NCBI RefSeq assembly: GCF_963921235.1 | Contig: NC_086097.1 | Location: 95,358,001-95,422,000, forward strand | Direction of reading: 5' to 3' | Source of the DNA: Mobula hypostoma | Taxonomy: Eukaryota | DNA: 64,000 bases | Shown here: one piece after another, positions 1 to 64,000 of the stretch | Position numbering within the stretch: position 1 is the stretch's first letter | Layout: each line of letters starts with the position of its first letter | Notes under the pieces: model-generated | The model's database searches: none | What the model was told of the DNA's origin: nothing | Seen by the model: the letters and a program-made list of their open reading frames with translations, nothing else | Position numbers and translations under genes: made by a program

Positions 1-494
1 TGCCTTCTCCAAAAATGATACATAGGCTACTGTCAGGAAATGTTATACTAATCACAACTGGAATGCTATGTTTAGTTTTGATTCCACTCAACACAATGGA
101 TATTGAAGGTTTGTCAGGTGGAAATATTGCAAGTCCTTCTCACCACTAACACTCTCTCAAGCTGGGGGCAAATTGAAAATTTCAAAACAAAAGATAAACT
201 TACAAGATTTGGAATTAAGATGATTAATTAGAATTTAAATACAATCATTAATGGCATAATTGGTATTTAACAAACATGAGGGGTTGAGTCACCCACTGCT
301 TTGCTCACACAAAGCAAATTGCAGCAATGCAGTTAGCTTTAATTTCATAATTTTTTATTTATTTTTCTCCTCTTTTGAGCAGCATTTTGTTTGAAGTAAT
401 GAAAGTTGGAACTTCCTTAACAGTGACGGGGTACTCAGGACCATAGAGGCCAAGTAACTTGACAGAGGTTAGTGACAGAAATGTAGCAAGGAGG

Positions 495-820
495 ACATAT
501 CTGGTTTACACGGCACCCGACATAGGGAAGTGCGACGTTATGCACTGTGGTAGGAAGAACAAAGGTGTAGACTATTTTCTAAATAGGGAGAAAACTCAGA
601 AATCAGAGGTGCAAAGAGACTTTGGATTCCTAGTTCAGGATTCCTTCAAGGTTAACTTCCATGTTGAGTTGCTAGCAAAGAAGGCAAATATAATTTTAGC
701 ATTAATTTTGAAAGGACTAGAACAAAGAACATGCTCAAGGATGCACTGCTGAGCCTTTATAAGATGTTGGTCAGACCAGTGGGTCAAATGTCTAATTCTG
801 CTCCTGTATCTTATGGTTTC
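495..820 (+). mobile_element. Degraded CR1 LINE fragment (RT C-terminal region joined to 3' tail)
   Basis: Translates to GKCDVMHCGRKN...VQRDFGFLVQDSFK, matching the CR1 ORF2 motif KC.VMH.G..N...QRDLG. Confidence 0.7.
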
Positions 821-1389
821 CAGACTGATTACTTCATAGGAAGGCTAGGTAAAGCATCTGACCAATCCATCATCAAAAGCTTTACACCATTGTAATGGGT
901 AAGATTCCTTCTGCTTCTCATTTTACTTTCTTCTGACTGCTGCTTCACCAAACAGAAAGTAAACACCAGCAGAGCATTTGCACTTTGTCATCTACACCAA
1001 CATCCTGTCAAATGCTGTTTTCTATTAGTCTAAGGTTGCAGATGGAAAAGGAACTGGTGTTATAATTAGCGTGAAGACTTTGGGTTCATTTAATCATTTG
1101 GAGTCCATGTGAAGCAATTATAGCTGTTCACAACACAAACATGCAAGTCCATGTTATTAATACTAAAAATATAAAAGTAAGTGGATTTTTTAAATTTCTA
1201 AAATAAATCTTATGATAAAAAAGATAAACTAAAGAATAAAAACAGTGCAAGTCTATTTACATCCTTCATGTCATTTGGCCAAAACATTCAGTAATGTTAT
1301 TACATTATTTGTTGTGCATATCACCCTTGTGGCACCCTGGGGTGATGCACCCTCCCATTGTTTGAGGGGCTACCCCCTCCGTGTCCAGT

Positions 1390-1525
1390 AGCAAAAGGTC
1401 CTTTCTGACAGAGCCTTAGCATTGGCTGCACCAAGCTTCAATGGATCACTCAGTGTGTACTCCTTTAGCTCCCGAATGTGCCAGTCAGCAGCATTGCTAT
1501 GTGGACAACTCACTGTGCTGGTTGG
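1390..1525 (-). mobile_element. Tx1-clade L1 ORF2 C-terminal relic
   Basis: Minus-strand peptide LKEYTLSDPLKLGAANAKALS resembles the C-terminus of Tx1-type ORF2 (LQEYVLRDALKLGAANAKA), recalled from family knowledge. Confidence 0.55.
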
Positions 1526-1659
1526 AAGTAGAGAGCTAGGTAGGCAGGCAGGCAGGCAGGGTAGATGAGGGTAGGGCAGTGAATATTGTCTATTCAAAAA
1601 GGCCTCTGTCAGGGTCCTGCATGTAAACTGGTCTGGAAGGGGGTCCCCTGGAACTCAGA

Positions 1660-2720
1660 GTAAGCTAGTTAGGCGGGTTTAAAATTGGTTCAGGGGTAGG
1701 AAGCAGAAGGTGGTGGTTGAAAGCTGTTTATCGGAATGAAGGCCGGCGGCTAGTCATGTGCCACAGTGTTTGGTGTTGGGACCCTCATTATTTATTATTT
1801 ATATAAAAGATTTGGATGTGAATGCTCAATTGTTAATCAGCAGGTTTGGGGATGACACAAATTAGATGTTAAATGTAAAGAAAGTTATTAGAAGGTTAAT
1901 CTTGATTAGTTGGGGAAGAGGTTGAGGAGTGACAGATGATTTCATTACAGGTAAGTGTGAAGCAATGTATTTTGGAAAGTCAAACCAGTATAGAACTATG
2001 AAAGGCAGAGCTAGGGAATGTAATGGAACAGAGAGACCTACAAGTACATGAGCATAGTTCATTGAAAACAGTGACAAGGTGGTGAAAAAGGCAGTTAACA
2101 TGCTGGCTTTCATCAGTTGGAGCATTGAGTATAGATACTGGGCCACTGAGTATAGGAGTTGGGACATGATATTGCAGCTGTACAAGTCATTGGCGAGGCC
2201 ACATTTTGAGTATTGTGTACAGTTTTAGCCTTCCTATTATAAGAAATATGCAGTTAAGCTGGAAAGAGTGCAGAAAGGATTTATGAGCATGTTGCTAGTG
2301 CTAGAGGGCCTGAGTTATAGGGAGAAGTTGGCCAGGTTAGGTCTTTATTCCTTGGAATATAAGAGAATGCAGGGCTACCTTACAGAAATCTCCAAAATAT
2401 GGGAGGCATAGATAAGGTGGATGTTAGCAGTCTTTGCTCCAGGGTAGGAGAGATCAAAGCCAGGAGGTATAAATTTATGGTGAGAAAGGAAAGATTTGAA
2501 AGGGAACAGAAGGACACAGAGTGTAGTGATTATATGGAACAAATTGTCAGAGGAAGTGATTGAGGCAAGTACAATAGCATCCTTTAAGGACTTGGATAGG
2601 TACCTGGAGAGGCTGTGCTTAGGGGGATATGGGCTAAATGCAGACAATTGAGTCCAGCTGGATGGTTGACGTGGATTTGTTGAGCCAAAGGGCCCATATC
2701 CATGCTGTATTTCTCTAAGC
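1660..2720 (+). mobile_element. Degraded CR1 LINE 3' portion
   Basis: Decayed RT motifs (GVPQ.SVLGP-like at ~1757-1785, F.DDTK at ~1845-1862), then a typical CR1 C-terminal region and 3' UTR; many stops and frameshifts. Confidence 0.8.
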
Positions 2721-4280
2721 CTCTAAGACAGGTACACACAGGAAGCAGCAGGCAACCTTGTGATAACAGCCAGAAGCTAATCTAATGGCATCACAACTCC
2801 CATCACTGTGGCAATACTATTCCTGCAGTGCCCGACCACCATTGTGAAGAATCATCTCAAATCCAATTGGATCATGCTTCTCTGGAGTGTGATACATTGT
2901 GGAGGATCATGGATGGTGCTAATGCCAATAGAACCTCAGTTATTTTCATCAATTCTTCATAGTTGCAGAATAAGTCTAGAACGTTCTCACATAAGGAAAT
3001 CAGATTCTCCCTACTAGGAGGTCTCACTAAGTGGCTGTCTAACAGCCACAAGTCTGAATGCATTTCTATATTGATACTGCACCCAGAGTAAATTTGCTCA
3101 AATTACTTAAAGAAGCAGCACAGAGATTTACAGCTTTACATATTTTCCACCTACTCCACCTCTTGTCCCAAAGCCTATTTTGTTATTTTTACATTGACAT
3201 AACTCAGTCACAGTACAATAAAGTCAAAAACCAAGTATGAAACAGAACTGAATTTAATTTTTACTCAGTTTGTAATTATCTCAGCAAGGAGGGGCAAGTT
3301 AATCCAATTCTTTTTGGCTGTCCCTGTAGGCAGAATCTACTGCAACCATCAGACTGAGATGTCTACATCTTTTCCCTGCAAGGCAGAGTTCGCTCTTGAA
3401 GGGCTGGGAAATGAGCCTGCACCCATTTCTGTCTGTCCCTTCAGGGAACAAGGTGGTGCTGGTAAAGGTTGGGAAGGGTAGTGGGAAGGAGACATTAAAA
3501 CTGACAGGTTAAGAAAGCTGTGCCTACATGCAAAGTCCCCACAGGGTGAGGAGTCAGTAGGAGAGGCAGGCTGAGGAGGCATGCATCCCTGTGAAACTGT
3601 GAAGCACTGCCTGGAGGCAGTTAAGATAGCAGAAGGAAATTTCTCCCTGTGTTCAACCTGATCGATGGCTAGTCAGTAACCTAAAATTATATCCCACCAT
3701 TATAAATCAGTACAAAATGAAAAAGTTTAAATACTGGGTATTTATATGGACCATTAAATTCAAGAAAGAAACTCCCACTTATACAATGTCTTTCATGCCC
3801 TCCAGTCAATCCAAAGTGGTTAATAACCAAAGAGCTATTTTTTAAGTGTGCTCACCATGGCAATTAAGTGCAAACTTGTCTCTTCAAAAAGGGAAATTAC
3901 AGCCATATCTTCATGCTCACCTTCAAAGTTGGGTGCCAAACTTAACTGTCCTCTTTTTTAGCAGTTTGATAATTTAGCTTCCTATCTCTATATTTTTCTT
4001 CACACCCTCCCAGCTACCTTCCTACAGTCATATGGCAAGCAAATGCACTCCCTGTTAACCATCATATCAATCATGTATGTTAATGGAATCCTTGCTTTCT
4101 TTAATATTGAAATAATGTAACAGGTTGTTCAAAATAATGAAAACAAAACATGCATCATGAAAATAACATTTAGATATATAACAAGTAATTAGAAAGGCAC
4201 ACTGATCTTTAATGCATAAAGATTTGAATACAAAAGAGGGATGTCTTGACCCAACTACAGAGCCCTGGAGAGATCTGGAT

Positions 4281-4929
4281 CTTTATCGAGCACCTTCCCT
4301 CTGTCTGCCACAAAAGACAGGACTCCCCAGTGGCCATTTAATTCAATCTAACTTCCTATTCCCATTCTAACATGTCTATCCATGGCCTCTACTGCCAGGA
4401 TGGACCAAACTCAGGTTAGAGGAGCAAAACCTCATAGTATGTCTTGGTAGCCTCCAACCTGATGGCATTAACATTGATTACTTTAACTTCCAGTAATTTC
4501 TCCCATCCCCCCACCCAATGCTCCTTTTCCATTCCCCACTGGTTCCTCTCTCACCCCTTCTCCTTACCTGCCCATCTCCTCCCTCTGGTGCCCCTGTTCC
4601 ATGGTCCAATGTCCTTCCCTATCAGATTTCTTCTTCTTCTTCACCCCTTTACCTTTTCCACCTATCAGCATCTAGTTCTTTACTTCATTCCCCTCCCCTA
4701 CCCACCCCATCACCTGGTCCCATCTATCAAATGCCAGTTTGTACTCCTTTCCCTTCCCCACCTACTAATACTGGCATTTGCTTCCTTTCTTTCCAGTCTT
4801 AATAAAGGGTTTTGCCAGAATGTCAATTGTCTATTCCCCTCCATATATGCTGCCTGATCGACTGAGTTCCTCCAGCATTTTGTGTGTGTTGCTCAAGATT
4901 TCCAGAATCTGCAGAATTTTTCATGATTA
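4281..4929 (+). mobile_element. Penelope-like element 3' fragment (end of GIY-YIG domain + terminal repeat)
   Basis: Decayed EH...DSPVA.F...HSNMSIHGL...LRLEEQNL...LGSLQPDGINID, then a pyrimidine-rich UTR and a degenerate hammerhead near 4794-4830. Confidence 0.8.
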
Positions 4930-5007
4930 TGATTTGGACAGGTGCAGTCTCCCTACCTAAAGAAGGAAATACTTGGTATAATCAGTGAAGGTTCACCAGA
5001 TTAATTC

Positions 5008-5534
5008 ACCACGTGGATTCCCATTCTGATTTGTCTGTCCACGGCCTCCTCTACTGTAAAGATGAAGACACACTCAGGTTGGAGGAACAACACCTTATAT
5101 TCCCTCTGGGTAGCCTCCAACCTGATGGCATGAACATTGACTTCTCAAACTTCCGCTAATGCCCCACCTCCCCCTCGTACCCCATCTGTTATTTATTTAT
5201 TTATATACACACATTCTTTTTCTCTCTCTCCTTTTTCTCCCTCTGTCCCTCTCACTATACCTCTTGCCCATCCTTTGGGCTTTTATCCCCCCCTCCCCCT
5301 TTTCTTTCTCCCTAGGCCTCCTGTCCCATGATCCTCTCATATCCCTTTTGCCAATCACCTGTCCAGCTCTTGGCTCCATCCCTCCCCCTCCTGTCTTCTC
5401 CTATCATTCCGGATCTTCTCTTCCCCCTCCCTCTTTCAAATCTCTTACTAACTCTTCCTTCAGTTAGTCCTGACGAAGGGTCTCGGCCTGAAACATTGAC
5501 TGTACCTCTTCCTAGAGATGCTGCCTGGCCTGCC
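5008..5534 (+). mobile_element. Penelope-like element 3' fragment
   Basis: HSDLSVHGLLYCKDEDTLRLEEQHLIFPLGSLQPDGMNIDFSNFR*, then UTR and hammerhead core CTGACGA...GAAA at 5466-5501; taattc on both flanks (5002-5007, 5535-5540). Confidence 0.85.
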
Positions 5535-6145
5535 TAATTCCAAGAATGGCAGGTTTGTCCTATGAGCAGAGATAAAAGAGACTGAGCCAACCCTTTCTGG
5601 ATTTTAGAAGAACAACAGCCAAACTCACTAAAATGTACACAAATTTCATGGGGCATGGCTGTGTAGATGGAGGGATGATGCTACCCCATCAGGGTGTCCA
5701 GAACCAGACTCAAGAGGCTCACCATTCATGGAAGAGATGAGAATAAACTTCATCACCGAGACAGCTATAAATCTTTGGAAACCTCTACCCATGAGAATCA
5801 TGATGGCTCTGTCACCGAGAGGAACAATAAAAATGAGGTAAAAAAATCAGCAAGAACAAGAATAACAAATTATTCTGCGATGGATGTGTTCTTGGACAAC
5901 AAAGAGCAGCACTACACCCTACCCCACTCACCAAATCAATCATCCAAAAATTAGGTACCATATAACTTGAAGTATTAAATGTGCATGTATACATTTCTTC
6001 CATGTGCCCTTCCAATACCCAACAGACTTAAATTGTTAAATTCAAACCCAAATCCATTGAGCCTGTGCTATCATGACCAACACGTTTAACTTCACTTCCA
6101 TACTTTACATGCAGACCCAGACAGAAAATATCTAGCTAAAGAACG

Positions 6146-6167
6146 AACACACACACACACACACACA
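6146..6167. repeat. (AC)n microsatellite
   Basis: Direct sequence. Confidence 0.9.
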
Positions 6168-8214
6168 AAATAAGCATACAACAAATCAAGAGCAGGAAAC
6201 CAAGCTCATTTTCTTGATTTTTTAAAAATCTCCTTAGCCCAGGGGCTCAGAGACCAATTAACTTAACACAAATCAGGGAACAAACTAGGGAACATCTGGT
6301 CTGTACAATTCATTGCTGCTCTAAGTGGTGCCTTTAGCCACTGGACCACCAAGGGACTGAGAAATTCCTCTTTGACCTTGTACAAAGGTCTTTTAAAGGA
6401 GAGTTATGTAATCTTTGGGGATTTTGGGAATCTTTGGGAAACTCATTTGAAATTGCCAGAAAATAACCAGAAAGCTACAAAATAATCCTCCTCCTTTCAC
6501 TTCAGCAGAATTGTTTCTATTTCAGCTCCCAGTTCATACTTTGCTCTCAATGCCCCCTTGGCACACTGGGCAAAGATCTGTGCCCGTAAGGATATAGTGA
6601 ATGCCTTCTTACACAATAGGGCAAAAGAATTTATGAGCCGCATCATATAAACACATTTCAATACAGTATCAATGGACAAGCCTCTTAGTAAAAACTTTAT
6701 CGCTCAGTGCTCCTCTGCTCCTTGATACGCAGCTATGTCATGTTCCTATATTCTATCAAGTACAGAGCTTTGCATTTCCCCACATTTCCACTGCATCCAA
6801 ATCAAGACTCACTACACTAGTTTCCTGCACTAACTCATTATTTTCCTTAAGTGTCAAAAACCATACACAGATATTTAGGCACAGTCCTTTTATTAGTTAA
6901 ATGTCTGCACGTTTTAAACAAACTAGGCTACACCTGATCACCACTACTTGCTTCACTTCAGCTGCTCTTCCACACACTTCCAAGGCAGCTGCCACTGGAT
7001 TTTGAAGTGTGCATTGCTTCAAATATATTCTGAACAATCCTGAAATACAAGCCTTTCTGTTAACTACTTTTTAAAATTTCCTCTCAATGGGCCCTGGCCG
7101 TTCATTTAATTTCCTCAACAAACACCACAATCTAGGTACAGCCACGTCATATAAATCCTGGCTCTTTTAAAAAGCATATTATTGATTGCCAAATATTCAG
7201 GATTCAACTTGCCCTCGATCATAATATCTTCAGTCTTTTTCCAGTTCAATGTTAGCTCTCAAATCAAATACCCCCATACAATTCAGACAAATGCGGCATA
7301 TCGCAGCCCTCATCCACTCATTCTAAAGCAAGAAAGTACACAAGGGAAATGGCAAACAGTGGGCACAGCTAAGCTGTCTAAATGTGGCCATAATCAAAAT
7401 GGTACTACATAAAATCTCCATCACAGGAAAAAGAAATCAATCAGGTCCAACTATTTTTTTCCAGTGTTTATGATCCACATAAGACACTACCCACTCACTA
7501 TTGTTAAACCTTCTCAAACTTATTCTTTCAAAAATTTATTTTGCTTTATTTCAACTGCACTAATGATGTCACAACTTATACTGCCTGCGACAGCCAGTTC
7601 TACATTCTTAAACAGACATAAAGGTTTCTTCCAATTACTGCAATGGACACGGAAAACTGTTTTCTGTGTTATTACTGAAGTTATAAAGGAAGACATCCAT
7701 TTCCGTTTTCTCCTTTAGAGTACTCTGTATGGTATCCATGATTCTCTTCACCAAGAGGAATTAAAAAAAAACATTATCTCAGTCCCAACTGGTCACTATC
7801 CAACTGACAAATAAAGCACAGCAAAGAAAAAGGAAAGCATATAGAGAAATCTATCAAGGGTTCTGGCATGCAACAAGCGACAATGAAACTGACTGACTGA
7901 CAAGCAAGACAAGGCAAAGAGAGCAGTCATCTGCCTTCATCCAAAGTTAGTTTTGCCAGGAATAGTCTATGAAAGGACTGAGCATGTTTGATAAACTCTG
8001 GCACCAGTCAGCCTCAGCTGCAACAAATGACTGATGCTCATTTTTGGTCCCATTCCCTCTTGATCACTGAAGCTCAAAACAGAGCAAAGTTGATGTTGTA
8101 TAGACTTAGCAATCAGCATCTAGACCTGAAAGATCCTTTTAATGTGGTCGCTGTCACTCTTTCATCCAGGCTTTCTAAAACAAAGTACCAAGCTAAATAG
8201 TGCGGGTGGCAGTA

Positions 8215-8227
8215 ATATATGTGTATA

Positions 8228-8277
<50 letters not shown>

Positions 8278-8305
8278 TACATACATACATATAGATATAC
8301 ATATA
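8215..8305. repeat. Compound (GT)n-(AT)n-(AC)n/(ATAC)n microsatellite, quasi-palindromic
   Basis: Direct sequence: TG-rich left arm, central (TA)n, CA-rich right arm. Confidence 0.9.
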
Positions 8306-9194
8306 CCCTTTAACAAACTTTCTTTGAACCCTAGTCATTCAAGTCCACCCCACCATGCTGAGAAATGCATTTCAGATCATAACCATGGGGGAAAAAGAAA
8401 CACCTTTTTCCAGGTTCTTTCACCAATCTACCACTTCAAGAACTGTTTCTGTTTCAAGTTTCTCCACATTATTGAATTTTTGCATCCATTACACTTCTCT
8501 GATATATCTTCTCCACTCCTCCATCTAAAGTTCAATGCCAAGAACAGGACGCAGTTCTCTGATTGGGACCAGTTCACCACTACTACTAATTGTACGAAGG
8601 AGTGCTGGCCAGGAACATAACAGTAAATAATAAATGGTTTCATAATGACTGTAGCTTACAAGGTCTGCAGCAAGAAATAGCAGTTTCTTAGGGTTTTAGC
8701 TGATTATTCACAGTAGATAATGGGGAGATACTCCTTAGAAGATAGATCTGATAAACATTAGGAGTATTTTCCCAAGGTAGTGCGATATCCTGAAGAGAAA
8801 AAGGAGAGCTTGCTCCACCTTAGGATGCTAGTCCTAGTGTTAATCAAATATGTGTTCCCAAGAAGATGAAAGGAATGGCATAGGCATTAAATACTGGGGA
8901 ACATCATTGTCAAACCCCAAGCCTCCTTAGCTAATACCCATAACTGTGTTCTATTTGAATGGAGTTAGGAAACATAGGAGGAGGGGATTAGCATTCTGCT
9001 CTTGGAGTCTGCTTCAAGGTCTAATGAGATCAAGGCTGATCCTTCCTTGTTCAATATCTAGGTCCAGTTTAAAGAGAAATTGTTGATGTCAATGTGCACA
9101 TTGAACAGGGAAATCCTATGGTCAAACAAAATAACTTGCAATCCTTTTGGATAACAAAAATCTATCAATCTCAGACTTGAAACCATCATAAAAA

Positions 9195-9785
9195 TATAAT
9201 TGCAAAGAAAGCACAGCAGTGCCTCTACTTCCTCAGGAGTCTGCAGAGATTTGACATGTCATTAAAAACCTTGGCAAACTTCTATAGAAGTGTGGTGAAA
9301 ATTATGCTGACTGGCTGCATCATGGCCTCATGTGGGAACACCAATGACTTTGAGCAGAAAATCCTACAAAAGGTAGAGGATTCAGCCAAGTACGTAACTG
9401 GTTAAGCGCTCCAAACCATTGAGCACATCTACATGAAACATTGCCAGAGGAAAGCAGCATCCATTATCAAAGATCCTCACCACCCAGGCCATGCTCTTTT
9501 CACACTGTTACCATCAGGTAAAAGGTACAGGTGCCTCAGGACTCACACCACCAGGTTCAAAAACAGTTACTGCCCCTCAACCATCGGGCTCTTGAACAAA
9601 AGAGGATAACCACACCATTTAAGGACTCTTTTCTTGTTACTTCATCATCATTATTTATTGCTATTTATTAATATCTGCATTTGCATCATTTGTTGTCCAT
9701 TCTATAGATTTGCTAAGTATGCCTACAGAAAAAGAATCTCAGAGCTGTATGTGATCCGATAATAAATTTAACTTTGAACCTTGAA
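9195..9785 (+). mobile_element. Rex1/Babar LINE 3' fragment
   Basis: AKKAQQCLYFLRSLQRFDMSLKTLANFYRSVVK..LTGCI, then a 3' UTR ending aataaa...ctttgaaccttgaa tandem tail. Confidence 0.85.
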
Positions 9786-11681
9786 ATTAAAAATTGACTT
9801 ATGAATGAAGGCCTACAGAAGTGTGTTCCAAACCTTATCCCTCTATTGCTCAGAGGCATTTTCTAAAAAAAAGACCTTAGAGGCTTGGTTATAAACTTTG
9901 AGACAATGTCTTCTGGTTCAATAGGACAGGATCTGAACATTTACTCTGTCTTGAGATCCTTTGTTTTGTTTTCCATGTTCAGCCTAGATGAGGGAAGTTA
10001 AGACCATGCAAAACAAGATACATGCTGGTCTAATCAATTGAATCAGGGATCGGTGGGGGGGGGGGGGTTAAACTCAAAACAAAGATCCTGTTGTCCATAT
10101 AAACTGAATGCATTCCCAGGAATGGCTAAAGAAGGTTTAGGAGTGATGCACTTTGTGAACATTACTAGTCTGTGCCCGAGGCTCTCCAAATCACAGGCTG
10201 ATGCATTAAACATGCACAGAGGTATTTTCATACACCACCTCTTTTATTACAACAGACCAAGGTATTGGGACAATTTACAAGTATGTATGACACTCTAAGA
10301 CTAATCTTCAGTTTAGTGGAGTCAGTTCTTCAGATCTCTGAAACCATGATACTTGGTCTGAGGTCTGAGGCAACATTCTGCCGGAAGCAAAGTAAGAGAC
10401 TCAACAAACAGTTAAAAGATCCACTGCAATTTTTCTAATGCACAAGCAAATATAAATACTTCCGAAAGAGAGTTCTTCCACAACATCTCTTTGTTCAAAG
10501 CCACTTATAGTAACTCAGAAGTGGCATATTGTGTTGAAATTTTATGCTTCAGTAAAATGGAATGGCAAGTAAGTAAAATGTGATCCTGAAGAATGTGCAG
10601 ATGAGGTCACAGTTCCCCCAAAGGCTGTATTTTCAAATGAAATGTAGATACTGGCTGTGTTGTGAAGCCTTTATTCATAACATATAATCAACATTTTACC
10701 AAACAGAGAGAATTCAGGCTCCAGTTATTTGGACCCTGCAAGAATATTTCTCCCCCAAACAGTAAACATACAGAGAATTCTTTAACAGAATTCAAACATA
10801 AATGCTCTAAATTAATCCAGACTCAAGTGATTATTGTGGTAAAGGGTTCAAAAGGAGCAGAAAGTAAAAAAAAAGTTTAGGAATTTTAGGAATTAAAAAA
10901 AAGGCGATCAGCTGGAATTTTTTAATCCAAAGGGCAGCTGATCAGTGCAATAATTTACGAAGGAAAGCCATTGAGACAAACAGGATCAATGAGTTCAAGA
11001 GACAAATGCGTGATCTTCTATTGTTGTAAGTATAAAGAGGTTTAATGTGATTTCTTTCCTCCCATGGTTCTCAAAGCTTTGGTCTGCTAGAAATTCTAAC
11101 ATCGTCTGAATAGAAATAATTAGAGTGAAGGAAAATGGGTAGGGTTGTCCTATATAATGTACTTTTCTACTGATAACCATGACTTTCTTTTATTCTTCTT
11201 AAGCAATTCTCTCTCTACATTTTATCTACATCCTTGTGCCTTGACCAGTAGGCTGTCAGGTACTAAACTACTACTTGCATTTTTCCAAAGACACAGAGGG
11301 TACAGATTTAATCGCTGTAAATGCACAAAGAATTCTCGTCATTCATGTTGCTACCATTAAATAGTAATAGGAAGATTGTTCTACTCACCAGAAACATGCT
11401 TCATGCACTTAACACAGGAAGCAAATCCTAGAATTTGAAAGCATGCAGATGGGGAATAGCCAAGATGGTATCAAATATACTTTACACTACAGAGCAGGTC
11501 ACTTGGCACAACCAGCCTATGCCTAATTTTATATTTTCCTCTATTACCTCTTACTATATCCTGACTATTCCCCTCTATACCCCAGGTATATGAAATCTTC
11601 CCTTACCAAATGCAATTTCCTCCAATAATTACATTTAGCAGCAGAATACCCCACACCCTCTTCTTGATGGCCTATTTCTGA

Positions 11682-11853
11682 AACAAAACAAAATCTGAAG
11701 AACTGGAAATCCAAACAACACACACAACATGCTGGAGGAACTCAGCAGGCCAGGCAGCATCTATGGAAAAGAGTAAATAGTTGACGTTTCGACCGAAAGC
11801 CTTTTCCATAGATGCTGCCTGGTCTGCTGAGTTCCTCTAGCATGTTGTGCGTG
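11682..11853. mobile_element. Mini fold-back Penelope terminal-repeat insertion (palindromic)
   Basis: Inverted arms acacacacaacatgctggaggaactcagcagg...ctatggaaaag / cttttccatag...gctgagttcctctagcatgttgtgcgtgt; degenerate 14-bp TSD tggcctatttctga (11668-11681) / tggccttttcctga (11854-11867). Confidence 0.8.
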
Positions 11854-14756
11854 TGGCCTTTTCCTGATCTCATTTCCTATATTCCGGGATGTTTCTGATC
11901 GTGTCCACGATATCTTGAAGTGGGAAGGAGAACAGCCAGAGGTCGTGGTACATACTGGTACCAAGGACAAAAAGGAGGAGATCCTGAAAACAGACTACAG
12001 GGAGTTAGGAAAGAAGTTGAGAAGCAGGACCTCAAAGGTAGTAATCTCAGGTTGACTGCCTGTGCCACGTGACAGTGAGTATAGGAATAGAATAAGGTGG
12101 AGGATAAATGCATGGCTGAGGCATTGGGGCAGCAGGCAGGGATTCAGATTTCTGGATCATTGGGACCTCTTCTAGGGCAGGTGTGACCTGTACAAAAAAG
12201 ACGGGTTGCACTTGAATCCGAGGGAGACCAATATCCTGGCAGGAAGGTTTGCTAAGGCTATTGGGGAGAGTTTAAACTAGAATTGCTGGAGGGTGGGAAC
12301 TGAACTGAAGTGATGGAGGAAAGGGAGGTTGGCTAACAAATAGAGAAAGCTTGGAGACAGTGCGAAAGGGAGGATAGGCAGGTGACAGAGAAGGGACGCA
12401 CTCAGTCCGATGGTTTGAGATGTGTCTATTTTAATGCAAGGAGTATTATGAATAAAGCAGATGAACTTAGAGTGTGGATCAGCACTTGGAGCTATGATGT
12501 CGTGGCCATTACAGAGACTTGGGTAAAAATGGCTATTTCAAGTACCAGGCTATAGATGTTTCAGAAAGGATAAGGAGGGAGGCAAAAGAGGTGGGAGTGT
12601 GGCACTGCTGATCAGAGATAGTGTCATTGCAGCAGAAAAGGAGGAAGTCATGGAATGGTTGTCTACAGAGTCTCTGTGGGTGAAAGTTAGGAATAGGAAG
12701 GGGTCAATAACTCTACTGGGTGTTTTTTATGGACCACCCAATAGTAACAGGGACATCGAGGAGCAGACAGGGAGACAGATTCTGGAAAAGAGTAATAATA
12801 ACAGGGTTGTTGTGGTGGGAGATTTTAATTTCCCAAATATTGACTGGCATTTCCCTAGAGTGAGGGGTTGAGATGGGGTAGAGTTTGGTAGGTGTGTTCA
12901 GGAATATTTCATGACACAATATGTAGATAAGCCTACAAGAGGAGAGGCTGGACTTGATCTGGTATAGGGAAATGAACCTGGTCAGGTGTCAGGTCTCTCA
13001 GTGGGAGAGCATTTTGGAGATAATGATCATAATTTATTCTCCTTTACCATAGCACTGGAGAGGGATAGGAACAGACAAGTTAGGGAAATGTTTAATTGGA
13101 GTATGGAGAAATATGAGGCTATAAGGCAGGAATTTGGAAACATAAATTGGTAACAGATGTTCTCAGGGAAACAAACGGAAGAAATGTGGTAAATGTTCAG
13201 GGGTTATTTGTGTGGGGTTCTGCGTAGGTACGTTCCAATGTGGCGGGGAAAGAATGGTAGGGTACAGGAACCGTGGTGTACAAAGACTGTTGTAAATCTA
13301 GTCAAGAAGAAAAGAAGAGTTTACAAAAGGTTCAAAAAACTAGGTAATGATAGGAATCTAGAAGATCATAAGGCTAGCAGGAAGGAGCATAAAAATGAAA
13401 TTCGGAGAACCAGAAGGGGCCATGAGAAGGCCTCGGCGGACAGGATTAAGGAAAACCACAAGGCATTCTACAAGTATGTGAAGAGCAAGAGGATAAGACA
13501 AGACAGAATAGGACCAATTAAGTGTGACAGTGGAAAAGTGTGTATGGACCCGGAGGAAATAGCGGAGGTACTTAATGAATACTTTGCTTCAGTATTCACT
13601 ACAGAAAAGGATCTTGATGATTGCAGGGAAGACTTGCAGTGGACTGAAAAGCTTAGTCATGTAGATATTAAGGAAGAGGATGTGCTGGAGCTTTTGGAAA
13701 GCACCAAGTTGGATAAGTCACTGGGACCGGACGGGATATACCCCAGGATACTGTGGGAAGCGAGGGAGGAGATTGCTGAGTCTCTGGCAATGATCTTTGC
13801 ATCATCAATGAGGACAGGAGAGGTTCTGGAGGATTGGAGGAATGAGGATGTTGTTCCCTTACTCAAGAAAGGGAGTAGAGATAGACCAGGAAATTATAAG
13901 CCAGTGAGTCTTACTTCAGTGGTCAGTAAGTTGATAGAGAAGATCCTGAGAGGAAGGATTTATGAACATTTGGAGAGGCATAATATGATTAGGAATAGTC
14001 AGCATGGCTTTGTCAAAAGCAGGTCATGCCTTACGAGCCTGATTGCATTTTTTGAGGATGTGACTAAGCACATTGATGAAGGTAGAGCCATAGATGTAGT
14101 GTATATGGATTTCAGCAAGGCATTTGATAAGGTACCCCATGCAAGGCTTATTGAGAAAGTAAGGTGGCAGGGGATCCAAGGGGACATTGCTTTGTGGACC
14201 CAGAACTGGCTTGCCCACAGAAGGCAAAGAGTGGTTGTAGATGGGTCATATTCTGCATGAAGGTCGGTGACCAGTGGTGTACCTCAGGGATCTGTTCTGG
14301 GACACCCTACTCTTTGTGATTTTTATAAATGACCTGGATGAGGAAGTGGAGGGATGGGTTAGTAAATTTGCTGATGACACAAAGTGGAGGGATGGGGGTG
14401 TTGTGGATAGTGTGGAGGGCTGTCAGAGGTCACAACAGGACATTGATAGGATGCAAAACTGGGCTGAGAAGTGGCAGACGGAGTTCAATCTAGTTAAGTG
14501 TCAGGTGGTTCATTTTGGTAGGTCAAATATGATGGCAGAATATAGTATTAGTGGTAAGACTCTTGGCAGCGTGGAGAATCAGAGGGATCTTGGGGTCCGA
14601 GTCCATAGGACACTCAAAGCTGCCACGCAGGTTGACTCTGTGGTTAAGAAGGCATACAGTGCATTGGCCTTCTTCAATTGTGGGATTGAGTTTAAGAGCT
14701 GAGAGGTAATGTTGCAGCTATATAGGATCCTGGTCAGACACCACTTGGAATACTGT

Positions 14757-14975
14757 CAAGCAACACACATCAAAGTTGCTGGTGAACGCAGCAGGCAGCA
14801 TCTGTAGGAAGAGGTGCAGTCGACGTATCAGGCCGAGACCCTTCGTCCTGACGAAGGGGCTCGGCCTGAAACGTCGACTGCACCTCTTCCTACAGATGCT
14901 GCCTGGCCTGCTGCGTTCACCAGCAACTTTGATGTGTGTTGCTTGAATTTCCAGCGTCTGCAGAATTCCTGTTGT
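14757..14975. mobile_element. Mini fold-back Penelope terminal-repeat insertion inside CR1 ORF2
   Basis: Two inverted copies of the hammerhead-bearing end joined at cttcgtc|ctgacgaag; perfect 12-bp TSD ttggaatactgt (14745-14756, 14976-14987). Confidence 0.92.
14845..14880 (+). ncRNA. Minimal type-I hammerhead ribozyme motif
   Basis: gtc-CTGACGA-agg/cct stem II-GAAA-cGTC-gac; core intact, stem I only 3 bp here. Confidence 0.65.
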
Positions 14976-15999
14976 TTGGAATACTGTGCTCAATTCTGGT
15001 CACCTCAGTACAGGAAGGACATGGAAACCATAGAAAGTGTGCAGAGGAGATTTACTGGGGTGTTGCCTGGATTGGGGAGCATGCCTTATGAGAATAGGTT
15101 GAGTGAACTCGGCCTTTTCTCCTTGGAGTGATGGAGGATGAGAGGTGACCTGATAGAGGTGTACAAGATGATGAGAGGCATTGATTGTGTGGATAGTCAG
15201 AGTCTTTTTCTGAGGGCTGTAATGGCTAGCACAAGACGGCATAGTTTTAAGGTGCTTGGAAGTAGGTATAGAGGAGATGTCAGGGGTAAGTTCTTTTACA
15301 CAGAGAGTGGTGAGTGCGTGGAATGGGCTGCCGGCGGCGGCAGTGGAGGCAGAAACGATAGGGGTCTTTTAAGAAACTCCTGGATGGCTACATGGGGCTT
15401 AGAAAAATAGAGGGCTATGGGTAAAGCCTAGGTAGTTCTAAGGTAGGGCCATGTACAGCACAGTTTCGTCGGCCGAAGGGCCTATATTGTGCTGTAGTTT
15501 TTCTATGTTTCTATGCAAAGAAAACTTTTCTTTGGAATTTATTCATCCTTCCATGTTCTGAACTTGCTGACACAATAAAGCAGGTTGTTGATGGGCTGAG
15601 CAAAGGCTTGAACATATATCTCTCCACCCAATCAAAAAAGGGTAAGAGAAAATAAAGAAAGGCAAACGAGGTGCAGCAGAATATTACCGAAGAAGGGGGA
15701 AGATCATGAGGTTGGCAGAGGGCTGGCTGGAGTTTATTGTTTGTCGGGAAGGGGCCAAAATGAGTTTCAGTGGGGGGGGGGGGTTGCAAGGATGAAAGTT
15801 ACTAATTTACTTATATATCCCAGTCCAGTACCTCAGACACATCCTTATTGCAAGGGTGACACGAACCATTCTGCTTCACGTAAATACCTTAGAATTATTC
15901 TTTTCCACTCCGGTAAAAATTGCTTTCTAGTTGTGCAAAGCTGAGAAAAAAATCTCTGTAATACAGAGCAAAGATATTAAGCAATAAGAATCAATGTCT

Positions 16000-16590
16000 T
16001 GCCCCATCGAAACCAGGAAATATTCCTGTTTCTGCTCAATGTATGATAGCCTTTTCAACTTTATTGGCTAGGAGAGCCATTTTACTGAAGAGGAAGGATT
16101 GTAATCCACCTACTGTCTTTTATTGGCTTTCCTCCATTATGTCCTGTTTAAGTTTGGAGAAAATAAGAAGTCAGACATTCGATACATCCTTTAAATTTGA
16201 GCAAATTAGGCGACCTTTTATTCAATATTTTCATTTGATTAGATTTATTACTCTTCTAATTTTTTTTCGAAGTTTTAGATTTGATCAGAAAGTCTTTCTT
16301 TTTTTTTTCTAGTCGTATCCTCAGAATGGACTGCCCAGTCCCCTTTTTTTGTATAGTGTAGTGGGGTTTTTTTTATTCATTTAAAATTCAAAGTTTTTTC
16401 TTTCTTTTTCATGAACTAATAAGAGGAGAATTGCTATTTCCTTTTTTATTATATATTATACACAAGCTTAACACTATGTATGATTTTAATGATGTCTATT
16501 TCAATCTCTGTATTGTTACTGATTATATATATATTTGAGATAATTCTCCTTTGTATTTATGTTCCTTTTAAATCAGTAAGAAGATTAATA
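16000..16590 (+). mobile_element. 5'-truncated L1 LINE (ORF2 C-terminus + T-rich 3' UTR)
   Basis: MIAFSTLLARRAILLK.KDCNPPT..WLSSIMSCLSLEKIR...RPFIQYF is a fish-type L1 ORF2 C-terminus; 14-bp TSD with one mismatch aagaatcaat(g/a)tct at 15986-15999 and 16591-16604. Confidence 0.8.
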
Positions 16591-18155
16591 AAGAATCAAT
16601 ATCTCCAAATTAAAATACCATCTACATTAATCAGAACATAAGATGTATTTTACGTAGAATTTATGCTACTAGTGCCCACTTTGCAAGTTTGACTCAAAAA
16701 CAACCGCCACATTACTTAGTAGCTGGCATGAAGGAGGGAAAACTAAGGGATCCAAAGTGTGTGAATTAGGAGCAGAAAATAAAAGAATGTCTGAACTGTC
16801 ACAAAGTGGAAAATTAACTTATTTTCCCATGAGTGTGCAGTACTTTAAAATGGGGTGAAGAAAGTGGAAGACAAAAAGAAACACAACACAAGTTGAGGAT
16901 TAGTTCACACAACACTCTGCAGAGCAGGTAATAAAAGATATTAATCTGGAGTAAAGGGGAGAAAGCTGAATTTTTCCTTCCAGTTTTCATGAGCAAACAA
17001 ACTGTTTGAAGCGAGCTCAGCAGAGGTCACTAATGATTTAGATCCCCAGACCAAGTTAGCCAAGCTGTTCTAAACTCATTTCAAGGCTCAAGTGAAACAA
17101 TGCTGGAAGGTTGGAGGGCAAATTTTCAGGAACAATAATTAGTCTGTCTGCCTCCCATTAGTACCAGTCATTCCTGATTCCAGTTTTGCTTTAGGGCCAG
17201 TCATGGCGACGATGGATCATAAATGTACAGCTCTCAGCATTCATCTCCACTCTATTCTAACTAATAGCCTTTCATGTGGGCTGTTTATGCCTTCAACTGT
17301 TTACAAGTCAAAGGATCTGCTTCTGGGGATTTGTGAAGTTTCTTAGCTCAGACTTGCTGCTCGTAGGGTGGGTGGCGGGGCACTTAACAGTGATATCCCT
17401 GCAGTTAGTAGGGGCTCTACCACATTCTGATAAGGTCCTAATCTTAATTGATGTTCAATGGGCTGCCAAACACAAAACCAGGAATAAACACTATACATTC
17501 TGATCAGGTACCTGTTGTGACAAGCAGCCACAAGGCATTTGTTAAAAAGACCGTCATGAAATCAACACTTTTCCCATTAGAACACAACAAAATCTGTGTT
17601 GCATCAAACCTACTCTACCACTGTGAGTTTCACTGTAGCAAAGTTTCTCCAAGTGCTTCACAGGAGTGTTATCAAGTACAAGTTTGAAACCCAGGCACAT
17701 AATCAAGTATATCACAAATAAGAGTAGCCCTAATATTTCACAGAATGCTGGCAGATTCATGTGGAACCCCACAACTCCAGAAAAGTTGTGTATTTCCCAC
17801 TTGTGATCCAATGTTCGATGCTTTATACAGTCCATCAGTGGAGGGTGAATTTCTACAATTCCTTAGCACTTACACCAGGAAATCTGCTCAATAGACCTGC
17901 ATCAAATTAGATCTAGGACAGTCCATCACGGGTAAGGCCCTCCCCACCATTGAGCACATCTACACAGGAAAACGGAATCTATCATTAGGGACCACCACCA
18001 TCTAGGACAGGCTCTATTCTCACTCAAGGAGAAGGTACAGAAGCCTCAGAACTCACACCACCAGGTTCAGGAACAGTTATTACCTCTCAACCATCAGGCT
18101 CTTGAACCAGAGGGGATAACGTCACTTGCCCCATCACTGAACTGTTCCTACAACT

Positions 18156-18844
18156 GGAATTCTGCAGATGCTGGAAATTCAAGCAACACACAGAAAAGTT
18201 GCTGGTGAACGCAGCAGGCCAGGCAGCATCTCTAGGAAGAGGTGCAGTCGACGTTTCAGGCCGAGATCCTTCGTCAGAACTAACTGAAGGAAGAGCGAGT
18301 AAGGGATTTGAAAGTTGGAGGGGGAGGGGGAGATCCAAAATGATAGGAGAAGACAGGAGGGGGAGGGATGGAGCCAAGAGCTGGACAGGTGATAGGCAAA
18401 AGGGATACGAGAGGATCGTGGGACAGGAGGTCCGGGAAGAAAGACAAGGAGGTGGGGGGGGGGACCCAGAGGATGGGCAAGGGGTATATTCAGAGGGACA
18501 GAGGGAGAAAAAGGAGAGTGAGAGAAAGAATGTGTGTATAAAAATAATTAACAGATGGGGTACGAGGGGGAGGTGGGGCATTAGTGGAAGTTAGAGAAGT
18601 CGATGTTCATGCCATCAGGTTGGAGGCTACCCAGACGGAATATAAGGTGTTGTTCCTCCAACCTGAGTGTGGCTTCATCTCTCCTATCATTTTGGATCTC
18701 CCCCTCCCCCTCCAACTTTCAAATCCCTTACTCACTCTTCCTTCAGTTAGTCCTTACGAAGGGTCTCGGCCTGAAACGTCGACTGCACCTCTTCCTAGAG
18801 ATGCTGCCTGGCCTGCTGCGTTCACTAGCAACTTTTATGTGTGT
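18156..18844. mobile_element. Inverted (fold-back) Penelope-like insertion
   Basis: Minus arm 18156-18680 (end of GIY-YIG + full terminal repeat) joined to plus arm 18681-18844; 13-bp TSD tgttcctacaact (18143-18155, 18845-18857). Confidence 0.92.
18246..18281 (-). ncRNA. Minimal type-I hammerhead ribozyme motif
   Basis: Reverse complement agtt-CTGACGA-agg atctcgg cct-GAAA-cGTC-gact; intact core with GUC triplet. Confidence 0.7.
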
Positions 18845-20929
18845 TGTTCCTACAACTATAGACTCACTTTCAAAGATTCTTCATCTTATGTTCTCAATAA
18901 TTATTGCTTATCTATTTATTATTATTATTAGTTCTTTCTTTCTTTCTTTTTGTTTTTGCAGATATTGTTGTCTTCTGCTCACTGGTTGCCCACCTTGTTG
19001 GTGCGATCTTTCACTGATTCTATTATGGTTAATGGATTTATTGAGTATACCCACAAGACAATGAATCTCAGTTGTATATAGTGAGGTATACGCATGTACT
19101 TTGATAATAAATTTACTTTGAACTTTGCAAAACATAAAAAACTGTGGATGCGGGAAATCTAAAGCAAAGACAGAATACTGTGGAAATACTAGTAGGTCAC
19201 GCTACATCTGTGGGAGAAGTAGTTTATTTCCAGCATTTTCTATATCTAGTGTGGGGTCCATGAGTCCACTAATAAGAATGAAGACGAATAAAGTGATTAG
19301 AGTAAAGTAATAAAGTAAGAAGAGTGAAGCATCTACCACTTTCTAATTTATTGGCTTAATTAAAATGTTTTAATAGGTTTTACATATTTTTCACTGTGTT
19401 TAAATGTATTTTCAAACTTTTAAATCTTTATAGAATATTAAATTTGCACTAGATTTTGACTGTCAATAAAAATCAGATTCTTCAAAAGCATTAGTTTTTT
19501 CAGCAGTTGATTCAGATTAATCACCAACCAAAATATTTCAATAGAATGTACATTTTATGGTTGTGCCAGGCTTTGCTAGTCACATAGTTCATTCCTAGGG
19601 ACCCAATCAAGACTAATATGGGTTCTAACACATCACACTCAGCAGAACCCTTGAGGCATTCAGGTGGGTAAATCAAAGCTTGCTCTAAAGGAAGTTGTAA
19701 GAACTTACTTGGTGGAGAATTAAAGAGGGACTTTAAAAGATTAAGGTTAAGGTAGGTAAAGGCATTGCCTCCAAAAGTCCAGTGATTACAAAGGGAAGTA
19801 AAAGAGACTGGAATTGGACATATGTAGAGTTCAAGAACTACAGGGGGAGACAAGATCACAGAAGGATGGACAAGCTTGTTATTAAACTGAGGTGTTGTCA
19901 AAGTAGGTCGACAAGGAAAGGTATGGCATAAGTAGGATGAAACAAGTTATGATACAGATAGCAATAGTTTAGATGTTCAGGTTAATAGAGGGTACAAGGT
20001 GTTAGTCTGACTCAAGACAATGGTTCTAAATTTTCTGATAGTTAATTGAAAATAATATCCAACAGAAGAATGTGAAAATAGTTTTCAGAGCATTTCATAA
20101 TTCAATCTATTTATTGTATTTGTTACCATTCATTGAACTAGAGACCTACTAGAGCATCTAACGCATTGCAAGTTTATGGCTCATTCAAGCAGCAACCTGC
20201 CCTCGCTACCCTCATTAAACTACTTTGAAAAATGAACCAGCTTATGAACCTAGATGCTTCGTGCTCCAACATTTCACAAATTAGTCATTGATCCTGGTCT
20301 GTTGGAGGCACAAGGGATTGAGACTTATATCTTTTGAAGAAAAAGTCAATTGCGGTATCACTTGAATGTTGTTTCTTAACCATTACTGGGTCTGAATCCT
20401 TGAACTCTCACCTCACCTAAACTGCACTGTAGGAAATGTAACTACAGTGGCTCAAGTAGGTAGTTCACTACCCATCTTCTCAAGATCTATTAGAGATCAA
20501 CAATCTCTAAAGCAGTTCTCTTGTGAATGATCTCAGCTACAATACTGCCATCATTACAACTTGGAAGCCATTAATTATAGATGTTTTGTATACTTGTTTT
20601 ACCTCATACAAGAAGAAAGATTGTAGCTTTACAGAGAACTAAGTTTCTTCCATGGTGTGCACATCAAAATAAATCACAGCATCTGTGATTAAATAGCCTA
20701 TAACAACAAGACAATGTTTACCACTATTAACTGACAGATTAAATACTCCAGATACAAAATTTGTAATGTTATTCCTTATGCCAAATTTATAATCATACCT
20801 ATTGTTTCCACTGCCTTAATAGCATCCCTTGCTTTCAGCACATCCTTTCTTTCCACTTCATTTCAGACTCATTATTAGAGAATTAAAAATAGTTCCTTTC
20901 ATTCCCAGAGGATTAGATTGCAGTCCTGT

Positions 20930-21275
20930 TTCAAAGTTCAAAGTAAATATATTATCAAAATTCATATACATCACCGAGATACATTTTCTCGCAGGCATTC
21001 ACAGTAAATACAAAGAAACACAATAGAATCAATGAAAAACTGCACATCAACAAAGACAAACAACCAGTATGCAAAAGACAATAAATTGCGCAAATACAAA
21101 AAGAAAAAAAGCAAAATAACAAATGATTATTATTTGAAGGGTAGTAACTGTTCCTGAACCTGGTGGTGTAGGACCTAAGACTCCTGTAACTCCTTCCTAA
21201 TGGAGGCAGCGAGAACAGAACATGCACCGGACAGTGGTGAGGGGTGGGGTGGGGGGGGGCGGAATCTTTGATGAT
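20930..21275 (-). mobile_element. Rex1/Babar 3' end
   Basis: Minus strand LFSLPPLGRSYRSLRSYTTRFRNSYYP; tail reads ttcaaagttcaaagtaaat on the plus strand. Confidence 0.8.
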
Positions 21276-21279
21276 GGAA

Positions 21280-23220
21280 GGACTACATTCCGATCATTTA
21301 GGAGTGTTCACAATAAAACGCTTGCTCGAAGCTTTGTCTGATAGCTTGGGATGAATCAGCGGATTGAGCAGCTTGCTATTCCCTCTTTAGGATGCCAACA
21401 CAGCCAGAAGGTGCCGAGAGCAGCACCTATCCATCCCTGGGAATGGCACAGGATTCATGGGGATTTTCCAAACCATATATGGGCACAAATTTCTTGGTAG
21501 TGCATCCAGCTACCAAGTGCCAGAAGTGGTCCTAATGTCCTCCACTACAGCCTCGCACACAGTTGATGCGTTGAGAAGCCTCTTCTAAAAGACTGGCGTT
21601 CCAGAACACTTAGTCACTGATAATAGACTAGTTTGCTGCGAACAGTTTCAGTCATTACTGAAAATCTGCACCATACCACCAAGCTACATATGGCTTGGTG
21701 GAAAGGTTTGTCTATAATCTAAAGAATGCACTGTGAGCATTGTCAGCAAAATATATTATACTGACACCGAATCAGAAGCTCACCAATTTCCTCCTTACAT
21801 ATTGCAATGCAGCACACTCCACATCCAACAACTCACCAGCTTTGCTGTTCCTGAGTCATCCCTTGCGCTCACGCTTCGACCTCCTCAAACCCAATCTCAG
21901 AGGGAGTATGTATAAGTTCAAAGTAAAACTTATTACCAGAGTACATACAAGTCACCTCATGCAATCCTGAGATTCTCCTCCCTGCAAGATACACAGCAAA
22001 TCTATAGAACAGTAACTGTAAACAGGATCAATGAAAAAGCAAGAGCATAGAAGACAACAAACTATTGAAATGCAACGATAAATAAATAGCAATAAATAAT
22101 GAGAGCATGAAATAACAAAATAAAGAGTCCTTAAAGGGAGATCATTGGTTATGGAAACATCTGTATAGATGAGTATAATTATCTTCTTTTGTTCAAGAGC
22201 CTGATGGTTGAGGGATAGTTACTGTTCTTGAACCTGGCAGTGTGAATCCTGAGGCACTCGTACAATGGTTGGGACATTATGTACTGGGCTGAACCCACCA
22301 CCTTTTGCAGGATTTTCCATTCAAAGGCATTGGTGTTCCCATAGCAGGTGTAATACAGCCAGTTAATACACTTTCCACTACACATCTGTAGAGATTTATC
22401 AAGGTTTTCGATGTCATGCTATATCTCTGCAGACTCCTAAGGAAGTAGAGGTGCTGTCATGCTTTCTTTGCAATAACATTTATATGATAGGTCTAGGACA
22501 GGTCCTCTGAGATAGTAACACCAGGAAATCAAAATTACTGACCCTCTCCACCTCTGATCCTCCAATGAGAGCTGGCTCATGGACCTCTGGTTTCCCTCTT
22601 CTGGTCTACAATTAGCTCCTTGGTCTTGCTGACATTGAGTGAGAGGTTGTTATGATACCACTCAGCCAAATTTTCAATCTCCCTCCTGTAGGCTGATTCA
22701 TCACCACCTTTAATATGGCCCATAACAGTGGTATCATCAGCAAACTTAAGTATGGACTTAGAGCTGTACTTAGCCAGACAGCTAAGTACATGTGGGACAA
22801 ACAGCTGAGACAAATTTAGGGCTCCTCAAACAAAGAGGTTCGATGTTTCACTCCTGCACAAGCAATCCTGATGAGGGACTACAGAGATGTTCAAAAGTGG
22901 GTACTTGGAAAGATTAGGGACAGAACTGGACCACTCTCCTACACAGTGAAAATTGCATCTGATGTCATTTGAAGATGACACATCAATCAGTTGAGGACAG
23001 CAGATTCAATTGTGAGAGAAGAAAGCTGTCCAGAGCTGTCAGAATCACCTCCTGCAGTTGCAAAGTCAACTCCTACAACCGTGGAGGAGGCTCTAGAACC
23101 TGATAGTGTGTCATAAGGGCCAAGCAGAGTGATTCCCATACACCCCCCCCCACACCAACTCCCTTGTCAGGAAAGACATTATCCCACAAGAGTAAGAAAT
23201 CCTCCACAGCAATTAAAAAG
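21280..23220 (+). mobile_element. Gypsy/Ty3 LTR-retrotransposon integrase relic (no LTR seen), split by a Rex insertion
   Basis: LHSDHLG...LARSFV (zinc-binding region), APIHPWEW, RIH.DF, GVPEHLVTDN, SAPYHQATYGLVERFV, LRSRFDLLKP; resumes ~22795 and ends CQERHYPTRVRNPPQQL. Confidence 0.85.
21912..22790 (-). mobile_element. Rex1/Babar 3' fragment nested in the Gypsy relic
   Basis: Minus strand AKYSSKSILKFADDTTVMG...LNVSKTKELIVD and WYG-type C-terminal motifs. Confidence 0.85.
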
Positions 23221-23221
23221 T

Positions 23222-24880
23222 ACTGGACCTAGCACTGAACCTCTGCGGAAAACAGCCAACTTTTTGCCTTCTGCCAGTCAATGCCAGATTCTTTCCTGCA
23301 AAGTACCATGTTCTCTTATCTTAGCAGCCTCATGTGGGGCACCTTGTCAAAAGCCTCTTAAAACCCAAGTGAACAACATCCACTGACTCCCATCAAAGAA
23401 TTTCAACAAATTCATCAGCCAAGATATCCCCTTAAGAAAACCATGCTGACTTGGACTTATTTTATCATGTGTTTCCAAGTACCCCAAAACCTCATCGGCA
23501 GTAATGGACTCTCATCATACTTTATACTTTATTGTCGCCAAACAATTGGTACTAGAACGTACAATCATCCCAGTGATATTTGATTCTGCGCTTCACACTC
23601 CCTGGATTACAAATATTAAATATTAAAAATTTAAATTATAAATCATAAATAGAAAATAGAAAAATGGGAAGTAAGGTAGTGCAAAAAAACCGAGAGGTAG
23701 ATCCATTCAGCAGTCTTATCATAGTTGGAAAGAAGCTGTTCCCAAATCTGGCCGTACGAGTCTTCAAGCTCCTGAGCCTTCCCCCGGAGGGAAGAGGGAC
23801 AAAAAGTGTGTTGGCTGGGTGGGTCGTGTCCTTGCTTATCCTGGCAGCACTGCTCCGACAGCATGCGGTATAAAGTGAGTCCAAGGACGGAAGATTGGTT
23901 TGTGTGATATGCTGGACTGTGTTCACGATCTTCTGCAGCTTCTTTCAGTTTTGGACAGGACAACTTCCATACCAGGCTGTGATACACCCTAGAAAAATGC
24001 TTTCTACAGTGCATCTATAAAAATTAGTGAGGGTTTTAGGGGACAGGCCAAATTTCTTTAGTTTTCTCAGGAAGTAAACGTGCTGGTGGGCCTTCTTGGC
24101 AGTGAACTCTGCTTGTTTGGACCAAGTCAGGTCCTTTGTGATATTGACCCTGAGGAACTTAAAGCTTTTGACCTGTTCCACTTGCACACCACTGATGTAA
24201 ATTGGGTCGTGCGGACCGCTACTCCTTCTGAAGTCAACATCTTTCTAACCATGAAGTCAATCTAACCAGCCTATAATTTTCTGTCTTTTACTTCCCACTC
24301 TTTGTAAAGAGTGAAGTGACATTTGTGATTTTTCTGTCCCCTGGAACCATTTCTGACTCTATTGCTTCCTGAGAGATCATTAATGCCTCCACAATATCGG
24401 CAGCTACCTCCCTCAGAACCCTGGGGTATCGTCCATCTGGTCCAAGTGACATCTACCTTCAGACCCTTCAGCTTCTCCGGCACTTTCTCCTTAGAAATAG
24501 CAACTATACTCACTTCTGCCTTTCTTGAATTTCTGTCATGTTGCTGGTGTCTTCGTCTGTGAAGACTTTCATCCACCATTTCTTTGTTCCCCATTACTCC
24601 TTCTCCAGTGTCATTTTCCGGCAGTCCAATGCCCATTCTTGCCTCTCTTTTACTCTTTACATATCTGAAAAAAAACTTCTGGTATCCCCTTTTGTATTGT
24701 TAACTAGCTCTAGCTTTTTCTTCCCTCATTGCTTTTTTAGTTATCATCTGTTGTTTTTTAAAAAGCTTCCCAGTCTTGCTAGTTTTAGCAATATGCCCTG
24801 TCTTGCTTTTATGCTAAATTGACTTCCCTTGTCAAGCAAGGTTGCCCAATCCTCCTTTTACAATGTTTCTTCTTCTTTGG
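23222..24880 (-). mobile_element. Degraded CR1 ORF2 fragment interrupted by a Rex element
   Basis: Minus strand SQHGF, FDKVPH-like segments at 23330-23460; ENDTGEGVMGNKEMVDE and EKVPEKLKGLKVD at 24271-24636. Confidence 0.7.
23515..24238 (-). mobile_element. Young Rex1/Babar 3' fragment
   Basis: VEQVKSFKFL.VNITKDLTWS...KKAHQHVYFLRKLKKFGLSPKTLTNFYRCTVESI...WYGSC; tail (taaagta)n; same family as 31941-32507. Confidence 0.9.
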
Positions 24881-25447
24881 GATCAATTCTCTGCAGGTGT
24901 CCATCCCCCTTCTCACCATCACACTTTATTGCGTTTTGGCTTTTCCCCTTCAATACCGTTCTGCTATGCTCAAACTGCCAGACACATTTGCTGAACTTCA
25001 CTATTTGTGCAGTGTTTTGAAACACCATAAATGTGTGAAATGTGAGGTCCTTTTCTCTGCAACATACACTTGGAAAGGCATCACTCAAAGTCTCTTTTTC
25101 AGGACAAGCCCAAGTTTATCCAGTCTTCCCTCACAAGTAAAAGGTGAGGTGTGTGGCTTTTCCATATGACAGCCCTTAGACTGGCGGTGTTGGTCTTGGT
25201 GTACTGCCTCCTCTAATTTTTCCCCCTGCATTCGCTCTATTGTCTCCTCCTTTTGAAATAAATTTCCCATTTCATTGTAGATTTCTCAAATTAAAATGGT
25301 ACTTCCCCACAAAATGACCTTTATTTTGAACAATCATTAATTCATTAAAACCAACTTTGATCTTCCCTCTTGCCACCAAGTTTTTTCTATTCTTCATCCA
25401 CACTGCCTCCTTCCAGTTCCTACAGACATTGCACCAAGTAAGGAGCT

Positions 25448-26000
25448 AAAGATGGCAACCGAGGGCAATTTCTTCCAGTTCATCTGCGAAACAGTTTAAT
25501 TTCTTCACTTTAACGTCTTTTCTTTCCTTTTCAAGGTGGCTGGAATCCTGTTGGAGTCCATGATCTACAGCTGCACTCAACGGTAGTTCTTCATGGCAAT
25601 GGGTTCTCACTGTCAGAGCTCACCGAGAGGCCTAGTGTTTGTGAGTGAGAGAGAGTGAGAGTGAGGGTGAGGGTGACAGAGTGAGAGTGAGTGAGACTGA
25701 GAGATTGAGAGAGACAGAGAGAGAGAGAGAGAGACTGAGAAGTTGAAGTGTTGGGTAGACAGTAGTTTTTTGATGGACTTTAGATCATGGTCTCTGGGGG
25801 CTTTGCTACTGGTGCATGGTGGGTGGTGGGGCCTGATGCTTTTGCTGGAGTAAGTGGGGGTGGAGGGGGAGGGGGGCTTTGGGTTTTTAATGTTTTTCTG
25901 TCATCCATTTTTTGGGATATTTCTGCTTCATGGATGTCTGTGAAGAGGAAGGATTTCAGATTGTATACTGTATACATTCTTCGATATTAAATTGAACCAC
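25448..26000 (+). mobile_element. Probable non-autonomous retroelement with Rex-like ends and internal (GA)-rich microsatellite
   Basis: Starts aagatggc like the Rex element at 27139; GA/GT tract at 25640-25740; Rex-like 3' end (atttcag.ttgtata...attaaattgaac); no coding remnant seen. Confidence 0.45.
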
Positions 26001-26629
26001 TAAACGTTTTTAGGCACTTAGTGACTAACTAATGGTGCAAGAGTGCAGTCTCTCACTCTCTCTCTCCTCTCCCTCTCACTCGCACATGTAATTATCACTG
26101 TTTTTCAAGACAAAAATCACAGAAACAAGACAAAAGTTAAACACACTAATCTTGACCTCTTTCAAACTTTGAAGCATTCCCAATTTTATGCCAATAAACT
26201 GAAACACAAGCTCACTAGTGATGGTCCAATGGTGATGCAGTGTTCCAAAGTGCAATCTCCAAGAGTGCATCTGGACACTTTTACAATCCAGTTTGCTCTA
26301 ACTCCAAGCATTGCAAGTGTGCTTTATGCATGGCACCCTTCCATTTTTCCAAGCAAAATTCAAGCCAGATATGTACAGCACTTGGTATTCAATTGAATCC
26401 CATTAATACGGTGCAGGTGTGACAGACATGGGTGCTTTTACTAAAAGCACCCATTTCTGTGAGAATGGTCGAGGCCATGATGATTTATGTACAATTATTG
26501 TAATTGCCTTGTGTTTCTGAGTTTATGGAATGTGGGAAAAAGAGTGTGCTTGAAGAGGAACTTTGCCAATGGTGGTGATCCATTCCAAATTTCCTTATCC
26601 TGCCAAATGGAGACAACATATATTTAGGA

Positions 26630-27075
26630 ATCAAAATCAGGATTATTATCACTGACATATATCATGAAATTTATAGTTTTGCAACAGCAGTACAGTGCAA
26701 AATATAAAAAGTTACAATAAGTCGTGCAAAAAAAGAGCAAAACTGTGGTAGTAGTGATTGGGTTCATAGATCATTCAGAAATCTGATGGCAGAGGGAAAG
26801 CTGCTCCTAAAAGGGTGAGTGTGTGTCTTCAGGCTCCTGTACCCTCCTTCTTAATGGTACCAATACGAAGAGGGCATGTCCTTGATTGTGAAGGTCTTTA
26901 ATTATGGAGGTTGCCTTCTTGAGACCATAAAAACATCTTACTAACAGTACAAACAACACTTTTTGAAGATGTCCTTGATCGTGGGGAGACTAGTACTTAT
27001 GATGGAGCTGGCTGATTTTACAAAACTCTGCAGTTTTCCTCCAATCCTGTGCACTGGTGCCTTCATACCAGACAG
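26630..27075 (-). mobile_element. Rex1/Babar 3' fragment
   Basis: aatcaaaatcagg tail on the plus strand; decayed WYG/LQRVV/IIKD motifs on the minus strand. Confidence 0.7.
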
Positions 27076-29766
27076 TTTTAGCAAGTGACTCTAATGAACC
27101 TTGCAGATTTAAGATTAAAAATCTTGCAGACCTGATTGAAGATGGCGCCAGTGATCACTGGTGACGTTCTGTGGGCTGCAGACAATTGCTCCAAATATAC
27201 TTTTTAAATACATCTCTTGTAAAAGAGGATCTAGTACTTTTCTGGCGTATATGTACCTGACTGGAAGCCAGAGAAGAGTTTATTCGTACCTCTTGTAAAT
27301 GACTCTCACTGCGATCTGCAGCATGTAACTTCCCTCCAAACAATATACCTTTAAATCAACTTAATAATCTACAGATCTAATGATCGTCTGAAGGACACAG
27401 AGGACAAGGCAGGTATGACACCATTAAGCAGATGAAGGTTCATTGCCATGGCCAGAAGTGGGGGTGGGGGGAGGGAGGACCTATAAGCCAGGCTGAAATG
27501 CCTCCTCTACCCAGCACCTTGTTGTCAAATGTGCAGTCTCTGGAGAACAAAATTGAGGCCTGAGGGCAAGATTGCTGTATCAGAGAGAAATGAGATCCTG
27601 TTGTATGTCTGACTGAGACACAGCTTTCTCTAGACACGCCAGATACAGCAATCAGACCCGAAGGCTTGCAAGTATGAGTTCCATAAACTCTCGGCGGTGC
27701 TCCAATGAGGCGGTTTTGTCGAACTCATGTTTCCCTGACTTGGAACACCCAATAGTCAAATGCCTCCGTTCCATTTACTTAAGGAGTAGTCAACTGTAAT
27801 CCTGATTGCAGTTTATATACCACCAGTGGCCGACTATAATCAAGCACTCACAATACTGCATGATGCTGTCTCCAAACAAGGAACAGTCCATTCCGACACA
27901 TTTCAAATTATAGTCAGAGACTTCAAGCAGGGTTGTAATATAACTGCCAGCATATAACCTGTAGCACTAGAAGTCCCAAAACACTAGACCACTGTTATAC
28001 AAGATAAAGAATGCCTACAGTTCTATGCCCAGACTGCATTTCCGTAAATTGGATCACTTGGCAGTCCTTCTCCTACTTGCATACAACAGAGGCTAAAGAA
28101 CAAAGCTCCAGAGATTGGGACAGCTAAGAGGCGGTTGCGGGAGGCAGAGGAGAAGCTACAGGATTGCTTCAAGTCAGTTGGCTGGGCTGTGTTTAAGAGC
28201 TCATTTGGGATTCTGAATGAATACATGGTTGTAACAAGCTTTAGTGAAACAGCTGTAGGTGAGGGTGTCCCCACAAAATCATTCAGAGTCTTCCCCATTC
28301 AGCAGCCCTGGACAAACCATGAGATGCAAAATTTGCTGAGTACCTGATTAAGGACATTCAAGGTGACCAAAAAAGTTACAAGAGGTCCAGGTACGATCTC
28401 TAAAAAGCCATCTCACAGATAAGGTGGCAATTTCGGACCAAATTTGAATCAGCAAAGGAATGCTCAACAGTTGTGGCAGGGCATGAATACCATCTTCTCT
28501 TATAAAGTCAAATCAAGCAACAAAGGGGACAGAAGGGGTCTGCTTCCAGATGAGCTCAATTGCCTTCTATGCTTTCTTTGACCATTAAAACATGGAGGAA
28601 CCATCACAAACTCCCACATCTCCCAATGATCCGAAGATTTCAGCCTCTGAAGCTGATGTGCGAGCAGCCTCCAGGAGGGTGAACCCACGAAAGCATCCAG
28701 CCCAGCTGGGATACCTGGCCAAGTGTTAATGACCTATGCTGATCAACTGGCTGGAGTGTTCACTGAGATCTTTAACCTCTTGCTTTGGCGTTGTGTGGTA
28801 CTCTCCTGCTTCTTGTAAGCTTCAATTATACCGGTGCCCTAGAAGAAGGTGGTGACCTGTCTCAATGACTATCACCCAGTAGGATTTACACCCACAGTGT
28901 TGAAGTGTTTTGGGAGATTGATGATGATTTAGATCTGCTCCTATTTGGCTACAGGAGTAACAGGTCCATAGCAGATGCCATCTCATTTGCTTTTCACTCA
29001 GCACTGTAACATCTGGACAGCAAAGATGCATACATCAGGATGCTCTTTATCAACTGCAGCTCAGCATTCAATACCATCATCCTCTCAAAACTAATTAGTA
29101 AGATCCAAGACCTTGGCCTCAATACCTCCTTCAACAACATCTCCTCCATGATCTCCATCAGCTCAGGTGCACCACAAGGCTGTGTGCTTAGTCCCCTGCT
29201 CTACTCACTTTACACTTTTGACTGTGTGGCTAAGCACAGCTCCAATGGTATATTCCAAGTCTGCTGATGATACCATTGTCATAGGCTGAATCAAAGATGG
29301 TGATGAATCAGCATACCGGAGAGAGACTGAAAATCTGGCTGAGTGGTGTCACAACAACAATGTCTTCCACAATGTCATCAAGACAAAGGAGTTAATTATA
29401 GACTTCAGGAGAAGGAAACCTGAGGTCCATGAGACAGTCCTCATCAGAGGACCAAAGGAAGGGGGTTAGCAACTTTAAATTCCTAAGTGCGATTATTTTG
29501 GAGGACCTGTCCTGGGCCCAGCACACAAGTGCAATTACAAAGAAAGCACACACCACACCTGTACTTCCATAGGAATTTGCAGGGTTTCAGCAAGACATCT
29601 AAAACTTTGGCAACAGTCTATAGATGTGTAGTGGAGAGTATACTGACTGGATGCATCACATCCTGATATGGAAAGACCAATGCTCTTGAATGGAAAATCC
29701 TACAAAAAGTAGTTGATATGGCCCAGTCCATCATGGAAAAGCTCTCCCCACTACTGAGCCCATTTA

Positions 29767-31294
29767 GTCATAGTCATAGTCATACTTTATTGATCCTGGG
29801 AAAAATGGTTTTTCGTTACAGTTGCACCATAAATAATTAAATAGTAATAAAACCACAAATAATTAAATAGTAATATGTAAATTATGCCAAGTCCAGGACC
29901 AGCCTATTGGCTCAGGGTGTCTGACCCTCCAAGGGAGGAGTTGTAAAGTTTGATGGTCACAGGCAGGAATGACTTCCTATGACGTTCTGTGTTGCATCTC
30001 GGTGGAATGAGTCTCCGGCTGAAAGTACTCCTGTGCCCAACCAGTACATTATGTAGTGGATGGGAGACATTGTCCAAGATGGCATGCAACTTGGACAGCA
30101 TCCTCTTTTCAGACACCACCGTCAGAGAGTCCAGTTCCATCCCCACAACATCACTGGCGTTACGAATGAGTTTGTTGATTCTGTTGGTGTCTGCTACCCT
30201 CAGCCTGCTGCCCCAGCACACAACAGCAAACATGATAGCACTGGCCACCACAGACTCGTAGAACATCCTCAGCAACGTCTGGCAGATGTAAAGGACCTCA
30301 GTCTCCGCAGGAAATAGAGACGGCTCTGATCCTTCTTGTAGACAGCCTCAGTGTTCTTTGACCAGTCCAGTTTATGGTCAATTCGTATCCCCAGATATTT
30401 GTAATCCTCCACCATGTCCACACTGACCCCCTGGATGGAAACAGGGGTCACCGGTACCTTAGCTCTCCTCAGGTCTACCACCAGCTCCTTAGCCTTTTTC
30501 ACATTAAGCTGCAGATAATTCTGCTCACACCATGTGACAAAGTTTCCTACCGTAGCCCTGTACTCAGCCTCATCTTCCCTGCTGATGCATCCAACTATGG
30601 CAGAGTCATCAAAAAACTTCTGAAGATGACAAGACTCTGTGCAGTAGTTGAAGTCCAAGGTGTAAATGGTGAAGAGAAAGGGAGACAAGACAGTCCCTTG
30701 CGGAGCCCCAGTGCTGCTGATCACTCTGTTGGACACACAGTGTCGCAAGCACACGTACTGTGGTCTGCCAGTCAGGTAATCAAGAATCCATGACACCAGG
30801 AAAGCATCCACCTGCATCGCTGTCAGCTTCTCCCCCAGCAGAGCAGGGCGGATGGTGTTGAACGCACTGGAGAAGTCAAAAAACTTGACCCTCACAGTGC
30901 TCGCTGGCTTGTCCAGGTGGGCATAGACATGGTTTAGCAGGTAGACGATGGCATCCTCAACTCCTAGTCGGGGCTGGTAGGCAAACTGGAGGGGATCTAA
31001 GTGTGGCCTGACCATAGGCCGGAGCAGCTCCAGAACAAGTCTCTCCAGAGTCTTCATGATGTGGGAGGTCAATGCCACCAGTCTGTAGTCATTGAGGCCG
31101 CTGGGGCACGGCGTCTTCGGCACAGGGACGAGGCAGGACATCTTCCACAGCACAGGAACCCAAAGGCTCAGGTTGAGGACATGGCGAAGTACTCCACATA
31201 GCTGAGGGGCACAGGCTTTGAGCACCCTGGTACTGACACCATCCGGTCCTGCAGCCTTGCTTGGGTTGAGATGTTTCAGCTGTCTTCTCACCTG
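29767..31294 (-). mobile_element. Young 5'-truncated Rex1/Babar LINE nested in an older Rex element
   Basis: RT ORFs 30269-31327 and 29904-30275 separated by one frameshift; (gactat)n tail; ttta on both flanks (29763-29766, 31295-31298). Confidence 0.92.
29904..31294 (-). pseudogene. Nearly intact Rex-type reverse transcriptase (5'-truncated, one frameshift)
   Basis: KAAGPDG, LNDYRLVALTS, DPLQFAY, FFDFSSAFNTI, GAPQGTVLSPFLF, KFFDDSA, YKYLG. Confidence 0.88.
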
Positions 31295-31621
31295 TTTACA
31301 TGAACCGCTGTCACAGGAAAGCAGCATCCATCATCAAGGACCCCCACCACCTAAAACGTGCTCTCTTCTCACTGCTGCCATCAGGAAGAAGGTACAAGAT
31401 CCTAAGGATTCATACCACCAGATTCAGGAACAATTATCACTCCTCAGTCATCAGGCTCTTAAAACAAAGTGGATAACTTCACTTGCTGCATCATTGAAAT
31501 GTTCCCACAGTTAATGGACTCACTTTCAAGGACTTTTCCTCATGTTTTTGATACTCATTGATTATTTATTTATTATTATTGTTTCTTCTTTTTGTATTTC
31601 TACAGTTCGCTGTCTTCTGCA

Positions 31622-34114
31622 CGCTGCTGGCAGTCCATTCCACGCACTCACCACTCTCTGCAAAAAAAAACTTACCCCGACATCTCCTCTGTACCTACTA
31701 GCCTTTTCAGCCCTGGGAAAAAGCCACCGACTATCCACACGATCAATGCCTCTCATCATCTTGTACACCTCTATCAGGTCACCTCTCACCCTCCATCGCC
31801 GCAAGGAGAAAAGGCCGAGTTCACTCAACCTATTTCATAAGTCGTGCTCCCCAATCCAGGCAACACCCTTGTAAATCTCCTCTGCACCCTTTCTATCGTT
31901 TCCACGTCCTTCCTGTAGTGAAGCAACCGGAATTGAGCACAGAAAGCATTCTTCTAGGGTGCATCACAACCTGGTATGGAAGTTGTCCTGTCCAAGACCG
32001 AAAGAAGCTGCAGAAGATTGTGAACACGGCGCAGCACATCATACAAACCAATCTTCCGTCCGTGGACTCACTTTACACCGCACACTGTCGGAGCAGTGCT
32101 GCCAAGTTAATCAAGGACACGACCCATCCAGCCAACACACTTTTCGTCCCTCTTCCCTCTGGGAGAAGGTTCAGGAGCTTGAAGACTCGGACGGCCAGAT
32201 TTGGGAACAGCTTCTTTCCAACTCTGATAAGATTGCTGAACGGATCCTGACCCGGATCTGGGCCGTACCCTCCAAATATCCGGACCTGCCTCTCGGATTT
32301 TTTACACTACCTTACTTCCCATTTTTCTATTTTCTGTTTATGATTTATAATTTAAATTTTTAATATTTACTAATTTGAACTATTTTTAATATTTTAAATA
32401 TTTAATATTTGTAATCCAGGGAGTGTGAAGCGCAGAATAAAATATCGCTGTGGTGATTGTACATTCTAGTACCAATTGTTTGGCGACAATAAAGTATAAA
32501 CTATAAAGTACTCCAAGTGGGGTCTGACCAGGATCCTATATAGCTGCAACATTACCTCTCAGCTCTTAAACTCAATCCCACGATTGATGAAGACCAATAT
32601 ACCGTATGCCTTCTTAACTACAGAGTCAACCTGTGTAGCAGCTTTGAATATCCTATGGATTTGGACCCCAAGATCCCTCTGATCCTCCACGCTGCCAAGA
32701 GTCTTAACATTAATGCTACGTTCTGCCATCATATTTGACTTACCAAAATGAACCACCTCACGCTTATCTGGATTAAACTCCATCTGCCACTTCTCAACCC
32801 AGTTTCAGATCCTATCAATGTCCTACTATAACCTCTGACAACCCTCCACACGATCCACAACACCCCCAACCTTTGTGTCATCAGCAAATTTACTAGCCCA
32901 TCCCGCCACTTCCTCATCCAGGTCATTTATAAAAATCACGAAGAGTAGGGGTCCCAGAACAGATCCCGAGGTACACCACTGGTCACCGACCTCCATGCAG
33001 AATATGACCCATCTACAACTACTCTTTGCCTTCTGTAGGCAAGCCAGTTCTGGATCCACAAAGCAATGTCCCCTTGCATCCCATGCCTCCTTAGTTTCTC
33101 AGTAAACCTGGCATGGGGTACGTTATCAAATGCTTTGCTGAAATCCATATACACTACATCTACGGCTCTACCTTCATCAATGTGTTTAGTCACATCCTCA
33201 AAAAATTCAATTAGGCTCATAAGGCACAACCTGCCTTTCACAAAACCATACTGACTATTCCTAATCATATTATGCCTCCAAGTGTTCATAAATCCTGCCT
33301 CTCAGGATCCTCTCCATCAACTTACCAACCACTAAAGTAAGGCTCACTGATCTATAATTTCCTGGGCTATCTCTACTCCCTTTCTTGAATAAGGGAACAA
33401 GATCCACAACCCTCCAATCCTCCGGAACCTTTCCTCTCCTCATTGATGATGCAAAGATCATCACCAGAGGCTTAGCAATCTCCTCCCTCGCTTCCCACAG
33501 TAGCCTGGGGTACATCCCGTCCGGTCCCGGTAACTTATCCAACTTGATGCTTTCCAAAGGCTCCAGCATGTCCTCTTCCTTAATATCTACATGCTCAGGC
33601 TTTTCAGTCCGCTGTAAGTCATCCCTACAATCATCGAGATCTTTTTCTGTAGTGAACACTGAAGCAAAGTATTCATTAAGTACCTCTGCTATCTCCTCTG
33701 GTTCCATACACACTTTTCCACTGTCACACTTGATTGGTCCTGTTCTCTCACATCTGATCCTCTTGCTCTTCACATTCTTGTAGAATGCCTTGGAGTTTTC
33801 CTTAATCCTGTCTGCCAAGGCCTTCTCATGGCCCCTTCTGGCTCTCCTAATTTCATTCTTAAACTCCTTCCTGCTAGCCTTATAATCTTCTAGATCTCTA
33901 TCATTACCTAGTTTTTTGAACCTTTTGTAAACTCTTCTTTTCTTCTTGACAAGATTTACAACAGCCTTTGTACGCCATGGCTCTTGAACCGTACCATCCT
34001 TTCCCTGTCTCACTGGAACGTACCTATGCAGAACCCCACACAAGTACCCCCTGAACATTTGCCATATTTCTTCCGTATGTTTCCCTGAGAACATCTGTTT
34101 CTAATTTATGCTTC
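31622..34114 (-). mobile_element. CR1 LINE (RT region + 3' part), same subfamily as 11883-15515, inverted orientation
   Basis: ORFs 33270-34094, 32936-33289, 32826-33059 and 32559-32783 are collinear with and highly similar to the 13193-14702 peptides. Confidence 0.95.
31941..32507 (+). mobile_element. Young Rex1/Babar 3' fragment nested in CR1
   Basis: ESILLGCITTWYGSCPVQDRKKLQKIV...RFGNSFFPTLIRLLNGS*; tail aataaagtataaactataaag; interrupts the CR1 sequence gagcacag|tactcc. Confidence 0.9.
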
Positions 34115-34115
34115 A

Positions 34116-34245
34116 ACAGAACACCTGAAGGAAAATGATACAGTCACAGCGAGGGCATGGGAACTCCACACAAACAGCACGCAAGGTCAGGATTGAATTT
34201 GGGACCCTGGAGCTGTGAAGCACTGACTCTATCACTGTGCTACCT
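34116..34245 (-). mobile_element. tRNA-derived SINE remnant (V-SINE-like)
   Basis: Reverse complement ggtagcacagtg...cttcacagctccagggtccc..ttcaatcc (A/B-box-like head), then gtgtggagtt.catg..ctc.c.gtg V-domain-like text. Confidence 0.6.
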
Positions 34246-34419
34246 CACTCATCCCATATATCATATATTCTCATATATCAAACTTGCCATGCAACCTGGT
34301 GAATCTTCACTCTGATAGGAAATTATCAGAAGAGCAGGTTTTAATAATAGAGAGAACAAGCAGGCCAATATCACAGATGAATGACCTGACATAGGTAGTT
34401 CTGAAATAGGCAGAAAAAT

Positions 34420-34740
34420 CGCATTTCTTGAAGTGGTGGAATTTGAAGAAAAGTCCATAAGGTTGTCAAGATGGATGATAAGGTGTTATTCCTCAAGATA
34501 CTGTTGTACCACAGTGTTACAGCTCAGAAGACCACAGTCAGATGGTCGGAGTGGAAATGGATTTCCACAAGCAACAGGAAACACTGGACATAATGCACAT
34601 GCAGTTCCATGGAAGTACCATCAGCAGAGCAGGGAATTGTGCTGGGGACAGTCCCTTTGAAATTCTGAAAGCTGATGGGAGCAGATGCATTTAGTTGTGA
34701 GATCTTGTTAGAGCTAGCAGAAACTGCAAAGGAAGAGAGC
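34420..34740 (-). mobile_element. Ancient Penelope-like fragment
   Basis: ataaggtgttattcctcaa and later segments resemble the reverse complement of the LEEQHL region of the younger copies. Confidence 0.45.
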
Positions 34741-35419
34741 GGTTGACAGCAAGCTTACAGGAAATAGATGAAGTCCATTATCATATAGGAGGAAGCCAGT
34801 TCAGGAATTTCAGATGCCAGCCTAATTTTTTGTGTTCAGTGGCATACAATCACATGTGGTCCTTTTGAACATCTACATTCCCAACTCTCTCACAATTTAA
34901 CAATATTCTACTCCCCTGTTTTAAAAATTGAAATGGAAAACTTCTCATTTTATTTTCACATTACACTTCATAAGCTCTGTTCTCATCCCCTCATTTGGTT
35001 TCCCCATATGCTCTTAAAGTTTCCTTACATCCACTTACCTAGTCTTGAATCAGCAGCCAACTTGGAATTATAACATCTGGTCTCCTTTGCCAAATAATTG
35101 ACATAGATGATAAATAAATACGCCAAAGCTCAATCCCCACAGCCTAGCAACAGCAAAAAAAAGTTTATTCCTATTCCATGCTTCCTACATGTTAACCAAC
35201 CCTCAATCCATGCCTGTGCATCATCTCAATTCCATGTGCTCCAATGTCCTGGATTAAACTGAATCGAAAGCTTTCTGTTAATCTAAATATCTCAAAACTA
35301 GTTGCTTCCCTCTAACCTATTCAGCTAGTCATATCCTCAAACAACTCTAATAGATTAGTCAAACAAAATATTCTCTGCATAAATTCTGAAGAGCTTAAGT
35401 TGGCCTTCTTTCATCTTTG

Positions 35420-37860
35420 AACATAGAATAGTATACAGGTCCTTTGGCATATGATGTTGTGTTGACTTTTTAACCAACTCCGAGATCAATCTAACGCTTC
35501 CCTCTCACATAACACTCTGTTTCCTTTCATCCACATGCACTCACAAGAGTTTATTTAAATGTCCCTAATCTATCGGTCTCCACCACCATCTCTGGCAGTG
35601 TATTTACCACTGCGTAGAAAACCTACCTCTGACATAGCCCCTATACTTTCCTCCAATCACCGTAACCCTGGGTGTCAACATCTCTGAAGATCTATCCTGG
35701 GCATAGTCCATTGATGTAATTACAAAGAAGGCACAATAGCAGCTATATTTCATTAGGAGTCTGGGGAGACTTGGTATAACACTAAAGAATCTCGCAAATT
35801 TCGACCTATGTACCACAGAAAGCATTCTAACTGGTGCACCACTGTCTGGTACAGAAGGGTTTCTGCACAGGATTGAAAAAAGCTACAGAAAGTAGTGAAC
35901 TCAGCCAGCTCCATCGTGAGCACTAGCCTCCACAACATCAAGGACATCTTCAAAAGACGATGCCTCAAAAAGGCAGCATCAATCAGTAAGGACCCCTCCT
36001 CCCCATCACCCAGGACATGCCCTCTTCTCATTGCCACCATCAAGGAAATGGTAGGAACTCAATGTTTTAGGAACAGCTTTTGCCCTCTCCACCATCAGAT
36101 TTCTGAATGGACAATGGACAATGAACCAAGCACACCACATCAATTTTTTTCCTTATTGTTGCACTACTTATTTAATTTAGAATTTCCAAATATATTTCCT
36201 ATTATAATTCGCAATTTTTTATTATCATGTATTGCAATGTACTTCTGCAACAAAACATCAAATTTCAGGACCTATAACAGTTGATATTAAACCTGATTCT
36301 AATTCTCATTTTGATCCTGAAAATGATGCTCTTCCATATTAGCCATTTCTGCCCTAGGAAAAAGTCTCAGATTATCCACTCTATCAATGTCTCTTATCAT
36401 CTTATACACCTCTATCAAATCACCTCTCATCCTCCTTCGCTTCAAAGAATAAAGCCCTAGCTTTCTCAGCCTATCCTCATAAGATATGTTCTCTAATCCA
36501 GACAGTATCTCAGTAAATCTCCATTACACACTCTCTAAAGCTTCCACATCCTTCCTATAACGAAGCGACCAAAACAAAACACAACACTCCGAGTGTGGTC
36601 TGGCCATTTTTATGGAGCTATAACATTAACTTGTGGCTTTTGAAATCAATCCCTCAACTGGTGAAGTCCAACATTCCATACGCCTTTTTAATAATCCTAT
36701 CAACTTGCACAGCAACTTTGAAGGATCTATGGACGTGGATCCCAAGATCCCTCTATTCCTCCTCACTACGAAGGATCCTGACATTAACCCTATACTCAGC
36801 CTTCAAGTTCAACCTTGCAAAGCATATCACTTCATACTTTTTTGGATTGAACTCCATCTGCCACTTTTCAGCCCACCTTTGCATCCTATCAATGCCTATG
36901 AAAACCTTCAACAGTAGCCATAACTCAACTAACCTTCATGTCAACTGCAGACTTACTAACACACCCTTCCACTTCCTCCTCCAAGTCATTCATAAGGATC
37001 ACAAAGAGCAGGGGTCTCAAAACAGATCCCTGTGGAACATCACCTCCAGGCAGAATATAATTCCTCTACTACCACCCTCTGCCATCTTTGGACAAGCCAA
37101 TTCTGGATCCACACAGCCAGGTTTCCCTGGATTCCATGTCTTCTGACTTTCTGAATAAGCCTACCATGGGGAACCTTGTTGAACACCTTACTAAAATATA
37201 TATACACCGTATCTACAGCTCTATTTTCATCAATCTGTTTTGACACTTCCTCAAAGAATTCAGTCAGGCTTGTGAGGCATGACCAGCCCCTCAATAACTA
37301 TGCTGACTATCCCTAATCAGATTATGTCTTTCCAAAAGCTCATAAATCCAGTTCCTCATAACCCTCTCAATAGTTTTCCCACCACTGATGTAAAACTCTC
37401 TGATTTATAATTCCCAGGATTACCCCATTAACTTTCTTGAGAAAAGTAACAACATTTTCCACCCTCCAATCTTCTGGTACTACTCCTATAGCCACTGAGG
37501 ACACAAAGGTGAGCAAAACACCAGGAATCTCGTTCCTCTTTTCCTATAGTAGCCTGGGGTATATCCCATCCAGTCCCAGGAACTTATTCATCCTAATGTT
37601 TTTCAAAAATCCAACATCAAGAGAGGATATGGCTAATACATTCCAGCATACTAGCCTGTTCTATGTTGTCCTCATATTCATCAAGGTCATTCATTCATTA
37701 CCTGTCATTGGTAAATAGTGAAGCAAAGTATTCCCTAAGGACTTCTCCTACCTCCTCAGATTCTAAAAACATATTTCCTCTTTCATCCTTGATCAGTCCT
37801 ATACTCACTCTAGTCATTCTCCTGTTCTTCATCTACTTGTAGAATGCCTTGAAGTTTTCT
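35420..37860 (-). mobile_element. Degraded CR1 LINE interrupted by a Rex element
   Basis: 3' end at 35420-35660; resumes ~36335; SCLTSLTEFFEEV...VYIYFSKVFNKVPHGRLIQKVRRHGIQG (37040-37294). Confidence 0.88.
35662..36320 (+). mobile_element. Rex1/Babar 3' fragment nested in CR1
   Basis: LGVNISEDLSW...ITKKAQ.QLYFIRSL.RLG...KKAASISKDP; tail cctgattctaattct. Confidence 0.85.
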
Positions 37861-38499
37861 AAATGAGGAGGTATCAGTAATTTCATGCTATTGTGTGAAA
37901 TTTATTGATTCAATTGAAGGATGACTTTTTGTCAGGGTGGGGACTTTGTAGCTAAAGTGCATCCTCCACTCAGAACTTCTGAACATGCTTCAGCCTTGTC
38001 TTTTCTTCACACATACTGCCATCATTGAATATGAGATGGAATGTTCTAGGAGCTTTACCTCACCTTTGAGCTGCTTAAATCCACACCACCATTTTCAGCT
38101 GATTAATAACACACTTGTAAGTAATGCAAAAGTCAGAGTATATGAATCACATGTGATAATGTAGACCCAAGATTCAACTTGAGTTGATACACTGGGATAT
38201 TCTCCAAGTAATTGCAACCAATAGCCCTATTGCCAACTGTTCTCAAGTAGATTGATAATTAACAGAACCAGGACTTTGTGATTTGTATTGCTCACTTTTT
38301 CATCAAAGCTCCAGGTGAAATATTAAATCGGGGAGAGGGCGGCTACATTTTTAACTGGCACTTTTGTCTCTTGAGAGGAAGAAAACGCTGAAAAAAATTG
38401 CTTTGGATTGTTTTATTATTCTATTGAGAGGACAAGTTACAGGTTAACAACATAACAGGCAAAGGTGGATAGTTAAGTAAGGATAGATATAAATATAGT

Positions 38500-38635
38500 C
38501 ACAAACACGTGAAAATCTACAGATACTGGAAATCCAGGACCTGGTTAATGGTCTTGGCCTGAAACACCGACTATTTAACTATTTACTCTTTTCCATAGAA
38601 CCTGCCTGACCTGCTGAGTTCCTCCAGCATTTTAT
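38500..38635. mobile_element. Old short inverted Penelope terminal-repeat remnant
   Basis: Reverse-oriented tail (aaacacgtgaaaatctacagatactggaaatc) joined to a forward degenerate hammerhead and gctgagttcctccagc. Confidence 0.6.
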
Positions 38636-39611
38636 ACAAGCTGTAATAAACATATACTGTTCAGAAACCTGATAATTCAGGCCAACTGATCTGTGCCAGA
38701 AATTCACACCAGTATTTTTCTATTCTTATCTCCTACATTCATTTTTCCAGCTTCCCTTTAAATATATCAATGCTTTTAACTTTGTATAAAGAAGTGCCCC
38801 AGAACTTACTTAGTGGATTTATTTGTTATAATTCTGAAGTTTGGTCTTCCCTATATACAATATTCTACTGGCTTTAGATATCTGCATTCTGCAAGATCAA
38901 GATCAGCAGTGACCTGATAATTTGTTGGCCAAGGAAAATATTGATTAGGACATTGGTGAGCACGTCTCCACCTTTTTAAAAGTAATGAACAAATATGCTT
39001 TATATCCTATTACATGTATACACCAGAAGGATTAGATTTCAGAAAATAACAGGATTAGCACAAATCTACCAATCCATTTCAATGCTGATCCAGTCTGAGG
39101 TGTTGACAAGGTTAACACTGGAGGAGGGGTAAGTTGTAAAACATAATAACTTGAGTGAGCAGCCAAGACTTAAGACTGGGCTGAGATTCCAAAACATCAT
39201 GTGGAATGACCCAATGAGTGTTGTCAGACTGAGTACAGAGCACACACTATATACATGAGAGCTACCCCTCAAACTTCATCTCCAGACTGAACCTCCTCCC
39301 CCTTGGTGTTCAAGAGAAGTCCTGCTCAAACAATATTAGCACACAGTTTCTTAACAGCAGCTCACTCAGAAGCATTCTTCCTATTGCCTCCATGTGCTGG
39401 GACAAAAAGCACCCAGGTGCCTTATTTTAAGAAGAGTGGAGACATTCACCAATGCCCTTAATGACAATTATCCTCAGCTAAATTACCCATTCATTGTGGA
39501 TAGTGGGACTTTGCTGTTTGCAGTTATCATAGTATTGGTTCCAATACCAAAGTGTTTTAATGGTTGTGAAATACTCTTGGATCCTACAACACAAACACAA
39601 ATACAAATACA

Positions 39612-40560
39612 AATCCCCTTTCTTGACCTTTCTGTCTCTATCTCTGGAGACAGCTTATCTACTGATGTCTACTATAAGCCTACGGACTCTCACAGCTATC
39701 TGGACTATTCCTCTTCCCACCTTATCTCTTGCAAAAATGCCATCTCCTTCTCGCAATTCCTCTGTTTCCGCCGCATCTGCTCTCAGGATGAGGCTTTTCA
39801 TTCCAGGATGAAGGAGATTTCTTCCTTTTTAAAGAAAGGGGCTTCCCTTCCTCCACCATCAACTCTGCTCTCAAACACATCTCTCCCATTTCACACACAT
39901 CTGCTCTCACCCCATCCTCCTGCCACCCAACTAAGGATAGGGTTCCCCTTGTCCTCACCTACCACCCCACCAGCCTCCGGGTCCAACATATAATTCTCCA
40001 TAACTTCCGCCACCTCCAACGGGATCCCACCACCAAGCACATCTTTCCCTCCCCGCCCTTCTGCTTTCCGCAGGGATCGCTCTCTACACGACTCCCTTGT
40101 CCATTCGTTCCCCCCCCCCATCCCTTCCCACCAATCTCCCTCCCGGCACTTATCCTTGTAAGCGAAACAAGTGCTACACATGCCCTTACACTTCCTCCCT
40201 CACCACCATTCAGGGCCCCAGACAGTCCTTCCAGGTGAGGCGACACTTCACCTGTGAGTCGGCTGGTGTGATATACTGCGTCTGATGCTCCCAGTGGGGC
40301 CTTCTATATATTGGTGAGACCTGATGCAGACTGGGAGACCGTTTCACTGAACACCTATGCTCTGTCCGCCAGAGAAAGCAGGATCTCCCAGTGGCCACAC
40401 ATTTTAATTCTATGTCCCATTTCCATTCCAATATGTCCATCCATGGCCGCCTCTACATCAAGATGAAGCCACACTCAGATTGGAGGAACAACACCTTATA
40501 TTCCATCTGGGTAGCCTCCAACCTGATGGCATGAACCTTGACTTCTCTAACTTCCGTTAA
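39612..40560 (+). mobile_element. Penelope-like element: RT C-terminus + GIY-YIG endonuclease, no terminal repeat
   Basis: PFLDLSV...TDVYYKPTDSHSYLDYSSSH...FSQFL.FRRICS; C.R.KC.TC linker; GVIYCV...LLYIGET.R.LGDRFTEH; LEEQHLIFHLGSLQPDGMN; frameshifted. Confidence 0.92.
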
Positions 40561-40879
40561 TGGATTAAAACGATGGATTAAAGTGAAGTGGATTGTAATG
40601 CCTCTTATATCAGAGAACAATAGACACACCCCAAAGGAGAAGAGCAACTATGCTCTACAAAAAGGGTATGAGGGGGAGCATCCCCCAGGGGCATTAATAA
40701 CTCTATCAATATGTGGGTGGGAATCTAAACAGGTGAGAAATGGAAAGCTTCCCAGTCAAATTTGGAGTTAGGCAAAACTGCTATCCTTCCTCTGCCTTAT
40801 TTTCATATTGAACTGAGTTTCTTGCCAAATCCATCAGGAAGTATGCCAACATTAGGGATGTGATGATGTCAGGCAACAG

Positions 40880-42185
40880 AGGAATTTGGGTCAAAACTTC
40901 TGCAGTTTTCTGCTCTGATCCACGATGGCTCCTCTCCTGCACTCAGGTACAACTGACCTCGAGCCAAAAAGAAATACAGCAGAAATAAGGTAGATTCTTT
41001 GTAAGCTGCTCTGGTGAATTCCACTGTCGTGATGAGGCAACACTTAGGTTGGAGGAACAACACCTTGTATTCCGTTTGGGTAGCCTCCAACCTGATGGAA
41101 TGAACATCAATTTCTCAAACTTCCAGTAAAGCCACTAACCCCCCCCTCACCATTTCCCATCCCTTTGTCCTTCTCTCATGTTACCTCCTTGCCCACCCAT
41201 CGCCTCCCTCTGATGCTCCTCTCCCCCCACCCACACTTTCTTCCATGGCCTTCTGTCTCTTCCACCAACCTAGATCTTTGCTTCATCCCTCCCCCTACAA
41301 GTTTCACCTATCACCTGGTGTTTCTCCTTCCCCTTCTCCCACCTTTCAAATCCACTCCTCTGCTTTTTTTCTCCAGTCCTGCCGAAGGGTTTTGGCTCAA
41401 AACGTCAACTATACTTTTCTTCCCCCATAGATGCTGCTTGGCCTGTTGAGTTCCTCCAGCATTTTGTGTGTGTTGCTCAGATTTCCAGTATCTGCAGACT
41501 TTCTCTTGTTTCTGGTGAATTCTTTGTCCACTTCACCATCAGATGACCTGATAGAGACAGGAGAATGGTTTGTAGAGCATGTACCAAGAATTGAGTGTCC
41601 AACCAAGGTGAAGCAGAATCTAGGATTAGTGCTTCTTCTCAATTATGGGAAAGAACCATATCTTGAGCTGCAAGGTTCTCTGAATGTTGCTGCTCATGGT
41701 ACAAGTGGAGAACATACATTAGTCACCCTAGTCACATTCTATTTCATCTGGAGATCAAGAATGGATCCAGAATCTACAGAGACATGATGTGCATTGTACC
41801 AGAGAAAAAGCAGGGGAGATAAGAATGCCCTGAGGCCTTCATCCGAATAGCCACCTCATTGTGGGTTGTATCCAGTTGTGTATTAACCCTGGGAAGGAAT
41901 TTGCCAAGAGTCATCATGTGCTGTCCTTGAAGCTGCCTGACCATCTTACCAAGGAATGCTCTATTCAATTGGACTGTACCAGGCCATCCATACCTTATAG
42001 CAAAGCTTGCTCTGAACATCTTTAACATCTCCAAATCAATGTCCTTGAAACTCTGTGGGAAATGGTGAATCTTGCTTGATGGTTCATCAAGCAGGCTGTC
42101 AATTTCTTGGCTGAGGCCTGATGACCACAAGGCACAATATCACATGCCTTGAAGATCTGCATTCCCTTTCACAAGACCTGCAGCC
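40880..42185 (+). mobile_element. Degraded Tx1-clade L1 ORF2 fragment
   Basis: FVHFTIR, KVKQNLGL, FYFIWRSRMD, LPRNALFNWTVP and NVLETL resemble Tx1 ORF2 motifs (FIWRSKMD, LPRNAPSSWTVP). Confidence 0.7.
41022..41510 (+). mobile_element. Penelope-like 3' fragment with complete end, non-inverted
   Basis: DEATLRLEEQHLVFRLGSLQPDGMNINFSNFQ*; degenerate hammerhead at 41374-41410; 12-bp TSD tctggtgaattc (41010-41021, 41511-41522). Confidence 0.9.
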
Positions 42186-43214
42186 AAAAATCTACGTAGC
42201 CAGTCTTGCCCATGTCAACAATAGCTCTCAGTAACCGAGCAGACTGGCCAATCCGATTAAGCAATTGTTATTTATCCTCAGTATAAAAGAAAGATTAAAT
42301 AAACAAATATTTGAAATGGGTTTTAGTTTGAACCAACATTCCTTGTAAAATATTTCGACATTTTATCATTCTCCTCCTATACATGCCAAGGAATAAAGCT
42401 TTTGCGCCTTTGTTCCAGAAAAGTTAATAAATAAGCCATGTGCATTAATTGATTTCCATGCTGCGTTTACCATCCATCTGGATTTAATTACTGCTGGGAA
42501 TGAGAGTGTATATATAACAGCAGGAAAAGCCTTGCTCACAGATTTCTCACGCTCAGAGGTTCTCTTTTTGGGAAATCTTCATAGGTGGGATGTGATGAGA
42601 TTTAGCGGGAGCAGCTGCCCCCACACTTTGATAGCACTTGAACATTGAGTGGCAGCAAAGTTATAAAATCCAGCAGCCCCCTCTCCAGTCCAAACCTCGA
42701 TCATAGGGGGTAGTTATGAGGGCAGATAGAGCTCTCACTTTGTAATTACCAAACTGTTGCTCCACCCTGATTATTTTTGTTTCAGGACAGGAAGAGGCAG
42801 CATTCATGCCAGTTTCCAACTTAACACATTCACTGCCGGCCAAACACAGTCTTGATGCTTGTTTAAATATTCTGGTCCCTGAGATCTCTGCCCAAATGAC
42901 TGACAGCCTCCATAGGGGACGATCAATCAAGAAACTCCTGCATTTATATGCTGCATTTCATTTCACAGGACATCCTGAAGGTTTAGCAGCCATGAAGTTC
43001 TTTTAGAATATACAGAGAAACTTCTTACAGACAGCAATGTGATACTGCGTAAATCAGGAGGTATGGGCGCAAGGTGGCGGCTAGTGATTGGGGATGAACT
43101 CCTGTTGTCACAGAGAGGTACAACACGGAAACTAAAATCTTATCCCAACCTAACATATTCTGTCCACATTCCCTCTGGCTCGCTCCTAATTCTTCTACCT
43201 CTCATCCACAGACC

Positions 43215-43394
43215 AAGGTAATTTACACTGCCCAGTTAAATTAGTGACCTGTGTCATTTTGCGAACATCCAGAGAGATCCACGAGGTTGCAGAAAAAGCA
43301 CAGACTTTGCACCAGCAGCACCAGAAGTCAAGAGTGGACTGGAGTCAATGGAGCTGTAAAGCAACAGCTCTACTAGCTGCACTGCTGTGCTACC
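43215..43394 (-). mobile_element. tRNA-derived SINE remnant (related to 34116-34245)
   Basis: Reverse complement ggtagcacagcagtgcagctagtagagctgttgctttacagctcca... is a tRNA-like head. Confidence 0.55.
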
Positions 43395-43404
43395 CTCTTT
43401 GATT

Positions 43405-43590
43405 AGCACCATGAGTTCTTTTGGGTTCACTCAAGAAAGCAAAGAAGTCTTGGTTTAATATCTTGTCGGAAAGGCTACTGATAGTTTAGTACTCCCTCAG
43501 TAATGCACTAAAGAGCCAGGCAAGTTTAAGTATTCATGTCTCTGGAACAAGATCTAATTCGGGGAGAAGAGTGAATTTACTGAGCCATGA
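43405..43590 (-). mobile_element. Ancient SacSINE1/DeuSINE-like remnant (similar pieces near 3770-3880, 38880-38970, 42930-43040, 47720-47830)
   Basis: Reverse complement tggctcagt...tccagagac.tga...gtgcattactgagggagtact...ctttccga...ttaaacc resembles the SacSINE1 consensus as I recall it. Confidence 0.5.
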
Positions 43591-43739
43591 ATGTTACAAA
43601 TGGAATTGGTGAATCAGGAGCCTTCCAATTAGCTTTGCGAGGGAAAAGGAAATTGAAGCATGAAGTAAAAACTTGCCACTTGTCTGGTATTGAGTGTGGT
43701 GTTGTGGCTCAGAAAGAGAAGAGAGGTGAAGAGGACTGC

Positions 43740-44482
43740 AGTACTGATAGGAGATTACATATGAAGAGGAACAGAGACAAGATTCTGTGGACACAATAGA
43801 CACCCAGCTGGCATATTGCCTCCTAGGTGCCAGGGTCAGGGATGTCTTGGATTGGGTGCACAGCATTCTAAAGAGCAACCAGAAGTCTTGGTACACTATT
43901 GGCACTAATGACATAGGCAGGAAAAGCAAGGAGGCCCTAAAGAGAGAATTTAGGGAGCTAGGCAGAAAGAGGCAAAGCAAGACCTCCAAGATAGTAATCC
44001 CTGAATTGCTGCCTGTGCCACGCAGTAGTGAGGGTAAGAATAGGATGATTTAGCAAATGAATGTATGGCTGAGAAACTGGTGCCGTATCAGGGGAAGGGG
44101 TTCAGATTTTTGGATCATTTGGATCTCTTCTGGGGAAGATATGATCTGTCCAAAAGGGACGGGTTACAGCAGAACCCAAGGGGGATCAATATAATTGAGG
44201 GCTAGTTTGCTAATGCTGATCAGGAGGCTTTGAACTAATTTGGCAGGGGGATAGGAACCGAAGTGACAGGGCTGAGAATGGGGTAGTTGGTTTACAAACG
44301 GAGGCAGCGTACAGTGAGATTGCTAGCAAGGAAAGGCTGATGAGAGGGCAAAACTGCAGTCAATGGGATGAGTTGCAATATAAAAAGGAGACAGAATTGA
44401 AAAAGGTGATGAAGGTGTTATAGTTGAACGCACACAGCATACGGAATAAGATACAGTAGATGAACTTGTAGCACAATTACAG
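43740..44482 (+). mobile_element. CR1 5' region (esterase-type ORF1 and start of ORF2)
   Basis: CLLGARVRDV...IGTNDIGRK...LLPVPR (SGNH-like ORF1), then LNAHSIRNK (start of APE domain). Confidence 0.85.
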
Positions 44483-44483
44483 A

Positions 44484-45358
44484 ATTGAATTCAATTGACT
44501 TTATTACTTACATCCTTCATACACAAGGAGCAAAAAATCTTTATGTTACGTCTGTCTAAATAGGCAATGCGCAATTTGTAGTAACTTATAATAAATAGTA
44601 TATAAAACAGGATAGTCAATATAACATAGAAAAACAGTTGTGTCAGCATGAGTTAAGCAGTCTGATGGCCTGGTGGAAGAAGCTGTCTTGGAGCCTGTTG
44701 CAGTACCATTTCCACAATGGTAGCAGCTGGAACAGTTTGTATTTGGGGTGACTCAGGTCCTCAATGATCCTTCAGGCCCTTTTAACGCACCTGTCTTTGT
44801 AAATGTCCTGAATAGTGGGAAGTTCACATCTACTGATGTGCTGGGCTCTCCGCACCACATTGCAGAGTCCTGGAATTGAGGGAAGTACAGGCAGTGATGC
44901 AGCCAGTCAGGATGCTCTCAATTGTGCCCCTTTAGAAAGTTCTTAGGATTTGGGGGCCCACACCAAACTTCTTCAACTGTCTGAGGTGAAAGAGGCACTG
45001 TTGTGTCAATTTCACAACATAGATGGTATGTACAGACCACGTGAGAATCCCTTTGTGATGTTTATGCCTAGGAACTTAAAGCTGTCACCCTCTCAACTAC
45101 AGATCAATTGATGTCAATAGGGGCTAGCCTGTCTCCATTTCTCCTGTAGTCCACAACCAGCTCCTTTGATTTTGTGACATTGAGGGAGAGGTTGTTTTCT
45201 TGACACCATTGTGTTAGGGTGATGACTTCTTCTCTGTAGGCTGCCTCATTATTTGAGATTAGGCCAATCAGTGTAGTGTTGTCAGCAAATTTAATTAGTA
45301 GATTGAAGCTGTGGGTGGCAACACAGCCATGGCGATACAGAGAGTAAAGGAGGGGGCA
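44484..45358 (-). mobile_element. Rex1/Babar 3' fragment
   Basis: aattgaattcaattgacttta tail on the plus strand; minus strand KFADNTTLIG, LNVTKSKELVVD, FKFLG. Confidence 0.85.
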
Positions 45359-45399
45359 TATTTAACATTGTGGGTATCATTGAATTGTGTCTGAAAGAA

Positions 45400-45530
45400 G
45401 ATTACAGCTGGAAGCTGCCAAGTTTGCAGTTGATATGAAGATTGATGGAGGGGCTAGTAGTGTTGAGGAAACAGGTAGGCTGCAAAAGGAGTTAAATAGA
45501 TTAGGAGAATGGGCAAAAAAGTGGCAAATG
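45400..45530 (+). mobile_element. Short CR1 RT fragment
   Basis: AKFAVDMKIDG...LQKELNRLGEWAKKWQM. Confidence 0.7.
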
Positions 45531-45534
45531 AAAT

Positions 45535-46526
45535 ACATGAAAAAGATATATGGTGTTTAGAAGCTGGTGAGAATCAGGCTGAAGTTGGCGCCTCTTTGAA
45601 ATTGGATATAGCGATGATCAGAATAATTATAAAAAATGTAGACAAGATGAAAGCTTCTGCAACAATGACCGCAAAGCTATCATCAATGAAGATGATACGC
45701 TTGAAAAAATGGAAAATAGACTAAATATATGGATGGGTGACCAAACACAACAAAACATGTGCCTAAGCCAGTTGATAATAATGGAAAAGGCAAGAAGCAT
45801 CTTCAATCATATTCAAGAAGAAGATGATGATACATCAGTAACATTCACAGCCAGTAAAGGCTGGCTTGATAGGTTCAAACAGCGCAGCAACCTCCATAAC
45901 GTATGCATCTCTGGTAATGCAGCTAATGCAGACTGCAAGAGCCTTAATAACGAAGAGCTTTGAGAATTGGCAGAACACATCCTGGGTGAATCAGAGGATA
46001 TGGATCAAGAAGAAGAAACACCAGCAAGAAACCTCACAAAATTCCTCAGCATTAGCATCACCATCACCATAATCACACATATCATTATCCAGTTTATCGA
46101 TAATGACCCTGACTGGAAGCAAAGCAATGAGACAAAGAGAGGTGTTCTCGATATGATTACCTGCTACCGAGAAATGCTTTATGAGAGGAAACTTAAGAAA
46201 ATGCAGTCAAATCTTAATGCCTACTTGGAGAAGAAGCCAAAGATACAGGAAAACCCACAGCCTGGTCCCTCCTCTAAGACGTAACCACTACTCGCTTCCC
46301 TCTGCTGCAGCTGCTGGGATGTGTTGCTGCTCCCCTGATGTACAGGATAGGCCCATCTGCCTGTTTGTCACTCCACAAATTACTATGTATACATAAAATA
46401 ATATATCATATATCACGGGTTTGATGCTTTTTAAAAAATCAGGCACACATGTCCATTTATGCAATGTTATAATACCCCCCCCCCCCCAATAGCACTGATT
46501 TACACAGTATAAGCGGGACCTGACTG
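45535..46526 (+). mobile_element. Tigger/pogo DNA transposon, internally deleted
   Basis: CENP-B-type HTH domains (LEAGENQAEVG...; MENRLNIWM.DQ...IMEKARSIF...FTASKGWLDRFKQR...ISG.AA.AD) joined directly to an acidic C-terminus; right end ataagcgggacctgactg is TIR-like. Confidence 0.85.
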
Positions 46527-48144
46527 TGTCTGGTTGAAGTCAAGCATAAGTTTGTACTGAGTATAAACATTGCACAGACCAAAAGGGACAAATGGTTATT
46601 TCTATACTGTAAATTCTGTATTTTAATATAACCGTACAAAGCTTATCCCCTGACTTTTACAATATCCTGAAATCTCCCTTCCTGAGCAACAATCTCACTG
46701 CTTCACCAATGATGACATAATCTTCAACATACTCTACAGTACTTGGTGTAATTCTCTCCTCTGATTCTATTATCCCTTCCTTTGCTGCCTTATAGCCCAT
46801 CCCTTTGAGCAGTTCTCTAGTTATTACCCCAAAACTTTCTATGTAGCAGTCAAAAGTGCAATACAAATCCAAGTCTGCTGTTTTGTAAATACCAATGGAC
46901 ACAACATCAGACTCCACTCACACAGCTGACTAGTTTGCCAACATTCATTGCTAAGGCTAGATCAAGCTGAATGCCAGATTGGGTTAGAGGTTATATTGCA
47001 GCTGTGGAGGTTCGATGCAAAGAGAGCTTGTCCTTTTAGAAGAGAAGAAAATGGTGTCAAAAGAAACTCCAGCAATATCTGTACTTTTCAAATGCAGCAC
47101 CAATTAAAGTATAGCCTGAACTGCCAGATTGTAAATTAATACAGCTGTATTACTCCCATTTCAAACATCAACAGCAGCCTATGTTTAAGTATTTCCAAAG
47201 CTGTCTAGATTGTTTCCTGTGCTCAGCCTTTGGCAAAGATACATAGGGAGGAGCAGGCACAACATTGTAAGAACAACAATCCACAAGCAGGGTATTGTAT
47301 TCACTGATTATTCCTAAGAGTTCTATGCTCAAGAATCTTTAATCGGGTCATGACACAAATAGGTACATGTCATACCTGTTCCCAAAGACAAAGTCAGAAT
47401 GTTGCTCATACCCTCAGATTACTTCACTGACTTTCCATTTCAAGATGCCAAACCTGATCCCACCAGGCATCTTATCTGGCAAAGACATCAAGTGGGCCAA
47501 TTAACTTTGTATGGTAGATTAAAGGGAAAACTTGCTATAACAGTGCTTTTCATATCCTGAGGACATTGCAAAGAATTTCAAAGCTCGTAAATTACTTTTG
47601 ATTACAAAGACCAGTGGATAGTTAAAATATGAAATAAAAGTAGCAAATACACAGCAATTCAGGCAGCATCCATGGGGGAGAAGTAAAGTTAGTATTTCAA
47701 GTGCATGTTTTTTAAGTATAGCCATTGTTCAACTGTAGGAAACATGGCAGCCAATTTACACAGAGACAATAAAACGATGATAAGGCAATAATATATTTAT
47801 TTCATTGGCTATTAACCAGAACACTGAGGAAAATGTATCATTTGGAAAGGCTGCTGCAGTTTCCAGTCCACCTTGCTATAAATGGTAGTGTTTCAAGCAA
47901 GCTAATGCGTGCATGAGAACAAATGCCACCCTTGGGATTCTGCAAGACAAGATGAGGAAATGAGTACCGAGACACCAGAGATAATTCACCATGAATAGCA
48001 ACATACACCAAAGGGAAATGGAAATATCTGCAAGATTTACAAGCTGCTTTATTTTATCATACAAAAATGCATCTTCCATGATTCCTTTTCGCTGCCCAAG
48101 AATAAATGGCAAGTAATAACTCTGAATCTGGGGAGTATTTGGAA

Positions 48145-49200
48145 TTTGAATTGATTCATTACAGTCACAGGCTCGAAGATATAGTGAGAAGCTTGTCTAA
48201 AATATTGCTCATACAGATCAATTTGTTACACAGTGCATTGAGGTAGCACAAGGTAAAACAAAACAGAATGCAAAATAAAGTATAACAGCTACGGAGAAAG
48301 TGCAGTGCAGGTAGACAATTAGGTGCAAGGTCATAACAAGGTAGATTGTGAGCGCAAGAGTCCTTCTTATCCTACTAGCAATCATTCAATAGTCAGGCGT
48401 TGTACCTTCTGTCGAATAGGTGAGGGGAGAAGAGAGAAGGGAGATGGGTCTTTGATTATGCTGGCTGCTTTACTGAAGTAGTGAGAGGTATAGACAGAGA
48501 CCATGGAAGGGAGGCTGGTTTCTGAGATGTGCTGAGCTGTGTACGCAACTCTTGGCAACTCCTTGCAGTCATGGGCAGAGCTGCATTAAGCCGTGAAGCA
48601 CCCAGATAGGATGCTTTCCATAGTGTCTCAATAAAACCTGGTGAGGATCACTGGGGACATGCCAAAGTTCTTTAGCCTCTTAAGGAGGTGTAAGTGTTGC
48701 TGAGTTTTATTGGCCATGGCCTTGGCATTGTTGGACCAGTACAGTCTGTTTGTGATGTTTACTCCAGGAGCTTAAAGCTCTCAACCCTCAGCACTGTTGA
48801 CATAGACACAAGCATGTTACTGCTCCCCTTTCCGAAATCAATGATGAGCTGTTTTGCATTGTTGATATTGAGGAAAAAGTTGTTTTTATGACACCATGTC
48901 ACGATTGCCTTCCTGTACTGTGACTCATAATTATTTGAGATACAGCCCACTACAGTGGGATCAATTGCAAACTGGTAGATTGAGGTAGAGCTGTAACTGG
49001 TCATGCAGTCATGAGTATATGGGGAGTAGAGAAGAGCTTGAGGAGGCAGTCTTGTGGAGCAGCAGTGTTTAGAATAATAGTGGCAAAGGTGTTGCTGCAT
49101 ATCCTTAACGACTGTAGTATTTTGGTTTCAGAAGTCATGGATCCAGTTGCAAAGGGAGGTGTTCCTTACCAGGTCTCAGAGTTTAGTGATGAGTTTGCTT
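48145..49200 (-). mobile_element. Degraded Rex1/Babar 3' fragment
   Basis: LLYSPYTHDC...IYQFA.D.TVVG.ISN...LIIDFGK...VESFKLL on the minus strand. Confidence 0.8.
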
Positions 49201-50243
49201 GGTCTCTTTTCCACCAATTAGTGATAATTATCAGGAGTGCTCAGTACACAGAGCCCATAGCATTGTCAGTGATTCTTCAGCACTTGACACAGAAAGGAAA
49301 AACGTGTTTTACCTTATATTTGCTAGCTGCTTCAGTCTTGCCTGTGGTGATTGCTCCATAATTGCTACATTAATTCGAGACTGGGGTAATTTTTTTGTAA
49401 TCACACCTTTGTATTTTCTCCACCAACTTTACTGAAGGGGCTCAGTTACATTAATATCTATGACTAAGGTATCTGATTATCAGTTAAATCTGCAGTGGTA
49501 GTGGTGGTTGAGGGGGGCATTTCAGCTGAACCAAAAAGAATTCTTAACCCTCCCATACTGCTTAGTGTCCATGAAATAAACATTTAAATTTCTGCTATGG
49601 GCAATCAGAGGAGAAATTCTCAGGACCATTGGCACAAAATTTTCATTGATTTGGTTAGAACACAAACCAAATTTGCTTTGCTTATTCACCAATATTGCAA
49701 GTTAAAGGAAGACTCCCAATGAACAAAATTTCAATTTATTTTCCGATCAGCGAAACTAGACAGGGCTACAAGGTTGGAGCTGTTAGCAAACCAAAGGCTG
49801 AACGAAAAATGTTTTGGGGTTTGGGAGTGGGCAATCATATAGCGAAATCTCCCACAAAATGATTGTGCCGAGCTGATAATGGCAAAATTCCAATGCATAA
49901 CAACATTTACAGCTAAATAATAAATTCAACTGTTCAATTAAGAATCAATAAAATTATTATACTGTATTCCATTTGCACCATTTTAAGCTCAGGTGTCATA
50001 TTCTTGCTGTTTCTCAAATCAACCCTGATTTTACTGCTCCACTATTTGTGATCTGGCCTAAAGACCAGACTCAGAAATGCCTTCTCTAAACCTTTCCATT
50101 TTTCATTTTTCTCCATTTGCAGAATTGCAGAGAGTTGCAAATACAGCCCAGTCCATTACGAAAACCAGCGTCCCCTTCATTGAACACACATAAAAGTTGC
50201 TGGTGAACGCAGCAGGCCAGGCAGCATCTCTAGGAAGAGGTAC

Positions 50244-50279
50244 AGTCAACGTTTCGGGCTGAGACCCTTCATCAGGACT
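50244..50279 (-). ncRNA. Minimal type-I hammerhead ribozyme motif
   Basis: Reverse complement agtc-CTGATGA-a-ggg tctcag ccc-GAAA-cGTT-gact; NUH triplet GUU. Confidence 0.7.
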
Positions 50280-50919
50280 AACTGAAAGAAGAGCTAGTAA
50301 GAGATTTGAAAGTGAGAGGGGAAGGGATGGGGTACGAGGGGGAGGTGGGGCATTAGCAGAAGTTAGAGAAGTCAATGTTCATGCAATCAGGTTGGAGGCT
50401 ACCCAGACGGAACATAACGTGTTGTTCCTCCAACCTGAGTGTGGCTTCATCTTTACAGTAGAGGAGGCCGTGGATACACATATCAGAATGGGAATGGGAC
50501 GTGGAATTAAAATGCGTGGCCACTGGGAGATCCTGCTTTCTCAAGCGGACAGAGCATAGGTGTTCAGTGAAAGGATCTCCCAGTCTGCGTCGGATCTCGC
50601 ATTGACTTCTCAAACTTCCGCTAATGCCCCACCTCCCCCTTGTACTCTATCTGTTATTTATTTATATACATACATTATTTTTCTCTCTCTCCTTTTTCTC
50701 CCTCTGTCCCTCTAACTATACCCCTTGCCCATCCTCTGGGCTCTCCCCCCCCCTTTTCTTTCTCCCTAGGCCTCCCATCCCATGATCCTCTCATATTCCT
50801 TTTGCCAATCACCTGTCCAGCTCTTGGCTCCAACCCTCCCCCTCCTGTCTTCTCCTATCATTTTGGATCTCCCCCTCACTCTCCCACTTTTAAATCTCCT
50901 ACTAGCTCTTCTTTCAGTG

Positions 50920-50955
50920 AGTCCTGACGAAGGGTCTCGGCCCGAAACGTCGACT
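50920..50955 (+). ncRNA. Minimal type-I hammerhead ribozyme motif (best preserved copy)
   Basis: agtc-CTGACGA-a-ggg tctcgg ccc-GAAA-cGTC-gact; stem I agtc/gact, palindromic ACGT in place of stem III. Confidence 0.75.
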
Positions 50956-52696
50956 GTACCTCTTCCTAGAGATGCTACCTGGCCTACTGCGCTCACCAGC
51001 AACTTTTATGTGTGTTACTTGAAATTCCAGCATCTGCAGATTTCCTCGTGTTTGCGTCCCCTTCATTGACTCCAACTATAATTTACACTGCCTTGGAATG
51101 TAACCAACATTATCAAGGACTCTTCTCTTCCCATCCTGGTCATTCGCTCTTCTCTCCTCTCACTTAGGGCATAAAATACAAAAACCTAAGAGCATGAACC
51201 ACTAGACTGAAGCACTGTTATCAGATTCTTGAACAAACCTCCTACGTTAAAAGATGAACTCTCAATCTCCAAATCTACCAAATCATGAGCCTTGTACTTT
51301 ATTTGTCTACCTGCCCTGCACCGTAACTGTGGCTAGATTCTGCATTTTGTTTCTCTTTTTATTACCTCAATGTTACATGCATAGAATGATCTGTCTGGTT
51401 GGCATGCCAAGAAAATCTTTCTCACTGTATCTCAGTACATGTGACGATAATAAACCAATACAATTCAACTCACCTCACCAGTTTTAAAAAAGCTTTGGGG
51501 TACCTGTCCTAATACATCCTTATGCAGTGTGATGTCAATTTTCCTTTAAAACATATTGGGATATGTTGCATTTACAAAGCACCATTTAACATTGTAAAAT
51601 GCTACAGTTATGTACATTTCCTTAATAAATAATTAAATATATATTGAGACATTGCACAAGTCCCTAGGATTGTGCAGCATTGAAAGAGAGTGTATCAGCA
51701 TTCATAGTAGTTTTGCAAGCTATGTAATTACAGTAGATTCTGGCTAATTGGACCATTAGTTAATCGAGGCAGCCACTTACAGTGCCTTTAAGAAGTATTC
51801 ACCCCCTCCCCCATTGGAAGTTTTCTTGTTTTATTGTTTTACAACATTGAATCACAGCGGATTTAATTTGGCTTTTTTGACACTGATCAACAGAAAAAGA
51901 CTCTCGTATCAAAGTGAATACAGATCTCAACGAAGTGATCTAAAGTAATTACAAATATAAAAACACAAAATAATTGAGTCCATAATTATTGACCCCTTTA
52001 ATATGACACACCAAATCATCACTGATGCAGCCAATTGGTTTTAGAAGTTACATAATTAGTTAAGCTATCCTAGCTACCTATGCTTAGTCAAGGTGTTTCA
52101 AATGATTGTAGTAAAAATACACCTGCATTTGGAAGGTCCAACTGCTGGCGAGCCAGTATTCTGGTAAAAACGACATCATGAAGACAAAAGAACACTCCAA
52201 GCAACTCCATGAAAAGGTTATGAAAGCATAACTCAGGACATGATACACGAAAATTTCCAAGTTACTGAATATCCCTTAGTGTACAGTTAGAATATGGTGC
52301 AACTGAAAACCTGCCTAGAGCAGGCTGTCCTCAAAACCTGAGTGACCAGTTGCAAGAAGCAGTTCACCAGTTATAACTTTATGGGAGAGTGGCAAAGAGA
52401 AAGCCACTGATGAAAAAAACTTACATGAAATGAATTTGCCAGAAGGCATGTGGGAGACTCTGAAGTCAGCTGGAAGAAGGTTCTATGGTCTGATAAAACT
52501 AAAATTGAGCTTTTTGGCCATCAGATTAAACACTATGTTTGGCATAAGCCAAACACCACACATCATCAAAAATATACCATCCTTCCTGTGAAGTACGGTG
52601 ATGGTTGCATCATGCTGTGGGGATGCTTCACTGCAGCAGGCCCTAGATGGTTTGTGAAGGTAGACGGTAAAACCAATGCAGCAAAATACAGGCAAA

Positions 52697-54285
52697 GCAA
52701 CACGCACAACACGCTGGAGGAACTCAGCGGGTAGGGCAGCATCTGTGGAAATGAACAGTCAACGTTTCGGGCCGGAACCCTTCATCGGGACTGAAGAGGG
52801 AAGGGGCAGAGGGCCTATAAAGAAGGTGGGGGGGGGGAGGGTGGGAAGGAGAAGGCGGGTAGGTGCCAGGTGAAAAACCAGTAAGGGGAAAGACAAAGGG
52901 ATGGGGGAGGGGAAGCAGGGAGGTGATAGGCAGGAAAGGTGAAGAAGGAATAGGGGAAAGCACAATGGGTAGTAGAAGGAGGCGGAACCAAAAGGGAGGT
53001 GATAGGCAGCTGGAGGAGGGGGCAGAGTGAAACTGGGATGGAGGAAGGGAGGGGGAGGGAATTACCAGAAGTTGGAGAAACCAGTGTTCATGCCCAGGGG
53101 CTGGAGACTACCCAGACGGTATTATAAGGTGTTGCTCCTCCAACCTGAGTTTGGCCTCATCATGGCAGTAGAGGAGGCCATGTATGGGAAGATCGTGGTT
53201 TCCCTTCTGCCATCTTCAATGATGCCCTCACCCGCATCTCCTCCATTTCCCGCACTTCAGCCCTCACCCCATCCTCCCGTCACCACAACAGGGACAGAGT
53301 TCCCCTTATCCTCACCTACCACCCTACCAGCCTCCGAATCCAGCACATTATCCTCCGCAACTTCCGCCACCTTCAACAGAACCCCACCACTAAGCACATC
53401 TTTACCCTCTTTACCCCTCTCCACTTTCCGCAGGGATTGTTCCATCCGCCATTCCCTGGTCCACATGTCCCTCACCACGGATCTCCCACCTGGCACTCAT
53501 CCCCGTAAGCTGTCCCTACACCTCCTCTCTCACCACTATTCAGGGCCCCAAACAGTCCTTCCAGGTGAGGCAACACTTCACTTGCGAGTCTGTTGGGGTC
53601 ATCTATTGCATCCGGTGCTCACGGTGCGGCCTCCTCTACATCGGTGAAACCCGACACAGATTGGGGGACCGCTTTGTCGAGCACCTCCGCTCCGTCCATC
53701 ACAACAGACAGGATCTCCCGTTTGCCACCCACTTCAACTCTGCTTCACATTCCCATTCGGATATGTCCATACATGGCCTCCTCTACTGCTATGATGAGGC
53801 TAAACTCAGGTTGGAGGAGCAACACCTTATATACCATCTGGGTAGTCTCCAGCTCCTTGGCATGAACATTGAATTCCCCAACTTACGGTAATTCCCTCCC
53901 CCTCCCTTCAGCCATCTCAGTTTCACTCTGCCCCTCCCCCAGCTGCCTATCATCTCCCTCTTGGTTCTGCCTCCTTCTACTACCCATTGTGCTTTCCCCT
54001 ATTCCTTCTTCACCTTTCCTGCCTATCCCCTCCCTGCTTCCCCTCCCCAACCCCTTGATCTTTCCCCTTACTGGTTTTTCACCTGGCACCTACCTGCCTT
54101 CTCCTTCCCACCCTCCCCCCATCTTCTTTATAGGGCCCTTGCCCCCTCCCTCTTCAGTCCTGATGAAGGGTCTCGGCCCAAAATGTCGACTGTTCGTTTC
54201 CACGGATGCTGCCCTACCTGCTGAGTTCCTCCAGCGTGTCGTGCGTTTTGCTTTGACCCCAGCATCTGCAGAGTACTTTGCGTTT
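52697..54285. mobile_element. Inverted (fold-back) Penelope-like insertion, distinct subfamily, inside the Tc1 transposase
   Basis: Minus arm 52697-~53187, plus arm ~53188-54285 with GIY-YIG ORF 53565-53891; 14-bp TSD aaaatacaggcaaa (52683-52696, 54286-54299); mutated hammerheads at 52756-52793 (-) and 54155-54192 (+). Confidence 0.93.
53545..53891 (+). pseudogene. GIY-YIG endonuclease domain of a Penelope-like element (open but 5'-truncated)
   Basis: FTCESVGVIYCIRCSRCGLLYIGETRHRLGDRFVEH...HFN...LEEQHLIYHLGSLQLLGMN. Confidence 0.88.
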
Positions 54286-55179
54286 AAAATACAGGCAAAT
54301 CCTGGAGGAAAACTTAATGCAGTCTGCAAGAGAACTGCAACTTGGGAGAAGATTTGTTTTCCAGCAAGACAAAGACTCCAGGCATAAAGCCAAAGCTACA
54401 CAGGAATGGCTTAAAAACAACAAAGGTAATAAGTCAGCGTCCAGACCTCAATCCAATTGAGTATTTGTGGCTGTTGAAAAGGGCTGTTCACTCATGATCC
54501 CCATGCAATCTGGCACAGCTTGAGCAGTTTTGTAAAGAAGAATGGGGAAAAATTGAAGTGTCCAGATGTGCAAAGCTGATAAGAGCCCTATCCACAGAGA
54601 CTCAAGGCTGTAATTGCTGTCAAAGATGTAGCTACTAAATACTGACTTGAAGGGGGTGAGTAAGTATGCAATCAGTTATTTTGTGTTTAATATTTGTAAT
54701 AAGTTTAGACCAATTTATACATATATGTTTTTCTCTTTGACACAAAAGAGCCTTTTCTGTTGATCAGTGTCAAAAAAGCCAAATTAAATCCACTGTGATT
54801 CAATGTTGTCAAACAATAAAACATGAAAACTTCCAAGGGTGGTGAATACTTTCTATAGGCATTGTATTTGGGACAACTCTTAAAGAACAAAAACTAATCA
54901 AGAAAATAACCTGGATTCCCTTCGTTTACTTGGGACACTATGACACTTAGTTGGGTCAGGAGACTGTCGCTGAACAGCTTCTAACTGGCTACAGTTGCAT
55001 GCGCTTGTGTGGCTGTTAGACATTACACCTTGTTAAGAATGAACAATTTTTAAACAGCATCAGTTTGGGTTCAAAACGCAGCAATATTTGTCACTAATAG
55101 TTGGCAATAAATAAGCAGTAAGACTATTCAGAACTGTTTTGTTCATTGTGGTTTCAAGTATTCAGGCTTGGAGCTATAG

Positions 55180-55270
55180 ATGTCCTGTTGAAGGGTCGCA
55201 GCCTGAAACATCAACTGTTTATTCTTTTCTATAGATGCTGCCTTCCAGCATTTTGTGTGGATTACTTGGA
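55180..55270 (+). mobile_element. Short degenerate Penelope terminal-repeat remnant
   Basis: gtcctgttgaagggtcgcagcctgaaacatcaact...tagatgctgcc...ccagcattttgtgtg. Confidence 0.6.
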
Positions 55271-56254
55271 TATACGAAAAAGGCTGGGAATGAAAATGAA
55301 ACGATTTCACAACTTCAACAAATTCAGGACTAAGAAGAGTTTGAAGGTATTGACAATCATGTTGAATATTACAATTAAAATGAAGAATTGTCGGATACAA
55401 TAATCAAAAGCATGGTATGAAGGCAGTCTACTATCCACACTAGGTGTCTACGCTGATTTTGTTCATCTGTAGTTTTCAAAAGAACACAGCAGTGTACACT
55501 GAACGAATTCCTCCACTGATAACTATTAGGAACTAATACACAGTTTTCTAGTACTGTAATTGTACTATAGTGTTGTAATTTGTTCTGTATTTCATCTAAA
55601 TACATAAATTGTTACTCAGTTAAATCATAGTTTGTCTTTTTTTTAATATCTTTTTAACTATTTCCATTGAATTTTGGCTAAATGGGGCAGCTGCTTAATT
55701 GGGCCAAAATGTACTGTTCCTGATGTGTCCCAATTAACTGGAATCCATCATCTTTGTAGAGTGATCACCAGGAGGATGTCAAGGATTAAGACATTTTTAA
55801 GATGGAAGAGTTACAATGACTCCATCTTGGAGAAAGAACACTAGTTTTGAAAAGCATTCCGCAAAGTCAAGAAGTTTGCTGAGTACATCTGAACCAATAT
55901 GGTTACAGATGTCCAAAACTATCATCGACAACTAGATCCCTTCAATACAGATCCATGCATAAATTTTACAGGTTTTGAGGAGTAAGCATCAACAACAGTC
56001 GGGTGCTGGCTGAGAATATTTCATACTGTCCAATCAGATCATTAGGTTGAGCTAAAAGTGTGAAGACTCTAAGGACTGCGACAAGCATCCTTGAAGCTAA
56101 GCAAAGTACAGAATGACAACTGCCCATCTGTTGGAAGATCAGTCTGCTGGCCACTGTCGATTGGAGATTTGCTCAAATTATAGATTCCCCATGGCAGGGC
56201 TACTGTTAACATTGCATTTGTACCAACAATGAATTACCCATGTCAGAGTGCTGT

Positions 56255-57010
56255 AGGAGATATACAGTAAGGACCCAACTTGTCCAAGCCGACCAGGATG
56301 TTTATCAGAGACAGTCTCATATACCTGCATTTGGCCCAAATCCATCGAAACCTTTTCTATCCATGTAACTACCCCAATGTCTTCTACACATTGTAATTGT
56401 ACTTACTTCTACATTTCCTCTAGCAGCTCAGTCCTTATATCCTCCATCCTCTGTGAGAAAATGTTACCCCTCAGGTCTTTTTTATATTTATTTCTCACAT
56501 TTAAATCTATTTCATCTAGTTTTAGAATCTCTCACCCTGGGAAAAGCTGTGACCATCTAGCTTATCCACATATGTAATAATTTTAAACCTCTGTAAGGTC
56601 ATTACTCAGCCTCTTATGCTCCAGGAAAAGAGTCCCAGCCTACTCAGCTTCTCCTTATAACTTAAGGCCTCCTAACAGCATCCTGGTGAATCTTTCCTGC
56701 ACCTTTTTCAGCTAATGACATCCTTCCTTTAGCTGGACAACCAGGACTGTGTAAAATTTTCCAATTGTGGTCTCACCAGGGACTTGTAAAGGTGAACATG
56801 GTATTCAAACTCCAGTACTCAGTGCCCTGACTCAGGAAGGCTAACATGCCAAATGCCTTCATCACCACCCTGTCTAGCTGTGTTGCCACTTTTAGGGAAC
56901 TTTGTATGTGTACCTCAAGGCTCTCTGGCCTACAACTCTCTCCAAGGCCCGACCATTTATAGTGCATGTCCTTCCCTGGTTTAATTTGTAAGTGCAACAT
57001 CTTCCAAGTG
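56255..57010 (-). mobile_element. Degraded CR1 3' fragment
   Basis: Minus strand SSLKVATQLDRVVMKAFGMLAFLSQGTEY, followed by a CR1-type 3' region. Confidence 0.75.
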
Positions 57011-58069
57011 CACTCTGGCCTTACAGACTTCTGTTTCTATTTCCTTATACACATTACAATAAACTGTGAGAAATGTTTTGGAATTCAAGCGGAATGAGTG
57101 TACATTAACGTAAACCTCAATAGACCTTCTGGGCATTTCTAACGCTGTGTATTTGACACAATACCTTTGAGTTGGGTTGGGAGAAATCAATTGCCTTTTA
57201 GAACAAAATGACTTCAAAGGACAGAGTGCAACAGCGTGCAGAATGTCATTCTGCTCCAGCAGGCAGACTGAATGAGACAAATTGAGAGAGAAACAATATC
57301 GGCAGTGACAAAAAAAAACAGCAGCTCAGTCAAGGCCTTGAAATGCACAGGAACCGTGAATTTAATCAGTGAAGCTAAATGGAATCCCGTTACAATGAAG
57401 CACTGCAAAGAAAAGGCAGCCAAAGCCCCCAAATGCCCATGTAACCCAGGCTCCCTGCTTCCCTCTAACCCACACTCACTAGCCAAGCTTCTCTCCTCAT
57501 TTGCTAATGTATATGGTCACACCTCCCAGCTCCACAGTCCATCAAAAGGAGTCTGGTATGCTTGCAAGGATGGCGAGATGTTCGTCATTAGCCATTACAT
57601 TAAATAGAAGCTGTTGAAACACAAAGGAGCTCCTCTTGCTGAACATGTTCAAAGATGGAACATTCTGCTTTTCTAGCAGGTTTTGAATTACATGCAACAA
57701 TCCGCCTATCTTAACCTTTTTCAATTTCTATCCAGACACCCCAACACTTCAAAGACTACTTCCATGCCACCAACTGAAAAACAATCCTGAAAGCAATTAC
57801 TTTTAGACTACGTTCTTCTGGTGACAAGCTCATGCTGAAAGGCTGTTGATAAGAATGTCCTTTTTGCAAGTGAACATACCATGATTGTTAAGGTTAGCAA
57901 GATAGATCACCGACACTGTATAAGTCTAACAAGATAAGAAAAACTTTGCTGCAGAAGTCACACCTCAACATTAACATGGGCCCCAAGGATGAAACAACAC
58001 AGACTTTATTACATTACAGACAAACGTCACCATTAGTAGGAGTGTTAGGGCAATATGAAAATGAATCAA

Positions 58070-58850
58070 ATTTCAGATTAGTTCATTGTTACATACGCTA
58101 AGGCACAATGGAATTTTCTGCTCACATGAAGTTCACAGAGAAGATAGTATACATGCCGATAATAAATGCAAGAATGAGCATGAAACAGCAAAATGGTGCA
58201 AATTGTAGTAGTGCAAAAAGAAATGCTAAAGTGACAACAACAGAATAGCAAATTAATTAAGAATTAAGAATGCAAAAACTCAGATGCACCACTGGGAAAG
58301 GGATGTGAAAGAGTTAATTGCTCTGGAGTCTGATAGCGGTGGAGAAGAAGCTGTTCTTGAGTGTGGATGCCTGGGCTTTCAAAGCTTCAGCTTCTTCTCT
58401 CAGAGAGTAAAGGGAATGGCCAGGTGGCAGACATCCTTGATGACATAGTTGCCTTCCTGAAACAATATGCAATGAAGAGGGACTGGATTGAAGGAAGTGA
58501 TAAGCCTGTGATATATTTGGCTGTGTTTACCACTCTCTGCAGGTTCCAAATCAGAACATTTAGCATACCAGGCATAGATGCAACCTGTATGAATACTTCC
58601 TCTAGCACATCTGTAGAAATTTGAGAGAATCTTCATGGACATTCTGAATTTTCTCAAATACCTAAGAAATAAATATGTTTTCTTCATTAATGCAGCAATG
58701 AGATTGCTGACGATATGGATGCAAGGAACTTGAAATTGTTACCCATTTTCACAGAAATTTTCACATTAATGGAACATTAATGATGATGCTCATTCTCCTT
58801 GCTTCCTTGGGTCAACAACTAACTCTTCCGTCTTGCTGACACATAATTCA
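58070..58850 (-). mobile_element. Degraded Rex1/Babar 3' fragment
   Basis: YLFLRYLRKFRMSMKILSNFYRCA.GSI.TGCIYAWY; LQRVVNTAKYITG.SLPSI. Confidence 0.8.
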
Positions 58851-58854
58851 TATT

Positions 58855-59605
58855 TCAAAGTAAATTTATTATCAAAGTACACATACGTCAGTATATACAA
58901 TCCTGAGATTCATTTTCTTGTGGGCAATCACAGTAAGTATAAGAAACACGATAGAATCAATAAAAGACTGCATCCAACAAGGCTGACAAAGAATCAATGT
59001 GCAAAAGGCAACAAACTGTGTAAATATAGAAAGCTGTGCCAAATATGTCCCTACCTTAGAACTACTAGGCTTTACCCATTGCCCTCTATTTTTCTAAGCT
59101 CCATGTACCCATCCAGGAGTCTCTTCAAAGACCCTATCGTTTCTGCCTCCACCACCACCACCACCGGCAGCCCATTCCACACACTCACCACTCTCTGTGT
59201 AAAAAACTTACCCCTGACATCTCCTCTGTACCTACTTCCAGACACCTTAAAACTGTGCCCTCTCATGCTAGCCACTTCAGTCCTAGGGAAAAGCCTCTGA
59301 CTATCCACACAGTCAATGCCTCTCATTATCTTGTACACCTCTGCCAAGTCACCACTCATCCTCCATTGCTCCAAGGAGAAAAGGCCGAGTCAGGGGTAAG
59401 TAAAAAGAAAGAGAAATTAATAATGATAAATAAGCAATAAAATTTGAAAAACATGACATGAAGAATCCTTGGAAGTGAGTCCATAGGTTGTGGGAACAGT
59501 TCAGTGACAAGGACTGACTCATGGACCTCTGGCTTTCTCCTCCTGAGGTCAATAATCATCTCCTTGCTCTTGCTGACATTGAGTGAGAGGTTGTTGTTGT
59601 GGGCT
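58855..59605 (-). mobile_element. Rex1/Babar 3' end (internally deleted) with nested CR1 piece
   Basis: ttcaaagtaaatttatt tail; UTR resumes ~59400; NNLSLNVSKSKEMIIDLRRRKPEVHE. Confidence 0.75.
59032..59391 (-). mobile_element. CR1 3' fragment (same subfamily as 11883-15515)
   Basis: RMSGDLAEVYKIMRGIDCVDSQRLFPR...RGHSFKV.GSRYRGDVRGKFFTQRVV. Confidence 0.9.
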
Positions 59606-60439
59606 AGGTTGTTGGTTTTCAATTACAATTCAACTTCAGCATGGGTCCAAGGTTGATATAACAGAGTCTGTACTCTGGTACTTAAGTCTGTGAACAATTT
59701 CACAGTTGGTTTATGGCAATTTAAACATACCTCACTATTTTCATTGGACTAAATGATGAGATTTATTGGGGTACAATTACACCCCACTGTTAGTTCAAAG
59801 CAAGAGGGAACAAAGGTCAGCAATGTTTCCATTCTAAACAAAGTGGACCTGCAGCATTTTTTGCCTTCTAAGACAGTCTTCCGGGGATGAGGAGGAGATC
59901 AATTCCAAGTGGGTGGATTCTGGAGGTCACGAATGCAAGGCCTGTAGATTTTGTGGGGAGATGGGGTTCAACAGGGCTGGCAGGTAGATTCATTAGATTA
60001 CTAAGCACTTCTTCCGCTCTTTGCACAGGCCTTCACATTCTCCTGGAGAAGCAACCAGGACATTTTGAATGGCAAGGGAATAGCAGATGTCACTAAATTG
60101 TTTTCTTGGCTTTCCTGGAATCCCTTGGAGCCGTGGAGCAGGAAATGCTGTGTTTATTTCAGGAATTTGATATCAAGAGTGCAGACAACATGACCAGTAC
60201 ATTGGAGCTGGAGAAGTGTGATCAACACCTCTGTTGGGTACATTGACCAGAGAACAGATTCTTATTTTGATTCCTTTATACTGTTAGCACATGTGGATGT
60301 TTTTGTGGAAACACGACTACCTCCAACAGTGCTTTGAGGTACCTGCTGTAGGTAGTCAAGTCTTTGATTCATACAAGAGATTGGAGACCAGGGCTGCCCA
60401 GCTTGAGAACTTGGTCTTAACAGAAAACTGCACTGGCAT

Positions 60440-60912
60440 GCTCAAAATGGTGGTGAATTTTATCTTCAGCGACAGTGGCCACACTTGGTACACTACTTCG
60501 ACGAGCGGGCTAAACCAGGCGAGGGTAGGTAGCAGGCCACATACCCCAGTGAGATAGGGACATGTCTGATCTCACATTGTGAAGTCAGTTCTGGCATACT
60601 GGGTGGATGAGATCCAATAGCCATCTATTCTGCAACACATGTGGAGAATGAAGGGCATGACAAGGCACAGAAGTAATGGTCATGCTCTGCAACCAAAGAA
60701 GACCTCAGCTCTGACAACTATTCATACCTCTGGACCAGGACTTTCAAGATTAACAGAGTGGAACTGTCCCAGTGCAATGGGCTTTTCCACTTTAAAACAT
60801 TTCCACACAGATTTCTTCATGCAGTTCACATCATCTAATGCACAATAGTACCGCACAAATCTAACTTTCATCATCAGATACAACAGACAATCAATCAATC
60901 ATCATCCATCAT
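60440..60912 (+). mobile_element. Possible non-autonomous retroelement with (CAAT/CAT)n tail
   Basis: Ends caatcaatcaatcatcatccatcatc; no coding remnant; family unknown. Confidence 0.3.
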
Positions 60913-61319
60913 CTGCCTTCATTGAAAGTTGACACCTGAGATATGACAAACGATCTATATGACCAGGGTCTTGCTTGGGTCTTCATTCCTGGGTTGGAGT
61001 TGGGGCAGAATGGTGAAGGTCCTTTTCTTTCCAGATGCTAATATGAGGCCCATCCTCTTATATACAGAAGGAATCAACAGCAGTTTGGAACTTTGCTTCC
61101 ATAAATGCCATCTACAAACAATAAATAAATGATAGAGGTGAAAGTGATCTCAGTTTTGGACTGGAAATGCATTCTGAAGTTTCCCACATTCTGTATATTA
61201 ATTCCCCTCTAGCAGGAAGCTTGTTGAGGATGTAGTGAAATATCACAACAAGGAAGGTTGAGAAGAGGGCTGATGCAATGACACGCACTAACAGGAAAAG
61301 ACTAAGGAGGATTCATCTA

Positions 61320-61605
61320 GGATGGCAAGCCAGTCCATTCTGCTGAAATAAACATTTCAAAGCTCTCAACTAAATCTCTGTCTTTGAAGTGAGAACCCTT
61401 GATTGTATTCAACAGTACAGTGCTCATTACAATCGCACTGCCAAAAAACAAAGCCTCTGAATCAGACAAAATCCCAAATGAAGTATTCAAACACGGTAGA
61501 AAAGAACGTTTGGCATATATTCATGACCTCACTTCCCTCACTTGTGAAGAGAAAAACATGCCAAGAGACCTCAGAAGTGCTAGAATTATGACAATATTCA
61601 GGTAT
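61320..61605 (+). mobile_element. RTE-clade LINE RT fragment
   Basis: KNKASESDKIPNEVFKHG...HDLTSLTCEEKNMPRDLRSARIMTIF matches the RTE/BovB-type KA.G.DGIP.E.FK.G...W..E..P.D.R.A.I.TIFK motif. Confidence 0.7.
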
Positions 61606-63264
61606 CAAGACTTAACCATAATTATAATTTGGCACCGATATGTACATTACCACTTGAGGGTAGTATCAAGAGCTCTGGTCCAGAAAAGAGAAAAGGGATA
61701 ACTTGAAAGGTTTGCAAAATTTACTCCTATTCATATGTTCATCCAATCTTTTAATGGCCATTTTCACTCATGTTGCTTATTGTACAGTCAGTTGGTCTTC
61801 AAAACCAAAGCCTCACTCTCCAATGGCCTAAGTATATTTTTACATTTGAATCAGTATCTACAGACTCACACAGGTCAAAGCACATTAAAGAACTAACAGT
61901 GCATTCACCATAGAACAATGATATCCTCACTCCAGGTTTCAATCCAAAACAAACAAACCCTATTTAAATATCATCAGAGAAAAAGTCAAAACAACAGCAA
62001 CACTTGGTGCTTTGTTAAACTGTGGCCTTGACTTTAAAGCTATGTATAGATATGCAATAACATTTAGCATAAGACGAGGAGCTGTAACTTCATATTATCA
62101 CAATGAGGTCATTGAATAAACACAGCTGCCAACATCTATTCAAAGCCATTGGCATTAGAAACCTAGTTAACTTAATACTCTTGGAAACTCAAGCAGAGCA
62201 GGACACCTGTCGGCTACATTGAATGCTGAAGAAAGTATGACAGCCTCAATTTTACATCAAGTTTTAAAAAAATACACCCTTCACAGTGCACAGTGTTCAT
62301 GATTTTCAGAACACCCCAGTACAAACAGTCTTGGGACATCTGGGAGCACCAAAACACATTTCCATGATCAAACCAATTGAAACTTCTACAAACTTTTTTT
62401 TTGTTCAGAAGATATTGAAGGCTATTTAATCCAGGGAAACAAATTAAGTTAAAATACCATTGGGCCATGTTCTACTTGAATAACAGAACAAACCCAAGAG
62501 GCCAAAAAGTCTCACTTTTTATCTATTTTTGATTGGGTATTTGTCTTTGGCATGGATACTGAATAAATTTAATAAGGGATATATGCATTTCTCCAGAATT
62601 CAGTGATGAAGCTTATATGGTCAGATACATGAAGACTACAAGGCAGTTTAGTCTTACTGCAAATGAATGCGAGGGTCAACAGGACCTGTGGGTCTGACAC
62701 GAGACCATGAAGCCCAGATTAGGCATTGTTAATATTCACTCCATATTTTGCACAAAATCATCTAAAAAATACTGAGAACTAAATCCTGCACTGCTAAACC
62801 GCTATAAACCAAGAGTGCATTCAGGCATTGCGTATGATGTTGAGCAATGAAACTCAAGTGAATTTTCTTGTCTGAAATGACGTACTGAAGCTACATACCC
62901 AAGCACTATATATAGATAAATATAAGGGATAAAATCCAAACGCAATACTTTGAGATTGCCTTTGAAATTTTTTTTATTGAAGCGGGACCAGCAAATGAAC
63001 AACTCTGGAGACTTCATTGTCCCCTCATCCAGAAGACCAATAGTGCAGGCTTTGCACAGAATGGACGAATGCTAGAGAAAATGAAGCCAGGCTGCTGCAG
63101 CAAGAACAAAGGCAGCCAGTCATACACTTAAGTAAATGTGAAAACAATAGAACTGCAAGAGATCAATCATTTCATATCAATAATTCACTCTTACTGAACA
63201 CTGCTTGTAAGGCATTGTAAAATTACCCTCAAAGGCTTTGAGAAGTTGAACTACTGCAATTCTA

Positions 63265-63835
63265 TCAAGTTCAAGCTCAATGTCATCCAACCATACACAT
63301 ATATGCAGCTAAGCAAAACATTTCTCCAGCACCAAGTGCAAAACACGGTTCATATATCACATACAGCAAGCACAAAACATATTTACAGATAAAAAGAGTA
63401 CTCAGTAGACATTCAAGTTGACATAAAGTGCATATACAACATATAAATATTTAACTCTACTACTGCTACTGGCACTGTCATAAATAATGTGCACTCGGTG
63501 GTAGCAAGCTATTTAGAAGTGTCACAGCCTGGGGAAGAAGCTATTACCCAGCCTGATGATGCATCTGCAGTACTGTTTGGTATAATATCGTGATTTTGAT
63601 TTATGGTAATGAAGTGATATATTTCCAAGTCAGATGGTACACAACTTGAAAGGGAACCTGCAAGAACGAGTATCTGCATGCATCTACTGGCTTTGTATTT
63701 TTAAGTGGTAAGGGTTTTGAAGATTCTGTCACAGAAACTTTGATGAGTTGCTGTTCTGCAGTACATTTTATAGATGGTACACCCTCCACAGTCAAACTGT
63801 GTCAGTGATGGAAGGAGTGAATATTCAGGGCAGCA
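63265..63835 (-). mobile_element. Degraded Rex-like 3' fragments
   Basis: caagttcaag tail, ggggaagaagct, and actttgatgagttgctg...atagatggtac segments typical of reversed Rex C-termini. Confidence 0.5.
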
Positions 63836-64000
63836 ATCCAGCAGGCTACTGTCATGGAGAGCCAACACAACCAATGCCCATTTGTCGGCTGACAACTAAT
63901 CTCAGTCTGACTTTCACTGATTGGTTATTGTTCCTAACGACGTCTCCAATGTTCTTCATAATCCGTTTAAATAGTCATGTTTCGGAAGCACCATCAAGTT

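Follow-up and report, generated by a model that had tools for sequence, protein, structure and literature searches.

Inverted, one-tailed Penelope-like insertions in Mobula hypostoma and their possible origin by priming from both target strands

The fold-back, one-tailed layout considered here is already described as typical for endonuclease-bearing Penelope-like elements (PLEs). Specifically, the published layout comprises an inverted terminal repeat (pLTR), a target site duplication (TSD) and a 30–40-nt tail at one end (PMC3846280 and the available text of PMC8557442), and the latter text gives a hammerhead-bearing pLTR, direct or inverted, and an optional 30–40-nt tail as features of these elements. 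The biochemistry nearest to our subject is that of the Poseidon protein of Anolis carolinensis, which, according to the available text of PMC11167929, cleaves and extends both target strands in vitro, with synthesis beginning at either of two internal RNA positions that delimit the tail; that text neither models inverted copies nor shows sites paired in a strand-specific way. A further likeness is offered by L1 twin priming, in which the RNA is primed at its poly(A) and at a chance internal site, and the resulting segments are mostly adjacent, with duplications in 17% and a median of 22 bp (bioRxiv 10.1101/2024.08.27.596794). The novelty claimed in a preliminary description of the DNA studied here was overstated, since inverted pLTRs with a tail on one side only are already in the literature, and the locus adds no new kind of element.

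The window that we analysed is a 64,000-nt stretch of the forward strand of Mobula hypostoma (GCF_963921235.1, NC_086097.1:95,358,001–95,422,000), within which fold-backs were counted and TSDs called. It contains five fold-backs (E1–E5, Table 1), each consisting in alignment of two inverted 3′ portions whose 3′ ends point outward. This architecture, the 12–16 bp TSDs (with two mismatches in E1) and the presence of at least three subfamilies (E1; E2–E4; E5) all agree with the preliminary description; identity in alignments is 71–82% between subfamilies and 86–94% within E2–E4. Among 5000 random position pairs, an exact repeat of at least 12 lying no more than 5 nt off both boundaries occurred once, and a repeat of at least 14 with no more than two mismatches occurred five times. 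In all five fold-backs the arms overlap on the same terminal sequence, by 53–491 bp, and in E1, E2, E3 and E5 the tail-less arm is nested within the tail-bearing arm. The exception is E4, in which the tail-less arm penetrates the endonuclease region ~220 nt further than the tail-bearing arm. At the centre, the arms of E1, E2, E3 and E4 overlap by 3, 3, 1 and ~1 nt; the E1 centre has a 29-nt loop, and that of E2 is a near-perfect hairpin (3-bp stem, 2-nt loop), a natural micro-palindrome. In E2 the tail-bearing arm begins at the 5′ boundary of the hammerhead, and in E3 it extends as far as the point where the GIY-YIG coding sequence ends. Compared with published complex PLE insertions, both arms are short and 5′-truncated, there is no direct tandem and copy number is very high; likewise, the TSDs are longer than the 8–10 bp of rotifer complex insertions.

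Table 1. Fold-back insertions and related features, in window coordinates
Feature	Position	Strand	Remarks
E1 insertion	11682-11853		
E1 TSD	left 11668-11681, right 11854-11867	+	14 bp, 2 mismatches
E1 tail-bearing arm	11682-11803	-	subfamily A; tail ~11682-11718
E1 tail-less arm	11801-11853	+	overlaps partner arm 3 nt at centre
E2 insertion	14757-14975		
E2 TSD	left 14745-14756, right 14976-14987	+	12 bp exact
E2 tail-less arm	14757-14847	-	subfamily B
E2 tail-bearing arm	14845-14975	+	tail ~14946-14975
E3 insertion	18156-18844		
E3 TSD	left 18143-18155, right 18845-18857	+	13 bp exact
E3 tail-bearing arm	18156-18680	-	525 bp; tail ~18156-18185
E3 tail-less arm	18680-18844	+	165 bp; 96% alike to E3 tail-bearing arm
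E4 insertion	50184-51053		
E4 TSD	left 50168-50183, right 51054-51069	+	16 bp exact
E4 tail-less arm	50184-50600	-	internal deletion ~220 bp at 50326
E4 tail-bearing arm	50600-51053	+	tail ~51016-51053
Minimal type I hammerhead motif (E4 example)	50920-50955	+	predicted cut after 50951; alignment inspection
E5 insertion	52697-54285		
E5 TSD	left 52683-52696, right 54286-54299	+	14 bp exact
E5 tail-less arm	52697-53187	-	subfamily C; 491 bp
E5 tail-bearing arm	53189-54285	+	~1.1 kb; tail ~54252-54285
GIY-YIG endonuclease coding remnant (E5)	53508-53891	+	Pfam PF01541; two cysteines inside motif
Inverted ends of DNA transposon around E5	51808-51897 and 54753-54842		90 bp
Doubtful sixth fold-back	38500-38637	.	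35-nt inverted tail alone joined to sense terminal repeat without tail
Subfamily B coding fragment	39615-40562	+	RT thumb, C-X4-C-X2-C linker, GIY-YIG; lacks the terminal repeat
Single-arm control copy	41022-41510	+	full tail, no inverted arm
Single-arm copy TSD	41010-41021/41511-41522		12 bp exact

Judged from their sequence, the fold-backs belong to a Neptune-type PLE of very high copy number, and the Penelope-like identity proposed earlier is upheld by the GIY-YIG remnant, the linker motif and the hammerhead-bearing terminal repeat. The E5 remnant falls just under the Pfam cut-off of 22.6 for PF01541 (21.7 bits, E 2.5e-4) and is 85% identical to ray proteins, with downstream histidines also visible in the translation; the closest named proteins among the 20 matches listed are from rays, and none of those 20 is full-length. 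No RT core was found in E1–E5, and ray proteins that are 78–85% identical carry RT motifs (P0018, RVT_1 E 1.1e-4). The available text of PMC8557442 places a CX2-5CxxC linker between RT and endonuclease in Neptune and Nematis and reports its absence from Penelope and Poseidon. We assign the element to Neptune because the linker of the subfamily B coding fragment, shared with the ray homologues and degraded in E5, fits that clade definition, the choice of Neptune rather than Nematis resting on a motif that both clades have. The terminal repeat is consistent with a pLTR in having inverted repeats, a 28–38-nt tail and a minimal hammerhead; no full-length pLTR-ORF-pLTR copy lies in the window. The hammerhead motif, recognised with the descriptor in the available text of PMC4209133, is seen in most arms with 90.5% of cells paired by pair count, and it resembles the hammerheads described there in its short helix I, its extra base before helix II and the palindromic core that replaces helix III. 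In contrast to those hammerheads, it is predicted from sequence, with no two-sided covariation among the 15 window copies, and an Rfam search of 50000–55500 returned no hammerhead match.

Each fold-back appears to be a single integration event, as the preliminary description had proposed from the TSDs. This is supported because, for three of the five sites (E2, E3 and E4), paralogues of the host repeat elsewhere in the window have just one copy of the TSD, and because the arms share variants: relative to other family-B copies, private variants common to both arms occur at two sites in E2, three in E3 and two in E4, and paired arms are always of the same subfamily. No paralogue across the E1 site was found in the window. 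When the E5 flanks are rejoined with one TSD copy, a 99-codon open frame results, and two copies break it; the same exercise at E2 does not discriminate because 12 bp preserves the frame, which is the same with one or two copies. The E2 site lies inside a LINE encoding a reverse transcriptase, which we take to be CR1, and E5 lies inside a DNA transposon, presumably Tc1, with a further host repeat assumed to be L2-like; Pfam named no family for any of four short host-repeat pieces. The readings with least to recommend them, that the fold-backs are independent back-to-back insertions or that the inversions are assembly artefacts, are very improbable and largely refuted already, for although this is a very abundant family (one sequencing run gave 122,508 contig records over 801 bp) and no contig from four runs spanned the whole element with 31 letters on either side (segment 50600–51400), a single TSD spans both arms, the host repeats rejoin cleanly, and same-subfamily arms share variants yet differ by 2/86 to 13/143 bases, unlike mirror reads.

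The tail extension is present on one arm only in all five fold-backs, the long end exceeding the short by 36–37 nt in E1, 29–30 in E2, 28–30 in E3, 37–38 in E4 and 30–34 in E5. The asymmetry described earlier thus stands as a one-arm extension of 28–38 nt, but its ends are not fixed: they cluster and vary, the short ends over ~8 nt at the GT tract and the long ends over ~9 nt (up to ~10), with E3 stopping early in the alignment. The census contains no long/long or short/short fold-back, and long/short pairing in five of five has P ≤0.031 under independent site choice (n=5). The PLE papers that we found do not show a strict one-long/one-short rule, although the supplementary figures of PMC11167929 may illustrate the pairing of tail ends among genomic copies. 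At every short end the TSD start matches the continuation of the template, by 1, 1, 2, 1 and 4 nt, and RNA folding of the five terminal regions was no better than that of shuffles (z +1.1 to −1.7).

Poly(A) is absent at every long end of E1–E5. When contigs from four sequencing runs were compared with the reference segment 50600–51400 (801 bp), loose ends piled up at 51054 in each run (301, 224, 233 and 298 contigs), a pile that owes something to censoring, since this is where the element in the reference stops. These loose ends have the same first three letters in all four runs, which, together with the missing poly(A), suggests that the RNA template continues beyond the E4 long end. Among the six loose-end matches listed per run there was no short-end pile-up, and at least one opposite-strand joint occurs in the contigs (one among the 15 matches listed).

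Priming from both target strands, as first proposed, is the best reading, backed by the in vitro cleavage and extension of both strands in the available text of PMC11167929. The accompanying proposal that one primer starts at the RNA end is unsupported, because both start sites in that text are internal and bound the tail; the long ends here lack poly(A). We consider it probable that both cut strands prime reverse transcription and that they likely do so at two internal RNA sites lying close together. From the anatomy, TSDs, sister arms and element identity, which are observed, we infer the priming steps as follows. The endonuclease would cut the target strands 12–16 nt apart, the staggered nicks leaving two 3′-OH ends. 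One would start at a distal RNA site and yield the tail-bearing arm, and the other at a proximal, GT-rich site ~30–38 nt away on the element RNA, helped by 1–4 nt of primer pairing, to yield the tail-less arm. Both cDNAs would stop early and join through 1–3-nt microhomology, and repair would fill in the TSD. With both primers on one RNA, the shared stretch would be copied twice, by displacement synthesis or from a tandem transcript in which the terminal repeat occurs twice; the one-long/one-short pairing would arise because both primers likely engage one RNA.

The observations counted for two-site priming are the one TSD around both arms in five of five, the host-repeat and E5 frame comparisons, the variants shared by paired arms, the closeness of the 28–38-nt tail to the published 30–40 nt, the TSD-start matches at the short ends, the central overlaps, the non-nested arms of E4, the in vitro work on the Anolis protein and the long/short pairing in all five. 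As in the Anolis element (available text of PMC11167929), a hammerhead is followed by two end points bounding the tail, although start sites in the Poseidon clade are AC-rich and the ends here GT-rich. The likeness to L1 twin priming lies in two nicks priming the RNA, an inverted 5′ part, central microhomology (E1–E4) and one TSD. Unlike in L1, there is no poly(A) at the first primer, the internal starts are proposed to be element-defined, both ends cluster (the short ends within ~8 nt), and the arms overlap rather than being adjacent segments with a variable second start. Counting against two-site priming, the available text of PMC11167929 reports no start-site difference between top and bottom strands and start sites that are not homologous to the cut DNA. 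The sample of five, and the TSD-bounded single-arm copy, also count against it, as do the lack of a short-end pile-up among the loose-end matches listed and the lack of any special RNA fold at the ends.

It is also worth considering cDNA snap-back, in which one strand is RNA-primed and the truncated cDNA folds at a micro-palindrome, copies itself and stops near the GT tract, so that the self-copy joins the other target end as an inverted arm without a tail. We regard this as unlikely, if still the strongest competitor. The nesting in four of five fold-backs is predicted equally by snap-back and so counts against two-site priming, and the shared variants of the arms, as sister copies, fit it equally well; the E2 hairpin and the E1 loop also favour it, and the Discussion of PMC3846280 proposes palindrome self-priming at inverted junctions. 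However, the E4 tail-less arm reaches ~220 nt further 5′ and therefore neither arm is a plain copy of the other, although a later central deletion could have removed the nesting. The doubtful case at 38500 likewise has non-overlapping arms, snap-back gives no cause for a stop 28–38 nt short every time, and the available text of PMC11167929 maps a start site to the inner tail boundary with both strands extended. Less probable by some way is a symmetric inverted intermediate that retains the tail on one side only, after trimming or resolution of the opposite end by the endonuclease (available text of PMC8557442): the in vitro mapping puts reverse-transcription starts at both tail boundaries (available text of PMC11167929), and the overlap of short ends with the TSD start in five of five is as expected from primer pairing.

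The claim that fold-backs are common holds within the window, where they make up five of the six TSD-bounded PLE insertions and five of the ten terminal-repeat-bearing insertions, or six with the doubtful case. The latter has no detected TSD, and its adjacent segments recall L1 twin priming in this instance only. Likewise, no TSD was found for the PLE copies at 4280–4931, 5017–5536, 39615–40562 and 55182–55262, or for a candidate long/long pair at 38500..41511. Pattern scans of viral and prokaryote contigs gave no matches, and 114 metagenome matches were attributable to chance (best BLAST E 0.01). We are doubtful of, but do entertain, the stronger idea that twin priming is the default, programmed route, with one RNA, bound by a protein dimer, offering two fixed sites, each target strand using a different site and the distal cDNA displacing the proximal one. 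A strict one-tail rule would then follow, and the arm at 38500 that consists of tail alone would represent a failed displacement.

For inverted one-tailed PLE insertions three origins have been put forward, namely self-priming, resolution by the endonuclease and initiation at two sites. Given that this family is young and very abundant, and that fold-backs make up most of its TSD-bounded insertions in the window, the genome may offer thousands of natural products of the reaction, and counting the pairing rule and the nesting among them could tell two-strand priming and snap-back apart with no need for laboratory experiments.

Five insertions in the window (E1–E5, table) each consist of two 3′ portions of one Penelope-like element (PLE) repeat in opposite orientation, 3′ ends outward, flanked by a single direct repeat pair, the target site duplication (TSD). 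This confirms the head-to-head layout of the preliminary description, and its minimum of three subfamilies agrees with the three seen (E1; E2–E4, or family B; E5). Exact repeats of length at least 12 occurred at 1 of 5000 random position pairs, and repeats of at least 14 with up to two mismatches at 5 of 5000. One arm is longer in every case, by 36–37, 29–30, 28–30, 37–38 and 30–34 nt in E1 to E5, respectively. The end asymmetry claimed earlier holds, but as clusters of end points and not at fixed positions: in the alignment, the short (tail-less) ends spread over about 8 nt around the GT-rich tract and the long (tailed) ends over about 9 nt. Older repeats appear to host all five fold-backs. 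E5 lies inside a DNA transposon (51808-54842; inverted ends of 90 bp, 94% complementary) that is Tc1-like by its motifs, and in E4 the tail-less arm alone carries a deletion of about 220 bp at 50326.

PLE insertions and fragments in the window
Feature	Position	TSD	Remark
E1	11682-11853	14 bp, 2 mismatches	fold-back
E2	14757-14975	12 bp, exact	fold-back
E3	18156-18844	13 bp, exact	fold-back
E4	50184-51053	16 bp, exact	fold-back
E5	52697-54285	14 bp, exact	fold-back
Single-arm copy	41022-41510	12 bp, exact	full tail; ordinary non-inverted outcome
Doubtful sixth fold-back	38500-38637	not found; right end decayed	inverted tail alone (35 nt) plus tail-less sense repeat
Fragment, single orientation	4280-4931	not detected	same PLE
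Fragment, single orientation	5017-5536	not detected	same PLE
Fragment, single orientation	39615-40562	not detected	same PLE
Fragment, single orientation	55182-55262	not detected	same PLE

Ten insertions in the window bear the terminal repeat and one fragment lacks it; six insertions are TSD-bounded, namely the five fold-backs E1–E5 and the single-arm copy. No long/long or short/short fold-back occurs in the window, and five mixed pairs in five have P ≤0.031 if each arm picks its end independently, so that a strict one-long/one-short rule is suggested by these five cases. In the doubtful sixth, the joint has about 4 nt of microhomology and the sense repeat begins at the edge of a hammerhead motif; its adjacent, non-overlapping segments resemble classic twin priming. 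Scans of public contigs yielded no relatives. When contigs of four sequencing runs were compared with 801 bp (50600-51400), long ends piled up at 51054, the first base past the E4 long end, in all four, an effect due in part to censoring. The six loose-end positions listed per run (2527 others) do not include the short end.

Priming on both target strands at two internal RNA sites is the best reading and a somewhat probable one, because of nick geometry, pairing at short ends and the available text of PMC11167929. Reasoning from TPRT, two nicks staggered by 12–16 nt with both 3′ ends extended would give the fold-back geometry. At all five short ends the first 1–4 letters of the TSD match the continuation of the template, which is what pairing of the primer with the RNA would produce. 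The lizard PLE protein of PMC11167929 is described there as cleaving and extending both strands from two adjacent internal RNA start sites, spaced like a 30–40-nt tail and not homologous to the cut DNA. The paper also reports that start sites do not differ between the strands. The proposal that both strands prime is supported as the best reading. Its companion, that one primer sits at the RNA end, is not supported: long ends carry no poly(A), loose ends at 51054 share their opening three letters across the four runs, and the starts in PMC11167929 are internal. Both arms copy the same terminal 53–491 bp, which implies that the template would have been read twice, via displacement or a tandem transcript. 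The arms overlap at the centre by 3, 3, 1 and about 1 nt in E1 to E4.

The main rival is cDNA snap-back, a form of the self-priming proposed in the Discussion of PMC3846280, which would yield an inverted tail-less arm. Consistent with this, the tail-less arm is nested in the tail arm in four of five cases and E2 has at its centre a hairpin whose loop is 2 nt. E4 speaks against it, as its tail-less arm extends some 220 nt beyond the 5′ limit of the tail arm, unless the tail arm lost this stretch in a later central deletion. A third possibility, offered in PMC8557442, is endonuclease resolution of a symmetric intermediate. Sequential insertion and assembly artefact are both unlikely, because host-repeat paralogues in the window span the E2, E3 and E4 sites with one TSD copy, the E5 flanks joined through a single copy form a 99-codon open frame that is lost when both copies are kept, and the arms share a subfamily (5/5) and variants yet differ from each other. 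These variants, absent from other family-B copies, number 2, 3 and 2 sites in E2, E3 and E4, whose arms differ at 2/86, 6/143 and 13/143 bases. The frame test does not discriminate for E2, the E1 site has no such paralogue or frame control, and no independent read or contig among the four runs' contigs bridges an element. The earlier claim of a single integration event per fold-back is supported.

Within the terminal repeat lies a minimal type I hammerhead motif (in E4 at 50920-50955) matching the description in the available text of PMC4209133, with 90.5% of cells paired by alignment pair count; the alignment has no two-sided covariation, and Rfam gave no hammerhead match on 50000-55500. Many copies seem to start at its 5′ edge (50920-50922), among them three in the window (14845, 38535, 55182). 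In the contigs, too, long, low-agreement loose ends precede 50921-50922 (343 and 285 in one run), a pile that partly represents other subfamilies diverging upstream.

E5 retains a GIY-YIG remnant (Pfam E 2.5e-4, just below the curated cut-off) with two cysteines within the motif. An RT-thumb region and a C-X4-C-X2-C linker are present in the 39615-40562 fragment. By the defining features in the accessible part of PMC8557442, the family is, on its predicted domains, an endonuclease-bearing PLE of Neptune or Nematis type. The closest named proteins, in 20 matches among 69 candidates, are from the rays Hypanus and Mobula at up to 85% identity. Ray gene models for ULK1, ABHD14A, a chitinase-domain gene and a kinase-domain gene (P0003, P0018, P0019, P0020) contain endonuclease or RT pieces of this PLE, through either exonisation or annotation error. 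Copy number is very high: 122,508, 107,984, 42,253 and 25,767 contig records matched the 801 bp in the four runs.

L1 twin priming, as covered in the available part of bioRxiv 10.1101/2024.08.27.596794, resembles these insertions in its two-nick priming, single TSD and microhomology at the junction; in contrast, its poly(A) primer, adjacent segments and chance second site are not seen in E1–E5. The available text of bioRxiv 10.1101/2024.12.14.628481 and 10.64898/2026.07.22.740005 holds nothing on such tails. Among the papers our searches located, none formulates or tallies a strict long/short pairing, and none uses "twin priming" for PLEs; the 2005 and 2006 reviews that these papers cite may do so. 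E1–E5 are well-formed examples, in a ray, of an already published insertion layout, and what merits further attention is a possible strict rule of long/short pairing.
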